Part shown: piece by piece, positions 1 through 64,000 of the stretch | How positions within the stretch are numbered: the first letter of the stretch is position 1 | How the letters are laid out: each line of letters opens with the position of its first letter | Assembly: GCA_001730085.1 (NCBI GenBank) | Contig: MDLB01000104.1 | Location: forward strand, 3,117 to 67,116 | Length of the DNA: 64,000 nucleotides | Direction: 5' to 3' | From: PVC group bacterium (ex Bugula neritina AB1) | Lineage (GTDB): Bacteria; GCA-001730085 | Position numbers and translations under genes: made by a program | The notes under the pieces: generated by a model | What the model was told of the DNA's origin: nothing | Databases searched by the model: none | What the model saw: the letters and a program-made list of their open reading frames with translations, nothing else

Positions 1-1098
1 CCTTGCCGATAAGTCTCATAGCTTCTTGAAAACCTTGCCAACTCACTCTGCTCTCTTTTTCAATGTGTTTGAATTTTTTTAAAGCACGAGCATATTCACG
101 TGTACTTGTATCCGTAGCATTTTCAATAATCTTATGCATGTCACAAGCTATTTCAAAATTCTTTTCGATTTTTTGTAGCAAAGTATCCAAGAAGAATGCG
201 CTCAAATGAAACTCTTTGATTTTTTCTAAAAATTCTGCACCTATCCGTTGAACCAAAACTTCAAAATGCTCTTTATCTTTTAAAGTCGTCGCTTTTTTTA
301 ACTTTGTACGATAAAGAGATATCCGTCTATATAAAGAATTAGCTTCTTTCAATTTTTTTTTAAAATAATCAGGAAATTTGTTCAAATCTTTAGGAGAGAC
401 TCTTTTAAAGTAATCCTCAATTTCAATCTCTTTTTTTTCGATAGGTTCTTCAAGAGCATTAAGATCTTTCAAAGAATAGCCTAAAACAAAAACACTACTT
501 TTTAAGGCAATTTCAGCATTTTCAATATTTGTTGAAAGAGCAATCTCTTCTTCGTGAGTCAAAAGATCAATTTCTCCCATTTCACGCAAATACATTTTCA
601 CAGAGTCCATAGATACAGGAGGTAAAATATCTTCCTTCTTTTTAGCCGATGACTTTGTCTTATTGGAATTTATTAATGTATCTGCTTCTTCAACTGAATC
701 AACATAACGAACACCCTTCTCGCTAAGTTTTGTAAAAATTTGATCAAACTCTTCAACATCTACCTTAAAGTTTTCAAGAAAGTCATTCACTTCTCCATAG
801 GTGATAACTCCTCTTTCTTTACCCATTTTTATAATAGCTTCAATAATCGCCTTGCCTTCCTGAGAGTCAAGAGATCTTAAGTGTGACTGATCTTGAGAAG
901 AAGGCTCTTCATGTAAACTCTCTTCCTCATAGGTTTCTTCCAATGATTTTTCTATATCTTCCTGTGAGGGCATTTTATTGAATTCTTTTGAATCATCCAT
1001 GTCATTAAAGTCATCTGAAGATGCTACCTTCGCAACTTTTTTAGGGAAAAAAGGTTCTCCCATCGCCTCTTTGTTTCCATATTTTTTTCGATGCCACA
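1..1098 (-). CDS. rpoD: RNA polymerase sigma-70 factor RpoD, N-terminal ~366 codons. The 3' end runs off the left edge of the window.
   Basis: My reverse-complement translation from ATG at 1098 reads MWHRKKYGN...DSVKMYLREMGEIDLLTHEEEIALSTNIENAE. This matches sigma-70 region 1.2 (consensus D-x-V-R-M-Y-L-R-E-M-G-x-V-x-L-L-T-R-E-x-E-I). It is preceded by an acidic region 1.1-like stretch. The gene sits 2 bp after the dnaG stop, the canonical dnaG-rpoD pairing. It is not in the ORF track because the frame stays open past position 1. Confidence 0.75.
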
Positions 1099-1100
1099 TT

Positions 1101-2924
1101 TTATTCGTGCTCGTTTCTTTTTTTGGAATCAACGTCATAAAAAATACCTTCCTGATTCATTTTTATTCTCATCTTAATTAAATTCTGTAGCTTATCTTTT
1201 TGATCTAATTGATCGCTTGGTGAAGCATATTTCATAGATTGACTAAGCTTCAAAATGTCTTGATCCAATTTTTTTAAAATAAGAGATCTCAAAGAATCCA
1301 AAAAAACCTTATCTTGAACATCAATAGGAACACTGTCATCGACCAAAAGCTCCATCAATAATTTTTTAAGGTTTTCATCATCTTCAGCATACTCTAAAAC
1401 ATCTTTACCAAGTATATAACCATTATCCTTAAATAAATTTATCAAAAAATAAATCTCTTTGTGTTGCCAAGATATTACATATGTATCTATGCATTGACAC
1501 AATTGATCAAAATATTTTTTTCCTCTTAAAAGCATCCTTATGATATGTTTTTCAGCTAAATCATATTCATTTTTCTCAAGCAAAGGTTTATCCCCAAAAG
1601 AGGAAAGAAAGTCCGGTCTCGGCTGCCCCTTCTGTTTTTTAGAGAACTCTATTTCTAAAGTCGAAAGATCTGAACCCATCAAATCTACCATTTTTTTCAA
1701 ATATTCCTTACGAACAATATGGTTATCAATTTTTAGCAAACTATCAAATAGTTTATCAGCAACAGTCGCTTTTTTAAGCTCTGGTGTAAATTCATCATAT
1801 TTCTGCATAAAAAAATCATATTGAAAATCAAAAAAGTCGCGTTTTGAATTTTCCATCATATCATGTAATGCTTTAACCCCAAAACGATTCAAAAAATCAT
1901 CTGGATCTTTGGCACCCTTCAAAACAACAACCTCAACACGAAAGTCTTGCTCCAGAAAAATATCTATAGCCCTCAATGTCGCTGTTTGCCCAGAAACATC
2001 CGAGTCGTACATAATAATAATATGGTCCACCAACCTTTTAAGAACACTCGCATGGTCCTCTGTTAAAGCCGTTCCAAGTGTTGCCACAACATTTCTCAGA
2101 CCTTCTTGAAACATTTTTATACAATCTAAATATCCTTCAACCACGATCACTTTCTTCGCTTGAACAATATTTTTTTTTGCCTTATCTAGTCCAAATAATA
2201 TTTTACGTTTATTAAAAATACACGTCTGAGGAGAATTCAAATACTTTGGAGTTTCACTCCCTATAGCACGTGCACCAAAAGCAACAACCCTTCCTTGAAT
2301 ATCTCCTATAGGAATCATCAGTCGAGAACGAAAGCGGTCACAAAAACTCTCGTCACTTTTACGTAAAATCAACCCTCCTAAAAGCAAGTCTTCATCTTTT
2401 ACTGATTTTTTTTTTGCAGCCAACAAAAGTCCTTGTCCACCTGCCGGAGCAAAACCTATTTGAAAATAGTTAACCGTTTCCTCAGTTAAGTTCCTACTGT
2501 CCAAGTAATCCCTAGCTTTTAGACCCAAAGAGTCATGACAAAGCATTTTATGAAAATACAACATAGCAGAGTTTAGAACATCCAAAGCTCGCTCCTGCTC
2601 ATTTTTACGACGCTGACTTTTTTCGGAATCAAAAGAAATGGTCAGACCTACTTTTTTGGCCAAGTATTCCAAAACTTCCAAAAAAGAAAGATGGTTGTAT
2701 TCCATAAGGAATTTAACCACATCACCCCCTGCAGAACATCCAAAACAGTAGTAAAGTTGTTTAGATGAGTTTACACTAAATGAAGGGGTCTTTTCTGGAT
2801 GAAACGGACACAAACCTTTAAAGTTTTGCCCCACTCTCTTTAACTGAACATATTCTCCAATAATATCTACAATATCAACTTTTTTTAAAATATCTTGGAT
2901 ACATTCCCTCGAAACACGATTCAT
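1101..2924 (-). CDS. dnaG: DNA primase DnaG
   Basis: 607 aa. N-terminal CHC2 zinc finger (GLCPFHPEKTPSFSV...YYCFGCSAGGDVVKF). TOPRIM region (VIVVEGYLDCI...IIMYDSDVSGQTATLRAI). Immediately upstream of rpoD. Confidence 0.9.
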   Translation of the reverse strand: MNRVSRECIQDILKKVDIVDIIGEYVQLKRVGQNFKGLCPFHPEKTPSFSVNSSKQLYYCFGCSAGGDVVKFLMEYNHLSFLEVLEYLAKKVGLTISFDSEKSQRRKNEQERALDVLNSAMLYFHKMLCHDSLGLKARDYLDSRNLTEETVNYFQIGFAPAGGQGLLLAAKKKSVKDEDLLLGGLILRKSDESFCDRFRSRLMIPIGDIQGRVVAFGARAIGSETPKYLNSPQTCIFNKRKILFGLDKAKKNIVQAKKVIVVEGYLDCIKMFQEGLRNVVATLGTALTEDHASVLKRLVDHIIIMYDSDVSGQTATLRAIDIFLEQDFRVEVVVLKGAKDPDDFLNRFGVKALHDMMENSKRDFFDFQYDFFMQKYDEFTPELKKATVADKLFDSLLKIDNHIVRKEYLKKMVDLMGSDLSTLEIEFSKKQKGQPRPDFLSSFGDKPLLEKNEYDLAEKHIIRMLLRGKKYFDQLCQCIDTYVISWQHKEIYFLINLFKDNGYILGKDVLEYAEDDENLKKLLMELLVDDSVPIDVQDKVFLDSLRSLILKKLDQDILKLSQSMKYASPSDQLDQKDKLQNLIKMRIKMNQEGIFYDVDSKKRNEHE

Positions 2925-2951
2925 AGAAATAAATGATTTTCCTCTATGAGG

Positions 2952-3521
2952 TTAGAAATGCCTCATAGGAGGATTTTGAACACGGTTAGCCATATCATTG
3001 AAGTACTTTCTAAGGATCAAAACTCTACGACCCCTCCAAGAACCTGCCATATAATCAAAGAACCTTGGCATCTGAAGAACCATCCAAGAAGCCAAAAATG
3101 TACGATACTTAATATGAGCAGATAATTTCGGAGATTCAAGAGTCCCCAATAAAGCTAAAAACATAAAAACCACAATCATACCTTTTAAAAAACCAACACA
3201 AAGACCTCCATAACGCTCTAAGCGATCATAAAAGTTTGTTGACTCACCATACTTTTGTGTTGCAAGTTTAACCCCTTGAACAAGCACATACGTGAAAATA
3301 AGAATCACAAAAAAGGAAAAAAGCTTCAGAAAAAAATAAGGTAACCTAACAAAAGTCGCGATTTCTGAAGATAACACGTGTGTGAACTTAAAGGCAAAAA
3401 AAAGTGCTGCCACCACACTTAAAAAACGAAAAACTTCTCCAGTTAAACCTTCTTTCCATCCCCAATAAATCGTACAGAAAAGGATAAAAAGTATAAAACC
3501 ATCAAGCCAATGTATCGCCAC
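2952..3521 (-). CDS. CvpA-family (colicin V production-like) small integral membrane protein
   Basis: 189 aa with 4-5 hydrophobic helices. N-terminal LDGFILFILFCTIYWGWKEGLTGEVFRFLSVVAALFFAFKF is the typical CvpA-like pattern. Assignment is from a general family resemblance only. Confidence 0.45.
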   Translation of the reverse strand: MAIHWLDGFILFILFCTIYWGWKEGLTGEVFRFLSVVAALFFAFKFTHVLSSEIATFVRLPYFFLKLFSFFVILIFTYVLVQGVKLATQKYGESTNFYDRLERYGGLCVGFLKGMIVVFMFLALLGTLESPKLSAHIKYRTFLASWMVLQMPRFFDYMAGSWRGRRVLILRKYFNDMANRVQNPPMRHF

Positions 3522-3595
3522 TGATTTTTTCCTCTTAAGATTCTTTCTTTACCTTTATAGATTCTCAAATAAACACCAAAAGAAAAACTATCTAA

Positions 3596-6500
3596 TTAAG
3601 CAGCTCTTGAATAGATATCTTTATATTCTCCCATACGATCATGCTTAATCCTCACTATTCTTTCCGTGAATATTAAGATCTGACTCACAGAAGGAGTCGT
3701 CTCGGTCACATCTATAGAGGTGTCTCTCTTTAAAGGATATTCCTGCTTATAATTTTGATGTAACTGAACAAGATGTTTATAGTAGAGAACTAGAGAAGCA
3801 TCTTTAAAGCTCTCCCAATCTGTCATGTTTTCAAAGAAATCCTCCGTCGAAAACAAAGAGAAATAACCTAAGTAAGCCAAATCAATCTTATTCATGTAAA
3901 ATTGGTCAAATAAACTTGTATTTGCATTATAAATAGTAGTAACTTTTTCAAGTAGTTTTTGAAAAAAAGATTCAGATTTAATATCTACACCTTCGCTTAT
4001 TGCCTTTTGCGCAAATTTTAAAAATTGGGTTGCAAAAACGTATCCGGCTTGTGTTTCATTTTCTATACTCAATTGAGTATATTTGAAATATTCGTCAATA
4101 TTTTCAGTTTTTTCTAGTTCAGTATAAGGTGATTGCAAAACATAGTCTTTATGTTTACCTTTAAAACGATTAAAAAGAGTAGCAGACTCTACTTGTCCAG
4201 GAGCAGAAGTCCCACCTGACGATTCTTCCACAAAGTCTTTATCAAAACAGTGTGTAAAGATATCTAATTCTAAAACATTCAAAAGCTCCTTTAGGTGATA
4301 GCCTTCAAATCTCACTTCATCTCCCTTTAAACAATTATCTAGCTCTAAGATTTTTTCCTCTTTCTCGTCTAAAAGTTTTTCAAAATCCTCTATTTTCTTT
4401 TCTATAACATTTTTCAAGCGTAACTGATTAGCATTTCTGAGCTCTGAACCTTCTCCTTCAACATACTCCATTTCTTCAAAAATCTTAGTCATATTAAGAT
4501 CTGACGCAAATAAAGACGTAAAAAGTGTTTTCATAGAGGCATAGTTTTTCTTTATATCCTCAATCAAACTATCTTTCTCACCAGCAGGAATATCAGGTGT
4601 CTCAACTTTCCCAATCAGTTGACGATACTCATCTAAGGACTGGACCAAAGTCTGTGCCTGATCTCTATAAAGCAAAGCACTCTGTCTTCTTTTTAGAACT
4701 TCGGGACGTTCCTTTGCATATATTTCTGATAACAACTTAAATAGAGTAATGGAAAAAGCATCTTCGCCTTCACTCGTAGATTTTTTTATTTTGTCTCCAA
4801 GAGCTAATAAAATCGTCCTCCAATCCTTATAGGTGCGGATTTCTATGTACCTCTGATCCCACTTTTCGTGTTGCTCTAAAGACTTACCTTCTTCTCTGGA
4901 GTCACTTAAAGCCTTTCTTAACTCTGTTGACAAATCTGTTTTCAAAGGGATGAATGGATTATCAACTCCAAATGGCCTATTAGCTATAACTGTGCTTAGT
5001 TCTTTAGTGTCTAACAAGATCCTCACACTATTATCATCTTCTTTTCCTGCACCTTGATATTGCTCAAAAAGTTTTTGAAGTTCTGCCATTCCGCCCATCT
5101 TCCCCATGTCAGGTAATCCAGATTTTCCCTCGGAAAAACGTTCTCTAACTTTTAGCCAAGATTGCCCAACAAAGAAAGACATTGGATTAATACGAAAATC
5201 AGGATTGTCCTCGAATTTTGGATTGATTTGGGGATCTTTCCCAAGAGATTTAAAAGATGTTAAACCTGAAGAACGATAAAATTCAGAAAAAAGAGTTTTT
5301 GACCATTCATATTTTTTTTCAGATGCTCTTTTTTCTCCAAGCTTTTCGATAAAATGTTTATTTAAAAAAGACTTTAACTTATAAAGACGACGCCCTGTCA
5401 CAAAGTTAAAAACCCGACGAAAAAACTTCGGCTTTTTCAAAGTATCTTCAAAAAGGGAATGACCTTTTTGAACCATTTCAGGATGTTCCAATAAGGTCTC
5501 CTGTAAAATTTTATCAAAAAGTTGATTAAATTCATTTTCTTTATCAGTTAAGTCAGCAGGATCTTTATAAGATTTATTTTCAATAAGTTTTTTCAATAAA
5601 TCTTTTAAACTTTTGTCATCCAAAGATCCATTTGTTTTTTGGAGCTTTTGAAAAAAGTACTTTTTAAGTAAAGGCTCATTTTTCAAAAAGTCTATCCCTT
5701 TTAAGGTTTTAGAGGCTGCTTCAAGAATCAAGAAATCATTAAAAGAATTGATCCCATGTTCATCGCAAACGCGGGAAGCGTCTTGAAAACCTGATCTTAT
5801 CGTAAGAAAGAACTCTTCGTCATATTTCTTTAAAAATGTATTCAAATCTTCATCTTTCAATCCAGCCTCTTTAGCTAAGGTAAGTGCCTTTTTATAAGAT
5901 GAAAAACACTGTTCACGAAATAAGGTCATCAATTTCAATTGTCTACGCTGTTTGTAGTCTCTTCGGATAGAGCTTTCTTTTTTGAATAACTTCAAAAATC
6001 TAGACTCACGTGGACTAAAGTCTTCTAAAGTTTGCCCAACTTCTTGAGCATTTAAAGAAGCGATCTGTTTCACTCTGTCTTCGGATAGATTATATAATTT
6101 GCCTTGAAAGTCTGCATTTTCATTAAGCGAATGATTATATCCTCCTACTCTTAAAAAATCGTCTTTGCCAGAAAAGTATTCAGAAAGAGTTAAGTAGGCC
6201 AAAGCATTATTATTAAAAAGTGGAGAGTTTTTAACAAGAACAATCTCAGTCGTCTTAGGAGTACCCTTAGAGGCAAGATAATCAACTTTTAAAGTCAGCT
6301 GTGTCACTTCTTTACCTTCGTAGGAAGCAACTTCAACTTTATTTATCTCAACACCATAAATAAAATAAACCTGGTCCACACCATCGGCATTTATTTCGCG
6401 CAATGCTCTATTAAAAGGCATATCAACTTGTACCGTAGACTCTCTAACATATTTGTTAAAATTTTCCAAGTCGTCGTTAAATTGATAAGTCGCAACATCA

Positions 6501-9500
6501 TTGCCTTTAACAACTTTATCTTCTGAGTATTCCAAAGATTCCAAAGAAAGAAACAGAAGTGACCTTAACCAGTCATACTGATCAACAGTCATCCAAGAAT
6601 CTTTCTTTTCATACCAGTGAGAACCCGTTGACTGATACCACTTGAACAAATTCGCACCATTCAAGGTTTTAGGGCCCCTAGCACCAGGCCTTTTCGAAAT
6701 ACCAAATTCTTTGATAACTCTTTTTAAAGCTTCCTTCTTTTTGTCCTCTAAAGAAAGTTTCTCTCCCAAGAAATCAGCAGTATACATCAAATACCAAGCA
6801 CAAGTTTTTTTATTCGCTTTCAAAACTCGTTCAAACTCTTGTTCACTCGTAAGAGAAGACCATTCATCAAAAACCGGTTCTTTAAGTCTACGATTAGCCC
6901 AATAATAATAAGCTTTCTTAAAAAAACCTTTTTTTAGACCCTCTACACGCTTAGCTTGTGCATTTTTAGCTTTATCTAGAGCCTTCTTATAATAAGATGA
7001 TTTCATGATCACATCCCGCGCACTATCCTTAGCCTCCTTAACTAGAGTAGCATCTAAAGATTTGTCTACTGTTCCCAAGTTTTCTTGAAGAGTTTTGCTC
7101 ATAGCCTTCTCAGTAAGAATAGATCTAGTGATTTCTCCTGAATAGGTTTTCTGATTTGTTTTGATCAACAAGTCATTAACTCCTAAACCTTCAATAACTT
7201 TAACAACATCTTTAATGGTAAAAGCTTCTAGCAAACTACCGGCCGAAGAAGCCTTTGCTTCTGAAACAGATCTAGAAAGTTTCAAGTCTCCATCAAGACC
7301 TTCTCGGTGTAGCCTAAAAATCTCCGCCATCTCCGCTTTTAGTCTATTGTAATTAGTATTAGAAGGCAATGCATTAACTGCACCCCAAGGATGCTGATTC
7401 TCTGTAGACAAAGTACTTGCTAACTTAGATTTTACAGTCTCACCTTGCAAAGCATCCAAAAGTTTAATAAAACTCTTTTTGGCGTCTGCAAACATCTCTT
7501 CTAAAACTTTTTGAGTACTCTTCGTATTAAGGGTAACATTTTGTACCGCTTTAGCTTTTTCATTTTGAACATTGATCAAATTTTGCTTACAATTTTTAAA
7601 AGCACTTGCCAACTCTTCTGTAAGATTTCTATAGGGTTTCAACAATTTTATCAATGACTGTATAAGTTGCCTATGAGGGGCATAAAAAGCTTCAGTAGCA
7701 ACATGAAAGTTTTGAGCTCTTTCGGCAGTAATATCATTTTGATTTATCATATGAAAAAACTTCGAAATATTTATTCTTAAGGCGTTTTGATCACCTTCAA
7801 ATAATTCAGAACTTTTAACTTTTCCATCTTTTTCATAATAAAACTTTCCATCCCACGCATCTTTCTTAAAAAACCAAAGCTCTCTGTCTGAATGAAATTT
7901 TACAGTTATTCTCTGACCCTGTTCTTCCAACGTAACTCTTAATCCCCGATCTCTACCAAGACCTTGTTGAACCTCAGACTTTCTCGCTTTATTATCACAT
8001 AAAAATAAAACTTTTTGTCGAAACTTACCTAGTCCAGACATCTCCAAGTTTGTCCCTGTAGCACCTGCCGGAAATAAATACACCGCACCTATATTCAAAC
8101 CACGTGCATTCTCAGTGAAACCGGTGGTATCTCTCATGTTAAAAATACATCCATCTTTATCTTTTAGCAGATTCCCCTTATTAAGCAATAAACCGTCTGG
8201 AACTTTTGATTTTCCACTATCTAACAAGCTCTTCGCCATATCTTGATCAATCAAGCGCGAAACAGAAAAATTAACTTGCTTTGTCGCATTATCTACCCAA
8301 GAGTGATAATCTTCCTTTAAAAACAAACGCCAGTCACCCACAAGATCTTTAACAATAACATCTTGTCCTTTTTCCCCCATCACATTTAATAAAGTTATAA
8401 GATTAGACATATCTGTGGAAATCGTATAATCAACAACCAAAAGATGACCGTTAGGTCCATTTTTATCAATAGTCATCTTTTCCACAACAGCTTTAATTTT
8501 CGTGTTAAGAGCCGCCTCTAATGCTTGGTCAATCTGAATATAATTTTCTTTTCCGCGTTCGCCTACAAGAGAATAGTCTTTACCTAAAACATCCAAAAGG
8601 ACTTTAGCAGCAATTTCTCCACCCTCTAACCTTAATTGAACAACACGTGAAGCTAAATCTAGTTTTTCAGCAGAAGATAAACTTTTACTCTTTATATAAG
8701 AAGCCTCTCTCTTGATAACTGTTAAAAGATTTTCTAGTTTTTCAATTTCAGGATAAATATAACTCTTAACAAGTTCAATATTCTCCAACCCACGAGTATC
8801 ACGATGACTCAAAGCTTTTTCTATAAAAAGTTTAGTAAAGGCTTTTAATTCTGAATTTTGCGCGCAATTGGTATCTAGAAATTTCTGAATATTTTTACCG
8901 CCTGACAAGAAAAATTGAACAATATTTTCTTTCATACTGATGATATATTCAACTTTTTTAGCTGTCATCTGTATACTTTTATCCATTTTTAACATTTCTC
9001 TCAAGGCATTTTCTATCGTTTCTTTATAAGCATGAGAAACCTTATTCTTATTCTCTACACCTTGAATAAAAGCTTCTTTCACACTTGTTTTTTCATTAAA
9101 TACCTTCATTTCACTAGAATGTAATCTTGTCAAAGGAGCTTCTGTATATTTAGCAAAAACATTACCATCTATTAAAATATCAGGTTGAGAAGTTTCCCAC
9201 GTGGAAACACCAAACTGACGTAATAAAGCAACGGAAACTTGTGTAAGAGATCCTGAAAACCCCATAAAGCTCCCACCAGCTTCTTTAATCGCTAAGAGTT
9301 GTTGAGGAATAGAAGTCGAATAGGACTCGGGTTGCAACTTGATTTGACTAGCATCATTTATAATTATTTTTGCATACTCTTTAGGATCTCTATAACCTCC
9401 TTTAGGGATTGTTGATGACAAAGTCACAAGGGCTAAACTCAAGACATGCTCAGACTCGGTGAACCTCTGATCAGGCTGTTTTTCACCACCTGTCATAGGA

Positions 9501-12500
9501 ACAATTTTCATAACTCCACTGGTATCACGAGTGATAAAACCTTTTGAATCAACTTCAAGAAAATAGGCTTGGTTCTGACCAAATCTATTTTGTAACTCTT
9601 TATTAGATGTCAATCCTCCCAAAGCTTGAGCAAACCTATCTAAAAAACGAAAAACAAACTGAGGTGGAGAATAAGGATCCTTCTTACCTTCATCATAAAT
9701 ACTTTTCATACGATTAAATAACTCTGCCTCTGAATATTTCACCTGACCATCATTACTTTTCTCACCATAGGTTTTCAAAACTTCTGATGCTTTCTTACTA
9801 AGAGCATAATCTTTTAAGCCTAATGAAACACCCCAATACTTATCATTCGTTAATCTTTTTAAAAGTTTACATTTCAACTCAGCTGAAAAAGTTACGTCTC
9901 CACCTTGACCAATATCTGATCTTTTAAAACGCAAAGCTCCTGTGCCTAACTCCTCACCTTCTTTCAAAAGGAATTTTTCCACCTTTTGAGTTAGTTTCTT
10001 GCCGTCAAATATTTTTGCGTCCGCCATCCCTTGCACCTTCATCTCGCTTTCGATAAGTTTATAAAGCTCTTGGGTTACATAATACGCAAGAGCAGCATTA
10101 GTTTTCCCAATAGAAACCTCCTGTCCGTCAGTCCCTGTCACAAAGCTTTTAGGATTAAGATATTTATGAACTTCATCAACAACCCTAGTCCCTGAAAGTA
10201 GCTCATTTAAAACTTTAATAGAATCACGACTTTCGGGCTTATGAGGGTTATCCGCATTCAATTTAAGAAAGTTCATTGCATCCGTCGCCGTAAAAACAAC
10301 TCTCGCTTTCATCAATTTTTCAACTTCGGCGGGACCTCCCAAATTAGCATTTCTCAATTGAGCTGTCCAGTCTTTACTCGTGTTTGATCCAAACTCTGAG
10401 TTCAAAATATATCTAAATTGAACATTATCCATTTCAGATATTTTTCCTTCTTCGGGAACCTCTATAACAACCTTATGAGAGTTTCTCCAATAGCCATTTG
10501 AACCTAATAGAAACATCACTACCGCAGGATTCACAGCTGTCGTTTTACCACCACCAGTTGGAATTTGTGCCGCTAAAAAGTCTTTCATCAACAAAGCAAT
10601 TATACCTTCCAACTGAATAGGTAAGAAGTTGAATTCCCTATTATTGAAGAGTTTCATATGTTTCGCAAAAGTCTCCAATTGACGTGTAAACATAAGAAAA
10701 ATAGCTGTAGAATGTGCTATCTTAGCAAGAGACTCTTTATTAAAAGAAGCAGACTTGAATGAAGGACTCTGAGTGTAACTTTTAAGAAGAACGTCTATAA
10801 GTTTGGGCATATCAATCATCCCTTTTTCACCTTGAATTAAAAAGGTCTCATTAAACTTCTGCCACTTAGAATCATAGTCATATGTTTTATCAAAGCAAGT
10901 CTTTTGTCTAGAATAACCGACCTTCTCAGTCATAATATTCTCCATTTGTCTAACGATATCAGACTGTTGCTGTAGAGATAGATTAGAAAGACCTTGCTCC
11001 TTTGCGATTTTACTAATCAGTTCTCCATAATTCAAAAACATAGCAGAATGGCCTGAAGCCGTTTTAGCAAGAATTTGAAATAATGGATCTCCAGCTTGGC
11101 CAAGTTGAAAAGAATCAAATCTAAACGCATTATAAACTTCACTAACTCTTAAAATATTTATTTTTAGCTCTGAAAAAACCTCTTTTAGTTTAGTTTCAAA
11201 CAAGCTTAAACCTTCAATATTTATCCTTAAGTGCGTTATTCCTTGATTCGAAGATTTTGAGAATCCAAAATTATGGTGGACCAATCTATCTATAATCAAC
11301 TCTGCTAAGCCTTTCAAGTTATCTTTAGATAAAGTTGCAAGAAATCCTCCCCTAAGCGATTCTTTTTCCAAGATACTTGTAATATTTTTTTTCAAAAGAT
11401 CATAAGTAAAAGTTCCAGAAGTTATATCAAAACTATCGGGAAGTTGTGCCAAATGATGTGCTTGTTGACCTGCAAAAATATCCATGGCAGCATCTCTAGC
11501 TTTGTTGAACTCAGCATTTTTTTGAAATTCTGACCATTTTTCATGATGTAAAAATTTTTCGTTCAACAACAATTTAGACATTTGAGAAGATTTGGAAGAA
11601 CCATCACCTCTAGAAGTATCTGTTAAGTTTAAATTGCTATGAAGAGAGAGGATCTCTGGCGGTAAAGATTCCTGACCCTCCTTTTGTTTGCCTTTATAAC
11701 TGTCTATAGCTTTACCCAATGAATCTTTAAAGCTTTCTGTTCCAGTCACATGTTTCAAAAGAACAACTTCTAGTTCACCTTCTCCAAAAAAAGTACTCAA
11801 ATCTTTCAAAACTTTTACATTTCTAAAAATAGCCATAAAAACAGCAACTTGTTGCTCTATTTTTAAGCTTTGAAAGTCAGAATATCCCAATTTTTTAGCC
11901 ATAGAGTTCAAAGCACTTTCATCAAGAGCAACTTTTCTAGCAAAGAAAGATCTTTTCGGTATCGGCCGAAAGGAAGCCTTCACTCTTTCTAAAAAGTCAG
12001 CCCGAGCAGTTTGATCTCCACTCAAAACCTCCGATATCCTCTTCAAGTTAGCTAATGTATCTCCATTTAATTGATCTAAGGTCTCTGATAGTTCACCATC
12101 CGAACTGTAACCACCATAGAGAGTTTTATATACTCTTAACTTAGGAATAAATGATTCTGCGAAAAGAAAATAGCCTTTACCTACAAAACTTTCTGCAACA
12201 AAGGATGGATCTGAAACGTTTTGAGCCTTTGCTATGTCATAATAACGTAACATAACCGCAAGACCAACCGTATTTTGAACCAAATTTTCAAGAATTAACT
12301 TAGCTTGTCCATGCTCCCAGTCTTCAGTTTGCTTTGCTTGATGAAGTTTTTGCAAACGATTATAGACTCTCTTTATCTCTACGTCTAAAGTAGAAGCTTT
12401 CGTACTTGAATCCTTAGCTCCAGGTTTAGAATCAAAATCCTTTATAGATGTTTTAAAAGCATCGAAACCTTGTTCTCTTAATAAGACAATATCTTTAAAA

Positions 12501-15500
12501 ACCTTGATTAACATTTCCTGTTGATTAACCGCTTTACCCTCAAAAACCTTATCTTTAAACATGAATTCAGCCAAAGTGGTGAGATATTGAGAAGGCTTTT
12601 CTTCTAAACGAGAGCGAAAAGACTCTGCAACTTTTGTTCCTAGTTGCGATTTCAAAAAGGACTCATAATGCCATCTCTTTAACATCATAGATAAAGAGAA
12701 AGACTCATCTTTTCCTTTGCCAAAAAGTTTTTTCAAAGGTTGAGTCATCTTCTCCATTAAGCTACCAAGCAAATGCTGCATACGCCCCTTCTTCTTCCCC
12801 TGAAATTGATTACTATCGCTTTCTTCCCAAATCCAGCTTCTATATTTATTCTTCCAATAGCGCAAAGTTATGATCCTTCTTCTAAAAGGCATCGCATTCA
12901 AGTTAAGTTGGATCTGCTCTTTGCTAGGGCGCAAGTTATTCCAGAAAAAATCGGTAACTTTATTTGTGTTTCCAGGCTCCAGAAGATACATCTTAGAATT
13001 GTCAAAGTTACTGCTCCTACTTTGTGCTTTAATAAAGATTTGTTGAACATCATCAATCCTACTTATCAGTTTATGGTCTGCCGCATTCTCTCTCAAAAAC
13101 TTAATCAGTTCACTAGGTGTCCTAACCTTTAATTTCCCATTCTCATCCATTTTAACACCCGAAAATTGACCTTTAGCTAACTTTTGTCCAAAAGAGCCCT
13201 TGTAAACTTTTTGATAAGTCGCAATACCTTTGCCCGAAGAAAACCTAACTATACCAGAGTTAATATCTAAGCCATTGTGCTTGCGCTCATAAGATGACCT
13301 ATATAGGAGATCTCCAAAAACATCCATCAATCTATCCCATTGATTAAACATAGTTATCAGGAACTGAACAAAACTCAATCTAGGCCTTTGCGGAGAAGAA
13401 GAGGACTTAGCATCCGATTTTAAAGTTTGTTTCGAGCCTGAATCAAACTTTTTTTCGAAAGAATTAGATCTATCAACCATTTTACCTCTTAAATATCCTG
13501 TGAGTCTCATCCTTAACCCACCAATACCCTGAAGAATCGTTCTATTAACAAAACCATAAATCTTCATAGGCATCGAAGCCAATGAATACACCGTACCCAA
13601 GAAAATCTTAGATATAAAAAATAATGCCTTATAAAGATGTAAAGTGACCGTCGTAAAGCCTAACTCCGCAAGTTCCTTATGCATATGCTTTTCTAAAGCT
13701 TTTGCCAACATATTCACCTGACGGACTTGGGCTCTATCAAGCACTTTAACTTTCTTGATCTCTTTTAAGGTTTTTTTCTGTCTTTGCAATGACTTAAGAT
13801 GCTTATCAGCATATTCAAACTTCTTTTTTAGACCCTGTTTCGCTTGCCTAAAAGTCCTCATAAAAAGCAAGCCAAAAATTCCTCCAACTACACGAGCGAC
13901 TTGATGGTACTTCTCTGTAAAAAGATTGCTTTTATTAAGTTCTCTCTTAACTCTTACATTTTGCTTTTGATCATCTGTATAAATGAACGAAGCATCTACG
14001 GAAGCAAAAACTAAAGGTAAAGCAAACATTGTCCCAACAACGCCTCCAATCAAAAGCATAAGAAATGAAATAACCAACATCCCTAAAAAAACAGCAATAG
14101 CTCCGCCTTTTGCACCTTCGGTCCAATCTGATATCGTATCAACAAAAGTGTCGTATATCCAACCTTCAGGCAAACCTAAAAGACCTTCCATAAAACCAAC
14201 ATATATTAAGGAAAAACCTTTAAGAGATTCCCACATATCGTACATGCTTCTCAAAGCTGTTGCAGCTAATCCCAATAAGCCGAAAAAGAAACTTGGAAAC
14301 TCCACAAAAATAACCGTAATAAAAAATGCTGAATACTTAGAAGCAAGAGATCTCTGTCTATCTTTCTCTTCCTGTGTATCTGCAAGAAAATTTGCTGATA
14401 TACTATGAATAATAATCCTAGTCGCAGAATAAAGCATCCCAACTGCCAAAACCGAAAGAAGCAAGGGGAGAACAGCCCCTCCAAGGGTTAAAGCCATCAC
14501 AGCAAAAAATATACCTCCTAAAAGGTGTAAAAAGGACATCGCCAACTGAAGTCCTACTGTTTTAAACTTATCCTGCCAACCGATGGAGATTGATTGTATA
14601 TCCTCATCTAAAGCATTACGTAAAAGTTCAGCACGATCAGAGTTATCTTCTATCTGATCTGATGCACTATTACTCGTCATTTCTTTTTTGCCTGTAAAAA
14701 GATTAGAAAGAGCTCCAATAGCTGTACCAACAACATTTGTACCAGTTTCTTCGATTAAAATATAAAAACTGATAGCAAAAGCCTCCACCCCTTTGGAAAA
14801 GTCAACATCATTTCGACCTAAGGAATCATAAGCCTGGAGATAGACTTGTTCATTTTGTTGATCGATATTAGCTATAAAGCGTTTTTCTCCGTGATTCAAA
14901 CTCACGATATCAGTCACATTTTCTCCCATTTCGTAAAAGAGCGTGACTTTGGCAAAATCAAAACTGTAATAAGTATAAGTAGCAAGCATATAGCCATAAG
15001 CATTATATGTGTTAAAGTTTTGCTCAAAATCATAAACAAGTGTAGTCTTTTGTCCGTTTTCATCTTTCTTACCTTTTTGCTCTCGGCCCCTTTTCTTTAG
15101 CACAGCTCTCTCTGAATAAATAGCTTGACCTTGTGAATCATATAGGTGATTTCCAGAAGAAAACTCTGAACCTGGATCTTCCGGACCACTTGTTTCTTCT
15201 CGAAAACTTTTCACTTGACCCTTTTTTCGTTGCAATCGTACGGAGATATCCTTTTCCTCCAACTGATAGCGAAAGGACCCTCCGTCAAAGTTGATTATGA
15301 AATCTTTAATAAAAACAACCTCTTCACCATCTTCTGACCAATACTGTATGCGACCTTCTTTACTATCTCCATCATCAATCCAATGCTTTCTAGATCTTTC
15401 AGATTGAGCGTAAGAATGAATTTTTCCTAAAATTCCTCTTGAACGTAAGTTCTCTGCTTCAAAATTATCACTACGATTATAAGTTTTCTCGTCATAAGCT

Positions 15501-18500
15501 TTTTCCAAACCTATCTGATGAGTTACAGATTCGACATATTCCTTATACATATCTTCATATAGTTCAGCAACGTCGGTCTCTGGATCAAACTTTTTAGGGA
15601 CATAGTAAGAAATATTATCTCGTACTGTTTTTGTCTCTGCTCCAGAAGCAGAAATAGCATACTCCGTATAACCTTTAGCTTGACCGTAAGTTGCATCTTC
15701 AGAAGTTTCCGTATAAAAATCGCTATCAACACGACGGACTAAAGAAAAGTCAAATTTATCTTGCATATCCCCGGTAAAAGACCAATGGTTCAAACGAACC
15801 TCTCTCTCTTCGCCTTCAAGAGAACGTAAGCCCGTTTCAATCCCATCATCAATCTCAGGATCTCTAAAGAAATGTAAAGAAAAACCTTTCACATATGAAG
15901 GCAAACCTTCATCAAGTGAAGGAGAAAAAGGTTCCACATCAAAGTTATCTATCCCAGCAGAAAGATCTCCAAAAAGATTAGATGTTTGTATTCCCTCCCA
16001 AGAGTCTACTTGACTCAAGGAAATACGGGTAAACTGTAGATCTTCATTTTTAACTTTGTCCCGACCATTGTAAAGAACATATATATTATCATTGTGAGAT
16101 TGTGTATTTTTTAAGTGAGGGTTATCCAAATGCCTTTCAACTTCACCAATATTCAAAATTCTCTTAGCTTTATTATCACTAAGATTAAAATGATCCTCTA
16201 AACCTGATGAAATTTGTCCAGCAAACGAAAGATCATAGCTATATTTGTTCACAGCTTTATTAAAAACATAATCATAGATACCATCTTCCGCTTTGTCCAA
16301 ATAAAATGAACCAGATTTTTTCCAAGTATTATTTATGTATCCATAATTTTCACCCCGATCACTAAAAATAACCCTCGAATCTATATATGTGCTTCCTAAC
16401 AAATCTTCCTCTTTAGTCAACCCAAAAAGATTCTGCAAGTAATCTTCATCAAAAAAGTACAACTCAGCTTGTTCAACTTCTGATCGAGATTTATTAACTT
16501 CTTTTCCGAAAGAGGTAAAGTCAAAAGGGTCTTCTTCTTTAGTCATTTTTTCTTCTAAGTTTTTCCAGTTTTCGTCAAGAATATCCACGGTAAGATCATA
16601 TGTTCGAGAAGAAGCCTCTTGCCCCAAACGGTATGTTCTGTCTTTCTTTATAACATGTCTTTCGGTATCATTTAAATGATCAAGAATAACTTCGTAACTA
16701 TTGATCAGTTTATCCGTATAAAATTCAGAAGCTACTCTCTTCGTCAATGTATCTTCCAAAATAATCGCGGGCTCAACAGTCGATGTAACTTTTTTAGACT
16801 GAGAAAAAGTCAGAACATTATCTAAACCATCAAATAAAACATCTTTCATGATTTCAAGAGTATTTCTTTGTCTCAAGTCATCTTTTTTTGCTGTTTTATT
16901 AAAAACGATCCGACCTTTTTCATCATAAGATCTGTCGTTTGTAATACTCTCCTGAATTACCAAGTACTCATCTTCTTTGGTATTTCCTATTCCATATTTA
17001 GCTCTATCCATTTTTTCTTTAGTAACAAGGTCTCTGTCATACGCAAGTACTTCTCTCTTAACTTCTTCACGAGACAAAAGACTTTTATTCCCTAAAGATT
17101 CAAAAGATCCAACATCATAATTTTTAATAGATACCTCTTCATTTTTCAAAAGACCCTTATTGTTTCCTGTCTTAAAGTGATCTCTACGAACTTCTCTTGA
17201 TAAGTAGTTTCTTAAAACCCAAAAAGAGGAATCTTCTAAACCTTCTATCCCATTTCTAATATTCACATATTCACGTTCTTCTTCCTCAAAGGTCACTTCA
17301 TTATCATAAACATCAAAAGAAGCATTCAATCTATTGACCATACGTTTAAGATAGTCTTCACCTTTGCTATCTTTTAAAGTCTCAGTAAGAATATACCCCT
17401 TGGATCTACCACGAAAATCTGTGGAATAAACATGTTTTTCTGTCTCTCTAACAGAAACAGTTTGACCATTTATCGTTTCATAAAGAACCTCTGAATAAAA
17501 CTCCTCAAATCCCTTATTTTCAGAAAAAGAAGTCGCCAAACGCTTTGTTTCCAAAACTCTTTGAGGTTTTGATTCATCATGTTGAAAAGATGTATAAGAG
17601 ATCCCACGTCCTTGATGATCCCAAGAGTGGATTTGTTTTTTGACATTCATAACGGACTTCTGTTTTGAAAGATTTTTATCCATCAAATCCGAAATATCTT
17701 TAGCGACAACCATGTTCAAAAGGTTATCTCTATCAAGAAGGTTTAAAACATCAACTTTTGTACTTCTAATATCAACATTAGAAATATAACCACCCTTAAA
17801 GTCATTGTCTTTCAAAATCAAAGAAACACGATCTGTTGAAGAATTCCAGTTTGTTTCTATTTCTTGAGTTGGATTTTCACGATACCCCTCATATGTCAAA
17901 AAACGCTTCTGAATTCTATAGGGATCAGGGGTTTCAGGAGTGAAAGAAACTTTCTCAAAACGTTCAAGTCTTTTACGCGAATCATAAAAATATTTTTCAA
18001 CTTCTGTGTCCAATAGTTTTCCGTATTCACTCATATTTTCAGAGTTGATCGTTTCTAGATTTTCTAAGAATGATGATACTTGAGATATATCATAGTTTTT
18101 ACGAACTTTTTTTATCAATTTAGATGCTGAATTATACAGCATAGAAAAATCACTACAGTTAGTTTCTACAGAAGCCAAACCCTTTTCAACGTCAAGATCC
18201 GCAATATAGTTTTCTGTAACAACCTTGTACGATATAAGATCACCGTTTAAGTTATAAACATGTCCAACCTCACGTTCAATTGAACGAGGAATATCACTAA
18301 CGTCAGCCAAAACATTGGCAGATCGATAAGTCAAAGACTCTTTGCCATTCAAACGCCCTTTTTCATTATAAGAAAAAGACGACTGAATAACCTGTCTTAA
18401 AAAATTATCTTGTGTATTTTTTTCAGAAGAAGCTCTTGTCGAAATGAGCTCATTCTTGCTCAAAACTCGGTCAAAAGCACGATCATAAACAATATCTGAA

Positions 18501-21500
18501 GTTTCCCGATGAAGTTGAACTTGATATGGAGAAAACTTGTTATAGAAAATATCCTGTTGACGATAAGATATAAGCTTAGGGTCTAAAAAATATTGATCTT
18601 TTTTGCTTAAACGATTCAAAGCATCATACTCATTATGAACAATCTCATTCCTAAAAAGATTTTGATCCGAATCATACGACTTACGATTTTCTACAACAGC
18701 TAAAGTATCTCCAACAGTGTTGCCGCTATAGCTCCGACCTATCATCAAACCTCTAACCTGCTTATTATTCGCATATGACAAAGATTCTTCAAGAGTTTTT
18801 CGATCTAAATTATCATACTCAAAATACTTATTATCGGTAACAACAAAGTCAGATTTTGCTATATCTTTTAAAACCTCAGCAGAAGGTAAAGAAATAAAAC
18901 CTTCCTTGTCTGTTTTTATACCTTCAAAAAGATACTTAAAAGATTTAACTTGATACCTTTCTTCTAAAAGACGCCTTTGAAGATCTCCTAAACCTTCAAC
19001 GGTGCCATTTTCCATTAATCTTATATTTCCACCACCTTTTCTATCATAACGAAAATCTTTAACATACTCATATCCGTTTTTAAAAGTTGTGGAGAGAACC
19101 TCTCCAGATGGTGAGGACGATAAAGCAAGCTCATATTCAAGACGATAGTCATTAGCATCATCTTTTTTATAAACAGAAAGAGTTTTGCTTTCCTCAGACA
19201 AAGCTCCCCCTTGAAAAATTTTCCTTAAAGTTTTAATGGGACGACTATATTTATCATATTGATAATATTCTTCAGAAACTCGACCTTTATCATTGTCTTC
19301 AAAAGTCAATTTAGATCCTCTAGCGTACTCCGTAGAAACTTTTTTAGATACTTGTTTATCCAAGTTATACTCATAATTAACTTTTACAGTAAGACCAGGA
19401 ACTTCTTCAAAGTTTTCCTGATCATAACCATAAGTGGTGATCGTTTCCTCTTCAAGCAAACCACTCTGTGTAAAAGTTCTAAAAACTCTCTCACCACGCA
19501 TTTGAGAAAAGTTACCGCCTGTCACATCAAAAAGGGTTTTCTTTGAATATGTCACACGTCCCTCTTCATCAAAACGATAATTATGCGTTTTCTCTATTTG
19601 AGCAGATGTTCGACGTCCTGTCACATCATAATAGGCTACCTTCTTTTCACTCAAGACAACATTTCCCTGAATATCACTTGTAAAAAGATGGGTGATAACT
19701 TTATAAAGGTCACCTTTTTCATTGAAAAATTCTTCACGACTACCTTCTCTTTTATCTTCGGAAAGAAATTTAGAAAGAACCGTCTTCGATTGATCATTGA
19801 CGGACAAGTCCCCTACATTTTCTTCAGGTACTTTGGAAGTCTTCCGAAAATCTACAGATAACTGTTTCCCTCTAGCATCATAGGTAAACTTTCTCGTTTC
19901 TCTATTTTGAAAGTTCAAATTTTCCAAGAAAGAACCTTCTTGAAGAAGTGAACTGAACTCTCCAGAAATGATTTTATCTTCAATAGTCTTATAATAGTCA
20001 GGGTCTAAAAATGATCTTTTTTCCATAACAACCCTATCCATTCTATCGTATAGAAAATCGTAACGTGTTGTACGAGAATATTCTCCCCCTTTATTAATAT
20101 TAGTCACAAAGCGACTTGCAACACGTCCTATAGCATCATATTTCATTTGAACATTAGAGCCTACTTCAAAGTCCCAACGTAAAAATTCTTCATTCCATAC
20201 ATAGTCTTTTCTCTCTTGAGCAATAACTCGATTAGTGTCAAAAGACTTGTTCATATTATCCTCATAGTAATAAACCAAGTCTGTTTTTCTTCTAACATCA
20301 GAGTTTTCATCGTAAAAAAAGTCTCTCGAACGAACAACTTTTCCAGTGACATCATAAGAAGAGATGCGGTAACCTGTTTCCTTCTTTTCTAAATAGCTCG
20401 AATATTTAAAGTTCACATCATAACTACGTGACTTTAAAAGTTCTTTTGTTAACCTAAAAGCTTCTCCAAGGATATGTATCGCAAAAGCAAGCAAGTCGCG
20501 AACCGTTTGAAAAACATCCGATGGATTCAAAAAAAGATTGATAAAGATATTCCTAATACTTTCAATAAGAGTAGGATTAGAGTCATTCAAAGCATAACGT
20601 TCTTGCCACCAAGAAACATACGTATCAATGATCGATGTCTTAACATTTTCAAGATCATCAGATTTAGATTCAAAGTCAGCATCGTTTAACTTATTAGCAA
20701 TCTCTATTTGACCAGTATCTGCAACGTTATATTCGTATTTCTCTATTTTTTGAGAAAGAATTTGACCTCTATGTCCATATTGATAGTCATCATACCTCTC
20801 CTCGCTTTTCAGAAAAAGTCTTGTCTCACCTTCTTTCAACAAATCAAGACTACCTATGCCTGCTTTAGATTTACCCTCAACATAAGCATAGTGCTTTTTT
20901 GAAGAAGAGCGAACATTGTCAAAAAGATTATAGGCAATATCCTCTTCATCACGAGAAATCAAAAGCGATGAACGAGCATCTTCAGAAAAAGCTTTTTTTA
21001 TAGAAACCTTTTTAGAAATAAGACCCTTGTCAAAATCATAAAAGTCTTCAAGCACTTCCTCTTTCAAAAGCCCTTGTAGCTTCTGTACACTAAATCTTTC
21101 ATATTTCTCATACATACGTATACGTGTTTGAGCAATTTTTCCATTAGAGTGATACGTATAACTAATAGAGTTGTAGAGAGATTGATTCATATCGGAACCA
21201 TCTTTTTTTAATGGCGTTTTGAAAAAAATACGATTTTTTACTAAACCATCTTTTCTATACGTGATATCAAGTGTCTGTTCTCGCAAATTATTCAATCTAT
21301 TTAAAGAGTCAACTGTCCTCCGAACACCATTTTGATCATACCCATATATCTTAACCTCATCTCTAGTCACGTTGAAGAAATTATTCTTAGCAATATCTTT
21401 AGATATATCTAGATTTTTTGAACGTACTTCATTCAAGTCCCATAAAGGATTTTTGCCATCAAATAAATCGCCTTGACCATTCAAAGAGTATCCTTTAAAG

Positions 21501-24500
21501 GTTTCTTTTTTAGGCCTATTAGAAGAGTGATCATACCCTTCAATCTCAACAGTACTAATAGTGGAAATATTAAAAATATCTATCGTTAAAAAAGATTTCA
21601 ATATTTTTTCAATACTAAAAAGATTTCCAGTTTTTCCTAAAAGCTGATCAACAACATTTTGAGCAGTTTGCTCAAGAGCACCCGCTTGAACCACAAGAGA
21701 AACAAATTTTGAGCGAAAAGCATTCGATTTATTTTTAAATTCTTCAGAAAAAAATGAACTCAACTCATCTGTCTCTGTTTTCAAATCTAGCAAGTACTCT
21801 TTAAAGTTAGAAATCTCTAGCCCAATTTCTTGCCAAGCATCATTTATCAATCCTATCTGCTGTCTTAAGGAGTCAAGACCATATACAGCTTTTTCATTCC
21901 TAAAAATGACTTCTTTTTGCTTATCTCCATCTTCTGTATAAAATGTCTGTGAATATTGACTATCTTTATAAACAAAGTCAGAAGGATCATTCTTCGAAAC
22001 ATTTTCAGATGAACTATATTTAAATAGGTCTTTTTGAACGAAAACTCTCTGAAAGTTTTTATTATAAGAAAAACTTTGTGTGGACAATTCTATATCATAA
22101 TACTGATTGCCACTTGAGTCAGGATCTGTACCTTCATGAGAAACTTTTCTTAATGTCCAAAGTCCATCTTTTGCTCTAATGTAGCGATATTTAATTTCCG
22201 TTGATCCCAAGATATAGTTTGTTTCAACTTTTCTATTTTCTACAATATTTCCTAAATGGTCCAAAATATCAATATTTGTTTCAAGATATCCTTCGGATGC
22301 ATTCCATTGGATCTTTTTCAATTCCGAAACAGTTTCTCCGTCAGAATCATAAACAAAAACATCTGTTTCAACCGACTCACGATTATTTTTATCATTATAT
22401 GTATACCTAGAAAGAGTTAATTGAAGACGGCCTTGACTATCATAAGAAAATTCAGTAGAAACCAGCAAGTTACCTCTTTCATCAAAAATAGGAGAAGAAA
22501 GATCCTCTTCTGTATAAAAACCATACGATAGGATTTTTTCTATCATATCTGAAGAAAGTCCAGCTTCCCATTTAGAGTCTAAAGAATAGACACCATTATC
22601 GATACGATCCTCATTCTTAGAAATCATTCGACCTGCAATATCATATTTCATATCCCATGTATAACTTATATTTACATTAGCATCTCTATCTTCCGTGCGC
22701 GTATTTTGAGATAAAAGACGCCCCATTCCATCATATGTCATACCCCAAACAGTTTTTTTCTCTATGTTGTCAAAGGTTTTGTTTATCTCCTTATAAGAGG
22801 AAACCTGACCAAGCTTATTATAATGTATATTTCTTCTCTCCAAAAAGCTTGTCACACCATTGACAATTCTTTTTTCAAAAAATGAATCAACTTGACCATG
22901 TGTGTTATATGTATTCGTTCTCTCAGTAATAAAGTTAGAAACAACATTACCACCAGCATATTTATATTCAACATCTTTATAAGAAGTCACTCTCCCTAAT
23001 TGATCATAATCTGTATTAATCCTAGAGGTCTCTTGTGTAATCTCTGGGGTAGAAAAATCACGAATGGTGTCTGTATAACTGATCGATCTACCAAGATTGT
23101 CAAAAATAACATTATCACGAATTGTCTCAATCTGAACAGATTCTGAATCAATGCCAAAGCGTGTCAAAAGCTCTCTATAGGAAGATACCTTTCCTATATT
23201 TTTATCATAAGATAATGCTTCCCACGATGTATGCAAAACCATGTCTTTAGCATCTGAACTCGTTGATATATTCTCATAACTTTTTCTACGACCCAACGCG
23301 TCATAAAGAACATTCTGATAAGAGCTTCTACGCGATCTAGAAAAAATGTTACTATCTTTTGTCGATGCTAAACTACTTTCAACTATTGTTTCAGTGTAAG
23401 CCTCTCTACGACCCAAAATATCATATTTTATATTTTCTAATATAACCTTTTCTAAAAGATCAAGAGATTTCAAACTTCTACTTGCGTCTGTATATCCAAC
23501 AATTCTTCCTAGTTTGTCATATTTAGCACCTAGGCGAACCGTCCACTTACTATTAGATGGATCTGAAGAGTTCCACTCGTGATCACGATAACCCACAACT
23601 TGCCCAATCGCATTATAAGTAATACCAAGGCGTTGCGTTCTTGTTCTAATATCTAAAAGAATACGTCCATCTTTCAATAAAAAGCGACGACCTTCACCTT
23701 TATAAGTTTTCTCTTGCCCTAAACTATTATAAAAAGTAGCATGCCTAACATCCGTTTTGGTTTCTTCTGAATCATCTGTTTTAGAGACCTCTACATAAGA
23801 AAACACCCTGTTTTTATCATACGTGATATCCATTCTTCTAACGCTTGATGTCTCTTTTAAAAGAGGTTCATCTTTCAAATCTTCATTTTTCAAAGGTGTT
23901 TCTTTTTTCTCAAAAACATCAAAGTATTCAACAACCTGACCAACTGTGTTATATCTTATATCACTTCTAGTCTGTTCAGTTGTAAGCCCTGTATTCAAAT
24001 CAAGAGTTTTTTCAACAAAAGATTGCAGCTGACCATCCCCGTTATAAAGCATATTCTTACGGTCAACTTTTTTAAGATCAACAAAGCTAATCAATAAATC
24101 ACCCTTCAAATCTTCTAAAGAAATATCAAGACCATTAAGAGAAAGAGATCCACCTTCGTAAATTTTTTGAATTTGAGTAACCGTTAGGTCCTCCCACTTC
24201 GTAACGCCAGTTCCCATTCGCCCTAGTTTAGAATAGTCCACTTGATTTTTTTCAATAAAACTTCCTTCTCGACGTATTTCCTCACTATAACTTTCAACAA
24301 AACCTTTAGCATCATAAACAGTTGATAATCTTGTAGTCTTCGACCTTTTTTTTAATAAAGGTTCATATTTATAATCAATAAATGTTATCAATTGACCTTT
24401 TTTATTATAAGAAATAGCTTCTCTAGAAGTATTCTCTATCTCATTTTTTTCAAAAAGTATATTCTTTTCAACTTTTCTTAAGAAGCGAATTTTTTCTAAA

Positions 24501-27500
24501 GATAAACTCTCAAAGGCTTCATTAATAAGCGTATTAGCAAAAGAATTAACAATGAAAGGTTCAGTTAAGAAAATCCTCTCTAACTCATGAAATATACTAT
24601 TTTGAAGAGCCAAAGCCTCATCAGAAGCGTTATTAGCTAATTTTCGCTGATCTGCCATATTCTTTTCAATAGAAATATCCGTACGGAGCTCATCAATAAA
24701 GTCCGTCACAAACTTTCCTTTAAAATCAAATGACCAAGGTTGCTCAGATTCTTGTTTCTCTTGCAAGATTCTCTCTAAAAGCAAGCTAACATAGCCCTCT
24801 ATTTCAGAAGACCATTGTTTTTGAGTAGCGTACTTAGAAACAATATCTCTCAAAAGAGCATAATTAGAGGTATGTGAAGATCTAAGAAGCTCTTCACTCT
24901 CATCAGCACCCATCGAGCGACTTTCATCAGCTAAATAAAGTTCAAACTGGTAAGTTTCTCCTCTAAAAAAAACTTCATCACCGGCAAAAAGAAACCTTTG
25001 TTGTTCAGGAGACATCTCATCAAAAGTACCTCCCGCCTTCCAAAAGTCACTCCACATCTCTTCAGTCCATGCGTCTGGAACAACAAAAGTAACTTCTGTT
25101 CTATCCAAAGATTTTCCTCTAAGGATTTTAGTCTCATCATAACTTTCAACAAGACCAACAGAATTATATTCCGTACTTTTTCTAAAAACAGTCTCTTTCA
25201 TATTGGGATCTACGTTATTGAAAGTGGTTTGACGATATGAGTCCAACTGACCGAGCTGAGTATATGTCATCTCATCTTTATGTTGGGAAACAACTTCTTC
25301 AAATGAGAAATCATAAACACGGGCAACAAGGGTATTGGCATTGATCATTTCCAAGTCTTTTTCATTAATAACACCATCATTAAAAAGATCAAAAGCTTTC
25401 CAGTCTTCATCAGTATCCTTCAAAAGACCTTGATCTGACAAATTCATTAACGCATGCATTTTTTGAAGCAAAAGATCTTTCTGATATTTGATCTCCTGTC
25501 TCCTAGTTAAACCTTTTTTACGAGAAAGCTCTCGTGAAGAAACAATCTGTCCCAAGTTATTGTAAAAAATATCAAAATTATCTGTTGTAACAGTTATATC
25601 AGGTGTATCACTAGAAGTTGAAATATCAGTATATTTCTCCATTTGACCCAAAAGGTTATAAGAAATAGAAGAACGCGTCAATGAACTCGAGCTCTGAAAA
25701 AGCTCAGGATAAACATTCTCTGACAAACGCAATGTGTCTCCCTCAAATAAAAGAGACTCTCCCTTTAAAAGTGCAACCTGTTTGTCAACAGTAAAAGAGG
25801 CTCTAGATTTAAAATCACCCATTGTCTTATAGGATAGATTACCTGCAGAGTCTTTAAGTTCAAAAATAACATCATCAAGTTTACCAAGTTTTTCAGAATA
25901 GGTAAGCCTTACATCTTTAAATAACCTTTCGCGACTAGCACTATCATATTCCGTGTTTATACGAAAAGATATTTCTTTAATATCAGGTTTAGATTCATTC
26001 CACGATTCATCAACATAGGAAACTAATCGATTAAAGGAGTCATAGGTTGCTTGATCACGTGAAAGAAACGTTACTTGATCTAAAGTCACCTCTTTTTTTT
26101 CTTGATGACGAACAATAACATTTTCATTCCCTTGAGCAAAAGAACTAAAATCCTGACTTTTACTAGTTGAAAAATATTCAAGCGCATCTGAACTAAGATC
26201 TTGTTCAACAATAATTTCTGACTCAATCTCCACCACAGAAGCATTATCAAAAACACCTGCTTGTTGTTCAAGTGATGCATTAAACTCCTGTTCATCAAGA
26301 TAAAAAGTTTTTGAAGCATCAATTATTTTAAATAAACTTTCACCGCGTAAAAGAGCTTTCTTATGCCTTTCGGACAAAGAATCAAAATCACTTTGTGACA
26401 TGTCATCCGAAAGAACAAAATATTCATCAACAATTTTTTCCATAGGCGTGTCTTCAGGAATATAACGTCGCGTAGCTCTTTCATAACCGATGATTTGACC
26501 CAAAGCATTCTTACGTATGCCAGATTGCAACGTTAAATCATGAACACCTTCTGAATCAACGATCAACTCTTCAAAACTTATTTCGTGCCCCAAAGTATTA
26601 TAATTTATATTATCTTTAACTTTACGAGTATAGCTATCAAGCCTACTTTCAACTTTTAATCTATCAAGAGTTAAATAATACTGAGCGTTCTCTTCAAAAA
26701 GATCATACTCTTCCGGAGAGTCAATACGGTTGGTAACATTCACGTTTTCTCCCGCGTATAATTTCCCTAACTCCTCATCTGTTAAAAGCTTAGCTATCTC
26801 AAGTTCTTTTAACTCCCCTTCTAAGAAAGTCCGCATAGAACTTTCAAATCCATTTCGAACTTCAATTTGATCTATTTTTCTAACATAACCCGCATCATCA
26901 TAGTCGGTCAAAACGCGCTCTGTAGTATCGATAACATTTGGTGAATCACTAGATCTACTTGTTTCAATAAAAGAAAACAATCTCCCTGCATCATCGTAAG
27001 TAACACCGGATCGATTCGTCACATTAAAAACATCTAGTGTTTTCATCCCAAGCCTATCTCTAGAGATTTCTTGATCTCTTCTTGTGTAACTAGAAGAACG
27101 ACCAATCTGATCATAAGACATATTACCTTGAACACTATATATATCTTTTTGAAAAATTTTCTGAAAACTTAAAGGCAGAAAAACAAGTTTTCCATCCAAA
27201 AAAACCTTTTGACCTTTCAAAAGTTTTTGTCTATCCGAAAATCCCAAAGATGACCAGGAGGGTTCCTTAGAGTCATAAGACTCGTCGACCAAAATTTCCT
27301 CAGAATAACCATTTTCTTGTGTTTTTTCATTAAAAGAGATCTCAAATCCTAAGCTATTCGTAAGAATATGAGACTTTGTTGTAATTGTTTCTTTTTGAGG
27401 GGAAGACGACGACCTTTCAACAGACTGCAAAGCAGAGATTTGACCAACATCATCATATAAAGTATAAACTCTCTCCCGAAAAGTAACGATATCCAAAAAG

Positions 27501-30500
27501 TCTTCTTCCGTCCAACTCAAAACAAAAGAAGGATCATTCGTAAGGATCTGACGAAAATACAGCAAATCTAATTCGTCAACTTTCCCATCAGCCCCTTGTT
27601 TCCCTTGAGAGTCAACCAAATCAAAATGACTATCGTAAAAACCATCTCTCATCAAAGATTGTATTTTTAAAAGCAAATTTTCCTTCGTATACTTGTAGAC
27701 TTGGATAGATTTTCCCTCTCGATGAGTTTTCTCGTCATAAGAAAACAACCGCCCATCTCGATAAACACCTCTCCAATCTACCGTTGTCACAAGAGATGCA
27801 TCTTCGAAAGACCTTGCTTTAGAAAAGTCCGTCTGAGGAAGAGTGCTTTTTTTCTCATAACGTGTCACAAAACCGTTATCGTCTCTTTCCAAAGCCTTAT
27901 ACTGAACCATCTCTAAGGTTCTTAAACCTTCTCTCTTTTTATATTTCTCGACAAACTCAGCGTAGGATCCATCTTTTAAATCCAAAAGACTTCTTGATTC
28001 ATCCATCTCAACATTTTGAATATAAGAGATATATCCGAAAAGCATTTCACTGTCAAAACGAGAATCCTCTGTCTCTGTGATTTTCCATAAATTTGGAGAC
28101 TCAGCATTTCGGGATAACTCTGTATAAGCTATCGGTTGACCAACTTTAATTGTATCAAGAACAACCTGACCATCCTTAACCCTCGTAAAGTTCAAGGTTT
28201 TATAAACCATATTTTCTCGAACAAGCTCTTGCCAGCGATCTTTTATAGAGTTATTAACAGTAATGAAAATATTATCACCCGAAGCAAGATCGGAAAGATC
28301 AATAAAACCATCTTCATTTCTATCCTGTAAATGCAATTTTAAAAAGTTCTGACCCAATGTTTCTTTAGCCAAATCAGACCCAGAGACAACATCTTGTATC
28401 ATTTGAAACAACAAAGGTTTCCTTAAAAAAGCAACATCTTCTGAATCAATAACACTATCTTGATTCGAATTTTTAACAAGATATTTCAAAACAGAGTCCC
28501 TAACATCGTCAAAGGGTTTCTGTTCAAGATTAAAATCAGACAAAGACTCAAGCAAGCTTTCCCTATAAAACGAATCTTTGGAAACAAAGAGATCAATCGC
28601 TTTAGTAAGCTGAGCAACAGCAAGATCTCCATTCTCAACAGAAGTCAAAAACTCTTGATAATCTCGACTTTTAAATATTTCAAAATCTAAAGCATCAACA
28701 ACCTGATCACCATTTATATCATTGAGTAAATGCTTTAGCTCAATCGAATGAACACCTTCATTAATACCAAGAACGAACTGCTCTAAAACATCTCCCTCAT
28801 AAGAAAAATTATCCAAAGCCGAACCATTCACCGAAACAAGGTTTTTAAAACGCTTCAAAAGACCTCCTTCATAACTTCCTTCCCAAGAAGACTCCTCAAC
28901 TCTATTTTGAATATCATCTATTCCATAAAAAACAACAACAGAGTTGGTCTTTACCTTATTCCCTCTACCATCATACTTATTGAACACATCTGTTTTCTTT
29001 TTTCCATAAAGAGAACTATTAGAAATTTCTTCGTAAGATGAAAGCTGGCCATTAGTATAGTAACGACCTTTTGAATCTCTCTTTGCATTCCACTCAACCT
29101 TTTCGAGATCCAAAACATTACCTTGCATATCCATTTTTGAACTTCTAGAAACATAAGAAACAACGGATCTATCCATTTTCTTATCAGCTTCTGCATAAAT
29201 ATAGCCTCCAGAAAAAGTAGAATGGCTATATCCTAAAGAGTCAACACCTGTTTCCCGAAACCCTAAAATAAAACCATCTTCATTATAAGGACCTCTATCG
29301 AGCTCATTACCATCTTTATCCAGAGCAACTGCTTCCCAGTGAATATTTAAGATTTCTTCTCCTTCTGAAATCTTTTGAGCATCATAAGATAAAATATTGT
29401 CTTGCTCATCGTACTGAATATTTCTCTGACTTTCCCACAAAACTTGCTCCCCAGATTCATTCAAAACACTCCGATCATAAGCGCTTAGTCTTTGAGCGAA
29501 GTCATATTTCATATTATTCATTTGGGTCACAGAAAAAGATCCCTGAGAGTAAGTCTCTTCGGTATATCCAAAAGATCTACCCTGTAAATCGTATGTCATA
29601 TTGAAACGATGAGAATCCGTACGAACACCTTCTACAAAAGATGTTGTCCTATATGACCGAATAGAACCATTAGCATCATATTTTGTATCATACATCTTAG
29701 TTGAATATGCTTCACCATCCTCATTAACACCCTTTTCTTCATAACCTAAAAGCCTTTGGTCTGAGTCGAAAAAGACATTTTCACGAAGAGAAGTGGTTTC
29801 CTCAACTTGAGAATTTTCAAAAATCATTTGACAAAAATCTGAAAAACTAGCAAAACCAATACTTTTCATCGCTTGGGAAAAAATATACTCAGCTTTCCCA
29901 CCTATTTTTTTACTATTCATTTCATCACTAAGATCTTTTAAAATGTTTTGGTCTTTTGAAACCTGTTTTAAAAAGTCTGAATAACTAGCATAGTCTTGAT
30001 TCATTCTTTGAAAAAATTCAAAATCTCCAAAAACTGCTTCAAATTCAGACTCACCCAAAAGACTCACAAGTTTTGAAAGCTCATATAGATCTTTCGAAAA
30101 AAAGTTTTGAATCTCATCTTTTAATTCATTTTTATTGGCATAAAGATTCTTAACAAATTTAGAGTCAAGCTCATAAGATATTGCAGCACCCTGGATATTA
30201 AACTTTAAAATATTCATATCATCTTGACTAAAAGTACTTTTAACCACCTTGCCAGCTTCACTCATCTCTTCATATTCAGAGTAACTATAATCAGTATACT
30301 TCTGAAGTCGACCTTTATCATAGGCTCCTTCAACACGTGCATCACGGATTTTGGTCTCATTGAGTTTATGCATAAACTCATTAACATTACCCCTTTTACG
30401 AAAAACATTTCCCGTCGTTGTTTCTTCGTTATAAAGCAAAAGCCCTTTACTATCGTAAGCAGCTTTTCCCCAACTTTCTGTCATTTCAGAAACAATAAGA

Positions 30501-32777: not shown

Positions 32778-34220
32778 TTACTTTTTCCAAAATTCAGGCG
32801 AAAGAAAAATGATAACTGTAAAAATTTCAAGCCTTCCCATGATCATACAAACAGATAAAATCAACTTACCCAAAGTTGGGATATGTGCATAATTTTCGAC
32901 AGCTCCAACTTTTGCTAAACCTGGACCAATATTAAAAAAACAAGCCAAGACAGACGTTACCGATGTCACAATATCTAAACCCAAAAAGGCCATAAAAAGT
33001 GAGGCTATAAAAATCAAAAATATAGATAAAACAAAAATACTTAAAACACCTTGAACAATATTTTTAGAAACGGGGTTTTTTCTTAGCTTGATTTGAAACA
33101 TCGCACCTGGATAGAGCAAACATCTAAGTTCCCTTAAGGCATATTTCAAAACCAATATTACACGAATAACCTTTAAACCTCCTCCAGTTGATCCAGCACA
33201 GGCACCCATAAACATTAAAAAAAGTAAAATCAATTGAGAAAAAGGAGGCCACTCATTAAAGTCAGCTGTCACAAAGCCTGTAGATGTCGACAAAGAAATG
33301 ACTTGAAAAACAACAAAGCGAAGAGCTTCTCCCAAACTGTCATAGACATTTTTGTATACATTCAAGAAAATCAAAGCCATCGATATTATCAAAATAAAAC
33401 AATAAAATATTAATTCGCTATTTTTAAAAAATGATCTAAAGTCACCTCTAATCAATCTATAATAAAGTGAAAAACTAATCCCTGCTAAAAACATAAAAGC
33501 TATTGTGATAATCTCTATAGGTAAACTATTATAGGCAATCAAGCTTGCATTTTTTGTAGAAAATCCCCCCGTAGCTAATGTACTAAAACCATGACAAACA
33601 GCATCAAAAAAATTCATTCCACAAAAATAAATAAGAACAATATAAATCAATGTGAAAAAGAAATAGATTTTCCATAAGATTTTAGCTGTTGATGCTATTC
33701 TTGGAGTTAACTTATCCTTTAAAGGACCAGGAGCTTCTGCATGAAAAAGCTGCGTCCCTCCAACACCCAACAAAGGCAATATACAAACAGACAAAACAAC
33801 AACACCCATCCCACCTAGCCAATGAGTAAGACTTCTCCATAGTAAAATACTTCGAGGCAAGACTTCTATATCAACTATCGCTGTAGCTCCTGTTGTTGTA
33901 AACCCCGATGCAGATTCAAAAAAAGAAAAAATAAAACTATCAAATACACCTGTAAAAAGATAAGGGATCCCTCCCCAAATACCAACAGTAAACCAAGTCA
34001 AGGTCACAACCGCAAAACCTTCCCTATAACTAATCTCCTCCTTCACAGAGCAAAATTTATAAAGAAGACCCCCACCTGTAGCTAGAATAAAAAAAGTGAG
34101 CAACCAAAGATATTTTGAAGGCTCTTCGTTTAAAAAAGCAACGAAAGTTGACGGTAGCATCGCCAAAGCTATAAAAACAGTGACAATACCCAATGTATTA
34201 ATAATATGACTTGCTCTCAT
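32778..34220 (-). CDS. trkH: Trk-type K+ uptake membrane subunit TrkH
   Basis: 480 aa polytopic membrane protein with TrkH/KtrB-type repeated M1-P-M2 segments containing the conserved GFS/GGF stretches. Directly downstream of trkA. Confidence 0.8.
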   Translation of the reverse strand: MRASHIINTLGIVTVFIALAMLPSTFVAFLNEEPSKYLWLLTFFILATGGGLLYKFCSVKEEISYREGFAVVTLTWFTVGIWGGIPYLFTGVFDSFIFSFFESASGFTTTGATAIVDIEVLPRSILLWRSLTHWLGGMGVVVLSVCILPLLGVGGTQLFHAEAPGPLKDKLTPRIASTAKILWKIYFFFTLIYIVLIYFCGMNFFDAVCHGFSTLATGGFSTKNASLIAYNSLPIEIITIAFMFLAGISFSLYYRLIRGDFRSFFKNSELIFYCFILIISMALIFLNVYKNVYDSLGEALRFVVFQVISLSTSTGFVTADFNEWPPFSQLILLFLMFMGACAGSTGGGLKVIRVILVLKYALRELRCLLYPGAMFQIKLRKNPVSKNIVQGVLSIFVLSIFLIFIASLFMAFLGLDIVTSVTSVLACFFNIGPGLAKVGAVENYAHIPTLGKLILSVCMIMGRLEIFTVIIFLSPEFWKK

Positions 34221-34223
34221 GTT

Positions 34224-35585
34224 TTAAAAAATTCTTTTTCCAAAAATAGCATTTATCTTTTTTTGTGTGTGTGGTAAATAAAAAACAATTAAACGATCTC
34301 CCAATGAAATCATTTGACTTCCTTTCGCAAAAACAACCTTCCCGTCTTGAATAACTGCACCAATAATAGCTCCCGAAGGAAACTTCAAATTCGATATTTT
34401 TTTATTCAAAACTTTGGAATCTTCATCAACAATGATTTCAACAACATCCGCGTTGATATGATGCAATGTCGCAACAGATGCAACACTACTTTTCCGCAAA
34501 AACTTCACGATTGTATTTATAACAACAGGCTTAACATCAAAAACGCCATCAATTTTCATCATCGTTGGTAAAATATCAAGATATTCTGATTTTTGAACTA
34601 AACAGTAACTTTTTTTAACTAACATTTGCTTTGTTAAAACACAGGAAAGAATATTATTTTCATCATTATCTGTAACAGCAACAAAAGCATCAACATCCGG
34701 CAAGTCTAATTGCCCTAAAAGTTCTGGCTCAGTAGAGGACCCATGAAAAACAATCGTTTTAGAAAGATGATCCGAAACTTGCGCAGCTTTATCTTCATTC
34801 TTCTCAATCAGTTTAACTTCTATCTTTTCCTTTTCCAACATCTGGGCTAAATGAAAGCCAATAGCATTTCCTCCAGCAATAACAACTTTTTTAGGCAAAC
34901 AAGACTCTATTTTAAAAAAGTCCATAATAGAAAAAGAGCTTTCTCTTGTACAAATAAAAAAAACCTCATCACCTTCCTCAAAGAAGTCATCCCCACAGGG
35001 AATCGAAACATTTCCAGCTCTTGAAAAAGCAACAAATCGGATTTCAGAGTCTTCAATCCCCTTAAACTCTTTTAGTGGTATTTTCACAAGTGGACAATTT
35101 TTAGGAATCCGCAACCCTCCCAAAGTCACCTCTCCACCTGCAAAGTTAACTTGCTCTGTGATACCCATAGACATAATAGAATTATAAAAATCTAAAGCAC
35201 AAGAATACTCTGGATTAACAATGCAGTCTATCCCCATCCTAGATAAATACTCTTCCGACCTTAAAGGAAAGTACATTTCGACATTATTCGTTATTCTAGC
35301 GATTTTCTTAGAAACACCGTAATATTTAGCCATTGTACAGGCAACAATATTGGCTTCATCTGAGTTGCTCAACGCCAACAGCATATCGGCTTGCTCAATA
35401 CCTGCTTCTATCAAAACTTCAGCAGAAGCTCCATTCCCTCTAACGGTTAAAACATCATAGGTTTTTTCAAATTTTTTTAATATTGAATTTTTAATATCAA
35501 TCACAACAATGTCATGGTCTTCTTGTATCAAACGTTCAGCGATATAAAAACCAAACGACCCTGCACCCATAATGATGACTCTCAC
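34224..35585 (-). CDS. trkA: Trk system NAD-binding peripheral subunit TrkA
   Basis: 453 aa with two Rossmann KTN modules (MRVIIMGAGSFGFYIAERL... and KKVVIAGGNAIGFHLAQML), each followed by a TrkA-C domain. Confidence 0.85.
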   Translation of the reverse strand: MRVIIMGAGSFGFYIAERLIQEDHDIVVIDIKNSILKKFEKTYDVLTVRGNGASAEVLIEAGIEQADMLLALSNSDEANIVACTMAKYYGVSKKIARITNNVEMYFPLRSEEYLSRMGIDCIVNPEYSCALDFYNSIMSMGITEQVNFAGGEVTLGGLRIPKNCPLVKIPLKEFKGIEDSEIRFVAFSRAGNVSIPCGDDFFEEGDEVFFICTRESSFSIMDFFKIESCLPKKVVIAGGNAIGFHLAQMLEKEKIEVKLIEKNEDKAAQVSDHLSKTIVFHGSSTEPELLGQLDLPDVDAFVAVTDNDENNILSCVLTKQMLVKKSYCLVQKSEYLDILPTMMKIDGVFDVKPVVINTIVKFLRKSSVASVATLHHINADVVEIIVDEDSKVLNKKISNLKFPSGAIIGAVIQDGKVVFAKGSQMISLGDRLIVFYLPHTQKKINAIFGKRIF

Positions 35586-35602
35586 TCAAAATCTCCCTGT
35601 TT

Positions 35603-36355
35603 TTATAATCTTTTTAAACTGTCTTTAGGTATCCACCCCCTCAATTGAGAAGATGTTTTCACTTCAAGCCAAGAACCTGATTTTTGCAAAACACGGCAAG
35701 TTATTCCTTCGGGCAAAACTTCTTGCCCGATAAATTTTTTAGCAGGAGCCTCTCTTAACTTTACAGAAGATTGTACAACAATCCCCTTCTTAGGATTTCT
35801 TAAATAAAAAACATTCATAGCTATAAAAAAATCACAGATCAAAAAAATAGAAAAAAATAAAAATAAAAAATAATGCATTCTAGAAGAAGATTTATTGGCT
35901 AACCTAAAGACAATAACAACCCAAAAAGCTAAGTAACTAAACAGAGAGAAAAATATCCATATATTTAATGAAAAAATCTGTACAAATTTAAAAACCCACC
36001 CCTCTAGAAATGACACTTCCAACCTTCTTGGCAAACCAGACTTCTTTAGCGCAAAATTAAGATTATCTAAAATAGATTGATCTGCGGCATCGTACTGACG
36101 AGCTTTTTCTAAAGCCCAAATTCCCAAGGAGTATTGGCTCTGAGAAATGAATGCTGTTCCTAAGTTATAAAAAATGGAAGCATTTTGATAGCCCTTTCGG
36201 ATCATAAGATCATACTGCTGTATCGCCTGATCAAAACGTTTATCTTGATAAAACGACTCTGCTTTCCTAAAATAACTCTCAAAGTCTTCTTTCTCCTTGC
36301 CCTCCACAAAAGGACATAAAGACAAGAAAAGAAAAGTTAAAATAAAGTGCTTCAT
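35603..36355 (-). CDS. batE: BatE-like TPR + SH3b-domain protein, last gene of the Bat operon
   Basis: 250 aa with a signal peptide. TPR-like N-terminus (YQNASIFYNLGTAFISQSQYSLGIWALEKARQYD). Middle TM helices. C-terminal SH3b-like tail (GITCRVLQKSGSWLEVKTSSQLRGWIPKDSL). Confidence 0.55.
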   Translation of the reverse strand: MKHFILTFLFLSLCPFVEGKEKEDFESYFRKAESFYQDKRFDQAIQQYDLMIRKGYQNASIFYNLGTAFISQSQYSLGIWALEKARQYDAADQSILDNLNFALKKSGLPRRLEVSFLEGWVFKFVQIFSLNIWIFFSLFSYLAFWVVIVFRLANKSSSRMHYFLFLFFSIFLICDFFIAMNVFYLRNPKKGIVVQSSVKLREAPAKKFIGQEVLPEGITCRVLQKSGSWLEVKTSSQLRGWIPKDSLKRL

Positions 36356-38235
36356 TTACCTACAACCTTTTCTATCTGTTTCAATATATTTTTCAACTTA
36401 TCTATATCCGCATTTATCATGACATCAACATCCTCACCACCAAACCTAGCATAACTTGCCGAATTCAAAACTTTTTCCAAATCCTTAACAAGTTTTTCCG
36501 AAACATGATTGTTATATAAAATTTTGGATATTTCTAACCACGTCAAAGACTGCTCTGGAACATTTAAACGCTCTCCAACATAATTTCTTATAATATCACT
36601 CAGCTCTGTGTAAAAAATTTGCTGAGACTTTTTCTGCGAAGATATTTGCTCTAATGAATTTAAAGCTTTCGCAAGAGCTCTTTTGCTCTTCTTTTTAGAA
36701 TCTGAACGTTTAGACTTATATTTTTTTGCAAAAAAACTCCCTAAAACAGCGATCAAGGGACACATCGTAAAAAAAATCAACAGATTTCTTTTGCTCCATA
36801 TCTGCCATAAAGAGAGAGACCTTCCTAGGTCTTTTCTTAAATATCTTAGATTCTCTATAGAGCTCTTAGATATTCTCGTCTCCTTATTTTCTTGAACTTC
36901 ACCATAATCTAAAACTTTTTCCGAAGAAGGTCCTGTCGAAGGTTTAACTTTCAATATAAATGAATCAGTCTTAACTGTTTTGTAAATTTTTTCTTCTGGA
37001 TTAAAAAAAGTTAGACTCAACGAAGGAACCTGCAAATCTCCTTCTTCTTCCGGAACAAAAACGATTTCATAACTTTTTTTAGAAAAGAAAGAGAAATCTT
37101 TTTCAGAAACAAAGTCAAATTTAGGATCTGTCTCATAACTTTGCACCCCTTTTATTTTAGGCATTTTGGGCAAACTTGCACCTTTAACCCAACCCTTTCC
37201 TCCAAAAGAAACTTTTAAATTAACCGCCTGCCCCACTTTCACAGGAATTTTATCATTTTCTCTCGTTAAAAATATTTCAAAAGATCCGACACTTCCACAA
37301 AAATCATCCGGTTGAACTGCGGGAAGAGAATTAACTTTTAAAGAAATAGGAGAGGTTCTTAAACGTACCTCCTTACCACTATTCATGTTTATAAAGCTAT
37401 CAAAAAAACTATCTAAGTCAAAAAGAGTGCTCCCTCTTCGTTGAGAGTTAGGAAAAATACAATCAACATAAGCAGATCCAACCTTAAGGGAGCCTGCCTT
37501 CATTGGAAAAAGTGCTGCATGAATAGAGGTAACGTGATAGCGAACACCATCAACAAACTCATAATACTCTTTTACTGGGCGAATATCTTGTACCCAAAAA
37601 TCTTGTAAATCAGGTGGGTTATAATCAACATCACCTAAAGTGGATACACGACGATAAAAAGAAAATGTGAATGTAACTTGTTCATAAATAAAACATTCTT
37701 TCTTATCTAACTCGGCTTTCACAAAAGCTAAGTCACTGTTTTTATCTTGCGAAGAAGCCGGAGTATTTAAATTCGCATTAGGAGATTTCCGAGAAGATTG
37801 GCGAGAAAGTTGATTCGCTCTCTGATTATATCCAGAAACAGATGTTTGATAATTGGGATTATACCCTTTTTTGATCTCAATATTAAAAGCTTCTGATTCA
37901 TATTTTTGCCCCCCTACAAGGACAACTGTTGGAGAAATTTCATAAACCCCTGCAGATTCAGGCTTCAATTGGTAAGCAATATCATATCGATTACTCTTCG
38001 TCCCATTAATAAAAGACATTTGAGATTGATTCCGTGTTCTCCTAGCAGAAAAACCATTAAAAACAGGAAACTTAGGATTTTTAATCCTTTCTCCCTCAGT
38101 GATAATGGTCAAAGAATAGGTTATCGTTTCATCCATATACACCAAGTTTTTGTCTATAGATGCTCGCACATCAATATTTCCAAATAATAAACTTGCCTGA
38201 ATAAAAAAATAAACCGCTATGAAAAAAAATCTCAC
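36352..38235 (-). CDS. batD: BatD-like secreted/membrane protein
   Basis: 627 aa with an N-terminal signal peptide and a C-terminal TM helix (LLIFFTMCPLIAVLGSFFA) followed by a basic tail. It occupies the position and has the size expected for BatD in bat operons. Confidence 0.55.
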   Translation of the reverse strand: MRFFFIAVYFFIQASLLFGNIDVRASIDKNLVYMDETITYSLTIITEGERIKNPKFPVFNGFSARRTRNQSQMSFINGTKSNRYDIAYQLKPESAGVYEISPTVVLVGGQKYESEAFNIEIKKGYNPNYQTSVSGYNQRANQLSRQSSRKSPNANLNTPASSQDKNSDLAFVKAELDKKECFIYEQVTFTFSFYRRVSTLGDVDYNPPDLQDFWVQDIRPVKEYYEFVDGVRYHVTSIHAALFPMKAGSLKVGSAYVDCIFPNSQRRGSTLFDLDSFFDSFINMNSGKEVRLRTSPISLKVNSLPAVQPDDFCGSVGSFEIFLTRENDKIPVKVGQAVNLKVSFGGKGWVKGASLPKMPKIKGVQSYETDPKFDFVSEKDFSFFSKKSYEIVFVPEEEGDLQVPSLSLTFFNPEEKIYKTVKTDSFILKVKPSTGPSSEKVLDYGEVQENKETRISKSSIENLRYLRKDLGRSLSLWQIWSKRNLLIFFTMCPLIAVLGSFFAKKYKSKRSDSKKKSKRALAKALNSLEQISSQKKSQQIFYTELSDIIRNYVGERLNVPEQSLTWLEISKILYNNHVSEKLVKDLEKVLNSASYARFGGEDVDVMINADIDKLKNILKQIEKVVGK

Positions 38236-38377
38236 TTTTTTCTCCTTTTTCTAGCCGAAGAGACTTTCAAGATATTAAGACTATTGTAAAATACATCATG
38301 AACTCTCTTGAGGCTTTTAAAAAAATATAATCTTTCTTTAATCGTTTGATTTTTTGTAAACACTTATAAAATCCTTG

Positions 38378-39493
38378 TCACCAATCTTTGGCGACTCTTT
38401 TTTTGTCTGTGCCACGTCTTTGCCTTTTTAAGAAAATTTTGCGTTGCAAATCAGAGCTTTCCGAAATTTGGTTCAAAAAATTCATGGCTTCTTTTTGAGA
38501 GAAATACTGTCCCTTTTCTCTATCTGCGGTATCTTTTTCTTTAGAAAAAGCATGCCCTGAACTTTCATCATTACTTTCCTCATTTTCGACAGAAGAGTCA
38601 TTTCTCTCTTTTTTTTCCCTATTTTCATCTTGCTGAGAACTCGCTCCCTTTTTTTGTCTTTCTTTTTCATTTTCCAACGAGTCAGAGTCCTTTTTTTCCT
38701 GTCCTAAACTTCTCTGATTTTTTAACTCTTCTTCTTTATCATTTTTTTGATCTTTTTTTTCAGAAGAGCTCTCTTCTCCTGATTGATCTGTATCCTTATT
38801 TTGAGCTTGAAGCGAACCTTCATTTCGAGATGAATCATTATCATCTCCTGAATCCTTCTGACTCATAGAGGATTTTTGCTTGGAATCTTTATTTTTTTCT
38901 TCATTTTTCGAAGTTTCAAACGAGCCATTTGAAGAGTCATTCTTGTCACATTGCCCTTTTTGGTCTTTTTGATCACTAAAAGACGAAGTCTTATCCTTTT
39001 GTAAATTTTCCTGCTGATTTTCTTTCTCTTCCCCTTTCGAATTTTTTTCTTTTGAGTCTTTATTAGAAGAATCTTTCAGCTTTTTTTCAATAAACTCTAA
39101 GTTATATTTGGCATCATAAAGATCTGGAGAATGATCTAATGCAATCCGATAGGATTTTTGCGCCATCAACAAATCACCCTTCCTGAACCAAGCATGGCCC
39201 TGTTGTAAATAAGACAAATGAGACAAAGGCTTTTCATTTTCAAAATTTTTAGCATTTTTTAAAACATCATCATACACCCCCCTTTGATAGTCAACCAAAC
39301 CGAGGTTATATAATATTCTTCCTTTTTTTTGTTTCTTTTGCAAAAGCTCTTTGTACAATTCACTGGCTTCAACATATTTTTTTGCTTTCAATAGTTCACA
39401 AGCTTCCTTTTCTTTTTTTTCCCAAGGCCAACGAAACCCAAGCTGAAAACTTAGTAATATTACTCCAATTAAAACAAGAAAATCTCTATACAT
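38378..39493 (-). CDS. batC: BatC-like TPR protein with a ~230 aa K/E/S/D-rich low-complexity C-terminal tail
   Basis: N-terminal signal/TM segment plus TPR repeats (ASELYKELLQKKQKKGRILYNLGLVDYQRGVYDD...QQGHAWFRKGDLLMAQKSYRIAL). The low-complexity tail spans ~38378-39070. Confidence 0.55.
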   Translation of the reverse strand: MYRDFLVLIGVILLSFQLGFRWPWEKKEKEACELLKAKKYVEASELYKELLQKKQKKGRILYNLGLVDYQRGVYDDVLKNAKNFENEKPLSHLSYLQQGHAWFRKGDLLMAQKSYRIALDHSPDLYDAKYNLEFIEKKLKDSSNKDSKEKNSKGEEKENQQENLQKDKTSSFSDQKDQKGQCDKNDSSNGSFETSKNEEKNKDSKQKSSMSQKDSGDDNDSSRNEGSLQAQNKDTDQSGEESSSEKKDQKNDKEEELKNQRSLGQEKKDSDSLENEKERQKKGASSQQDENREKKERNDSSVENEESNDESSGHAFSKEKDTADREKGQYFSQKEAMNFLNQISESSDLQRKIFLKRQRRGTDKKRVAKDW

Positions 39494-40521
39494 TATATTT
39501 TCTCTCTTGTTTTACGCCGAACCAAAATAATGCTCTCTAAAAATAGCAAAATAAAAACAATCCATAAACAATACTGATAGCGATCTTCATGAGTAATAAC
39601 CAACCGACTTTCCATGTCCTTTTTTTCTAGCTGTGAAATTTTTTCATAAATGGATTTTAAACTCCATGATCCTTCTGTGCCTCGAAGAAAAGCACCTTTA
39701 GTTATTTTAGAGATTTTTTTCAAAATATTATCATCAACCTTAGACATAACCACCGAACCATTGTCATCCTTTTTATACGAAATCAAATTCCCGCTAGAGT
39801 CTAAAATGGGAATAGGAGAACCTGCTTCTTTACCCAAACCTACAGTATAAATCCTTATATTTTTTTTCGCTGCCCATTCAGCTTTTTTAATAGCTAAACC
39901 TTCATGATCTTCTCCATCTGTGATAAGAATAATAGCTTTTGAAACATTTGAGTCTTTATCAAAGGCTTTACAGCTAATATCAATAGCTTCTGATAAAGAT
40001 GTTCCTTTCATAGAAACACTTTCAAAATCAACTAAAGATAGCAACATCTTTGTCATTGACCTATCAGAAGTTAAAGGGCACTGAACAAACGCTTTTCCCG
40101 CAAAAACGACCAATGCCATTCTATCCTCTTTCATTTTTTTAATAAGCAACGCAACTTCTTGTTTCGCTTTTTGTAATCGCGTAGGATAAATATCTTGAGC
40201 CATCATGCTCAAAGAAGTATCTATCGCAACAACAATATCAAGACCTTTTCTTTTGGCCTTCAACGTTTGTTCACCCATTTGCGGACGTGTCAAACAAATC
40301 AAAATAACCGCCCCCACTAGAGACAATAAAATCATTTTAATAAAATAGTTGCGATGACTTATCTCAAAAGGTAAAAAAGAACCAAAATTAACTTGATTCC
40401 AATACCTCTGAACCCTACGACGTTGATAAAAAGTCAACACAACAAAGCCAGAGTTTAATAGCACAAAAATAGCAAGAATAATCCATATCCATGGATCTTC
40501 AAAACGGAAAATAATTATCAC
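39493..40521 (-). CDS. batB: BatB-like von Willebrand factor A membrane protein
   Basis: 342 aa. N-terminal TM helices then a VWA domain with MIDAS DxSxS (VVAIDTSLSM). C-terminal TM helix. Confidence 0.7.
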   Translation of the reverse strand: MIIIFRFEDPWIWIILAIFVLLNSGFVVLTFYQRRRVQRYWNQVNFGSFLPFEISHRNYFIKMILLSLVGAVILICLTRPQMGEQTLKAKRKGLDIVVAIDTSLSMMAQDIYPTRLQKAKQEVALLIKKMKEDRMALVVFAGKAFVQCPLTSDRSMTKMLLSLVDFESVSMKGTSLSEAIDISCKAFDKDSNVSKAIILITDGEDHEGLAIKKAEWAAKKNIRIYTVGLGKEAGSPIPILDSSGNLISYKKDDNGSVVMSKVDDNILKKISKITKGAFLRGTEGSWSLKSIYEKISQLEKKDMESRLVITHEDRYQYCLWIVFILLFLESIILVRRKTREKI

Positions 40522-40543
40522 CTCCTAAATATAATTCTTTTAG

Positions 40544-41524
40544 CTATTCTGGATAACGACGATTTATCCAATATGTCCAAATATACTCTAAAAAAATCAA
40601 GAAAAACCCTATCCATAACAAATAAAAAAAATATTCCTTATATTGACGATATTGCTTCAATTTAATATCTGTTTTTTCCAATTCATTAATATCATCATAT
40701 ATTTTCTTCAATTCCTCTTTTTTTTCTGCTCTAAAGTATTTTCCCCCGCTCTCATTAGCTAAATCTTTTAAACCTTTTTCATTAAATCTGGCATCAACAT
40801 AAGTCTTATGCGTCCTTCCAAAAGGGTCAACAACAGGATAGAGAACTTTCCCTTTTTTTCCTATGCCAATACTATAAACCTTAATATCTAAAGATTTAGC
40901 CAGTTTAGCGACAACCAATGGATCTACTCCACCAGCATTATTTTCACCATCAGACAACAAAATAACTATCCGACTTTTAGCTTCACTTTTACTCAATTTT
41001 TTAACAGCCGTAGCTACAGCAAGCCCAATAGCTGTTCCATCTTCGATCTCACCGATTTGTATTTTTTGAATAAGATCTAAAAGAACTTTATGATCTGTGG
41101 TTAATGGGCACTGCGTATAGGCTAAAGAAGAAAAAACAACAGAACCAATCCGATCATGTTTTCGCATCTTTACAAATTCGGCAATCACGTCTTTGGATGC
41201 CTCTAAACGATTTTGAGGTTGAAAATCAAGGGCTTTCATACTAGAAGAAGTATCTATGGCAAGCATAATATCAACCCCTCGGGTCAAAGACTCCTCAATG
41301 TATGATACCCGTTGAGGTCTCGCCATCGCCAAAACAAGAAAAAACCAAGCCGCACAACGCAATCCAACAACAAAGTTATCCTTAAAAGCATGAGGTTTTT
41401 GCAGCTCTAAAAGAGATGTGTTCGAATATGGCAAAGTTGCTAAGGGCTTACGCTTCATCCACCAAATCAAAAAAGGGATATTCAACCATAGAAGAAGCCA
41501 CCAAGGCGAAGCTAAGATCGGCAT
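40544..41524 (-). CDS. batA: BatA-like von Willebrand factor A membrane protein
   Basis: 326 aa. N-terminal TM helices, VWA MIDAS (MLAIDTSSSM), C-terminal TM helix. Confidence 0.7.
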   Translation of the reverse strand: MPILASPWWLLLWLNIPFLIWWMKRKPLATLPYSNTSLLELQKPHAFKDNFVVGLRCAAWFFLVLAMARPQRVSYIEESLTRGVDIMLAIDTSSSMKALDFQPQNRLEASKDVIAEFVKMRKHDRIGSVVFSSLAYTQCPLTTDHKVLLDLIQKIQIGEIEDGTAIGLAVATAVKKLSKSEAKSRIVILLSDGENNAGGVDPLVVAKLAKSLDIKVYSIGIGKKGKVLYPVVDPFGRTHKTYVDARFNEKGLKDLANESGGKYFRAEKKEELKKIYDDINELEKTDIKLKQYRQYKEYFFYLLWIGFFLIFLEYIWTYWINRRYPE

Positions 41525-42600
41525 AATATTTTTTCCCCTTCAGAAAGATCTTTATCTTTCTCAGATGTTCTTTCGACAATGGACTTCGCCTGAGCAATAG
41601 AATCCATACAGTTTTGAAGCAAGGCCTCTTTTTTAGCAAATTTAACTAAATCGGCATACTGATTTAAGATTTTAACATCCTTCAATATCTCTCTTCTCAC
41701 GTGCTTTTTTAAACGGACAAGAAGCTCTTCAGAAGTTGATTCTTCTGCAGGAAAATGAAATCTCCTTTCAAAGTAAACTCTCAAAATAGATGTCAATTTT
41801 TCGTAAAATTTTTTTTGTGTATCAAAGTCTTCAATCTTTAAAGCTTTCAAAGCTTGCAAAGCTTCTTTATCAGGTAAAATAAGAGGCATAATAGGCTCTT
41901 TAGACACAGATTTCTTTTTACTAAAAAGTTTAGAAGCAAAATAGAGAAGAGCTATAAAAAAAACTAAGATAATAAAAAGTAAAAACCATGAAACCGGCTC
42001 TGGTTCAAAAGGAACCATCCGGTCTCTAATATCTTGAACAACTTCCTTTGGAGGTACAACAGAAACCACTTCCACTCTGACAGGTTCATGATCTAAAAAG
42101 ACTTGTTCTCCAGAAGGCAACTCAATTAAAGCGCGGAAAGGTCCTAGTTTATGCTCCCCAAGTTTATAAGAAGTCACAATATAGTCATAACGGATAAATT
42201 CTTGCCCATCACCTTGGACCTCAGGCTTGTAACAAACATAGTCTTTCAAGTGCATATTCTCTAAAATTTTTTTTGTATCAAGAGGTTTAATTTCAGTATT
42301 GGGAGGAACAAAAAATTTGACCACAATAACAGCCCTATCTCCAATCGTCATCTTTTCACGGTCAACATCAACCATCATTTTAGAGGCTTCTTCTGCCATG
42401 ACTAAAGATGTACAACTCATGGATACAAAGATAAAAAACCATACAGGTAATCTCGGTAAAAAAGCTCTACGTCTTATCGTTGATACTGGAAAAAAAAGGC
42501 TTGTAGGTTTTGCAAACAATAGCCATTTCGTCAAAGAAAGCAATATCTCAAAAACACAGTCAACAAAAATAAAAGTCTTTTTTCGACAGTCTTTTATCAT
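41512..42600 (-). CDS. Hypothetical membrane protein that occupies the conserved slot between the DUF58 gene and batA
   Basis: 362 aa with TM helices. Its ATG overlaps the DUF58 stop (ATGA). The start codon is uncertain, and a downstream Met is possible. Confidence 0.45.
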   Translation of the reverse strand: MIKDCRKKTFIFVDCVFEILLSLTKWLLFAKPTSLFFPVSTIRRRAFLPRLPVWFFIFVSMSCTSLVMAEEASKMMVDVDREKMTIGDRAVIVVKFFVPPNTEIKPLDTKKILENMHLKDYVCYKPEVQGDGQEFIRYDYIVTSYKLGEHKLGPFRALIELPSGEQVFLDHEPVRVEVVSVVPPKEVVQDIRDRMVPFEPEPVSWFLLFIILVFFIALLYFASKLFSKKKSVSKEPIMPLILPDKEALQALKALKIEDFDTQKKFYEKLTSILRVYFERRFHFPAEESTSEELLVRLKKHVRREILKDVKILNQYADLVKFAKKEALLQNCMDSIAQAKSIVERTSEKDKDLSEGEKILCRS

Positions 42601-43472
42601 TTGTAGCGACCTCTTTTTTTGAAAAAAGCCACGATGGATTTAGCATAAGATTCATTCGTTGAAAGATCTATCGCATCCAATTTTAACCTATTAAAAATAT
42701 CGCGTCTTTGTGTTCGATACTCTTCAATTTTTTTAGAGAAAGATTTACGAAATATAGAAGAAGAAGTATCCGTCTCCAATATTTTTTGTGTTTCCAAGTC
42801 TTCCCAAAGGATTTTTCCCATAAAAGGGATTTCTTTCTCCATCGGGTCTAGAAAAACCACAGGTATAACATCATGACGCAAAGAGCTACTGCGCAAATAA
42901 GTTTCATAATTTTCCGACCAAAAATCTGAAACAACAAAAAGGATCGTCTTTTTACGAACAGCACGGTTAAAACAATCAAGAGCTTTAGCCAAGTTTGTCT
43001 TTCGGTAAGATGCCTCATAACATAAGATATCTCTAATCATACGCAAAATATGTTGCTTATTTTTACGAGGAGGAACATATTTTTCAACTTGTTCAGAAAA
43101 AGACATAAACCCAACCTTATCACCATTCCTTAAAGCAGAAAAAGCAAGCAAAGCCACAACTTCAGCGGCCATATCTTTCTTTGACACTATAGAACTAGCG
43201 AAACGCATAGAAGCGCTCATATCCACAAGAAACATTACTGTGCACTCTCGCTCTTCTGTGAATTTCTTGATAAAAGGTTTATTTTGCCGAGCAGAAACGT
43301 TCCAGTCTATCAATCTCACATCATCTCCATATTCGTACTCTCTAAGCTCGCTAAACTCGATACCTTGTCCTTTAAAGGCACTCTCATAGCCACCTGATAG
43401 TGAGCCTGAAACTAGATGATTTGTGATAATTTCAACACGTCTTATTTTTTGAAATATTTCTTGAGGAATCAT
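42597..43472 (-). CDS. DUF58-family protein, the MoxR-associated VWA-like partner
   Basis: 291 aa. Hallmark GQGIEFSELREYEYGDDVRLIDWNVSAR. Confidence 0.8.
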   Translation of the reverse strand: MIPQEIFQKIRRVEIITNHLVSGSLSGGYESAFKGQGIEFSELREYEYGDDVRLIDWNVSARQNKPFIKKFTEERECTVMFLVDMSASMRFASSIVSKKDMAAEVVALLAFSALRNGDKVGFMSFSEQVEKYVPPRKNKQHILRMIRDILCYEASYRKTNLAKALDCFNRAVRKKTILFVVSDFWSENYETYLRSSSLRHDVIPVVFLDPMEKEIPFMGKILWEDLETQKILETDTSSSIFRKSFSKKIEEYRTQRRDIFNRLKLDAIDLSTNESYAKSIVAFFKKRGRYK

Positions 43473-43489
43473 GACTTGACCTTAAAATA

Positions 43490-44473
43490 TTAAGGAACTT
43501 CTACTTCATCAAAAATATGCTGAATGAGCACATCAGAGCTAACTTCCTCTGCTTCGGCCTCGAAAGAAGGAAAAACTCGATGACGTAAAACGTCTAAGCC
43601 TACCCTCTTAACATCTTCTGGAATAACATAGCCTCTTCCACTGATAAAAGCATTCGCCTTAGCCGCTTTAGTAAGACTAAGCGTTGCTCTAGGAGAAGCG
43701 CCTCCCGCAAAAAGATTTTTTAAATGTTTTAACCCATATTTTTCAGGATAACGGCTTGTGAAAACTATTTCAACAATATAGTTTTTTATTTTTTCATCGA
43801 TATAAATACTATCCACGATTTTTCGAAGCAAACATATTTTTTCTCGGTCCAAAACAGCACTTGCAACAGGAACATCTTGAGAAGACATCCTATTTAAAAT
43901 TTCTTTTTCTTCCTCTTTGGAAGGATAAGAAACAAGTGTTTTAAACATAAACCTATCGATCTGAGCTTCGGGCAAAGGATAGGTTCCTTCCTGTTCAATA
44001 GAATTTTGTGTAGCTATAACAAAAAAAACATCATCCATGGGAAAAGTTTCTCCTCCTATAGTTACTTGCTTTTCTTGCATCGCTTCTAACAAAGCACTTT
44101 GAACTTTAGCTGGAGAGCGATTGATCTCATCAGCCAAAAGAACACTATGAAAAACAGGCCCTTTTTTAAGAGAAAAGTCACCATCCTTAGGATTATATAT
44201 CATCGTACCTACAATATCAGCTGGTAAAAGATCAGGAGTAAACTGAACCCTTTGAAAGTCGAGCCCCATCGTATCTGACAAGGTGTTCACTGCCAAAGTT
44301 TTGGCAAGACCGGGAACTCCCTCTACCAAAACATGTCCACCTGTTAACATCCCAAGAACTAAAGTTTCAATGAAGGAACGTTGACCAACAATAACCTTTC
44401 CCATTTCTTCAAAAAGATTTTGTATAAGAAGAACTTGTTCTTTAACCTGTTCATTGACTTCACGAATATCCAT
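43490..44473 (-). CDS. moxR: MoxR-family AAA+ ATPase, first gene of the moxR-DUF58-batABCDE operon
   Basis: 327 aa. Walker A region HVLVEGVPGLAKTLAV. Walker B LLADEINR. MoxR-like length. Confidence 0.9.
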   Translation of the reverse strand: MDIREVNEQVKEQVLLIQNLFEEMGKVIVGQRSFIETLVLGMLTGGHVLVEGVPGLAKTLAVNTLSDTMGLDFQRVQFTPDLLPADIVGTMIYNPKDGDFSLKKGPVFHSVLLADEINRSPAKVQSALLEAMQEKQVTIGGETFPMDDVFFVIATQNSIEQEGTYPLPEAQIDRFMFKTLVSYPSKEEEKEILNRMSSQDVPVASAVLDREKICLLRKIVDSIYIDEKIKNYIVEIVFTSRYPEKYGLKHLKNLFAGGASPRATLSLTKAAKANAFISGRGYVIPEDVKRVGLDVLRHRVFPSFEAEAEEVSSDVLIQHIFDEVEVP

Positions 44474-44551
44474 CGTCCTAAAACCTCCGCAATGACAAAA
44501 TAAAAATCATCCGAATACAATAAAAAAATTGCAAAACAAACTAAAAATCTA

Positions 44552-44566
44552 TTCCTTATTAAGGAA
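44552..44566. promoter_or_regulatory. Perfect 15-bp palindrome TTCCTTA-T-TAAGGAA, ~80-95 bp upstream of the moxR start. Candidate operator for the bat operon.
   Basis: Read directly. It lies inside the 217-bp spacer between the beta-propeller gene and moxR. Confidence 0.35.
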
Positions 44567-44690
44567 ATAATCATAAAGATTTTCGAAAAATATCAGATAT
44601 AATTGACTTCAAAAAACTTCACTAAGAATACGATTATAACAAAAATTCAACTAGCTTTTCAAGAGCAATCTCAAACAAGGCCCCAAGTTG

Positions 44691-46184
44691 TCAGTGCATC
44701 CTATTTTGCAGTTCTTCTATCGGAAAAATGAACACTTTATGTTGCATCCTATCTCCCATTAAAACAAATCTTTTAGATCCTGAAACAAAAATATTTATAA
44801 ACGTTAATCGGGATGAAGGCATAATCTCACTAACACCCAAATACTTCCAATTTTTATCAAAAAAATGTATCCCATTTGATTGAGATGAAATCAATAAACA
44901 TGCACCTGATAGAGGATCAAAAGCACAATCCAATGGAGAAAATTTTTGTCCACTGCTACCTCTACAGTCCACAGATTTAAGATGTTTTCCGTCTAAATCA
45001 AATATATCCATACCGGACTCTAGTTTATCTAAGATATAAAGCCTTTTTTGAAAAATTTTAAGTCGAACAGGTTCGGAAAAAAAATGTGTCGAAGGTTTAT
45101 TTTTCCAAAGCAACTTAGGATCCTTTCCCTCCAAAGATGTCTTCCATATCGTTTTGTCTGATAAATCTAAGGCATAAAGAGAACCTTCCTCATCAATAGC
45201 TATATCTACTAAATTTCCAAAAGTTCCTTCATTCCCTCTACGTTTCCATACTCCCTGGTCAGCAAAGTCTTGGATAACTTTTCCATCTAAAGAGAACTTT
45301 TGAACCCTCCCTTGCAAAGACTCTAGGACATAAAAACAGTCATTTTTCTTAGAAAAAACAATCCTAGAAGGATCCTTAAAAAAAACAAGATTATCTCCTC
45401 CTCCTCTAATCTCAGTAAGATACTTAGCCTTCGAATCATATTTAAAAATATATCCGCCCATCTTATGAATAATATAAATATTCCCTTGGGGGTCACATTT
45501 AGCATCTATCGCAGAAATGATCGGGATTCCTTTTTCAAAGGTTTCTAAATCAAAAACAACCTCGGGTTGTTTCTTTTTCATCTTCAAAAAAGTATGAGAG
45601 ATTTTGGGGTTTTGTGAAATAGGAGAAAAGTTTTTTTTCAAAAACGAGATAGAGTCTATATAGAGAGTTCCTTCACTATCTGATTTATCAGGTTCAAGAA
45701 AGAGAAGAAGGTTTTTAATATCTGAGATATCCTCTTCTATTTTAGAAAAATCGAACTCTACTTTATTCCATTGATCAGGTATCAATGTTGTTTTTTTAGA
45801 AACAGTGATTTGAGAACCTCCGCGAACCTCTAGTTTCAACAAAATCATCGCTGAACCATAAATATACATCCGCAACCCTTTGTGGTCTCTAAAGTCTTTT
45901 TTGGGATTTATAGAGTCAATATACGCACCAAGAAGTTGGAGAGGTTCCGTTTTTTTATAGTCCAAACGCATCGCGAACTGACCATCAAAAACTTGCTCCT
46001 TTGTGGCTCTATAGGTATAAGGCCCTTCTTCATCCATATGCCACCAACCTAAAGTTGTTAAAGGGCTCCAAAGGTTTGCATCCTCAAAGTCTTCAAGAGT
46101 AGAGATCTGTGAAGTACCAGCAAATAAAGGAACAAAAAAAAGTAAAATAAAACCAAACGCGCAAATAAACTTTTCTTTTTTCAA
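44691..46184 (-). CDS. Secreted hypothetical protein, probably an NHL/beta-propeller-like fold
   Basis: 497 aa with a signal peptide (MKKEKFICAFGFILLFFVPLFAG). The C-terminal half has repeated blades of the type GNIYI..D.....I.KFD..GK. Confidence 0.4.
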   Translation of the reverse strand: MKKEKFICAFGFILLFFVPLFAGTSQISTLEDFEDANLWSPLTTLGWWHMDEEGPYTYRATKEQVFDGQFAMRLDYKKTEPLQLLGAYIDSINPKKDFRDHKGLRMYIYGSAMILLKLEVRGGSQITVSKKTTLIPDQWNKVEFDFSKIEEDISDIKNLLLFLEPDKSDSEGTLYIDSISFLKKNFSPISQNPKISHTFLKMKKKQPEVVFDLETFEKGIPIISAIDAKCDPQGNIYIIHKMGGYIFKYDSKAKYLTEIRGGGDNLVFFKDPSRIVFSKKNDCFYVLESLQGRVQKFSLDGKVIQDFADQGVWKRRGNEGTFGNLVDIAIDEEGSLYALDLSDKTIWKTSLEGKDPKLLWKNKPSTHFFSEPVRLKIFQKRLYILDKLESGMDIFDLDGKHLKSVDCRGSSGQKFSPLDCAFDPLSGACLLISSQSNGIHFFDKNWKYLGVSEIMPSSRLTFINIFVSGSKRFVLMGDRMQHKVFIFPIEELQNRMH

Positions 46185-46208
46185 AAGATTTGTCCAAACA
46201 CTAAAAGT

Positions 46209-46562
46209 TTATCCCCATAACTTCTCCCACTCCTCTGGCTTAAAACCTGTAATCCCTTTTGTCCCATCGATAGCAAATGGTCTTTTGATCAAATTACCAC
46301 ATGACATCAAAAGCTCTAAAATAGCGTCCTCTGTCATATTGGGTATTTTACTCTTAAGATCCATTTTTCTATAGTCAACGCCGGAAACATTTAAAAGTTT
46401 TTTAATATTACCCACAGCCATCAACATAAGCCTGAGTTCTTCCAAAGAAGGAGGAGTTTCTCGTATTGGTCTCTCTTCAAAAAAGACACCTTTCTCTTTC
46501 AAATAAGCATAAGCTTTTTGACAAGTCGAGCACTTTTTATAGCCATATACAATCAAAGACAT
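46209..46562 (-). CDS. ArsC/Spx/YffB-family thioredoxin-fold protein
   Basis: 117 aa. MSLIVYGYKKCSTCQKAYAYLKEKGV..., with an N-terminal CxxC at the ArsC/Spx position. Confidence 0.65.
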   Translation of the reverse strand: MSLIVYGYKKCSTCQKAYAYLKEKGVFFEERPIRETPPSLEELRLMLMAVGNIKKLLNVSGVDYRKMDLKSKIPNMTEDAILELLMSCGNLIKRPFAIDGTKGITGFKPEEWEKLWG

Positions 46563-46563
46563 A

Positions 46564-47121
46564 TCAATTTTTCCACTTTATTGAACATCCCATCGAAGCG
46601 GAAAAATCACCATTCCAAGTTTTTCCTTCGACCATATCCTCAATCGCATTTTCTAAAGTCTTATCTTTAACTTTATCAGCTTCTTTCCAATTATCATCCA
46701 TTCTTCCATGGTAAAAAAGATCCTGATTATTATCATAAAGATAAAAATCAGGTGTACACTGTGCTTTAAAAGCACTTGCGATTTTCTGAGTATCATCAAC
46801 CAAGTAAGGGAAAGGTATTTTTTCTTTAAGGACTTTGTTTTTCATCGCTTCGACTGAGTCTTCAGGATAATCTGGATGAATATTCGGATTAATCGCAACA
46901 AAATTCACCCCTTTAGATAAAGCCCAAGAAGACAAAGCAATCAACCTTGGCCAAACAGCGATAGCATACGGACAGTGATTACACGTAAAAACAACACAAA
47001 GACCTTTTTTATCATAGAAATCTTCACTTTCATAAAGCTTATCATTAGAGTCTCTTAAAGAAAAAGAAGGCATTTTCATCCCAAGTGGAATCTCTACCGA
47101 TTCAACCAAAGCCATATTCAT
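46564..47121 (-). CDS. Thioredoxin-fold (redoxin/TlpA-like) protein with a CxxC motif
   Basis: 185 aa with VVFTCNHCPYAIAVWPRL. Ends 2 bp before the ArsC-like gene, a likely redox pair. Confidence 0.55.
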   Translation of the reverse strand: MNMALVESVEIPLGMKMPSFSLRDSNDKLYESEDFYDKKGLCVVFTCNHCPYAIAVWPRLIALSSWALSKGVNFVAINPNIHPDYPEDSVEAMKNKVLKEKIPFPYLVDDTQKIASAFKAQCTPDFYLYDNNQDLFYHGRMDDNWKEADKVKDKTLENAIEDMVEGKTWNGDFSASMGCSIKWKN

Positions 47122-47277
47122 ATCTCCTTTGTATAAAAAACAGAAACCGTCGAATCACATATGCGTATCAATAGAAAAGGGAATTTTTAGGAATTTTTTA
47201 TATTTTACAAAAGCCCCATTTTTCAAAAAGAAAATCTTTCGCAAAACGAAGAGAAGTAACAGCTTTCAAAAAGTAAA

Positions 47278-48507
47278 TCAACCACCAAAATCATCAAAAG
47301 CTATATTCTCTTTACCAACTCCAATAGAGTCCAGCATGTCTTGAACACAACTCAACATCATTGGTGGTCCGCAAAGATAATACTCAATATCCTCTGGTTC
47401 ATCATGTTTATTCAAATATTCATCCAAAACAACCTGATGGATAAAACCTTTGAATCCAGTCCAGTTATCTTCTGGGAGAGGATCTGACAAAGCCAAGTGA
47501 AAAGAAAAGTTAGGAAAAGCTTCTTCAATCGCCTGAAACTCATCTTGATAAAAAACCTCACGTAAAGAACGAGCTCCATACCAATAACTCACTTTTCTAC
47601 CTGTTTTAAGTGTGTGAAAAAGGTGAAAAAGATGACTTCTCATAGGAGCCATACCAGCTCCCCCTCCAATATAAACCATTTCTTTATCTGTGTCTTTGAT
47701 AAAAAAGTCACCATAAGGTCCACTAACAACGACCTTGTCTCCAGGCTTCAAATTAAAAATATAAGAAGAAGCTATCCCTGGTAAAAGACCTTGTGTTCTA
47801 GGAGGTGGTGTCGCTATCCGAACATTTAACTTAACACGATTACCTTCCGCGGGATGATTAGCCATAGAGTAAGCTCTAAAACAAGGCTCATCATTTTTAC
47901 CTCGCAACGACCACAAGTCAAATTTATCCCAGTCTTCGCGGTACTCCTCAGCAACATCAAAATCTTTAAAAGATAACTCATACTCCGGAACATCAATTTG
48001 AATGTAGCCACCTGCTTCAAAGTTCAATGCCTCTCCTTCTGGCAAATCCAAGTTCAATTCTTTAATAAAGGTAGCAACATTATCATTTCCACTAACAGTA
48101 CATTCGTATTTTTTGATATTAAAAATTTCATTAGGTATCTCAATCTTCATATCACTTTTGACTTTAACCTGACAAGAAAGGCGAACATTGTCTTTTTGCT
48201 CTCCACGGGAAAGGTGTCCTGTTTCGGTAGGTAGAACATCTCCTCCACCCTCGACAACACGACATTTACACATCGCACAAGTTCCACCTCCTCCACAAGC
48301 CGAAGGAAGAAATATTTTTTTAGCAGACAAGGCAGAAAGAAGTGTCTGTCCTGCAGAAATCAAAAGAGGCGAAGATTCATCTGCATTGACAATAACCTGA
48401 CATTCGCCAGAATTAACAATCTTCTTCTCTATAAAAACTAGAACAGTGACTAAAAGAAGAATAATTCCTGTAAAAACACCCATACTTACTAAAGAAAAAA
48501 GTAACAT
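47278..48507 (-). CDS. nqrF: Na+-translocating NADH:quinone oxidoreductase subunit F
   Basis: 409 aa. N-terminal TM helix. 2Fe-2S ferredoxin motif ([16 protein letters not shown]). FAD/NAD-binding C-terminal domain ([21 protein letters not shown]). Confidence 0.9.
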
Positions 48508-48555
48508 AAATTCTTGAATCCTTATGAAATCTTGATTAGAAAGCTAAATTTTGAA

Positions 48556-49164
48556 TCACAAACTGATTCCAGCGAAACACATAAAGCCTATCGCCATCAA
48601 TCCCGTTAAAATCATAGTGATACCCAAACCTTTCAAAGAGTCTGGAACATTTGAATACCAAAGTTTCTTACGAATAGCTGACATAGCAACAATGGCTAAA
48701 GCCCAGCCAAGTCCAGCTCCAAATCCAAAAACCAAGGCTTCTAAAAAGGTATACTCTCTCTCAATCATAAAAAGTGACCCACCCAATATGGAGCAGTTGA
48801 CGGCTATCAATGGCAAGAAAATACCTAAGGCCGCATAAAGAGAAGGAGAGAAACGATCCATAACCATCTCGACAATTTGAACCATGGCAGCAATAACAGC
48901 TATACACGTGATCAACTGAAGGTAGGTAAGATCTATATCGGGCAGTCCCAACCAAAACAAAGCTCCCTTTTTAAGAACGAAATTATATATAACCCAGTTC
49001 AAAGGACATGTTATAGTTAAAACAAAAACAACTGCAAACCCTAAACCTGTGGCTGTTTTAACCTCTTTAGAGCAAGCTAAAAAAGAACACATCCCTAAAA
49101 AGTAAGCCAAAAGAATATTTTCAACAAAAACACTTTTAACAATTAAGCTCAAAAAATGCTCCAT
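48556..49164 (-). CDS. nqrE: Na+-NQR subunit E
   Basis: 202 aa polytopic membrane protein. [30 protein letters not shown] is NqrE/RnfA-like, and its place in the nqr series supports the call. Confidence 0.85.
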
Positions 49165-49166
49165 GA

Positions 49167-49799
49167 CTAACGGTCCTCCTTCTGAGCAGAAAAATATCTT
49201 TGGATCCAGATAATAATCCCTAAAATGATAAAGGCTCCCGGAGCCAAAACCATCAATCCAGAATTAACATATCCCAAATCATACAAAAACTGAGGAACAA
49301 CACTGTGGCCAAGTAAGGTCCCATTGCCTAAGATTTCACGAGCAATAGCCACAAGAATCAAAACCCCACTATATCCAAGACCATTAGCCAAACCATCCCA
49401 AAAAGATTTGAGAGGTGAAGATTGCATCGCAAAAGCTTCAGCTCTTCCCATCACAATACAGTTAGTTATAATAAGACCAACAAAAACACTCAGCTGTTTA
49501 CTCATTTCAAAAAGATAAGCCTTCAAAACCTGATCAGCCAAAATCACCAAAGAAGCAATAACTGAAAGCTCGACAATGATACGTATTTTCGAAGGAATCA
49601 GATTTCTCAACAAAGAAATAATAATATTAGAAAATATCAAAACAGTGGTAAGTGCCACACTCATCACCAAAGCGGTTTGAACTTGAACAGTAACTGCCAA
49701 CGCTGAACATATTCCTAAAACCTGAAAAGTAATAGGGTTACTATCCCAAAGTGCATCTTTGATGATTTTTTTATCTTTTTTATCCAATAAAAAGCTCAC
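49167..49799 (-). CDS. nqrD: Na+-NQR subunit D
   Basis: 210 aa polytopic membrane protein of the NqrD/RnfE family ([23 protein letters not shown]). Confidence 0.85.
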
Positions 49800-49816
49800 A
49801 AAATAAACTCCTCAAT

Positions 49817-50536
49817 TTAATTCCGAATAATCTTGAAAAAAACTTCGTATTTCTTAATAGCTTTAGCTAACAGAGATGTTACCCCTGCACATGTGATTGT
49901 AGCTCCAGAAATACCATCAACGTAATGAGAAGCTTCTTTCCCCGAATAAAGATTTTTCACCTTTCCCTTCACCACAGCAATAGGCTGGATAGAGGACTTC
50001 TCATCGGACCATATCAGCTTTCCCTTAAAGTTATCTTGAAACCAAGATTTTTCAATCTCAGCACCTAGACCCGGGGTCTCACCATGTTTATAAAAAGATA
50101 TCCCTCTAACTGTTTTACCATCAGATTCAACAGAAAAATATCCATAAAGCGTCGACCAAAGTCCTTTCCCAGAAACTGGGTAACAATAAGCTTTTATTTT
50201 CTCGCCTTCTTTATAAATATAGAGCGGCATCCAATCTGTTTTTTCTTCAAAATTAACATCTTTAGCAAGAACATCTGAGATGATCTTACCATTTGTATCA
50301 ATAACTTTTTCTTCAATTTTTTCTGCATAGACAGTTTTGACTTCCACAGAAGTAGCCTTCGGCGACAAAGGATTTTCAAGCCTAACAGCTTTCAAAACAT
50401 TCTTTTTAATATCAACTTCAATATTCAAGGTTTGCCGATCTTTTAAGAGTGCGGCAACAGATGATAATAAAAAACCACAAATCAAACAAACAGCTGTAGC
50501 AAATAAAAACGTATATTTATCAGAATTTTTAAGCAC
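49817..50536 (-). CDS. nqrC: Na+-NQR subunit C (FMN-binding)
   Basis: 239 aa with an N-terminal TM anchor. C-terminal FMN attachment motif ISGATITCAGV. Confidence 0.85.
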   Translation of the reverse strand: MLKNSDKYTFLFATAVCLICGFLLSSVAALLKDRQTLNIEVDIKKNVLKAVRLENPLSPKATSVEVKTVYAEKIEEKVIDTNGKIISDVLAKDVNFEEKTDWMPLYIYKEGEKIKAYCYPVSGKGLWSTLYGYFSVESDGKTVRGISFYKHGETPGLGAEIEKSWFQDNFKGKLIWSDEKSSIQPIAVVKGKVKNLYSGKEASHYVDGISGATITCAGVTSLLAKAIKKYEVFFKIIRN

Positions 50537-51692
50537 GTTTTAGCCTCCTGGAAATATTGGCCTTAACAACATAGTGATCTATAAGAGGAGCAAAAACATT
50601 CATAAAAAGAATGGCTAACATAACACCTTCGGGGTAAGCAGGGTTAACGGCTCTAATTAAAACAATAAGCACTCCTGTTAAAAACCCATAAATCCAACGA
50701 CCCAAAGGAGTTGCCGATGCCGAAACGGGATCGGTAGCCATAAAAATAGACCCAAAAGCAAACCCTCCCATCACACAGTGCATATGAGGAGGAATCATCA
50801 ACATAGGTGAAGATGACTTACAACAGAGCAAAATAAAGCTCATAAAAACAACACCTAAAAAACAACTCAGCATAATACGAAAACTTCCAACACCAAACAT
50901 AATGAGTAAAAAAGCCCCCATTAAACATGCCAGTGTGGAGGTCTCACCAATAGATCCAGGAATTAAACCCAAAAACATATCAATCCAAGAATATCCCGCT
51001 TGAGATAAAGCTTCTAGAGGTGTCTGACCAGCAGAAGCATTTGCAATCACAGACAAAGGTGTTGCTTTACTTATCCCATCAACAGCCAACCAAGCACTAT
51101 CTCCCGACATATTACCTGGATAGGAGAAAAAGAGAAAAACACGCGCTGTCAAAGCAGGGTTAAGAATATTCATCCCCGTCCCACCAAAAACTTCTTTTCC
51201 GATAAGAACACCAAAAAGAATACCAACAGCAACCTGCCATAAAGGAATATTCGGTGGCAAAGTTAAGGGGTACAACATCCCTGTAACCAGAAAACCTTCA
51301 TTAATTTCATGCTTTCGAACAAGAGCAAAAACAGTTTCTACCAATCCACCTACCGCATAAGAAACAAAAATAATAGGTAGAATCTGCAAGGCCCCTGTTA
51401 AGAAAGAAGGCAAAATATCTGGAGACTGCCCTGAATACTTTAACATCTGAAAACCCGTATTATACATAGCAACCAAAATACAAGGAGTTAAAGCCATAAC
51501 AACGATAGACATCGTTCTTTTAAGGTCAACAGAGTCTCTAACAAAAGGAGCTTTTCTTGCTTTCCTAGCTGGACTAAGCAAAAAGGTATCTGCAGCTTCA
51601 AAAAGCGGATACAAAAATTCAAATTTTGAACCTTTCTTGAAAAGTTTACCTATTTTATCGAGTTTTTTTTCTAAAAATTTCATATAAATCAA
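50529..51692 (-). CDS. nqrB: Na+-NQR subunit B
   Basis: 387 aa polytopic membrane protein. Overlaps nqrA by 4 nt and nqrC by 8 nt. Confidence 0.85.
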   Translation of the reverse strand: MIYMKFLEKKLDKIGKLFKKGSKFEFLYPLFEAADTFLLSPARKARKAPFVRDSVDLKRTMSIVVMALTPCILVAMYNTGFQMLKYSGQSPDILPSFLTGALQILPIIFVSYAVGGLVETVFALVRKHEINEGFLVTGMLYPLTLPPNIPLWQVAVGILFGVLIGKEVFGGTGMNILNPALTARVFLFFSYPGNMSGDSAWLAVDGISKATPLSVIANASAGQTPLEALSQAGYSWIDMFLGLIPGSIGETSTLACLMGAFLLIMFGVGSFRIMLSCFLGVVFMSFILLCCKSSSPMLMIPPHMHCVMGGFAFGSIFMATDPVSASATPLGRWIYGFLTGVLIVLIRAVNPAYPEGVMLAILFMNVFAPLIDHYVVKANISRRLKRA

Positions 51693-53044
51693 CCCTCTTT
51701 TTCAATAGAATCAAGACCATGAGCAATAATCCCCATAACATCCGTTTTAGAGGGACAAGCAAATGAGGCCAAAGCAAAGTCTTCCGGATCACATTCTAGC
51801 AACCCTAACGATTCTGCCTCATCCCATTGCTCGGCTAAAATAGCCTTGATTAGAAAATACGTATAAATATCCAAGGAAATATACTGATCATAAACATCAT
51901 TCATGACAATCGCACGATCACTTCCATTAATAGAAGAATCTAAAGAGACGTCATTTCTAGGAAGAAAACCACCTAAGTAAGCCTTAGAAAAAGTATACTC
52001 ACCCAAGCCTAATCTGAAAAATCTAAGTAATTTTCTTTGAGGTTTATCTGGCAAAAGATGAACTTGTGAATGATAGTATCGAACAAATCCATTCTCTTCA
52101 ATATTAGAACCATTCAAGACACTTCCAGATATATACAATAAATCTTCTTTTTGAAGAGAAGTCTCTCCATCTTTTACAATGTCAGAAATGGAAACACCTA
52201 TATGCGTTCCAATATATCTTCTTTTCTCTTCAACAACACCTTCTCCTGTCAAAGCTATTACCTTGTTTGAATAAAAACGACCTTCTTTTGCAAAAAAACC
52301 TAGGCGCAAAACATCTTGAGCATCGATATAGGCTATAACCTCTTTTTTTCTCAAAGGGTCAATTTGACTAACAAAAGTACTAATATTTCCAGCAGGATGA
52401 GGTCCGGCAAAAGTATGATGCTCAACCCCTTCTGATTTACGCAAAACTTTGGATTCAGTATCAGCAGCATAACAGAGATGAACCTTACCATCTGTAAGCT
52501 TATTCAGAACATCCAATCCAGCTTGAAAAAGATCTCTTTTTCCCTCAACAACAATACCAAGGTCAAGGGCTAGGGGCTCAGTATTTAAAGCCTTAACAAA
52601 AATAGACTTGGGCTCAACCTGAGGATCTAAAATCTTAGAAAATGGTCTCTGACGTATAAATGCCCAAAGACCTGATTTTTGTAGAGCATCAACCCAGTCT
52701 TTACGAGAGCTTTCAGCAGAAAGAATCTCACTACGAACCTCTTCAGCATCAGGATTAACATCAATAACGACATTAATCAAAACCCTTTTCTCACCTCTAT
52801 TGATCGCCTTTATAGATCCACCCAGGGGAGCAACAATAACAGTCGCAGTTCCATTTTTATCCTCAAAAAGAGGATCTCCCTTTTTAATTGTCTGACCTAC
52901 TTTAACAAGAAGACGAGGCTTAATACCCTTAAAATCTTCCGGGTGAATAGCAAGAGATGCAGGATATCCTCGATCATCTATGGTGGCAGAAGGTGATCCC
53001 TTTACCTTTATATTTTTACCTTTTTTGATCACAAAATAAGACAT
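51689..53044 (-). CDS. nqrA: Na+-NQR subunit A
   Basis: 451 aa soluble subunit (MSYFVIKKGKNIKVKGSPSATID...). First gene of a contiguous nqrABCDEF set. Confidence 0.85.
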   Translation of the reverse strand: MSYFVIKKGKNIKVKGSPSATIDDRGYPASLAIHPEDFKGIKPRLLVKVGQTIKKGDPLFEDKNGTATVIVAPLGGSIKAINRGEKRVLINVVIDVNPDAEEVRSEILSAESSRKDWVDALQKSGLWAFIRQRPFSKILDPQVEPKSIFVKALNTEPLALDLGIVVEGKRDLFQAGLDVLNKLTDGKVHLCYAADTESKVLRKSEGVEHHTFAGPHPAGNISTFVSQIDPLRKKEVIAYIDAQDVLRLGFFAKEGRFYSNKVIALTGEGVVEEKRRYIGTHIGVSISDIVKDGETSLQKEDLLYISGSVLNGSNIEENGFVRYYHSQVHLLPDKPQRKLLRFFRLGLGEYTFSKAYLGGFLPRNDVSLDSSINGSDRAIVMNDVYDQYISLDIYTYFLIKAILAEQWDEAESLGLLECDPEDFALASFACPSKTDVMGIIAHGLDSIEKEG

Positions 53045-53648
53045 AAAATGTGTACACCCTAATACGTTTTTAAGAATTCAACAATAGCTTCACATTAACC
53101 TTTAAATAATAAAACCCACGTCCTTGAATTAAGTTCAAAGATGCGAGGGCTTCATTGCTTAAAAGTCAAACATAAAACTATGACATCAGCGAAAGAATTT
53201 TTTCGCTATAAAAGTCTAAACATAATGATACTTTACAATTAAAAAAAAGTCATTCTCTAATCTAAATCAAAGAAATCAAGCACAAAGCTTGAACTTTTAG
53301 AAATGATATTTCAAATTAATTATTGAAAGATATCGTGGATAAGTTATTCTAACACAAAAACTTTAAATCTCAACTACGCTTTTTTAAAAAAGTAAAAAAT
53401 GATTAAACTTTTCACGAATTCTTACTATGAAAAACTAAATCATTTACTAACTAAAAAATTCTTTTTAAGATCAAAAACTCTTTTATAACTAAAGTTATTA
53501 TTTTAAAATAACTTAAAAAAGCCTCTTAAATGTTTCCTTGAGCTCCTTTCAAAATATCGAATAAGATTTCTTAATCATTATGTCTATAAAAGAATCTGCC
53601 CTTTTTAAATATAAAGAATCCCTCGATAAGAATATGAGTTTTTCTTCA

Positions 53649-53657
53649 CCCCCCCCC
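53649..53657. repeat. C9 homopolymer tract in an AT-rich non-coding spacer
   Basis: Read directly (tttcttcaCCCCCCCCCtaaagcc). The only long G/C homopolymer in non-coding DNA of this window. Confidence 0.6.
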
Positions 53658-53979
53658 TAAAGCCTATTCCTCGAAAAAACATACACTATATTTGAACATT
53701 TAAATATCTATATGATTTTTTTACAAAGCACAAAGAAACATGTGATTTTTTCTCAAAAAAATTCTATTTGGAAGTTTTCAAAGTACTGAATAATTTTTTA
53801 TTCGTTCTTTTAAAAAAATTATCATTTTAAGGGTTACAAAAGGGGCGACAAAAAAATGAACAGTTATACAAATCACTTTAATTAAAGAATAAATACTATT
53901 TAAAAAAAAATTACTAATAATTTAAAATGTAATTTTAAAAATTAATATTGAAAAATAAAGAAGCAAAGAAATATATAAT

Positions 53980-54037
53980 GAGAGCTAACCCAGTAAATTG
54001 GGGGTTTACTGGGTGTACTTGCGTACATTCAGCTCTC
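53980..54037. ncRNA. Candidate small structured RNA or structured DNA site. It is a 58-nt element with three perfect stems, GC-richer than its surroundings.
   Basis: Closing stem GAGAGCT...AGCTCTC (53980-86 / 54031-37). Hairpin 1 is CCCAGTAAA-ttggggg-TTTACTGGG (53989-54013). Hairpin 2 is TGTAC-ttgc-GTACA (54014-54027). All three were read directly from the sequence. Confidence 0.3.
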
Positions 54038-54310
54038 ATGTGTGCTTTGAGGGTTCTTTTAAAAAAACTGTTTTAAAAATCTTATTATAATTCAAACCCG
54101 TCTAAAGTAGTAAACATATAATAACCTTCTTTTTTAAACTTGTCAAGCATTATTTTATTATTTTAAAATGATTTAAAAAACGAAATTACATTTCATTTTT
54201 AAATTTAAAAAGATCTTCTTTGTAAAGAAAAAAAATATCAAATAAAGACAAATTCTCTTTACTTTAAAATCTTCATTATTACCAACTAAAAAAAATAAAG
54301 AATTCGTAAA

Positions 54311-54348
54311 AGAGCGAAAGAGCGAAAGAGCGAAAGAGCGAAAGAGCA
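54311..54348. repeat. Tandem octamer (AGAGCGAA) x4.75
   Basis: Read directly. It lies 48 bp downstream of the GNAT gene stop. Confidence 0.7.
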
Positions 54349-54395
54349 CAATAAATCTCTAATTATTAGGAATATTTGCTTTAAATGCCTTTTTT

Positions 54396-54878
54396 CTATG
54401 CAAGCTTCTTCTGTAAAATCAACACTGAACGATTTACAGCTATTTCAAAACTTTTTTTCTCTGAAAAACCTACCTTTAAAGCTAAAGAGACCATTGCGAG
54501 CATATCATCCGTACAACGCAACTCTATACTTTTGAAACCCTTTTTTCTTGCCACACCTAAAATATGCGACATCAAACGCATACCATAGCCTCTTTTTTGG
54601 TAATTCTTGGAAACAAAACATCTTCTAACAAGAGCAACATCCCCAAAATCTTCTTTTAAAGCTATCGTTCCAAAAATCTCTAACTCATCATGATCTTCAA
54701 TAACAGCAAACGTATCCCTACCTTGACAATAAGACATATAAATATCTTCCAAATCCTCGTAACGAAAGGGTCTCAATCTCTTTGCTTTATCAAAACTTTT
54801 TTCATTAATACTTTTTATCAAAGCTAAAACTATTGATTGGTCTTCTTTTTTAAAATCCCTAATAATCATCACACACAA
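54396..54878 (-). CDS. GNAT-family N-acetyltransferase
   Basis: 160 aa. Acetyl-CoA binding motif A region RRCFVSKNYQKRGYGMRLMSHIL, which fits the R/Q-x-x-G-x-G/A pattern. Confidence 0.6.
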   Translation of the reverse strand: MCVMIIRDFKKEDQSIVLALIKSINEKSFDKAKRLRPFRYEDLEDIYMSYCQGRDTFAVIEDHDELEIFGTIALKEDFGDVALVRRCFVSKNYQKRGYGMRLMSHILGVARKKGFKSIELRCTDDMLAMVSLALKVGFSEKKSFEIAVNRSVLILQKKLA

Positions 54879-55128
54879 TCCTTTTTAAAAAGTCTTTGAA
54901 CCTAAACAGCTTAATAAAAAACATCTCATCAATCGCAAAACAAGTCTCAATATTTCTAGGCATTCTTTTAAAAACTTATTCTATTAAGAAAACATGCACC
55001 TAAAGAAATTATAAATTTATATCAAAATAAAAAAAATCAGCACACATGATCCCCCAATAAATACTAGGGAAATTTTACAATCACCTCAACCCCCTACAGA
55101 AAGGCTTTAAACGTTATCCAAAAAAATA

Positions 55129-55201
55129 TGGAGCTGGGGGGGCTCGAACCCCCGACCTTCTGAATGCCATTCAGACGCGCTTCCAACTGCGCCACAGCCC
55201 C
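55129..55201 (-). tRNA. tRNA-Ala (anticodon GGC), CCA not encoded
   Basis: Folded by hand as GGGGCUG-UG-GCGC-AGUUGGAA-GCGC-G-UCUGA-AUGGCAU-UCAGA-AGGUC-GGGGG-UUCGAGC-CCCCC-CAGCUCC-A. It has a G3:U70 wobble, the Ala identity element. The anticodon loop is U33-GGC-A37. The T-loop is TTCGAGC. Confidence 0.85.
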
Positions 55202-55324
55202 TATTTTTTTTTAATAATAAAAACCCAAGAATAAGAATTGTAACATTATACAAAACTTTTTTACAAAGTTCAGTTTATATCTACACGCCTCATAAAAATT
55301 TTTATCTATAAAAACACTCGACAA

Positions 55325-56377
55325 TCAAACTTCTTTTTTTTCAATTGCCTCCAACTCTTTTGCATCTGAACCTAAGGTCACTTCTAAGATTTCTTTCTCT
55401 AACTGATTGGCCAAGTCAGCATTCTCTTTAAAAAAAAGCCGAACATTCTCTTTTCCCTGACCAACACGCTGATCTTTATACGAGAACCAAGAACCTGACT
55501 TTTCAAGAAGCTTATGCTGAACACCCATATCAATCAAAGCGCTTTCACGAGAAATACCTTCCCCAAAAATAATATCCATCTCAACCATCTTAAATGGCGG
55601 TGCCATTTTATTTTTAACAACCTTCACACGAACTTTATTACCTATAAGGTCATCGCCCTTTTTGATTGATGTTACTTTACGAACCTCTAAGCGCATAGAA
55701 GAATAGAACTTAAGAGCATTCCCCCCTGTTGTCGTCTCTGGATTCCCATAAACAACCCCTATCTTCATACGGATTTGGTTAATAAAAACAACACATGCTC
55801 GACTTCTATTTATAATGGCTGTCAACTTTCTCAATGCTTGAGACATCAATCGAGCATGAACACCCATATGACTATCCCCCATATCCCCTTCTATTTCGAC
55901 ACGAGGAACTAACGCTGCAACAGAATCTACTACAATAAAATCAACAGCATTACTACGCACCAACAAGTCACATATTTCTAAAGCCTGCTCACCCGTATCT
56001 GGCTGAGAAACCAAAAGGTTATCTAAATCGATCCCAAGTTTTTTAGCATATATTGGATCCAAAGCATGCTCTGCATCAATAAAAGCTGCTGTTCCTCCTT
56101 GAGCTTGAGCTTCAGCGATCGCGTGCAATGTTAAAGTGGTTTTTCCAGAAGATTCCGGACCAAAAATTTCAACAATCCTTCCCCTTGGAAACCCTCCAAT
56201 CCCCATAGCAACATCCAAAGGCAATGCACCACTCTTAATAACAGGAACATCGAGCTTAAAACCATCTCCGAGCTTCATGATAGCTCCCTTGCCAAACTGC
56301 TTCTCAATCTGACCAAGGGCTAAATTTAAAGCCTCAACTTTATCTGAATTTTGTGAATCTTTCACCTTTACACTCAT
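55325..56377 (-). CDS. recA: Recombinase RecA
   Basis: 350 aa. Walker [11 protein letters not shown]. Loop L2 region [33 protein letters not shown]. Confidence 0.95.
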
Positions 56378-56828
56378 AAAAATACTCTCCTAAAAAACAA
56401 TGTTAAAAAAATCATTAAGCGACAAGTGTAAAAGCCATTAAAGCTCTTCTTAAAAGACGGTTACAAAAAAACTGAGACACTCTTTGAACGCTTTTCTAAA
56501 AAATCTATTTGGAAAAAAATTCACACATTTTACTTAAGCACAGAGATTACTCTAAAATAACAAAAATTTTTAAAAGAAATCAAATAAAACCAAACAATTT
56601 ATCTCATTCGGAAGATTTTACTAACAATAAGCCTTAGAAATTTATAAAAATCTAACAAGCTTTTTTTAAGTTCTTTTAAAAAATTTTGTCACTTTGAAAA
56701 AGAAATTTCAAACGGCCAAAGGCACATTCTAACATAAAAGCGTAACCTCTGCACATTTCAAAATACCTCTTATAAAATATTGCAAAGTAAGCGATCTGAG
56801 TATAGCTTTTTACGAAAAATTAAAGATT

Positions 56829-58217
56829 CTATGAGCAAGAAAAAGAGTCTTCTATAAGCTCAAGAAGACGTTTATTCTCAGCTTCTATCAACAAAATTTT
56901 CTGATCTCTCATACGAATATCTAACAGCAAAGAGTCTTGATCATTTAGAATTTTGTCATCTTTCTTCTGAATCAAGTTCACCTCATCTACCTTTTGATGC
57001 TTCTCAAAGACAGAAATCATCTCATCAATGCTACCTCTAGAAAGAGGTTTGGTTGAATCATTTTTAAAAACAATTGATTGACCCAAATAAGAAGTCTCTC
57101 TTAGATGATTTTTCCATTTTGAGCTTTTTTGTGACTTCATTGTAAGCTTCTTATAAAGCTCTCTATTTTCTTCTTTTAATTTTTTATTTTCATCTAAAAG
57201 TCTCTCTTCAAAAACCCTGGAAACATTTTCAGCACCAGCACTTTTCATATCTACAGAAAGTTGCTTACATTTACCTGATAAAATTTTTATCTTCCTCTGA
57301 CAAAGTCCAACCATCTTCTCAACTTGATCTTTATTACGTTGCATTTTCTCTCTATGCAAAACTGAATTTTCCAATAAATCTTTCATGCTTTGAATTTTTT
57401 TACGCAAACCCTCATGTTCATTTGTTTGATAAGACCCAAGAGCACCGAAAGAATCTTTCTTTTTATTCAAAGACATAAATGAAAAAGTCTTTTTACAAAA
57501 AAGCTGCTGAAACCTTTCGGTATCAAAAGATATTTTGTCAAAAGAACCGCCTTTGCCTACAAAAAGTTTTTTCTTCGCCAAAACTTTTTCATATTCCTTT
57601 AATTTCTCCTGTAACTTTATAATATTTTTATCTTTTTCCATCAAATGCTTTTCAAAATCACCCGCCAACCGTTTCTCTAACAAAAAAATTTCTTGATTAA
57701 GCTTACGTATGTGTCGATTATAAAGCTTCGCTTCAGATTCATAATGAAACATCTGTCTTCTCATTTGATCATTAAGCTTATCCAAATATTTAAGCTTAGA
57801 TTTTAAAGAGGTTTCATCATTAAAAAGCTCTTCCTGGTGCAGATTTTTCACTATTTTTGAAACATCTTGATTTTTAGATGTCGTTTCAGTTGAAATATTT
57901 TTTTTTGGATCAATCTTAGAAGGAAAAACTCCAACCTTATAAGGTGTCTTAGGATAGTTTTTTTTCATCGAAAAGCTTTTGGATAACATAGGAAAGTCTG
58001 TGAACTCAACTTTTTTTCTAGCACGAACATTTTTATAAACAACCTTAGGGTCAAAAGATATTTTTCTTAAATCATTATTCATATTTTTAGAAATATCTCG
58101 GAAAGATTTTGGCACACAAAAATCAGATATAAGGCGATTCAAAGCCTCTGAAGAAAAAAGATCTTCACTAGATGCAACAACAGACAGAATCAATGCACAA
58201 AAACACACAAACCTCAT
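56829..58217 (-). CDS. Secreted coiled-coil protein (hypothetical)
   Basis: 462 aa. Signal peptide (MRFVCFCALILSVVASS), then long K/E/L-rich heptad-like stretches. A strong GGGGGGAGAAA RBS lies upstream. Confidence 0.5.
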   Translation of the reverse strand: MRFVCFCALILSVVASSEDLFSSEALNRLISDFCVPKSFRDISKNMNNDLRKISFDPKVVYKNVRARKKVEFTDFPMLSKSFSMKKNYPKTPYKVGVFPSKIDPKKNISTETTSKNQDVSKIVKNLHQEELFNDETSLKSKLKYLDKLNDQMRRQMFHYESEAKLYNRHIRKLNQEIFLLEKRLAGDFEKHLMEKDKNIIKLQEKLKEYEKVLAKKKLFVGKGGSFDKISFDTERFQQLFCKKTFSFMSLNKKKDSFGALGSYQTNEHEGLRKKIQSMKDLLENSVLHREKMQRNKDQVEKMVGLCQRKIKILSGKCKQLSVDMKSAGAENVSRVFEERLLDENKKLKEENRELYKKLTMKSQKSSKWKNHLRETSYLGQSIVFKNDSTKPLSRGSIDEMISVFEKHQKVDEVNLIQKKDDKILNDQDSLLLDIRMRDQKILLIEAENKRLLELIEDSFSCS

Positions 58218-58550
58218 TATGTTTCTCCCCCCAAAAGAACTTTTTTTAAATTTTCCATCAAATGTAAAAATTTTTCCCTATTACATTTTTACATTCGAAT
58301 AATCCAAAAGGAAATTACAAAAAAGCCACAGATAAAATATATTTACACACACACATTTTTTAAAATTAACTTCGTTTAAAATTTAACAAAAACAAATCTT
58401 TGAGACATTTGATTTTTTTTAGTTTTCAAAAAAAGATATTCAAAAAACTAATATTTCCCAATATCAAAATATCACAACCAAAGTTAATTTCAAGAAATTT
58501 GATCACATGTTATCACAAAAACACTTCTAACTAAAAGCTTTTTATATAAA

Positions 58551-59390
58551 TCATCTTTTTCTTGGTCGCACAATAACCCCTCCAAAGCGCAGATCAACAT
58601 AGCTCGCTGTCTGTATCGATGCCTTTTTTTTATGTAATATCACAGACAAGGCCTTAAGCTTTTTTTGAAAATCACTCCCACCCATATATATTTTAATATT
58701 GTTTCTTGTTATTAAAGCAACTTGTTTTATATTACTTATATCAACTGTTTTAATTTTTAAAAAGATAGCCACATCCGATAAAAAAAAAGTCTGCAATACC
58801 TCTAATGCTTTCAACATCTTCAAAGACGACGATCTTTGACCCACAACAAGCTTTTCTTCCAAATACTCTATTCCTTTAACGAGAGGCTCTTCCCCTTCCC
58901 TATAGTCATTCATCATTCGCATAATATAGCCTTCCTCATCAACCTCATAATGATGTCCGCCATATAAAAAAATCAGATAAGGCATCCTCTCTTCCAAAGA
59001 AACGTCCAATGTGTCTGGCAAAGTCCTTGTCATATGAGCTTTTTTCACATAAGGATGAGCCAAAAGCCTATTAACCATTTTTCTCATATTTATATCAAAA
59101 ATATGCTGTTCTGATGGTAAGTGCAAAATCTTTTGAATATCAGACTGTTTCAACCTTTTTTGCCCCTGCACCCTTATTTTTCTCAATAAAAACATCTCAG
59201 ACAAATAAACGCTATCGTAAAGAGTATAGCCGCCATAAACAAGAGGCGCAAAGGTCGCCAAAATGAGTAAAATTTTCCAAATCAAAAAAACACTTGCTTG
59301 TCGTCTTTTACGATGAATTTTTTTACCAAAAACTTTCCTTTTTTTCTTTTTCAAGTGATTACCCTCTTTTTTAAGATAACTTTTAAGCAA
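58551..59390 (-). CDS. ftsQ: Cell division protein FtsQ/DivIB-like (POTRA domain)
   Basis: 279 aa. Basic cytoplasmic N-terminus, one TM helix (VFLIWKILLILATFAPLVYGG), POTRA-like region (IRVQGQKRLKQSDIQKIL...HPYVKKAHMTRTLPDTLDVSLEER) and a C-terminal YVDLRFGGVIVRP. Located after ddl as in dcw clusters. Confidence 0.7.
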   Translation of the reverse strand: MLKSYLKKEGNHLKKKKRKVFGKKIHRKRRQASVFLIWKILLILATFAPLVYGGYTLYDSVYLSEMFLLRKIRVQGQKRLKQSDIQKILHLPSEQHIFDINMRKMVNRLLAHPYVKKAHMTRTLPDTLDVSLEERMPYLIFLYGGHHYEVDEEGYIMRMMNDYREGEEPLVKGIEYLEEKLVVGQRSSSLKMLKALEVLQTFFLSDVAIFLKIKTVDISNIKQVALITRNNIKIYMGGSDFQKKLKALSVILHKKKASIQTASYVDLRFGGVIVRPRKR

Positions 59391-59434
59391 AACTTTGCGT
59401 TACTACCAACGACAAATTCTTTTCTTTAAAGGAC

Positions 59435-60334
59435 TTATTCGGTTCTTTTTTTTAAACTATTATTAACAATTCTAACACAAAGATCTTCGAAGCTAACTCC
59501 CCTATAAGATGCTGCAAGAGGCACCAAACTTCTTTCAGTAAAACCTGGAACTGTATTTATTTCTAAGACATATGGCCCTTCTTTCGAAAGAATAAAATCC
59601 AGTCTAAATAAATTTTTCAAAGAAAAACTGTTCAGAATTTTAGCAACCATTTTTTTGATAAGATATTTTTCTTCATCATTTATTTCTGGCGCACAAATAT
59701 AATTGGTTCTTGTAGAATAATATTTAGCATGATAGTCAAAAAAACGATCATTAGATATGATTTCAATAGGGTCTAAAACTTCTCCATCAACCACAGAAAG
59801 AACCATCTCACGCCCTTCCACTTTTTTTTCAACCAAAAGAATATCATCATACTCCAAAGCCTTAAACAAAGCCTTCTGATAATCTTCTTTCTTTTCAACT
59901 AAAGAAACTCCAAAACTTGATCCCTGTGAAATAGGCTTAACAAACCAGGGCATTTCAAATTCAGGCACTCTTTCAAACATATTTTTAGAATGAAGAGCTA
60001 TATATTGCGGAATCATTATTCCCTCTCTCAAAAAAACACTTTTGCTAATCAACTTATTAAAAAATAACCAACAGGTATAAGCATCAGGCCCTGTAAAAGA
60101 GACATTTTTTTTTGCCAAAAACTCCTGCAAATGGCCACTCTCCCCAACACCACCGTGCATCATAATAAAAGCCAGATCACATTTAGCAAAGTCCAAATAA
60201 GGAAAAGTCTTCCAATCGCAATCGACAAGTTCTACCTTGTACCCTCTACTCATCAATGCCTTATGTACTGCCTTCCCAGATTTCAAAGAAATGTTTTTCT
60301 CAGAAGAGTTCCCTCCGTACAAAACCCAAATCAT
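59435..60334 (-). CDS. ddl: D-alanine--D-alanine ligase
   Basis: 299 aa with an ATP-grasp fold (MIWVLYGGNSSEKNISLKSGKAV...). Follows murB directly. Confidence 0.8.
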   Translation of the reverse strand: MIWVLYGGNSSEKNISLKSGKAVHKALMSRGYKVELVDCDWKTFPYLDFAKCDLAFIMMHGGVGESGHLQEFLAKKNVSFTGPDAYTCWLFFNKLISKSVFLREGIMIPQYIALHSKNMFERVPEFEMPWFVKPISQGSSFGVSLVEKKEDYQKALFKALEYDDILLVEKKVEGREMVLSVVDGEVLDPIEIISNDRFFDYHAKYYSTRTNYICAPEINDEEKYLIKKMVAKILNSFSLKNLFRLDFILSKEGPYVLEINTVPGFTERSLVPLAASYRGVSFEDLCVRIVNNSLKKRTE

Positions 60335-61230
60335 TAATCCCCAACCTTCTTTATCTCTAACTCTAAAAAGACACCAAATTTATTTTGCACACAATAACGA
60401 ACTTCTTCAATCAAATTTAAGAAATCAATAGATTTACCTCGGCCATTATTCACAAAAAAATTAGCATGAATATCAGAAACCGCAACATCTCCAACACTCT
60501 TCTTTTTCAATCCGGCATGTTCTATCAATTGTCCAGCGCAATAATCTGTCGCATTTTTAAAAACACAACCTAGAGAACGCTCACTAATAGGTTGCCTATT
60601 GCGACGATATTCCCATTTTTCCTTTACGCTTTTTTGGATCAAATCTTTTTGACTCATTTCACCCTTAAGACATGCCGAATAAATGATCCCAAATGTTTGC
60701 AAAGGACCTTTCCTATAAGAACATAAGATATCCTTTTTTGAAACAGAATGACTACACCCTTGGATATCCATATATTTATACTCCATAAGAAGATCTGAAA
60801 TAGAACATTTTTCAGCACCTGCATTACCATTAATAGAAGCCATTACTACCCCAGGGATAGCTGTTAAAAACTCAAACCCTGCAATATTATTTTTAGACGC
60901 AATAGCCAAAAGTTTCTCCAATCGAATATCTCCCAATATTTCAATAGAATCATTCTCGACTGTTATTTTTGTTAAAAAATGTTTCAATGAAATAACAACA
61001 CCAGACCATCCTGCATCACTCAAAAGAGTATTTGAAGCATTTCCCAGAACAAGAACAGGAACATTAAAACAAAAGCAAAAATTCAAAATATTCGAAAGAT
61101 CTTCCACATGCAACGGATAGCAAACAACCTTAGCTACCCCTCCTATATTTAAATAAGATAAAGAAGCAAGGCTCATATTATGCATCATCCTCCCATCGAA
61201 TGAGACGTCTTTCAATTTATCAATCCACAT
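60334..61230 (-). CDS. murB: UDP-N-acetylenolpyruvoylglucosamine reductase MurB
   Basis: 298 aa. FAD-binding N-terminal domain (NIGGVAKVVCYP...VLVLGNASNTL) and the MurB C-terminal domain. Confidence 0.8.
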   Translation of the reverse strand: MWIDKLKDVSFDGRMMHNMSLASLSYLNIGGVAKVVCYPLHVEDLSNILNFCFCFNVPVLVLGNASNTLLSDAGWSGVVISLKHFLTKITVENDSIEILGDIRLEKLLAIASKNNIAGFEFLTAIPGVVMASINGNAGAEKCSISDLLMEYKYMDIQGCSHSVSKKDILCSYRKGPLQTFGIIYSACLKGEMSQKDLIQKSVKEKWEYRRNRQPISERSLGCVFKNATDYCAGQLIEHAGLKKKSVGDVAVSDIHANFFVNNGRGKSIDFLNLIEEVRYCVQNKFGVFLELEIKKVGD

Positions 61231-61244
61231 CTGAAAACCCTTTT

Positions 61245-61273
61245 AGATGTTTCGAGCATATTTCAAAACATCT
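61245..61273. promoter_or_regulatory. 8-bp stem / 13-nt loop hairpin (AGATGTTT...AAACATCT), 15-45 bp upstream of the murB ATG
   Basis: Read directly. On the coding strand it is followed by AAAAGGGTTTTCAG-ATG. Confidence 0.3.
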
Positions 61274-61441
61274 CACACACATTAAATAGAAATCTTAAAA
61301 AAAATCACTTTCATAGCATAACAATCTTTCCCCTTCAAAAGAGGCAGATCAGGAAAAATCCAAAAACATAAGCGATCGGATCTATTTTAAACAATTTTGA
61401 GATTCCTTCCAAGAAAAGAGATAGAACCTCTCTAAAAAATT

Positions 61442-62098
61442 TTATTTTGATAAGGAAGATTTAAGGTAAGATTTAACGGGTTCAAACGTTTTGCGATGAA
61501 TAGCAGAGAACCCCATGTTCTCAATAGCAGAACGATGATCTTTCGTTCCATAACCTTTATTTTGCACAAAAAAATAACCTGGGTAACTTTTATCATAATC
61601 AACCATAACCCTGTCTCTAGCAACTTTGGCACAAACAGAAGCAGCAGCTATGACTCGAGATTGATTATCCCCCTTAATGATAGACTCCTGCTGCCCATCC
61701 CAATCTTTAATACAGTCCTTACCATCAACCAAAACATAATCAGGACGTATTTTTAAGTTTTTCAAAGCTAATGACATTGCTAGAAAGGTAGCTTCACGGA
61801 TATTGATTTCATCAATGATTTTTTCGGAAACAAACCCAGTGGCAAAAGACAAAGCATGGGAAGAAATATCCTCGAAAATTTTTTCTCTTCCTGGCTCAGA
61901 AAGTTTCTTAGAATCTTTCAAACCTTTCGGCCAATAAGAACGGGGTAAAATAACAGCAGCAGCAACAACCGGCCCCGCTAAAGAACCTCTACCAACTTCA
62001 TCCACGCCGGCAATAAAGGAGCACCCTGAATCATAAAGAGACTCCTCCTTCGTTTGAAAAGAAAATTTACGGTCTTCTTCCCCAACAGAAAGCTTCAC
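61442..62098 (-). CDS. rnhB: Ribonuclease HII
   Basis: 218 aa. Catalytic GVDEVGRGSLAGPVVAAAVIL. Confidence 0.85.
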   Translation of the reverse strand: MKLSVGEEDRKFSFQTKEESLYDSGCSFIAGVDEVGRGSLAGPVVAAAVILPRSYWPKGLKDSKKLSEPGREKIFEDISSHALSFATGFVSEKIIDEINIREATFLAMSLALKNLKIRPDYVLVDGKDCIKDWDGQQESIIKGDNQSRVIAAASVCAKVARDRVMVDYDKSYPGYFFVQNKGYGTKDHRSAIENMGFSAIHRKTFEPVKSYLKSSLSK

Positions 62099-62103
62099 CG
62101 TTT

Positions 62104-62475
62104 TTAGGAAGCTCTCACCGCATTTTTTTTCTCTTTAACATGCGTAGCTTTTCGGCCGATTCTTTCTCTCAAGTAATAAAGTTTCGCACGACGAACAGCT
62201 CCTCGGCGGATAACTTTTATAGAGTGAATCCTAGGCGAGTGCAAAGGAAAAACCCTCTCAACACCTTCTCCAAAAGAAATTCTTCTCATGGTAAATGTTT
62301 CATGAAAACCACCGCCTTTGCGAGCAATAACAATACCTTCGAAATCCTGCAAACGGGTCTTTTGGCCTTCAATAATACGAACAGAAACACGCACCGTATC
62401 TCCAACAAGAAAATCTGTAACAGCACGTTTTTTTAAAGAATTATTAACCTTGTCTAAAACATCCATGATCGACAT
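62104..62475 (-). CDS. rplS: 50S ribosomal protein L19
   Basis: 123 aa. [60 protein letters not shown]. Confidence 0.9.
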
Positions 62476-62487
62476 TTCCTCTCAAAT

Positions 62488-63237
62488 TTAATGTTTTTTT
62501 TGTTTTTCTCGCAATTGATCAATATAAAGTTCATCTCTTTCCGAAAGATTTGCTTGTTCCAAAAGGTCAGGTCTTCTTAAAAAAGTCCTTTCCAATGACT
62601 GCTCTCTTCTCCATTGAGAAACATTTTTATGATGCCCCGATAACAATATCTCCGGCACCTTCATCCCTCTATATTCAGCAGGACGTGTGTATTGCGGATA
62701 TTCTAAAAGACCTTCGCAAAAACTTTCTTCATTATGAGAGCGAGAATCTCCCAAAACCCCTGGGATCAACCTAACAACAGCATCTGACAAAGCCATTGCT
62801 GCCAATTCGCCACCTGTTAGGAGATAATCTCCCAAAGAAATCTCATGATCAACTAAATTAAGTCGAACCCTTTCATCAACCCCCTCATATCTTCCACAAA
62901 TAATAATCATATGGTTAAAATCAAGATAAGATTCAACAATTTTCTGTGTCAACCTTCTACCCTGAGGAGTCATCAATATGGTAACAAATTGATCATTTTT
63001 GTCACGGGTTTTAATGTCTTCAACAGCTCTAAACAAAGGTTCGGGCTTAAGAAGCATCCCAGCCCCACCTCCGTAAGGCGAATCATCAACATTCTTTTTA
63101 TAAGCACCATCTGCATAAGATAAAATATTACACATCTGGACTTCTAAAAGTTTCTTTTCACAAGCTCTTCCGATGATACTTGACGAAAAAAATTTTTCAA
63201 ATATTTCAGGAAAAAGACTGAGAACAGTTATTTTCAC
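62488..63237 (-). CDS. trmD: tRNA (guanine37-N1)-methyltransferase TrmD. GTG start; the ORF-track ATG at 63366 over-extends the gene.
   Basis: From GTG at 63237-63235 the protein begins VKITVLSLFPEIFEKFF, the canonical TrmD N-terminus, and has the typical ~249 aa length. The 43 residues upstream of that point overlap rpsP in another frame. GTG overlaps the rpsP stop as GTGA. Confidence 0.8.
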   Translation of the reverse strand: MKITVLSLFPEIFEKFFSSSIIGRACEKKLLEVQMCNILSYADGAYKKNVDDSPYGGGAGMLLKPEPLFRAVEDIKTRDKNDQFVTILMTPQGRRLTQKIVESYLDFNHMIIICGRYEGVDERVRLNLVDHEISLGDYLLTGGELAAMALSDAVVRLIPGVLGDSRSHNEESFCEGLLEYPQYTRPAEYRGMKVPEILLSGHHKNVSQWRREQSLERTFLRRPDLLEQANLSERDELYIDQLREKQKKH

Positions 63238-63494
63238 CGAAGGTTTTCCACAAAACCCTGTCTTTTTAGAAGAGATCCAACAGAACTCGTTGGCTGTGCT
63301 CCTTGACCTATCCAATAGGAAACACGCTCTTTGTCCACTTTTAATTTCTGATGAACATCCGTGCAATGAGGATCATAAGCACCTAATTCTTCAATAACAC
63401 CACCATCTCTTCTACGGCGACGATCAGTAACAACCAAGCGATAATATGCACAACCTTTACGACCAAAACGTTTCAAACGCATAGACACAGCCAC
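63234..63494 (-). CDS. rpsP: 30S ribosomal protein S16
   Basis: 86 aa. MAVSMRLKRFGRKGCAYYRLVVTDRRRRRDG...YWIGQGAQPT. Confidence 0.9.
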   Translation of the reverse strand: MAVSMRLKRFGRKGCAYYRLVVTDRRRRRDGGVIEELGAYDPHCTDVHQKLKVDKERVSYWIGQGAQPTSSVGSLLKRQGFVENLR

Positions 63495-63824
63495 TAAAAA
63501 AATCTCCCACTATCTGACTATCATAAACATACTTATAAAATTTTTGATGCTAAACATCGTAAAGGAAGCTGTGAAAGGCAAAAGGTATAAATACACCCAA
63601 ACCATACAGCAAAAAAGTATTGTACAAAATTTATATAAAAATAACAAGTTTTTTTTGATCGACCCTGAAAGTAAAGGCATCTAATCATTACGAAATATTT
63701 CATTAAATTGTGAGAAATATCACAAAAAGTCTTGAATTATTAAGTCCGTACAAAAGGTTCTTTTAAAAATAACATCTCTAAAAGCATGTCGATTATAAAG
63801 TCCATCTCTACTTTACGTTGCTCT

Positions 63825-64000
63825 TTCTAAAATCTTCGAGGGCATTTCGTGCGATTCGTAGGTTTGTTTCTCCTGATAAGGTATGGCACGAAAAAGCCTC
63901 TCTCTACGATATCTTTAAAATTCAAATCTATTTGACCCCAAAGAAATCCTGATCCACCTTTTTTAGAGACCTCTTTTAACAACATCTGGTCATTCTTATC
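63825..64000 (-). CDS. 3' end of an unidentified CDS. Its 5' part is outside the window.
   Basis: The reverse-complement frame is open for 58 codons from the window edge to TAG at 63827-63825 (...LWGQIDLNFKDIVERGFFVPYLIRRNKPTNRTKCPRRF*). I see no recognisable motif. The call rests only on the long open frame in AT-rich DNA. Confidence 0.3.

Follow-up and report, generated by a model that had tools for sequence, protein, structure and literature searches.

A 9,666-residue YD-repeat protein with a hydrophobic cluster and helicase-like motifs in a PVC bacterium from Bugula neritina

A 9,666-codon reading frame among housekeeping genes

We analysed a 64-kb stretch of DNA (the window) from 'PVC group bacterium (ex Bugula neritina AB1)'. 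This uncultured associate of the bryozoan branches deeply in the PVC superphylum and has a genome of 1.9 Mb (bin AB1_div). The window contains an open reading frame of 9,666 codons plus a stop codon at positions 3596..32596 of the minus strand, the strand that also carries every other feature described below. The frame starts with ATG and has a single terminal stop; translation of the minus strand gives a product of 9,666 residues, referred to here as the giant protein. The gene occupies about 1.5% of the genome. Its GenBank locus is probably AB834_06160, since it lies between AB834_06155 and AB834_06165.

The frame is not open by chance, as a first-pass annotation of this DNA had argued. With a stop probability of 0.081 per codon, calculated from the base composition of the ORF itself, the log10 probability of 9,666 codons without a stop is -353 (about 1e-353 by chance), and each of the five alternative frames contains 470 to 1,331 stops across the same stretch. 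Codon usage was scored in blocks of 1,000 residues with 20 neighbouring genes as the reference. Frame 0 is preferred in 9 of 9 scored blocks, spanning residues 1-9000, by +0.46 to +0.60 bits per codon, and the two remaining same-strand frames score negative. GC content at the first, second and third codon positions is 0.45/0.32/0.26, versus 0.45/0.34/0.28 in the neighbours.

The source genome is a MAG assembled from short reads with 20.8x coverage, a point in favour of reading the frame as an artefact: a chimeric assembly, or a pseudogene, decaying or fused, whose product is not a single protein. The chance estimate and the uniform, neighbour-like coding signal both argue against such an origin. 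No long or near-identical DNA repeats were found in the gene, where the longest repeats measure 25-37 nt at no more than 85% identity and are accompanied by one 46-nt tandem array, which makes a misassembly caused by repeats unlikely. The same 9,666-residue gene call, right after the same trkH, also appears in a separate Logan assembly of SRR4020083 (BioProject PRJNA322176). The succession of signal peptide, ectodomain, transmembrane segments and cytoplasmic tail suggested by the product is also topologically coherent, which again speaks against a false join. We consider an artefact extremely improbable, and the ORF is a real, native gene.

Neighbours on the same strand include dnaG, cvpA, trkHA, a moxR/bat operon, nqrA-F, recA and murB-ddl-ftsQ, and the setting is a chromosomal housekeeping context. 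The cvpA gene lies 74 bp beyond the stop codon of the giant gene, with dnaG next. About 67 nt 5' of the ATG lies a candidate sigma-70-like promoter (TTGACT-18-TATAAT, 32663..32692) that agrees with the consensus at 11 of 12 positions. It may drive transcription of the gene, and an AGGA site (32607-32610), which resembles a Shine-Dalgarno sequence by consensus match, may serve its translation. The window has 29 ORFs of at least 150 residues, and we scanned 28 of them plus the giant ORF as two halves. We found no secretion-system, outer-membrane or T2SS-like genes in the 64-kb window, no genes for PAAR, VgrG, TcA or TpsB, and no candidate immunity gene for the giant protein. A mobile-element or defence-island context was rejected, as the neighbours are all housekeeping genes, and a eukaryotic (host teneurin-like) origin was rejected on the basis of the bacterial context and codon usage. 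The surroundings of trkH were also scanned at 80 loci from many phyla (at most 52% identity). A relative of the giant gene was absent from all 80, so synteny could not be used.

The N-terminal region and its YD-type repeats

Residues 1-35 (32492..32596) resemble a signal peptide when judged by eye with the -3/-1 rule. They read MQQCSQDKKG, FFLYKLICFFTLQIFLFTSV and DLSFA/QS, where the slash marks the presumed cleavage site, and thus present KK, then a hydrophobic core, then SFA/Q. The presumed ectodomain follows at residues 36-6012 (14561..32491); it is acidic, rich in Tyr, Asp and Ser, and poor in Cys, with two such residues. It holds 44-51 degenerate units of approximately 30-32 residues with the pattern R....Y[DN]..G[RQ]...SY.E. 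The units cluster at about residues 200-500, 940-1210, 1600-2050, 2180-2500 and 2720-3400, and become sparser up to about residue 5930. The lower count comes from an HMM trained on the giant protein together with its Elusimicrobia relative P0001 (described below), and the higher count from an HMM trained on P0001 alone (127.7 bits, E 6.7e-43). The same scans find no units past residue 6000 and at most two in shuffled sequence. Applied to E. coli RhsA, the P0001-only HMM gives 7.3 bits and 15 weak stretches, compared with at most 2.0 bits for shuffled RhsA.

The densest cluster, at residues 2720-3400 (22397..24439), is also recognised by a curated profile. A 751-residue query (residues 2700-3450) matches NCBIfam TIGR01643 YD_repeat_2x at 33 bits (E 5.7e-8, cut-off 15.8), and the N-terminal half of the protein matches it at 20.5 bits. 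Pfam PF05593 RHS_repeat reaches 13.5 bits (E 0.1), below its gathering threshold of 22, and is not reported on either half of the protein. A profile of the giant's repeat units did not retrieve Rhs proteins from the PDB (best E 0.79). An AlphaFold model of residues 2840-3440, based on an alignment of 14 paralogous fragments of the giant protein itself, shows a series of beta-hairpins, with pLDDT values of 70-84 for residues of about 3160-3310. In a fold search with the confidently modelled part, the first matches were teneurin, SGS1, TcBC and T6SS Rhs shells. These results support the assignment of the repeats to a very divergent YD/RHS type, with one of two curated profiles passing.

Two calcium-loop-like sites lie within the repeat region. 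The first, DINGDQVVDALD at residues 1293-1304 (28685..28720), resembles an EF-hand or dockerin loop and is matched by Pfam Dockerin_1 at 25 bits, the gathering threshold being 22.9. The second, DRNEDGFIDLSD at residues 1425-1436 (28289..28324), is an EF-hand-like match to a strict pattern, the one match in residues 1-6000, where shuffled sequences give a mean of 0.13. A canonical dockerin module was rejected, as the two loops are 130 residues apart and paired 22-residue repeats are lacking. The first-pass annotation had described a cleavable signal peptide, YD/RHS-type repeats over some 6,000 residues and EF-hand-like calcium loops, and all three hold, the first in that the N-terminus resembles a signal peptide. 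Its assignment of the repeats to the RHS type is upheld by TIGR01643 and by the fold matches to Rhs and teneurin shells, but not by the Pfam profile.

The giant protein differs in several respects from the Rhs, TcB-TcC and teneurin shells (E. coli RhsA; PDB 4IGL, 7Q97, 8QJA and 8R51). Its repeat region is about 4-5 times longer. Rhs-type shells have an RHS core, an aspartyl autoprotease and an encapsulated C-terminal toxin, none of which we found in the giant protein, and they work with PAAR, VgrG or TcA partners, none of which was found in the window. The canonical RHS repeat is about 21 residues long, as against the 30-32-residue unit seen here. The orientation is opposite to that of teneurins, with the ectodomain N-terminal and the likely cytoplasmic part C-terminal. 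The first-pass annotation had found no DPxGL autoproteolysis motif, and our pattern scans agree: DP.G, DP.G[LWM], P....DP.G and P.{4}D[PA] all return zero matches in the 9,666 residues, and Pfam Rhs_assc_core has no match at E<=0.1.

Word-seeded searches with both halves of the giant protein returned P0001 as the only match (E 2.1e-11). P0001 is a 7,733-residue hypothetical protein from an Elusimicrobia MAG (KCHDKBKB_02153). Like the giant protein, it has a unit of about 30 residues (YDxxGRLxxYxE), an N-terminal signal-like segment and hydrophobic segments after the repeats, which in P0001 span about 4,600 residues. Unlike it, P0001 ends in a C-terminal part of 3,000 residues that carries an Ntox10 toxin domain (E 3.8e-11) and is of polymorphic-toxin type. 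Two duplicated GxSxG (AHSQGT) modules were also read in P0001 by eye. The similarity between the two proteins is confined to the repeats, and we saw no ATPase motifs in P0001.

The makeup of P0001, with its repeats, hydrophobic segments, Ntox10 and AHSQGT modules, suggests a second use for the same repeats. The giant protein could be an Rhs-like polymorphic toxin or contact-dependent effector, in which the YD region makes up a delivery filament or at least one shell, the hydrophobic cluster described below is a translocation module for the target-cell membrane, and the 3,400-residue C-terminal region, ATPase included, is the payload. The fold matches are in keeping with this account, since Rhs, Tc and teneurin shells encapsulate toxins. 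Against it, the RHS-associated core and the DPxG and PxxxxDPxGL motifs are absent throughout, and Pfam, NCBIfam, PADLOC and PHROGs reveal no recognisable toxin family in the tail. No candidate immunity gene was found, the stop codon being followed within 74 bp by cvpA and then dnaG, and the window offers no delivery partner of the PAAR, VgrG, TcA or TpsB kinds. The relationship to P0001 is limited to the repeats. To our knowledge, a 3,400-residue payload would also be far above the size of any Rhs cargo. We judge a toxin function to be decidedly unlikely.

The hydrophobic cluster and the C-terminal tail

A cluster of three to five transmembrane helices is predicted from hydropathy at residues 6013-6205 (13982..14560), in agreement with the central bundle named in the first-pass annotation. 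Its hydrophobic blocks are residues 6013-6059, 6089-6113 and 6164-6200, and hydropathy reveals no hydrophobic segment in residues 35-6012. The net charge is -9 preceding the cluster and +16 following it, and 11 of the 15 Cys residues are in residues 6206-9666, versus two in residues 36-6000. From hydropathy, the positive-inside rule and the asymmetry in Cys, the most likely topology places the ectodomain outside, the anchor in the membrane and the tail in the cytoplasm; the side on which the tail lies depends on the number of helices, read as three to five. Such a positive-inside distribution of charge is what a resident anchor would show, a further argument against the toxin account.

The presumed cytoplasmic tail, residues 6206-9666 (3599..13981), is about 3,460 residues long and rich in K/R and K/L. 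Within it, residues 7320-7481 (10154..10639) have the features of a first RecA-like domain of a putative SF2 (DEAD/DExH-type) ATPase. A Q-like motif FLPIQLEG (7324), a Walker A motif PTGGGKTT (7346-7353), an Ib-like motif VVFTATDAMNFL (7433) and DEVH (7474-7477) are ordered and spaced as in a DEAD-like RecA1 domain. The match to Pfam DEAD (PF00270) takes in positions 2-131 of the 167 in the profile and reaches 17 bits (E 0.004), short of the gathering threshold of 26; hmmscan of residues 7300-8240 at E<=10 reported no other family. Candidate motifs for a second RecA-like domain were identified by eye within residues 7779-8225 (7922..9262): motif III GFSGSL (7779), motif V PAGATGTN (8176) and motif VI QQGLGRDRG (8210). 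On this motif reading, motif III lies about 300 residues beyond motif II.

Pfam and NCBIfam did not detect Helicase_C, ResIII, SecA_DEAD or SecA_PP_bind in the giant protein, and NCBIfam has no match for the putative ATPase region. A single-sequence AlphaFold model of residues 7290-8240 had a pLDDT of 35 and was unusable, its Foldseek matches being noise. Taken together, the motifs and the sub-threshold profile match point weakly to a helicase-like ATPase in the tail. The first-pass proposal of a helicase/ResIII-like ATPase is thus weakly supported, by Walker A, DEVH and the DEAD match and not by ResIII or Helicase_C.

Apart from these motifs, the tail matches no family or protein searched. 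Exhaustive phmmer with residues 7250-8350 against 1.84 billion representatives gave 0 matches, and word-seeded HMMER with residues 4767-9666 against 5.8 billion proteins gave no relative. Back-translated pattern scans returned nothing, either with tail residues 6000-9666 in GTDB genomes and JGI metagenomes or with the N-terminal half in JGI metagenomes. Nothing was found by tblastn against plasmids and phages, and there was no match in PDB sequence searches with both halves and the ATPase region or in PADLOC and PHROGs searches. A two-unit repeat profile query yielded 67 candidates and 0 matches, and P0001 was among the misses.

The giant protein may alternatively be anchored as described and have a tail that serves in signalling, as a scaffold or in the handling of nucleic acids, built around a generic DExH helicase and unrelated to secretion; in an equivalent form, a YD protein of the surface and a cytoplasmic protein containing a helicase would have fused during evolution. 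In favour of this account, generic DEAD/DEAH (PF00270) is the sole profile with a match, and SecA_DEAD is not matched. A further point in its favour is that Lhr, Hel308, RecQ and similar DExH helicases typically have DEVH, where SecA has DEVD. The PPXD, the helical scaffold/wing and the C-terminal zinc finger of SecA were not found by Pfam, NCBIfam or pattern scan, and CxxC is absent. An E. coli SecA query, validated against the PDB at 1,319 bits, likewise found no match in the giant protein with phmmer --max. On the other side, no nucleic-acid-binding or signalling domain was detected in the tail either, the gap of approximately 300 residues between motif II and candidate motif III would place an insertion where SecA characteristically has one and other SF2 families rarely do, and published giants of the same layout carry SecA-type motors (10.1101/2023.11.21.568195). 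We regard a tail unrelated to secretion as possible but doubtful. From the position of the long insertion preceding candidate motif III and from the literature precedent, we hypothesise that the tail could hold a SecA-like motor.

Relation to published giants and a proposed mechanism

West-Roberts et al. (2023, bioRxiv 10.1101/2023.11.21.568195) described giant bacterial proteins that combine an ectodomain, a transmembrane anchor and a SecA-like ATPase, and a 2026 preprint reports the same layout for giant Omnitrophota proteins (10.64898/2026.06.07.730766). In both studies, a long N-terminal extracellular part without transmembrane helices is followed by an anchor near the C-terminus and then by an intracellular, divergent ATPase of the SecA-DEAD type; dockerin/EF-hand repeats and RHS-like antiparallel beta-helix tubes are also present. 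The idea of self-export likewise has its precedent in these two works. The suggestion in the first-pass annotation that the protein represents an undescribed class was therefore overstated.

The Omnitrophota 'Dockerin-type' giants share their layout with the present protein, for which it is derived from hydropathy and the positive-inside rule. EF-hand/dockerin-like calcium loops are common to both, the hosts are in each case small-genome, PVC-related bacteria, and all of these proteins are functionally uncharacterised. The differences are considerable. Omnitrophota giants have at least 30,000 residues, compared with 9,666 here, and carry a Pfam-detectable SecA_DEAD domain (PF07517) and preprotein-binding domains that were not detected in our protein. 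Dockerin, TSP3, CBM or peptidase domains characterise them, as do many domains of carbohydrate-active, peptidase or GNAT type; here YD-type units dominate the ectodomain, with one Dockerin_1 match and two calcium loops. They often adjoin T2SS-like loci, of which the window has none. By its layout, the giant protein resembles the West-Roberts kind and would be an extremely divergent variant of it, rich in YD repeats and from another PVC-superphylum lineage, a likeness of architecture in which the ATPase region has no match among the 1.84 billion representatives.

We hold with moderate confidence that the gene encodes a native giant envelope protein with an exported YD ectodomain, a transmembrane anchor and a cytoplasmic SF2 ATPase tail. 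[quoted passage not shown] About 6,000 residues of YD/RHS-type beta-hairpin repeats would then fold beyond the cytoplasmic membrane into an extended or spiral beta-sheet, interrupted by helical linkers and the two calcium-loop-like sites, and could form a long adhesive or contact structure that reaches for the host or for some other cell. Transfer would be stopped, and the protein anchored, by an odd number of transmembrane helices (three to five) at residues 6013-6205, leaving the 3,460-residue C-terminal part in the cytoplasm. There, the SF2 ATPase (DEAD/DExH-type, possibly SecA-like) could power or control the export or assembly of its own ectodomain.

Some observations count against this mechanism. 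A domain of 6,000 residues would have to pass a diderm outer membrane, and the 64-kb window is devoid of secretion or T2SS-like genes. The ATPase match is sub-threshold, with its second RecA domain undetected by profiles. The sole homologue, P0001, is of the polymorphic-toxin type, another possible use for the same repeats.

A more specific version of this anchored envelope protein can be envisaged, although we think it unlikely. The protein would be a lineage-specific, self-contained, inner-membrane-anchored and 'auto-exporting' giant contact protein whose cytoplasmic machine of 3,400 residues threads, tensions or retracts a 6,000-residue YD filament. The motor in this machine would be of SF2 type, and its sequence would be related neither to SecA nor to other known proteins; the symbiont would use the filament to grip bryozoan or bacterial cells. 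If true, this would be a new mechanically active envelope organelle made from one gene.

The giant protein would extend the layout of ectodomain, transmembrane anchor and cytoplasmic SF2 ATPase beyond Omnitrophota and Actinobacteria. Its YD/RHS-type ectodomain would be an addition to that layout, linking Rhs and teneurin shells with giant anchored proteins, which have been separate subjects until now. The 3,400-residue tail, for which no relatives could be detected, adds a sizeable stretch of protein 'dark matter'. At 9.7 kaa, the protein is far more tractable than the Omnitrophota giants of 30-150 kaa, and could therefore provide a usable model for how ectodomains of several thousand residues are exported and anchored and for the role of an attached ATPase. 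With about 1.5% of a 1.9-Mb genome devoted to this single gene, its product probably has a central part in the life of the bacterium with its host or its neighbours.

The giant gene and its genomic setting

The giant gene occupies 3596-32596 on the minus strand and runs from an ATG start through 9,666 codons to a single terminal stop. The first-pass annotation judged such a frame essentially impossible by chance, and the numbers bear this out. At the base frequencies of the gene itself (A 0.33, C 0.14, G 0.21, T 0.32), one codon in 12 would be a stop, and an open frame of this length has a chance of ~1e-353; the five other frames are interrupted by 470-1,331 stops. When codon usage is compared with that of 20 neighbouring genes, the annotated frame is favoured in nine of nine 1,000-aa blocks across aa 1-9000, and GC content by codon position is the same as in those neighbours. 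The giant gene is therefore coding over its scored length and native to its genome. An AGGA site and a near-consensus promoter-like site (TTGACT-18-TATAAT), both on the minus strand, precede the ATG. The exact protein sequence is missing from a 15-billion-protein collection that holds the neighbouring products OED34659 and OED34661, so our searches returned no self-match. No DNA repeats >37 nt or >85% identity occur inside the gene, and in the Logan assembly of run SRR4020083, made independently, the same trkH is directly followed by a gene of 9,666 residues (contig SRR4020083_35366 in a gene-position index). We consider it extremely improbable that the frame is an artefact.

Gene order is trkAH, giant gene, cvpA, dnaG. 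Exact GenBank matches identify dnaG (OED34658), cvpA (OED34659, AB834_06155) and trkH (OED34661, AB834_06165), and by locus-tag numbering the giant gene is presumably AB834_06160. The host, 'PVC group bacterium (ex Bugula neritina AB1)', corresponds to bin AB1_div of Miller et al. 2016 (PMC5041132), a deep branch within the PVC superphylum found mainly in bryozoan ovicells. The bin comprises 1.91 Mb at 34.7% GC, is 96% complete at 20.8x coverage, and has a 16S sequence 90% identical to candidate division NPL-UPA2; the giant gene is not mentioned in that paper (PMC5041132).

The window genes are housekeeping throughout (trmD, rnhB, murB, ddl, ftsQ, recA, nqrA-F, a moxR/DUF58/batA-D operon, trkAH, cvpA and dnaG) and lie on one strand. 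The minus strand carries all 29 ORFs of >=150 aa and the sole tRNA (Ala-GGC, 55129-55201), and GC skew stays below zero across all 2-kb bins of window 1-64000 (-0.16 to -0.34); this places the whole window on a single replichore, with genes strictly co-oriented. A complete 'aerotolerance'-type operon (MoxR, DUF58, BatA-BatB (VWA), TPR, BatD, TPR-SH3; 35603-44473, minus strand) immediately precedes trkAH and the giant gene, with no evident functional link to the latter. The 1.9-Mb genome also encodes a Na+-translocating NADH:quinone reductase (nqrA-F, 47278-53044, minus strand), an enzyme present in other PVC members such as Chlamydiae. In the murB-ddl-ftsQ cluster, the slot directly downstream of ftsQ, which normally holds ftsA/ftsZ, is occupied by a 462-aa ORF (56829-58217, minus strand) with no Pfam match at 1e-5 and no PDB sequence match at E<=1. 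FtsZ was not found in the AB1_div genome (Miller et al. 2016, PMC5041132). Given its position and the reported lack of FtsZ, this ORF could encode a very divergent division protein.

Anatomy and repeats of the giant protein

The signal peptide, central transmembrane bundle and EF-hand-like Ca loops proposed in the first-pass annotation are all recovered. Residues 1-35 are signal-peptide-like, with KK followed by a hydrophobic core and SFA|Q. The presumed ectodomain (aa 36-6012) is acidic, with abundant Y, D and S, and is followed by hydrophobic blocks of 47, 25 and 37 residues (aa 6013-6205) that amount to a predicted 3-5 transmembrane helices. The tail (aa 6206-9666) is K/L-rich. Net charge changes from -9 ahead of the cluster to +16 behind it, and only 2 Cys occur in ~5,960 presumed extracytoplasmic residues versus 11 of the protein's 15 in the 3,460-residue tail; both asymmetries fit a predicted outside-N, inside-C topology. 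The switch from acidic, Y-rich to K/L-rich composition falls exactly at the cluster (window 13982-32491 versus 3599-13981). The two EF-hand-like loops (aa 1293-1304, Dockerin_1, 25 bits; aa 1425-1436) do not form a dockerin module.

BLAST self-comparison detects weak internal similarity over aa 120-5060. The repeat unit spans ~30-32 aa (R....Y[DN]..G[RQ]...SY.E....S..P). An HMM places 44 units, all before aa 6000; as described previously, they thin out and degenerate along the protein, being sparser over aa 3440-5930, with helical-looking linkers between them. Evidence on their assignment to the YD/RHS type points both ways. They clearly pass NCBIfam TIGR01643 YD_repeat_2x (33 bits, E 5.7e-8), and E. 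coli RhsA scores weakly against the repeat HMM, above shuffle, over 15 stretches. In an AlphaFold model based on an alignment of 14 paralogous fragments, aa 2840-3440 form beta-hairpin runs (mean pLDDT 53, 70-84 at aa ~3160-3310), and with this model Foldseek at E<=0.001 retrieves only teneurin-3, teneurin-2, mosquito SGS1 and Yersinia TcBC. On the other side, Pfam RHS_repeat reaches 13.5 bits, below its gathering threshold of 22, and a profile built from the units misses the Rhs proteins of the PDB.

The sole relative found is P0001, a 7,733-aa hypothetical protein from an Elusimicrobia MAG (E 2.1e-11), with similarity confined to the repeats. An HMM trained on P0001 alone detects 51 units N-terminally in the giant protein (127.7 bits); the tail yields none and shuffled sequence <=2. 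Over aa ~4650-7733, beyond its repeats, P0001 carries hydrophobic segments, an Ntox10 toxin domain, two duplicated modules of ~600 aa, near-identical and bearing a GxSxG (AHSQGT) motif, and a GLIPFVGDG stretch reminiscent of a pre-toxin TG motif (modules and stretch seen by eye). The Ntox10 domain and duplicated modules mark it as a polymorphic-toxin-type protein and suggest a multi-warhead toxin on the same repeat scaffold. Shared repeats with such a relative would suit an Rhs-like delivered effector, but the defining accessories of Rhs proteins are missing from the giant protein and its locus: we found no RHS core, no DPxG motif anywhere in the protein, in line with the autoproteolysis motif having been reported missing, and no toxin, immunity gene or PAAR, VgrG or TcA partner in the protein or the window genes. 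We regard the effector reading as quite improbable.

The tail and its candidate ATPase

In the tail, family searches pick up a single signal, a Pfam DEAD match (aa 7326-7481, profile positions 2-131 of 167; E 0.004, 17 bits, gathering threshold 26) that coincides with FLPIQLEG, PTGGGKTT, VVFTATDAMNFL and DEVH. This sub-threshold match, with PTGGGKTT and DEVH, weakly supports the helicase-like ATPase of the first-pass annotation, but ResIII and Helicase_C, like SecA_DEAD, have no match in the tail (Pfam, NCBIfam). Inspection by eye suggests candidates for motif III (GFSGSL, aa 7779), motif V (aa 8176) and motif VI (QQGLGRDRG, aa 8210). If this placement holds, the position of motif III implies a ~300-aa insertion after motif II, where SecA carries its preprotein-binding domain. 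Nothing confirms this SecA-like motif reading. E. coli SecA, a validated bait, has no match in the giant protein; the ATPase region has no match in a PDB sequence search, and its single-sequence model is unusable, with a pLDDT of 35. An exhaustive search with aa 7250-8350 found no match among 1.84 billion representatives. The rest of the tail has no match in Pfam, NCBIfam, PADLOC, PHROGs, PDB, plasmids, phages, GTDB genomes, JGI metagenomes or, by word-seeded search, 5.8 billion proteins. Alternatively, the tail of the same anchored protein might be a DExH helicase of generic type, or a scaffold or signalling module, with no part in secretion, a minority possibility that the DEAD match accommodates and the candidate insertion does not favour.

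Relation to published giant proteins

The explanation we put first, at roughly even confidence, is a resident giant envelope protein with a YD-repeat ectodomain, a transmembrane anchor and a cytoplasmic tail containing an SF2 ATPase. The ectodomain would be exported via Sec and used in contact or adhesion, the anchor would hold the protein in the membrane, and the tail may drive or control the protein's own export. The first-pass annotation proposed an undescribed class, but the layout has already been described, computationally only. West-Roberts et al. 2023 (10.1101/2023.11.21.568195) report giant proteins, mostly from Omnitrophota and also from Actinobacteria, in which transmembrane anchors and a divergent SecA-DEAD-type ATPase without scaffold/wing domains come after a long N-terminal extracellular part; the authors propose attachment to prey or host and an ATPase role in the giant protein's own export. 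In a 2026 preprint (10.64898/2026.06.07.730766), 39% of 916 long Omnitrophota proteins have a signal peptide and transmembrane helices, and a SecA-DEAD architecture cluster is reported. The present protein differs from the West-Roberts giants in its size (9.7 kaa versus 30 kaa or more) and in an ectodomain dominated by YD-type units; its ATPase has diverged too far for the SecA_DEAD profile, it has no T2SS-like neighbours in the window, and its host belongs to a different lineage. We rate it as a variant of these published, still uncharacterised anchored giant proteins.

Follow-up and report, generated by a model that had tools for sequence, protein, structure and literature searches.

The sequence points to a genuine but extremely divergent SF2 (DEAD/DExH-type) ATP-binding half-domain at residues 7326-7481 of a giant protein of 9,666 residues, encoded in the window (the whole stretch of DNA analysed, 64,000 nucleotides). 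Only the first RecA-like lobe is demonstrable by sequence comparison. What chiefly sets the module apart is that no relatives of it can be detected; similar modules have already been reported in giant proteins. By analogy, it looks like an orphan, family-unassignable variant of the published transmembrane (TM)-anchored arrangement of such giants. The features of the protein and of the module are listed in Table 1.

Table 1. Features of the giant protein and its ATPase segment, with positions in the window
Feature	Residues	Positions	Strand	Basis
Giant ORF	9,666 aa	3596..32596 (stop codon included)	minus	ORF listing and translation
Signal-peptide-like N-terminal segment, hydrophobic core, ending ...LSFA/QS	1-35	32492..32596	minus	Hydropathy peak at aa 12-34 and sequence; cleavage site inferred by eye
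Acidic, almost Cys-free region, presumed extracellular	~6,000 aa	14546..32491	minus	Composition
Hydrophobic TM bundle, ~5 helices (number, hence topology, uncertain)	~6018-6205	13982..14545	minus	Kyte-Doolittle peaks 2.1-2.75
Net-basic C-terminal tail, presumed cytoplasmic, bearing the ATPase module	6206-9666 (~3,460 aa)	3599..13981	minus	Composition
Q-motif-like LPIQLEG (Q7328)	7325-7331	10604..10624	minus	Translation; aligned to RhlE/RecQ in hhalign
SF2-type RecA1 (N-lobe) ATP-binding domain	7326-7481	10154..10621	minus	Pfam DEAD PF00270, SecA_DEAD chimera, hhalign
Motif I / Walker A PTGGGKT(TA) (K7351, T7352)	7346-7352	10541..10561	minus	Translation
Candidate motif Ia strand KVVIEVPEE	7375-7383	10448..10474	minus	By eye; within Pfam DEAD alignment range
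Candidate motif Ib VVFTATDAMNFL	7433-7444	10265..10300	minus	By eye; within Pfam DEAD alignment range
Motif II / Walker B VVDEVH (D7474, E7475, H7477)	7472-7477	10166..10183	minus	Translation; within DEAD alignment

Layout of the giant protein

The 9,666-residue product is also called in two Logan assemblies, and positions 1-13521 of the window recur as identical sequence in the independent Logan assembly SRR4020084. GC content is uniform over the giant gene and its neighbours (0.32-0.37). A separate gene at the module was considered and rejected, the plus-strand ORFs there all being 54 residues long or shorter. An internal expression signal was likewise rejected; promoter-like and terminator-like sites at the module are at or below shuffle expectation.

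The presumed ectodomain is acidic (D+E 17.6% versus K+R 13.4%) and contains two cysteines. Pfam finds a single, weak Dockerin_1 match in it, at residues 1292-1309. The loop directly after the TM bundle holds 27 K+R in 133 residues, and the C-terminal tail as a whole has 15.1% K+R versus 13.3% D+E. Because the ATPase module comes after the hydrophobic bundle and the K/R-rich stretch, the positive-inside rule suggests that the tail carrying it is probably cytoplasmic. Hydropathy and composition agree with the preliminary description, which had a cytoplasmic ATPase joined to the extracellular part through a TM bundle. Apart from the module, no domain was recognised in the tail by Pfam, NCBIfam or PADLOC.

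The extracellular part had been described as a YD shell of the Rhs/teneurin type, a context that now appears weak. TIGR01643 (YD repeat) matches the giant once, at residues 3282-3301 (22.2 bits, cutoff 15.8), and Pfam RHS does not match it. Yx[YF]D strings occur 10 times in the whole protein, nine of them between residues 3751 and 5877. The giant has no DPxG[LWFIM] autoproteolysis motif, and BLAST detects no internal repeats in it. An Rhs cargo or toxin reading was rejected on these last two grounds, the lack of a DPxGL core motif and of repeat structure.

Evidence for an SF2 N-lobe

The strings LPIQ-E, PTGGGKTTA and DEVH, first noticed some 7,300 residues into the giant, are all present there. 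The Walker A motif lies in FLAAQIPTGGGKT (residues 7340-7352), where the pattern xTGxGK[ST] is preceded by a hydrophobic strand, as is characteristic of SF2 proteins. It is the only SF2-type Walker A in the whole giant; DExD/H strings number two, DEVH included. Q7328 lies 19 residues upstream of T7347, within the ~17-19 residues typical of a Q motif and equal to the interval from Q28 to T47 in E. coli RhlE. From K7351 to D7474 there are 123 residues, which places TRVVDEVH (residues 7470-7477) in the range of ~90-130 residues after motif I where motif II is found. The order Q, Walker A, DExH and the spacing of about 125 residues between motifs I and II given in the preliminary description are thus borne out by counting. 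In a search of the PDB with phmmer, LPIQLEG pairs with 'TPIQ' of DDX52 in a non-significant match (E = 0.67) that spans the Q motif and motif I.

Profile comparisons extend this evidence beyond the motifs. Pfam DEAD (PF00270), the sole family match in the second half of the giant, aligns residues 7326-7481, from the Q motif to motif II, with profile positions 2-131 of 167. The E-value is 0.0046 with a 1,200-residue query and 2.3e-4 (21.4 bits) with residues 7300-7500 alone, and the score of 18-21.4 bits is below the gathering score of 26 bits. A DEXDc profile match, on which the helicase proposal had been made to depend, is therefore significant by E-value and falls short of the curated threshold. 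In a SecA_DEAD chimera, residues 7320-7497 scored 127.5 bits versus 104.8-111.4 for four shuffles and 104.2 for a deletion. The same test gave 123.9 bits for the true N-lobe of RhlE, 122.0 for that of RecQ and 123.4 for that of HsdR, so that the gain over shuffles, ~20 bits (~7 SD), is on par with these N-lobes. Against a small local SF2 N-lobe profile, hhalign returned a score of 35 (P = 1.3e-4), compared with a null of 12.3 +/- 1.9 and a null maximum of 17.2; motif II itself gave a weak nine-column match with a score of 19. When the giant was shuffled 5,000 times with its composition preserved, a Walker A followed 60-220 residues later by hh-DE-x-[DH] appeared in 0.24% of cases. With motifs Q, I, Ia, Ib and II in the segment (Ia and Ib by eye), and with support from the DEAD profile, the chimera and hhalign, the original proposal of an SF2 DEXDc N-lobe is upheld. 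The label ResIII-like is not: Pfam ResIII (PF04851) matched no segment at E <= 10, in a scan that scored RhlE at 29.4, RecQ at 24.5 and HsdR at 115.4 bits. AlphaFold2 run without an alignment gave a pLDDT of 34.6 for residues 7285-8300 and 37.5 for residues 7290-7560, and a Foldseek search of the PDB with the latter model returned noise (best E = 0.13, TM 0.1-0.2).

Candidates for the remaining motifs can be picked by eye: 'FVTGTDG' (residue 7486) and 'GFSGSL' (residue 7779) for motif III, LLVVDYTIS (residue 8052) for motif IV, TENARGLNI (residue 8161) for motif V and QQGLGRDRG (residue 8210) for motif VI. In chimeras under SecA_DEAD, Helicase_C and P-loop_SecA, GFSGSL and the candidates for motifs IV to VI are no better than shuffles, which vindicates the caution first expressed about a missing motif VI. 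The region of GFSGSL and the return strand scored 350.4 under SecA_DEAD versus 350.2-352.0 for shuffles and 399.4 for native SecA. Under Helicase_C, the region of candidate motifs V and VI had 37.4 versus 36.0-38.0 for shuffles, a test in which SecA reached 52.9 (a gain of ~16 bits for its NBD2), RecQ 93.1 and UvrB 84.5. Two candidate NBD2 pieces under P-loop_SecA scored 115.5 versus 115.2-117.9 and 163.5 versus 163.3-167.8. Pfam found no direct match to Helicase_C (PF00271) in the giant. A small local C-lobe profile found nothing in residues 6250-9666, with scores of at most 17; its power is limited, since it also missed the true divergent C-lobe of DinG at a score of 20.5.

Searches for relatives covered about 15 billion predicted proteins in all (5.8 billion clusters by word index and 1.84 billion representatives exhaustively). 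The word-index search returned nothing for residues 7201-8200, nothing for a spliced core at E <= 10, and nothing for the TM and juxtamembrane region (residues 5951-7150) at E <= 10. Exhaustive phmmer with residues 7201-8400 found no match among the 1.84 billion representatives. No relatives came from a scan of GTDB genome contigs or from two scans of JGI metagenome contigs, plasmids and phages searched with tblastn gave nothing, and PADLOC assigned no family. The giant is itself absent from the searched protein collection, in which whole giants may be under-represented, and the statement that no homologues were found is to be read with that in mind.

Membrane-anchored ATPase modules in giant proteins

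SecA_DEAD-like modules have been described behind the TM anchors of giant bacterial proteins (bioRxiv 10.1101/2023.11.21.568195; 10.64898/2026.06.07.730766). These divergent modules, SecA_DEAD with or without SecA preprotein-binding, occur in the 'Archaeovorin' and 'Dockerin-type' giants of Omnitrophota and in some Actinobacteriota (10.1101/2023.11.21.568195; 10.64898/2026.06.07.730766). Among 916 long Omnitrophota proteins, PF07517 is the defining domain of one of the two architecture clusters that are largest (10.64898/2026.06.07.730766). The view in the preliminary description that helicase-like modules are not expected in Rhs/teneurin-type proteins is therefore outdated for giants, where SecA_DEAD-type modules behind TM anchors are reported to be common.

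The giant has the architecture given by West-Roberts et al. (2023), a long ORF with a signal-like N-terminus and a TM anchor behind which an SF2 P-loop module lies. With the published giants it shares great length, a signal peptide, TM helices, an SF2-type P-loop module C-terminal to the anchor and a highly divergent sequence. It has no SecA scaffold or wing domain; these domains are also missing from the published SecA-like modules of giants (West-Roberts et al. 2023). The weak dockerin signal in its ectodomain recalls the 'Dockerin-type' giants. It differs in that the modules of published giants are recognised by Pfam SecA_DEAD and SecA_PP_bind, whereas the module described here is not. At 9,666 residues the giant is just below the threshold of 10,000 residues of the 2026 survey (10.64898/2026.06.07.730766). 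The NqrB of the source organism is no more than 58% identical to any of the 80 loci returned from GTDB species representatives, and these matches are scattered across many phyla.

Taken together, these observations suggest an extremely divergent SF2 RecA1 lobe in the tail of a membrane-anchored giant, the counterpart of the SF2/SecA_DEAD-like modules of other giants, which would act as a membrane-tethered motor or switch. We give this explanation roughly an even chance. The giant would bear a Sec signal and be anchored in the membrane, with the module in its probably cytoplasmic tail. The module would be the first RecA-like lobe of a divergent SF2 NTPase in which the Q motif, the Walker A lysine and the Walker B Asp-Glu are intact. 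Because the catalytic residues are intact while the sequence is otherwise unrecognisable, we infer catalytic competence. The module is predicted to use ATP, bound and hydrolysed at the membrane's inner face, to do work either on the tail itself or on a polymer; a second lobe would be present, too divergent to detect. The most plausible role would be in secretion or assembly of the giant or of a partner. Against this explanation speak the sub-threshold DEAD score, the failure of a second lobe, motif III or motif VI to emerge from the profile tests, the uncertain topology, and the place of the motor, which is translated after the ectodomain and would be unable to export its own chain co-translationally. 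Energy-coupled export or signalling by the giant, as first suggested, is speculation.

Alternative explanations and implications

A conventional nucleic-acid helicase or translocase (DExH, RecQ- or ResIII-like) at the membrane, its second lobe too divergent or too broken by insertions to be detected, is unlikely. It would explain why the best profile match of the segment is the DEAD/DEAH-box helicase family, that is, DEAD/DExH-box and RecQ-type SF2 helicases (PF00270 with PF00271), and not SecA_DEAD. The Q-to-motif-I spacing of RhlE is the same as in the giant, PTGGGKT and DEVH resemble the PTGGGKS and DEAH of E. coli RecQ, and the best PDB helicase match is the DEAD-box protein DDX52, at the non-significant E-value given above. 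The failure of the small C-lobe profile on DinG also leaves room for a hidden second lobe. However, Walker A and Walker B are 93-105 residues apart in RecQ and RhlE (hand-counted) versus 123 in the giant, whose score is below the gathering cutoff and which yielded neither a Helicase_C lobe nor a motif III or VI. Beyond Pfam DEAD no helicase family gave a match, Helicase_C and ResIII included, and the V/VI region did not rise above its shuffles under Helicase_C in a test in which the NBD2 of SecA did. The tail has no recognisable nuclease domain and none for binding nucleic acids, the membrane-tethered context is unlike that of known helicases, and the neighbouring genes (cvpA and dnaG downstream; trkH, trkA and Bat genes upstream) are housekeeping genes unrelated to the giant.

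It is similarly doubtful that the module is a true, extremely diverged SecA-type polypeptide motor, with an NBD1, a PPXD-like insert of ~280 residues and an NBD2 at residues ~8040-8230, engaged in protein export or threading as proposed for other giants. The analogous architecture of those giants favours such a motor, as does the chimera, in which the segment scored 127.5 bits under SecA_DEAD versus 122-124 for generic helicases. Resemblances to SecA signatures can also be seen by eye: 'TATDAMNFLKLNADN' to 'GTNNEYGFDYLRDNM', 'STSIPQQ...GFSGSL' to 'ASITFQN...GMTGTA', and 'TENARGLNI' to 'TNMAGRGTDI'. Canonical SecA (NBD1-PPXD-NBD2-HSD/HWD, E. coli b0098) shares with the giant Q-like, Walker A and DEV[DH] motifs, a generic DEAD score that is low (29.3 bits for SecA, 20-21 for the giant) and a large insertion after motif II. 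Because the SecA_DEAD gain is only 3.5-5.5 bits above that of generic helicases, and covers profile positions only to ~116, there is no clear SecA-specific signal. SecA_DEAD (PF07517) has no direct match on the segment even at E <= 10, SecA_PP_bind (PF01043) none on the insert (residues 7495-7765), and SecA_SW (PF07516, helical scaffold and wing) none by Pfam or NCBIfam in residues 4767-9666; P-loop_SecA (PF21090) was not detected by Pfam in the giant. Unlike canonical SecA, then, the giant yields a signal neither for NBD2, PPXD, scaffold and wing nor for the region of motif III, and its module is fused to a membrane protein whereas SecA is soluble. Comparison with E. coli SecA by BLASTP and by phmmer --max gave nothing significant, and with chimeras that gain nothing over shuffles the SecA assignment built on by-eye motifs III-VI and a PPXD-like insert was set aside as unproven. 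The logic of export in cis is also weak, since a C-terminal motor, translated after the ~6,000-residue ectodomain, would be unable to drive the co-translational export of its own chain. Secondary SecA_DEAD-domain proteins linked to type I secretion genes occur in Planctomycetes, Verrucomicrobia, Proteobacteria and others (Kamneva et al. 2015, PMC4452313). The module resembles these in being a non-canonical SecA-type SF2 N-domain outside the housekeeping SecA; they are detected by the SecA_DEAD profile and lie beside T1SS-related genes (PMC4452313), whereas neither is true of the giant's module. No T2SS, carbohydrate-import or T1SS genes are present among the neighbouring genes scanned.

The module may instead represent a new SF2 family, although this too is improbable. 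The module would then be an ATPase tethered to the membrane and not derived from SecA, possibly with one lobe only or radically remodelled, and the TM bundle would link its hydrolysis of ATP in the cytoplasm to the ~6,000-residue extracellular part of an adhesin-like or teneurin-like giant. Restriction of such a family to a bacterial lineage that is poorly sampled would account for the lack of homologues in ~15 billion proteins. If real, it would imply control from the inside out, whether mechanical or by signalling, or else delivery of the tail domains.

That the segment is a single-lobe relic or a non-motor nucleotide-binding domain, an ancestral SF2/SecA-like module that has lost its second lobe and now has a structural or regulatory (nucleotide-sensing) function, seems quite unlikely. 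Such a loss would fit an N-lobe that alone is detectable, candidates for motifs III-VI that fail their controls, and a divergence so great that 1.84 billion representatives yielded no relative. However, the C-lobe was missed by profile methods of limited power, and motifs Q, I and II have kept all their catalytic residues despite the divergence, an argument for selection acting on nucleotide chemistry. That short motifs co-occur here by chance, with no P-loop domain at all, is very improbable: the length of the protein (a shuffle contains on average 0.74 Walker-A-like strings and 0.22 of the hh-DExD/H type), the Pfam score below its gathering cutoff and the want of a supporting structure or homologue speak for it, but the ordered and spaced motif pair is rare in shuffles, the profile evidence runs across ~155 residues and is not confined to the motifs, the chimera gain equals that of true helicase N-lobes, and the small-profile score of 35 compares with a null maximum of 17.2.

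Giant bacterial surface proteins are a newly recognised and almost uncharacterised class, and their sole obvious energy-transducing element is the SF2/SecA-like ATPase that recurs behind the membrane anchors. On the preferred explanation, a divergent counterpart of those ATPases, the module is an entry for the catalogue with a testable biochemical prediction and opens no new question alone. It indicates that such modules can diverge past the SecA_DEAD profile and all sequence searches with the Q, Walker A and Walker B residues kept. Since it lies beyond the reach of SecA_DEAD, Pfam-based domain surveys probably undercount modules of this kind. Given that the motifs are intact in a module beyond profile reach, selection may preserve nucleotide chemistry and not SecA-specific features.

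Evidence for an SF2 N-lobe

The preliminary description placed helicase/ResIII-like motifs some 7,300 residues into the giant ORF, at coordinates that correspond to aa ~7316-7516 of the protein. All three motifs were found as described (see table). The protein harbors only one SF2-type Walker A, and when its sequence was shuffled 5,000 times, 0.24% of the shuffles had a Walker A with a hydrophobic-DExD/H string 60-220 aa after it. Q7328 and T7347 are 19 aa apart, the same spacing as in E. coli RhlE. Pfam DEAD (PF00270), the sole family matching the C-terminal 4,900 aa, aligned with the module over profile positions 2-131 of 167, a range extending from the Q motif to motif II. The E-value was 4.6e-3 with a 1,200-aa query and 2.3e-4 with aa 7300-7500 alone; the 21.4 bits of the latter match lie below the curated gathering cutoff of 26 bits.

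Since HMMER filters conceal weak matches to other families, a chimera test was used, in which a piece of the giant protein was placed between anchors taken from SecA or RhlE of E. coli, and its Pfam score was compared with those of shuffles and of the equivalent pieces of real helicases. Between SecA anchors, aa 7320-7497 scored 127.5 bits against SecA_DEAD, compared to 104.8-111.4 bits for four shuffles of this segment and 104.2 bits for the anchors only. This gain over shuffles (~20 bits, ~7 SD) shows that the SF2 N-lobe signal is as large as in bona fide helicases, the N-lobes of RhlE, RecQ and HsdR scoring 123.9, 122.0 and 123.4 bits, respectively (native SecA, 392.5 bits). Judged by these scores, the signal is generic and not SecA-specific. 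Alignment with hhalign to a small profile of the RhlE, RecQ, HsdR and SecA N-lobes gave a score of 35 (P = 1.3e-4) over the Q motif and motif I; the null from shuffles was 12.3 +/- 1.9 and did not exceed 17.2. It is probable that the giant protein contains a real SF2 N-lobe.

Features of the giant protein and its surroundings
Feature	Protein (aa)	Window (nt)	Strand	Remark
Giant ORF	9,666 aa	3596..32596	-	ORF listing and translation
N-terminal part	~6,000 aa	14546-32491	-	acidic
Dockerin_1 match	1292-1309			25 bits
YD-repeat match	3282-3301			22 bits
Hydrophobic bundle	~6018-6205	13982-14545	-	~5 helices, count uncertain
Further hydrophobic segment	6317-6342
Tail	3,460 aa	3599-13981	-	holds the module
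Module (DEAD match)	7326-7481	10154..10621	-	putative SF2 N-lobe
Q-motif-like LPIQLEG	7325-7331	10604-10624	-	translation
Motif I PTGGGKT-TA	7346-7354	from 10561 downwards	-	translation
Motif II VVDEVH	7472-7477	10166-10183	-	translation
SecA-like by eye: insert	after DEVH
SecA-like by eye: STSIPQQ...GFSGSL	7779			likened to SecA return strand and GMTGTA
SecA-like by eye: LLVVDYTIS	8052			tested as motif IV
SecA-like by eye: TENARGLNI	8161			tested in motif V/VI region
SecA-like by eye: QQGLGRDRG	8210			tested in motif V/VI region
cvpA, then dnaG, rpoD		1101-3521; L001 12384-14276	- (window)	immediately downstream of giant gene
Bat/MoxR-type operon, complete		36352-44473	-	MoxR AAA_3 ATPase, DUF58, DUF4381 protein, two VWA/BatA-like, TPR protein, BatD; then TPR+SH3 protein
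nqrA-F operon		47278-53044	-	Na+-translocating NADH:quinone reductase
tRNA gene, single		55129-55201	-	RF00005, 64.6 bits; no other Rfam match in the window reaches gathering score

The gene and the protein that carry the module

The giant gene is native and intact, and an assembly artefact is ruled out. The independent Logan assembly of run SRR4020084 is identical to window 1-13521, GC is uniform (0.32-0.37) over the gene and its neighbours, and the + strand opposite the motif region contains only ORFs of at most 54 aa. The Logan contig of SRR4020083 differs from both the window and SRR4020084 by two substitutions, at window 5747 and 3892; both are non-synonymous (N8950K and N9569D) and map to the part of the tail downstream of the ATPase lobe. 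The upstream neighbours (trkH/trkA, the Bat/MoxR operon and nqrA-F) are unrelated housekeeping genes, as are those downstream. The latter, cvpA (colicin V production protein), dnaG and rpoD, belong to the classic macromolecular-synthesis operon, and the giant gene therefore sits among core housekeeping genes, not in an island.

The protein begins with a signal-peptide-like segment. Its N-terminal part is acidic (D+E 17.6% vs K+R 13.4%, 2 Cys), whereas the tail is net basic (K+R 15.1% vs D+E 13.3%, 11 Cys), a sharp asymmetry consistent with an outside/inside partition. The hydrophobic bundle between them includes two stretches of ~40-48 aa, possibly helical hairpins, and is followed by a juxtamembrane stretch with 27 K+R in 133 aa. 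By the positive-inside rule, and subject to the uncertain helix count, the tail would be cytoplasmic, the location an ATPase would need. Besides the sub-threshold DEAD match, almost no domains are recognisable, namely one weak Dockerin_1 and one YD-repeat match. The Rhs context initially proposed is weak: this is not a canonical Rhs protein, as it lacks an RHS Pfam match, the DPxGL core motif and internal repeats detectable by BLAST.

Second lobe and relatives

No motif VI had been recognised in the preliminary description, and this holds. Downstream of the N-lobe a SecA-like layout was seen by eye, and every piece of it tested by profile scored at shuffle level. In chimeras, the motif III region (aa 7752-7835) scored 350.4 against SecA_DEAD (shuffles 350.2-352.0; native SecA 399.4), and the motif IV region (aa 8030-8110) scored 163.5 against P-loop_SecA (shuffles 163.3-167.8; anchors alone 164.1). 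The candidate motif V/VI region (aa 8150-8240) scored 37.4 against Helicase_C (shuffles 36.0-38.0; SecA NBD2 52.9, UvrB 84.5, RecQ 93.1) and 115.5 against P-loop_SecA (shuffles 115.2-117.9; anchors alone 117.1). Neither BLASTP nor unfiltered phmmer gave a significant match between the giant protein and E. coli SecA. A small C-lobe profile of limited power, which missed the DinG C-lobe and scored the HsdR C-lobe at 38, found nothing above null in aa 6250-9666. AlphaFold2 without an alignment gave two models with pLDDT of 34.6 and 37.5, and Foldseek on the second returned noise.

Word-index searches found no relatives with aa 7201-8200 at the default cutoff, or with the spliced motif core or the TM region at E <= 10. 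Exhaustive phmmer with aa 7201-8400 gave no matches among 1.84 billion representatives; GTDB genome scans, JGI metagenome scans, tblastn against plasmids and phages, and PADLOC were likewise empty. The exact giant sequence is missing from the 15-billion-protein collection, though called by Logan, indicating that complete giants may be under-represented there. Fragments would still have shown up, and the region is therefore read as an orphan whose lineage has been poorly sampled. NqrB of the window has at most 58% identity among 80 loci listed from GTDB species representatives, and its best matches are dispersed over Planctomycetota, Acidobacteriota, KSB1, Bacteroidota and Bdellovibrionota-like MAGs. 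Either the lineage of origin has been sampled poorly or the collection masks it.

Possible function and comparison with giant-protein modules

The motif observation is confirmed; its interpretation as a cytoplasmic ATPase with an energy-coupled function is supported in part only. The module is most likely a membrane-tethered SF2 ATPase, whose N-lobe is predicted from the motifs to bind ATP via Q7328, K7351/T7352 and D7474/E7475 and would act jointly with a downstream region that has diverged beyond recognition. By analogy, its function could resemble that of SecA_DEAD-like modules in other giant proteins. A complete two-lobe motor is a tentative reading, and a SecA-like polypeptide-handling role is unlikely. 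Because the module is translated after an ectodomain of ~6,000 aa, it presumably cannot drive co-translational export of the chain it belongs to; a role in secretion would have to be in trans or post-translational, which argues against simple self-export. Less probably, the module is a single-lobe relic or sensor, in keeping with profile tests that detect the N-lobe only, or a nucleic-acid helicase. Chance occurrence of the motifs is argued against by the rarity of the spaced pair among shuffles and by the gain in the chimera test.

Secondary SecA_DEAD proteins have been described (Kamneva et al. 2015, PMC4452313). West-Roberts et al. (bioRxiv 10.1101/2023.11.21.568195) reported 'Dockerin-type' giant proteins with SecA-related domains after TM anchors near the C-terminus, and suggested a role in export of the giant or accessory proteins. 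When 916 long Omnitrophota proteins were clustered by architecture, PF07517 defined one of the two largest clusters (2026 preprint, 10.64898/2026.06.07.730766). An SF2 P-loop module located behind the anchor of a giant membrane protein is thus an arrangement already known. Unlike the published SecA_DEAD-type modules, the module described here is recognised by no SecA profile, has no SF2 family assignment at curated thresholds, and lacks a detectable second lobe and relatives. On its sequence, the module is an orphan variant of this known giant-protein arrangement.

Follow-up and report, generated by a model that had tools for sequence, protein, structure and literature searches.

The central hydrophobic cluster of the giant protein encoded in this window (the whole stretch of DNA that was analyzed, 64,000 nucleotides long) is, on balance, probably a polytopic alpha-helical inner-membrane domain that anchors one very long polypeptide, with an N-terminal part that would be exported and an ATPase-bearing part that would stay in the cytoplasm. 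An exported YD-repeat part, a polytopic anchor and a cytoplasmic ATPase part together form the most parsimonious reading of the protein, the one that needs the fewest assumptions. The protein comes from an uncultured bacterium of the PVC group that lives in association with an animal, a bryozoan. The features on which our argument is built are listed in Table 1.

Table 1. Features of the giant gene and its surroundings (positions in the window; aa, residues of the giant protein)
Feature	Position	Strand	Remark
Promoter-like site TTGACT-18-TATAAT	32663..32692	minus	11/12 consensus matches; consensus match only
Giant ORF, 9,666 aa	3596..32596	minus	uninterrupted 29 kb frame
Sec-type signal-peptide-like N-terminus, aa 1-35	32492..32596	minus	heuristic only
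Degenerate YD (Rhs-like) repeat part, putative exported ectodomain, aa ~120-5900	14897..32239	minus	
Dockerin-type Ca-binding loop, aa 1292-1309	28670..28723	minus	Pfam Dockerin_1
Hydrophobic (transmembrane) cluster, aa 6016-6345	13562..14551	minus	single internal cluster of the giant ORF
Segment A, aa 6016-6060	14417..14551	minus	44 uncharged residues, length suits two helices
Segment B, aa 6089-6113	14258..14332	minus	strong helix, conserved internal Glu (E6099)
Segment C, aa 6125-6147	14156..14224	minus	weakly hydrophobic; transmembrane status uncertain
Segment D, aa 6164-6208	13973..14107	minus	length suits two helices
Segment E, aa 6233-6249	13850..13900	minus	short hydrophobic stretch (ARxVG...), Arg on both sides
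Basic juxtamembrane stretch, helix-prone, aa 6247-6322	13631..13858	minus	20 K/R versus 7 D/E in 76 aa
Segment F, aa 6323-6345	13562..13630	minus	moderately hydrophobic; both flanks basic; interrupted by conserved Lys (K6323)
C-terminal part, putative cytoplasmic, aa 6346-9666	3599..13561	minus	K/L/A-rich, mildly basic
SF2 (DEAD/SecA-like) ATPase motor, aa ~7320-8225	7922..10639	minus	motif set
cvpA (Colicin_V family membrane protein)	2952..3521	minus	74 nt downstream of the giant gene

The giant ORF begins with an ATG at 32596, with AGGA 10 nt before it and the promoter-like site upstream. We considered whether at least two genes could have been fused into one ORF by an assembly or annotation artefact, and the homologue in the metagenome-assembled genome GCA_018814215.1 lends some color to this idea, given that stop codons interrupt its frame upstream of P0001, the one detectable homologue of the cluster. 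Such an origin is nevertheless extremely improbable for the gene studied here: the frame runs uninterrupted for 29 kb with uniform GC content, the identical 9,666-aa gene is found in the NCBI record and in two independent Logan assemblies, and syntenic relatives carry genes of 9,735 aa, on contig SRR12008134_6775, and 9,745 aa at the same position. A second reading accepts the ORF and treats its product, ~1.1 MDa when intact, as a polyprotein that is cleaved after synthesis, so that the transmembrane cluster would reside in a smaller product and the split into two parts would describe the precursor. Proteolytic processing has been proposed for the giant proteins of Omnitrophota (10.1101/2023.11.21.568195), and a relative of the present protein has an HEVAH metalloprotease-like motif near its C-terminus. 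In the 9,666-aa protein itself, motif and Pfam searches found neither an HExxH motif nor a peptidase domain, and the DPxGL autoprotease motif of Rhs proteins (searched as DPxG) is absent from its entire length. We regard cleavage as decidedly improbable, and it would also be compatible with our main explanation as far as the initial membrane insertion is concerned.

The earlier note had placed a transmembrane bundle at 13500-14700, an interval that corresponds to aa ~5966-6365 of the giant ORF, and the lone internal hydrophobic cluster of the protein does lie there, far beyond what shuffling would produce. Kyte-Doolittle hydrophobicity, calculated over the whole giant protein with a 19-residue window, peaked above 1.5 at aa 12-34 and aa 6029-6342 only. 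Apparent insertion free energy was summed over 19-residue windows as a heuristic, with values of the Hessa 2005 scale. By this measure 69 windows fell below 4 kcal/mol, 64 of them in aa 5990-6360 and the other 5 in the N-terminal signal-like segment, and not one of the remaining 9,238 windows was below 6.3 kcal/mol. Whole-protein shuffles gave a mean of 4.9 windows below 4 kcal/mol; when the region was shuffled by itself, an average of 2.9 windows fell below 2 kcal/mol versus 45 observed, a count that 0 of 1000 shuffles reached. Segments of the cluster had Kyte-Doolittle values of 2.0 to 2.75 and apparent free energies down to -3.5 kcal/mol (-4.3 for the best 17-mer), as expected of genuine transmembrane helices, and all of them are in register between the giant protein and its homologue P0001 (alignment A1, 30% identity). 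The description of at least five hydrophobic segments of about 20 residues within some 350 aa was borne out (segments A-F), as were the quoted strings RIIIHS, KRELNK and RTFRQAKQGLKKK, present at aa 6060-6259, and the lengths given for the flanking parts (~6,015 aa before the cluster and ~3,320 aa after it). Composition and charge shift sharply exactly at the cluster, and the charges of aa 6001-6900 sum to +46. AlphaFold, run on the transmembrane region with a two-sequence alignment, returned an entirely helical model without beta structure, of low confidence (pLDDT 44). A Pfam match of the region to CitMHS, at 18.9 bits against a cut-off of 31.9, was put down to composition.

Five segments are strong in both the giant protein and P0001, namely A1, A2, B, D1 and D2, with free energies in the giant of -4.3 to +3.0 kcal/mol on our heuristic scale, and C, E and F are weak or ambiguous. 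Segment A is probably a two-helix hairpin (helices A1 and A2) with a TLGG turn; its free energies are -0.4 and +0.6 kcal/mol in the giant, and in P0001 it shows two separate minima at -3.8 and -2.0. A second two-helix hairpin probably makes up segment D (helices D1 and D2), with -4.3 and +3.0 kcal/mol in the giant and -2.7 and -0.9 in P0001; the motif F(I/M)xTDDxK, also conserved, comes after it. The uncharged stretches of A and D are 40 to 54 residues long, with turns of 1 to 10 residues. Between the two lies segment B (1.85 kcal/mol in the giant and 1.24 in P0001), in which E110 and F111 of alignment A1 are invariant. Segment C reached only 5.5 and 6.2 kcal/mol in the giant and P0001, respectively, and was not classed as transmembrane in P0001; the best-conserved motif of the region, GF(M/I)E...GLPEGWIYD, stands at its end. 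Segment E is classed differently in the two homologues (4.3 kcal/mol in the giant, 1.6 in P0001). Segment F, at 2.4 and 2.5 kcal/mol and with K334 of alignment A1 invariant, could be a transmembrane helix or an interfacial one. The basic juxtamembrane stretch between E and F is as basic in P0001 as in the giant and is the top-scoring part of the AlphaFold model, in which it is helical with a pLDDT of 62 to 73. Taken at face value, these predictions point to five helices, a hairpin A1/A2, helix B and a hairpin D1/D2, and possibly to seven.

Conservation of the cluster is documented by a single sequence. An exhaustive search of 1.84 billion representatives returned P0001 as the only match to the transmembrane region, with which it shares 30% identity, and by this sampling the transmembrane domain appears to be an orphan family with one detectable homologue. 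Word-indexed homology searches with aa 5950-6450 and aa 7250-8249 gave no match, by a method that missed even P0001. Scans of genome collections yielded no relative carrying the transmembrane region and none with DnaG, two scans of metagenomes, run with alignments A1 and A2, yielded none either, and sequence searches of the PDB with the N-terminal part, the C-terminal part and the transmembrane profile gave no match.

The N-terminus of the giant protein looks like a Sec signal peptide, in agreement with what the earlier note had assumed. It has an n-region with K8, K9 and K15, an h-region LICFFTLQIFLFTSV and a c-region DLSFA|QS; the KK pair is followed by a hydrophobic run of 15 to 20 residues and then by SFA|Q, and all of this, recognized heuristically, sits behind the promoter-like site and AGGA. 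The long part that follows is acidic and rich in Tyr and Asp, with a net charge per 300-aa block of -29 to +2 throughout. Internal repeats were detected by self-BLAST, YDxxGR-type cores are visible in the sequence, and YD-like repeat cores number 47 versus 5 expected from shuffling. The NCBIfam model TIGR01643 matched the N-terminal part at 22.9 bits, above its cut-off of 15.8, and Pfam RHS_repeat scored 14.1 bits against the YD part, under its cut-off of 22. The YD-rich character of this part is supported by the repeat counts, with the two family models giving different answers. It also contains one dockerin-type loop, matched by Pfam Dockerin_1 at 27.1 bits (gathering cut-off, 22.9; E = 4.7e-6).

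On the other side of the cluster, the C-terminal part is free of predicted transmembrane segments, with no window below 6.3 kcal/mol, as are the last 3,089 aa of the syntenic relative (minimum, 6.6 kcal/mol). The two proteins are collinear here at 31 to 35% identity. This part appears to carry an SF2/DEAD-like ATPase, as had been proposed, judging from a set of strings to which SF2 motif names were assigned by eye: a Q-like FLPIQLE at 7324, motif I PTGGGKT at 7346, motif II DEVH at 7474, a III-like GFSGS at 7779, a V-like AGATGT at 8177 and motif VI QQGLGRDRG at 8210, with about 300 aa inserted between motifs II and III. All of these motifs recur unchanged and in the same order in the 9,735-aa relative, and the motif blocks are the most conserved portions of the C-terminal part (48 to 51% identity). 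A search with the canonical Walker A pattern [AG]x4GK[ST] found nothing, and the real P-loop reads IPTGGGKT. Pfam DEAD (PF00270) scored 17.2 bits in the giant and 23.1 bits in the relative, both under the cut-off of 26, Helicase_C was not matched, and the best PDB profile match of the ATPase was to a DEAD-box Q/motif I with E = 0.098. For aa 7300-7830, modeled by AlphaFold from the one sequence, the pLDDT was 33.

By eye the motor resembles SecA in its TGxGKT context, in 'FTATDAMNFL' versus 'YGTNNEFGFDYL' and in GFSGS versus GMTGTA. In SecA the preprotein-binding domain sits between motifs II and III, and the giant's motor likewise has its large insertion there, alongside Q-like, I, II, III, V and VI motifs in the order that is canonical for SecA and other SF2 ATPases. 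We do not claim membership of the SecA family, given that this resemblance is without statistical support against E. coli SecA (NC_000913.3). The profile of alignment A2 scored -4.4 bits against that protein in hmmsearch, below many shuffled decoys, so that the motor profile does no better against SecA than against shuffled SecA; hhalign aligned 33 columns of the motor with SecA, around the P-loop only; and the Pfam SecA models (SecA_DEAD and the preprotein-binding domain) matched neither the giant nor the relative even at E <= 10.

The placement of the YD part outside and the ATPase part inside, also predicted in the earlier note, is supported by signals at the two ends of the protein and is not favored by local charge counts. 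Topologies were enumerated with K/R counted within the 15 to 20 residues that flank each helix, and either parity resulted, depending on segments C, E and F; if F spans the membrane besides the five strong helices, the C-terminal part would be outside. The five-helix model, oriented N-out, has K/R ratios of 7:7 in the giant and 6:5 in P0001, with no positive-inside bias within 20 residues, and seven-helix variants oriented N-out place more K/R outside than inside. A dynamic-programming approach that counted K/R over whole loops always gave both ends inside, with 4 to 6 helices, and was set aside as biased by the long flanks. That the two large parts lie on opposite sides thus rests on the end signals, a signal peptide in front and, behind the cluster, the basic juxtamembrane stretch together with the ATPase, and not on helix counting.

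By far the cleanest K/R asymmetry belongs to a six-helix model of three hairpins with both flanks on the same, K/R-rich side (12:1 in the giant and 10:0 in P0001). We therefore weighed a re-entrant anchor in which A, B plus C, and D dip into the membrane from one face and both large parts stay on the same side, either all cytoplasmic, if the N-terminal segment is no working export signal, or all outside after a signal peptide. The long uncharged stretches of A and D with their short turns fit this arrangement, and similar bilobed hairpin domains occur in chlamydial Inc proteins and in reticulons. It has to accommodate, however, an N-terminus with a regular n/h/c signal layout and a segment C that is only weakly hydrophobic (5.5 and 6.2 kcal/mol) and not transmembrane in P0001. 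The version with everything inside ignores both the signal peptide and the sharp switch from acidic to basic at the cluster; the version with everything outside leaves a conserved ATPase without ATP and puts 20 K/R in 76 aa on the outer face. We hold such an anchor to be unlikely.

In our main explanation, the N-terminal signal peptide would send the acidic YD part of about 5,900 aa through the Sec channel. Segments of a Sec-exported chain with an apparent free energy below 0 are expected to leave the SecY lateral gate into the membrane of the producer, and the first strongly hydrophobic segment would act as a stop-transfer sequence, after which the membrane domain would integrate. The Lys/Arg-rich stretch would remain in the cytoplasm together with the last ~3,300 aa, which bear the SF2 motor; the conserved ATPase argues for a compartment that has ATP, as the cytoplasm does. 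We infer that the result could be an envelope-spanning device in which a surface or periplasmic YD structure is physically coupled to a cytoplasmic ATPase via the membrane domain. A point against it is that the lineage appears to be diderm, the syntenic relative encoding LptE, and a surface location would require the ~5,900 aa to pass an outer membrane as well. With conserved polar motifs of its own (E6099, GLPEGWIYD and TDDxK), the membrane domain probably does more than anchor the protein passively, and the conserved charged residues of this orphan domain are direct targets for mutagenesis.

A bolder form of this explanation, which we consider speculative and rather unlikely, has the membrane domain serve for transmission or conduction in an envelope-spanning machine that is made of one polypeptide and run by its fused SF2 (SecA-like) motor. 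The polar elements would be the intramembrane Glu of segment B, the Lys of segment F, GLPEGWIYD and TDDxK, and the motor would power the export of the protein's YD ectodomain (~0.65 MDa), in trans between copies, or alternatively would mechanically actuate that ectodomain. If true, the protein would be an inside-powered, reverse-oriented teneurin-like surface structure, conserved by vertical descent in a deep, uncultured lineage related to the PVC group.

YD/Rhs repeats are a typical mark of proteins that deliver toxins, and the bacterium lives with an animal host. Together with the hairpin-like organization of the cluster and charges that break the positive-inside rule under N-out, this led us to consider a secreted toxin, in which the cluster would be a latent insertion or translocation domain that enters a host or prey membrane, with the ATPase part passing into the cytosol of the target, on the model of large clostridial toxins, MARTX toxins, colicins or the transmembrane domains of type VI secretion system (T6SS) Rhs effectors. 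The gene neighborhood speaks against it. Immediate neighbors of the giant gene are trkH/trkA and cvpA/dnaG, with no terminator-like site found between it and cvpA; the housekeeping genes around it comprise trkAH, bat/moxR, nqr, dnaG, recA and dcw genes; and no toxin/immunity module or secretion-system gene was found in the whole 64 kb. The giant gene keeps its place upstream of cvpA-dnaG-rpoD even in a relative with only 50% identity in DnaG. This housekeeping setting and the kept position are more in line with a component of the cell envelope that is inherited vertically than with a mobile toxin cassette. Further against a toxin, the 3,300-aa C-terminal part is collinear and conserved across deep lineages and not polymorphic, PAAR and DPxGL motifs are absent from the protein, and segments of down to -4.3 kcal/mol behind a Sec signal peptide should lodge in the membrane of the producer. 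We judge a secreted toxin to be improbable.

Comparison with characterized toxins leads in the same direction. Like the giant, the Rhs/YD toxins (TcB-TcC, WapA and T6SS prePAAR Rhs effectors) have YDxxGR-type repeats, and some T6SS Rhs effectors are reported to carry transmembrane helices (PMC7773334). Those of prePAAR effectors are N-terminal, whereas the cluster of the giant is central. The giant also differs from these toxins in having no PAAR domain, DPxGL autoprotease motif or polymorphic C-terminal toxin with an immunity gene, in the absence of PAAR/VgrG, TcA or another delivery context around its gene, and in the conserved place of that gene in the core genome. Large clostridial and MARTX toxins and chlamydial Inc proteins likewise have a cluster of hydrophobic helical hairpins (bilobed in the Incs) as part of a very large protein, yet they leave the producer without the use of a Sec signal peptide and act on host membranes, and we found no homology, toxin domain or secretion-system context that would link the giant to them.

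The closest match in architecture comes from the Omnitrophota. Their giant proteins of the 'Dockerin-type' and signal-peptide-plus-transmembrane classes have transmembrane anchors followed by SecA/DEAD-like domains and measure 30 to 147 kaa, and 39% of the long Omnitrophota proteins were classed as signal peptide plus transmembrane (West-Roberts et al. 2023, 10.1101/2023.11.21.568195; 10.64898/2026.06.07.730766). Our protein, also from a PVC group host, shares with them a long, predicted extracellular N-terminal part that lacks transmembrane segments, dockerin-type Ca loops, Rhs-like beta structures, and transmembrane anchors towards the C-terminal third that precede a divergent SecA/DEAD-type ATPase predicted to be intracellular. 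The likeness is to the architecture as published, and Pfam SecA_DEAD is unmatched here. The layout, its signal peptide and topology being heuristic predictions in our case, has a precedent among Omnitrophota/PVC giants. Our protein differs from them in its ectodomain of degenerate YD repeats, in its smaller size (9.7 kaa), in the setting of its gene, which has housekeeping genes and not type II secretion or pilus genes around it, and in a transmembrane domain that forms an orphan family. Should the topology prove right, the protein would be a compact 9.7-kaa case, with at least two diverged relatives, of an exported giant domain followed by a transmembrane anchor and a cytoplasmic ATPase. It would be a more tractable system in which to ask how megadalton polypeptides thread into and across the cytoplasmic membrane and what role fused DEAD/SecA-like motors play.

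The earlier note had called the arrangement the reverse of teneurin topology and unlike soluble Rhs toxins, which is right as a description but overstated in view of the Omnitrophota precedent. If our main explanation is right, the protein would be membrane-anchored like a teneurin, with a large YD part facing outward and its other end in the cytoplasm, and would offer a bacterial membrane-anchored YD protein for comparison. Teneurins are type II proteins, with a cytoplasmic N-terminus, one transmembrane helix and a C-terminal YD shell, whereas the order here would be signal peptide, YD part, five to seven helices and a 3,300-aa ATPase-bearing tail, and homology between the two is not detectable beyond the repeat motif. 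The repeat region of the giant is about 5 to 8 times longer than one Rhs cocoon.

The hydrophobic cluster at 13500-14700 falls within a single unbroken ORF encoding the giant protein and corresponds to aa ~5966-6365, residue i starting at nucleotide 32596-3(i-1). Across the whole protein, Kyte-Doolittle peaks above 1.5 (19-residue window) occur only at aa 12-34 and aa 6029-6342. Insertion free energies, summed over 19 residues on the apparent scale (Hessa 2005 values), were below 4 kcal/mol in 69 windows, 64 of which lie in aa 5990-6360 and the remainder in the N-terminal segment; the whole-protein scan found no window below 6.3 kcal/mol elsewhere. Shuffling the whole protein gave ~5 windows below 4 kcal/mol, and the 45 windows below 2 kcal/mol in the cluster region were reached in 0 of 1000 region-only shuffles. 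The cluster, which comprises six hydrophobic stretches (A-F), is real, far above chance and conserved, and the strings that the earlier note had quoted for a central transmembrane (TM) bundle are present in the protein.

Positions of features in the giant protein (aa), the window (nt) and the relative's locus L004
Feature	Position	Description
Giant gene	3596-32596 (-)	9,666 aa
Signal peptide-like start	aa 1-35	n/h/c layout: K8, K9, K15; LICFFTLQIFLFTSV; DLSFA↓QS
Repeat region	aa ~120-5900	Tyr/Asp-rich, internally repetitive; acidic, net charge -29 to +2 in each 300-aa block
Segment A	aa 6016-6060	44 uncharged residues, central TLGG; length fits two-helix hairpin
Segment B	aa 6089-6113	strong; Glu inside
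Segment C	aa 6125-6147	weak, 5.5 kcal/mol; continues into GLPEGWIYD
Segment D	aa 6164-6208	length of hairpin
Segment E	aa 6233-6249	14 hydrophobic residues flanked by Arg
Basic stretch	aa 6247-6322	20 K/R vs 7 D/E
Segment F	aa 6323-6345	moderate; Lys breaks hydrophobic run
C part	aa 6346-9666	mildly basic, K/L/A-rich
SF2 motif	aa 7324-7352	FLPIQLE...IPTGGGKT
SF2 motif	aa 7472-7477	VVDEVH
SF2 motif	aa 7779	GFSGS
SF2 motif	aa 8177	AGATGT
SF2 motif	aa 8210	QQGLGRDRG
cvpA	2952-3521 (-)	Colicin_V family inner-membrane protein
Bat/MoxR-type operon	36352-44473 (-)	complete
497-aa ORF	44691-46184 (-)	between moxR operon and peroxiredoxin gene
nqrA-F operon	47278-53044	
462-aa ORF	56829-58217 (-)	right after murB-ddl-ftsQ
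HEVAH (HExxH)	L004:~8855-8869	aa ~2952 of the relative's 3,089-aa fragment

Word-indexed homology searches returned no match for the TM domain or the ATPase region. When 1.84 billion representatives were searched exhaustively by phmmer, aa 5901-6800 matched a single protein, P0001 (MBU0650578.1, labelled 'bacterium'; E = 7e-32, 30% identity over aa 6027-6315), a fragment cut short where its 3.9-kb MAG contig ends, with YD-like sequence upstream. All hydrophobic stretches are in register between the two proteins, and segment A resolves into two distinct minima. Five segments (A1, A2, B, D1 and D2) were classed as TM in both, C and E were classed inconsistently between them, and F was moderate in both. 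The best-conserved positions of the domain are polar: E6099 (in B), GF(M/I)E...GLPEGWIYD, F(I/M)xTDDxK, LFTE, ARxVG and K6323. An AlphaFold model of the region from this two-sequence alignment is helical throughout, at a pLDDT of only 44, and speaks weakly against buried beta-strands. At the MAG locus itself (L001:1-780, GCA_018814215.1), YD-like repeats lie upstream of P0001 with stop codons in between; here the homologue carries a frameshift, is misassembled or is decaying.

The giant gene is preceded by AGGA upstream of its ATG and by a TTGACT-18-TATAAT site (11 of 12 positions matched), and the encoded protein starts like a Sec signal peptide. The repeat region that follows contains 47 YDxxGR-type cores against 5 expected (3 against 2 in the C part), TIGR01643 scores above cut-off and Pfam RHS_repeat below it, and one dockerin-type Ca loop was recognized. 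Beyond the cluster, the free-energy scan found no TM-like window in the C part, and sequence searches of Pfam, NCBIfam and PDB returned no match for it. The ATPase proposed there by the earlier note is real at the level of motifs, given five SF2 motif strings. Pfam DEAD reaches 17.2 bits in the giant protein and 23.1 bits in the relative, a distant organism with a syntenic giant gene (cut-off 26), and a two-sequence motor profile matched nothing in PDB beyond the DEAD-box Q/motif I region (E = 0.098). By eye the motor is SecA-like, also in having ~300 aa inserted between motifs II and III. Comparison with E. coli SecA lent no support (profile score of -4.4 bits, lower than shuffled decoys; hhalign aligned the P-loop only), and we therefore describe the motor as SF2/DEAD-like on its motifs and do not claim SecA membership. 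A single-sequence AlphaFold model of the motor had a pLDDT of 33.

We consider it somewhat probable that the two large parts lie on opposite sides of the membrane, N-out/C-in. On the N-terminal side, the signal peptide and the acidic repeat domain behind it point outside; past the cluster, the strongly basic juxtamembrane stretch and the ATP-dependent motor after it point inside. These two end signals are independent of each other. By established Sec biology, moreover, segments of an exported chain whose free energy is below zero should pass sideways into the producer's own membrane. The main rival is a hairpin anchor that leaves both parts on one side. If A and D are hairpins, helix parity hinges on the number of membrane-spanning segments among B, C, E and F. 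With the N-terminus constrained to lie outside, we counted K/R up to 20 residues from each helix. Five helices (A1 A2 B D1 D2) put the C-terminus inside, at 7:7 out:in for the giant protein and 6:5 for P0001, as do four seven-helix variants (14-16 out and 3-11 in; 14-17 out and 2-11 in for P0001). Six helices, as three hairpins with their flanks on the same side, return the C-terminus to the N-terminal side and give the cleanest asymmetry (12:1 and 10:0), which favors the rival. A first dynamic-programming topology model was discarded because long flanks biased its result. The split topology claimed earlier stands as the most parsimonious reading on its two end signals and is unproven on helix parity, the decisive point. 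The protein may be processed post-translationally, but this would leave the initial membrane insertion unchanged.

We disfavor a reading of the cluster as the translocation domain of a secreted toxin, given that the signal peptide implies export by Sec, that the C part is both large and conserved, that the gene belongs to the core genome and keeps its position in the distant relative, and that the 64-kb window has no genes for toxins, immunity, PAAR or secretion. An assembly artefact is also unlikely: the ORF is unbroken, the same 9,666-aa gene was called in two Logan assemblies, and the relative, a 44%-GC organism with the DnaG closest to that of the window (50% identity), carries a 9,735/9,745-aa gene in the same position, upstream of cvpA-dnaG-rpoD. 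Its last 3,089 aa, in which no TM-like window was found, are collinear with the C part at 31-35% identity; conservation peaks in the motor blocks (48-51%), and all five SF2 motifs are invariant. The relative's genome encodes LptE, and the lineage is therefore probably diderm; the 33.5% GC of the P0001 contig implies at least three lineages in the family. The relative's gene (L004 and L005, 1-9271) differs in length between two SRA assemblies (9,735 and 9,745 aa), with 3,089-aa C-terminal parts >99% identical, so that strain-level length variation lies further upstream. Near its C-terminus is a metalloprotease-like HEVAH; no HExxH motif occurs anywhere in the window's giant protein.

As the earlier note had it, the order of parts is the reverse of that in teneurins, and the protein differs from soluble Rhs toxins, whose defining cassette features are missing; a motif search found neither PAAR nor DPxGL. 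Going by published descriptions, the closest systems appear to be giant proteins from Omnitrophota and other members of the PVC group. West-Roberts et al. (10.1101/2023.11.21.568195) report that the giants encode TM regions, with divergent SecA DEAD domains in most of them, and also describe Rhs-like beta-helical tubes, and 39% of 916 long Omnitrophota proteins combine a signal peptide with TM segments (2026 preprint, 10.64898/2026.06.07.730766). By this analogy, the layout has precedent and would be a variant of a described architecture, set apart by a YD-repeat ectodomain, a smaller protein, a gene neighborhood of housekeeping functions, an orphan TM domain and an organism associated with a host. 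It would be more significant if the membrane domain functionally coupled motor and ectodomain or acted as a conducting element linking them. The window's DnaG is identical to the DNA primase recorded for PVC group bacterium (ex Bugula neritina AB1). The source bin, AB1_div, is divergent and affiliated with candidate division NPL-UPA2 of the PVC superphylum (PMC5041132); a search of that article's text found no mention of the giant protein.

cvpA begins 74 nt after the giant gene with no terminator-like site between them, and the two may be co-transcribed or functionally linked, because the order giant-cvpA-dnaG-rpoD is kept in the relative (L004:9271-9815). The Bat/MoxR-type operon (MoxR AAA_3, DUF58, DUF4381-like, two VWA/BatA-like genes, TPR genes and BatD) immediately precedes trkA-trkH and the giant gene. 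The sole match of the 497-aa ORF is a weak one to a six-bladed beta-propeller family (DUF5128, 26.4 bits). The 462-aa ORF, in the usual ftsA/ftsZ position, matched nothing in Pfam at a cut-off as loose as E <= 1; FtsZ was reported as not found in this genome bin (PMC5041132). The strand bias over the 64 kb (window:1-64000) is unusually strong: every one of the 29 ORFs that reach 150 aa lies on the minus strand, and each 2-kb block has a negative GC skew (-0.16 to -0.34).

Follow-up and report, generated by a model that had tools for sequence, protein, structure and literature searches.

A previously undescribed, single-copy small structured RNA gene in the spacer upstream of nqrA of an NPL-UPA2 bacterium

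The spacer between a GNAT acetyltransferase gene and nqrA contains a previously undescribed, single-copy gene for a small structured RNA of narrow distribution, and its four-helix structure is held by compensatory substitutions in five species. The gene was found in a stretch of 64,000 nucleotides, referred to here as the window, which derives from AB1_div, a genome assigned to candidate division NPL-UPA2 (PMC5041132); the NqrA encoded in it is 100% identical to that of the PVC group bacterium (ex Bugula neritina AB1). Confidence that the product is a functional structured RNA is high, and confidence that it is encoded by a minus-strand, autonomous small RNA gene is good. We consider the reading as an autonomous, single-copy minus-strand gene rather probable; its product is probably a regulator, which would act in trans via two invariant C-rich motifs.

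All genes of at least 100 aa in the window lie on the minus strand, among them nqrA (positions 51689-53044) and the GNAT acetyltransferase gene (54396-54878). The 1351-nt spacer that separates these two (53045-54395) is longer than any other gap in the window, the runners-up measuring ~450 nt, and has a GC content of 0.17-0.30 versus 0.32-0.43 in the flanking genes. The first-pass annotation had singled it out as a 1.35-kb, AT-rich region free of ORFs, and this description holds, as no ORF of at least 60 aa is present within 53045-54395. Its six frames gave no Pfam match at E-values up to 1, and each is interrupted by 26-46 stop codons. The spacer is ~1 kb longer than in relatives, where it measures 327 nt (locus L002) and 463 nt (locus L015), the additional DNA being AT-rich; a pseudogene remnant as the origin of this DNA finds no support, given these stop codons and the missing Pfam match. 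An independent Logan assembly (L001) agrees with the window at every position of the 1294 nt that precede nqrA, the orientation of the element included. The Logan assembly of this locus breaks at a perfect tandem repeat, (AAAGAGCG) x 4.9, which lies just downstream of the GNAT stop codon at 54309-54347.

The part of the RNA that was recognised at first pass is a three-way junction at 53980-54037, assigned by minimum-energy folding and by covariation. Helix P1 pairs GAGAGCT (53980-53986) with AGCTCTC (54031-54037), and is 7-9 bp long and invariant across the five species. P2 pairs CCCAGTAAA (53989-53997) with TTTACTGGG (54005-54013) over 9 bp and is closed on the minus strand by the 7-nt loop CCCCCAA, and P3 is a hairpin that pairs (T)GTAC (54014-54018) with GTAC(A) (54023-54027) around the minus-strand loop GCAA. 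The three perfect stems claimed for these 58 nt are thus present as written, with a third stem of 4-5 bp. They had further been judged unlikely to arise by chance, with which the folding results agree. The minimum-energy fold of both strands is the three-way junction, with -29.9 kcal/mol (z -5.3) on the plus and -29.7 kcal/mol (z -7.8) on the minus strand, and none of 200 shuffles folded as well. The P2 stem pattern occurs once in the window against zero expected occurrences.

As a structure the 58-nt island therefore stands; as the extent of the element it was drawn too small, since the junction forms only the 3′ domain of a longer unit on the minus strand. The functional unit occupies ~53950-54146 and comprises a promoter, a fourth hairpin (P4), a linker, the junction and a U-rich tail. 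The promoter, of the sigma-70 type, is composed of a -35 box TTGACA (54141-54146) and, 17 nt from it, a -10 box TATTAT (54118-54123), which together match the consensus at 11 of 12 positions. From the usual distance of 7 nt to the -10 box, transcription is predicted to start at about A54111, and the transcript would extend from ~54111 to ~53950, giving an RNA of some 135-165 nt.

The 5′ hairpin P4 (54045-54107) was defined by its own fold and by comparison; its coordinates were taken from the fold of the window itself, because both MAFFT and the covariance model misalign part of the window P4. The P4 helix, with two bulges, is formed on the minus strand by CUUUAGACGGGUU and AACCCUCAAAG and carries a U-rich apical region. 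All five species have the same 3′ arm, AAACCCUCAAAG, whereas variation and covariation are seen in the 5′ arm and distally. The 5′ arm is the least conserved part, being bulged in the window and mismatched in L002 and L015, and in L017 it is shorter by five pairs. P4 is connected to the junction by the unpaired linker CACACAU (54038-54044), which is invariant except for one U-to-C change in L015. Downstream of the junction lies a U-rich tail, AUUAUAUAUUUCUUUGCUUCUUUAUUUUUC (53950-53979), in which the 3′ end of the RNA probably falls. A U run directly follows P1 only in the window and in L015; in L002, L008 and L017 a stretch of A6-7 comes first and U-rich sequence follows it. A terminator scan flagged nothing at the element.

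Homologues of the element are present in four uncultured relatives, represented by loci L002, L008, L015 and L017. The nearest NqrA relatives are 50-60% identical to the window protein (60% for L002, 57% for L008 and 50% for L015), followed by Omnitrophota at ~47%. L002, a locus of 21 kb, comes from a MAG. A protein search with the window GNAT sequence alone returned only that sequence itself, and a three-sequence GNAT alignment then found L017; this locus, located via the GNAT profile search, gives no NqrA identity. One further contig, L009 (NqrA 55% identical), ends 127 nt upstream of the gene and is too short for the element. Omnitrophota-type GNAT loci and more distant NqrA loci have neither the spacer nor the element.

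The gene neighbourhood is constant in all five species, and the order of the GNAT gene and nqrA is kept in L002. In each of the four relatives, the GNAT stop codon is followed after 13-21 nt by the element, which has GNAT sense, and it lies 230-390 nt from nqrA in the relatives and 935 nt from it in the window. Identity between L002 and the window is 93.5% for the element (77 nt, window positions 53979-54055), as compared with 93.2% for the tRNA and 68-74% for coding DNA. The element and the tRNA are the two best-conserved segments of the entire comparison of window and L002, and the remainder of the L002 spacer gave no alignment to the window spacer. Hence, the RNA sequence is kept as strongly as that of a tRNA. 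A covariance model built from the four relatives scores the window sequence at 83.8 bits (E about 1e-18).

In the five-species, model-based alignment, standard pairs account for 93.7% of the pair cells, and 11 base pairs are changed on both sides with pairing kept; five of the nine pairs of P2 covary. The arms of P2 given above are found in the window and L002, and are replaced by CTCGGCAAA/TTTGCCGAG in L008, by CCCGATAAA/TTTATCGGG in L017 and, with one mismatch, by CCCGGAGAA/TTCACCGGG in L015. In P3, GTAC/GTAC becomes GTG/CAC in L015. The P4 helix lies beside the junction in all species, with one arm invariant and the distal part covarying. None of 500 shuffles reached the observed covariation values, for which the small sample of five species limits the statistics, and slid controls paired only 24-45%. 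The same four helices were predicted independently by RNAalifold. Comparison of the orthologous spacers, which had been proposed at first pass, thus recovered the element together with compensatory base changes in four relatives. These changes and the conserved promoter of the element's own support the suggestion of a small RNA or riboregulator.

A search of the window against Rfam 15 (4227 models at the gathering threshold), which covers RsaE, SRP, 6S, tmRNA, RNase P, small ribozymes and riboswitches, returned only the tRNA at 55129-55201. At E-values up to 10, positions 52900-54500 gave only chance-level matches of 13-21 bits, and nothing was found at the element in L008, L015 and L017. An Rfam scan had also been proposed in the first-pass annotation and was negative, yet the stems are conserved and covary in the relatives, and the negative result therefore marks the RNA as undescribed and not as absent. 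Hammerhead, twister and other ribozymes, SRP RNA, 6S RNA and tmRNA were rejected, both the core motifs and an Rfam match being missing. With filters off, the covariance model detects one copy in the 64-kb window. One exact match was obtained among 185,579 species genomes, namely the MAG that is already part of the comparison. Viral contigs gave no match; in metagenome contigs the loop pattern had no match and the tail pattern had three, all attributable to chance.

As judged by the numbers of G-U and A-C pairs, the two strands are tied, and the strand was therefore assigned by the promoter alone. The pattern TTGACA-N17-TAnnnT occurs a single time on both strands of the 64-kb window, at 54146-54118 of the minus strand, and also once each in the 21-kb L002 locus, in L008 and in L015. 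In these four species P4 follows it after 5-31 nt and is read on the same strand, with the linker and then the junction coming next. L017 has no clean TTGACA promoter in the 58 nt between P4 and the contig end, only a weak match.

Taken in the sense in which it follows the GNAT gene in the relatives, the element of the window does not share the strand of GNAT and nqrA, and is therefore inverted. The promoter and the RNA have been turned around as one block, with the stems intact and the flanking bases diverged, which argues for a function that is independent of the orientation of the neighbours. In the three relatives whose contigs reach nqrA, a separate nqrA promoter is located between the element and the gene, TTGACC-N17-TGaTAGAAT in L002 and L008 and TTGACG-N18-TGaTACTAT in L015. 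There, the RNA and nqrA are divergently oriented from back-to-back promoters, with the two -35 boxes ~55-160 nt apart, while in the window, following the inversion, the arrangement is tandem instead of divergent. The RNA therefore lies outside the nqrA leader in L002, L008 and L015; an identity as nqrA leader was rejected, as the nqrA promoter is downstream of the element and the RNA points the other way.

The window has a candidate nqrA promoter of its own, TTGAGA-N16-(TGt)TAGAAT, at 53346-53373 of the minus strand, with 10 of 12 consensus matches and the TG present. Its -10 hexamer, TAGAAT, is identical to that of the L002 and L008 nqrA promoters, and it would give nqrA a 5′ UTR of ~295 nt. 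A long imperfect hairpin of ~45 bp, GC-rich at its top and with UUUUAUUAUUU as a U tail, is predicted at 53080-53185 of the minus strand (z -7.2 and z -5.9). It stops ~50 nt short of the nqrA ATG, looks like a terminator or attenuator, and is specific to the window, with no counterpart in the relatives. The repeated motif that had been noted around the island is real: it is a 26-nt AT-rich direct repeat with copies at 53495-53520 and 54155-54180 (92% identity). The second copy, at about -44 to -69 from the predicted start of the RNA, overlaps the place expected for an UP element of the RNA promoter. Beside the first copy, no convincing promoter was seen, and neither blastn nor the covariance model found a second, decayed copy of the RNA.

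The same sequence might instead be read from the plus strand, either as a structured 3′ UTR of the GNAT gene (or an RNA processed from the GNAT mRNA) or as a far-upstream nqr leader or riboswitch-like element akin to the nqrA and nqrA-II motifs, an explanation that we regard as unlikely. It is in keeping with the position of the element in the four relatives, close behind the GNAT stop codon (13-21 nt) and in the same sense, and with the riboswitch candidates known among structured RNAs that precede nqrA (PMC11109978). In the window, however, the element is inverted with respect to both genes and yet fully conserved, which leaves no room for action in cis there, and in L002, L008 and L015 the strong nqrA promoter is downstream of the element. 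The plus strand folds equally well, and three non-Watson-Crick positions of P4 are G-U on the plus and A-C on the minus strand; against these, the wobbles at P1 pair 73-116 (window) and at P3 pair 80-85 (L015, where it closes a UUCG loop) favour the minus strand. Moreover, the plus strand has no U tract after P4 or P1 and no conserved promoter, its best matches reaching 6-9 of 12 positions, while the unique TTGACA-N17-TAnnnT promoter is found on the opposite strand in four species.

A function at the level of DNA, as a cruciform site for protein binding or recombination or as a bidirectional terminator, is very unlikely. The near-equal folding of both strands and the neutral wobble statistics would fit such a site, but the combination of a junction with a second hairpin, invariant loops and a conserved promoter is typical of an RNA gene. 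The intergenic position and the inversion in the window could hint at recombination, and AT-rich inverted repeats at 53930-53945 and 54192-54207 bracket the inverted block of promoter and RNA; these repeats, however, are short, of low complexity and common by chance, and the element is single-copy, keeps the same neighbours in five species and is not close to any gene for a recombinase or mobile element. For an intrinsic terminator, the plus strand lacks a U tract after any stem and the minus strand has a U run directly after P1 in only two of the five species. The other option offered at first pass, a structured DNA site for recombination or binding, is rendered unlikely by the promoter, by the presence of only one copy and by the constant neighbourhood.

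That the conserved sequence encodes a small protein is highly improbable. ORFs do cross the element on both strands, one of 42 aa on the plus strand (53948-54076) and one of 34 aa on the minus strand (53935-54039, starting MRA), and four of the five species have the minus-strand ATG, which lies in CACAUGAGAGC. L015, however, has lost both candidate starts, with ACG in place of this ATG and, in the plus frame, a TAA stop and then AAG; the ends and lengths of the ORFs vary in every species, neither start is preceded by a Shine-Dalgarno sequence, and the paired stem substitutions alter amino acids, e.g. PV...TG to SA...AE. That the structure is due to chance, or to a repeated selfish or mobile element of the REP, MITE or attC kind, can be dismissed: although inverted repeats are abundant by chance in AT-rich spacers, the shuffles (0 of 200), the covariation in five species, the single copy and the one match in 185,579 genomes all speak against it.

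For the minus-strand RNA, a mode of action is suggested by two C-rich motifs. The first, UAAACCCUCAA, is part of the 3′ arm of P4 and is followed a few nt downstream by the linker; the second, UAAACCCCCAA, is formed by the P2 loop with its closing pairs and differs from the first by one base. The P2 loop is CCCCCAA, changed to UCCCCAA in L017, and AAACCCUCAAAGCACACA(U/C) shows no other variation among the five species. The C-rich motifs are constant while the adjacent stems covary, and invariant motifs amid changing stems fit a sequence-specific contact with an outside partner. The RNA would then be a regulator acting in trans, with the C-rich motifs as the contact surfaces; these could, as the simplest option, pair with G-rich Shine-Dalgarno regions of target mRNAs, so that translation would be blocked, and the variable 5′ arm of P4 may serve as a partial lid over the first motif. 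Confidence in this target-pairing mechanism, which is drawn by analogy, is low. Among ~50 start regions, no conserved specific target was found, only generic Shine-Dalgarno-like matches to the seed motifs, such as UUGAGGAG in the nqrD start region of the window and L002 and UUUUGGGGGGAG before the ORF at 56829-58217. Duplexes of the whole RNA with nqrA start regions were long and spurious, and no better than those of shuffles.

The constant place beside nqr suggests a link to respiration or to sodium/redox balance. The RNA may be co-regulated with Na+-NQR respiration or belong to the same physiology, a link which is suggested because the neighbourhood is constant and the promoters are back to back in three relatives. 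The invariant junction, being too conserved for a mere scaffold, may have a role in binding a protein or ligand. Taken further, the RNA might be the first representative of a new class of structured regulatory RNAs in the NPL-UPA2 lineage (PVC group) and its relatives that is coupled to Na+-NQR, e.g. responsive to redox state or sodium, with the junction binding a protein or small ligand and the C-rich motifs engaging ribosome-binding sites; this extension is tentative, with only a modest chance of being correct.

RoxS/RsaE of Firmicutes is a trans-acting sRNA with its own promoter, carries repeated C-rich motifs that can pair with G-rich Shine-Dalgarno sequences, and is tied to respiration and NADH balance. 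The present RNA is similar in its predicted size class (100-170 nt), in having its own promoter and in carrying at least two C-rich motifs, nearly identical, at loop or linker positions, and it always adjoins the operon of an NADH:quinone oxidoreductase, which recalls the NADH link of RoxS/RsaE. However, the two share no similarity in sequence or model, the present RNA consists of a junction with a long hairpin and comes from another phylum, and the resemblance is a functional speculation. In Enterobacteria, the pairs micF/ompC, oxyS/oxyR, gcvB/gcvA and sgrS/sgrR have an sRNA back to back with its neighbour, with the promoters in a shared intergenic region, and this layout usually reflects shared control or a functional link. 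The promoters of the RNA and nqrA likewise share one intergenic region in L002, L008 and L015, but there is no homology to these sRNAs and no adjacent regulator gene, and the layout in the window is tandem by inversion.

Closer in location are the nqrA motif of Marinomonas and the nqrA-II motif of Pasteurellaceae, riboswitch candidates next to nqrA, of which the latter has four stems (PMC11109978). Both are 5′ leaders on the nqrA strand that directly precede the start codon of the gene (PMC11109978). The present RNA resembles them in being structured, with several covarying stems (four, as in nqrA-II), and in lying beside nqrA. Unlike them, it is distant from nqrA, has the nqrA promoter in between, and its own promoter points away from the gene in three species; the distinction was drawn from the published descriptions and from position, in addition to the negative Rfam results. 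Like IhtA and other chlamydial sRNAs, it would be a small regulatory RNA of the PVC superphylum, but it has no Rfam match to their families, and its host belongs to NPL-UPA2 and not to Chlamydiae (PMC5041132).

Almost nothing is known of RNA regulators in uncultured PVC-related lineages. The candidate described here brings a promoter, a structure backed by covariation, conservation at the level of a tRNA and a constant nqr partner, which together provide a concrete hypothesis. The natural inversion in the window acts like an experiment, as a block that remains intact when turned is a self-contained gene. The covariance model and the five seed sequences could be put forward as a new RNA family and serve for the annotation of more genomes.

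In the window and in the uncultured relative L002, no more than ~5 nt separate the predicted start of the small RNA from its 5' hairpin P4. The distance from the -10 box to P4 is 22-31 nt in two further relatives, L008 (128-165, RNA strand) and L015 (558-590, RNA strand), and an extra small 5' hairpin could form in this intervening stretch.

The promoter-plus-RNA block, which is inverted in the window relative to its orientation in relatives, is flanked on both sides by short AT-rich inverted repeats of 16 nt (53930-53945 and 54192-54207; 88% complementary). These repeats could be a trace left by the inversion event, but low-complexity stretches of this kind readily pair by chance. The spacer also includes a 26-nt AT-rich direct repeat (TTATTATTTTAAAATRAYTTAAAAAA), the two copies of which (53495-53520 and 54155-54180) are 92% identical. 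Copy 2 occupies roughly positions -44 to -69 relative to the RNA's predicted start and overlaps the expected position of an UP element, and copy 1 has no obvious partner. A perfect tandem repeat, (AAAGAGCG) x 4.9, is located immediately after the stop codon of the GNAT acetyltransferase gene (54309-54347). This repeat breaks short-read assembly, as the L001 contig, an independent Logan assembly of the same locus, terminates within it.

A tRNA gene (55129-55201, minus strand, 64.6 bits) lies between recA and the GNAT gene, and is 93% identical to the tRNA at 7978-8051 in L002. The gene order in the window is recA-tRNA-GNAT, whereas in L002 the GNAT gene is preceded by UvrD, an 81-aa ORF and a T2SSE-family gene. 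The minus strand carries all gene-like ORFs of at least 100 aa in the window (1-64000). Over 50-58 kb, the stretch profiled, GC skew is negative. The whole window appears to form a single long co-oriented region. Nearly half of it is occupied by a giant protein gene, a single 9666-aa ORF of 29 kb (3596-32596, minus strand).

A small target scan returned as its top match, which is not statistically meaningful, a 462-aa ORF (56829-58217, minus strand) with no Pfam match, the ribosome-binding region of which (UUUUGGGGGGAG) is a perfect 7-nt complement to the P2 loop of the RNA, CCCCCAA.

A long imperfect hairpin (53080-53185, minus strand) of ~45 bp, GC-rich at its top and with UUUUAUUAUUU as its tail, ends ~50 nt upstream of the nqrA ATG and looks like a terminator or attenuator within the nqrA leader. 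It is specific to the window. In L002, L008 and L015 the nqrA leaders are short and lack it. A candidate nqrA promoter, TTGAGA-N16-TGtTAGAAT (53346-53373, minus strand), carries the TAGAAT -10 hexamer that also occurs in the L002 and L008 nqrA promoters. Initiation at this candidate promoter would give nqrA an unusually long 5' UTR of ~295 nt, and this predicted leader holds both the long hairpin and a small terminator-like hairpin at 53292-53276.
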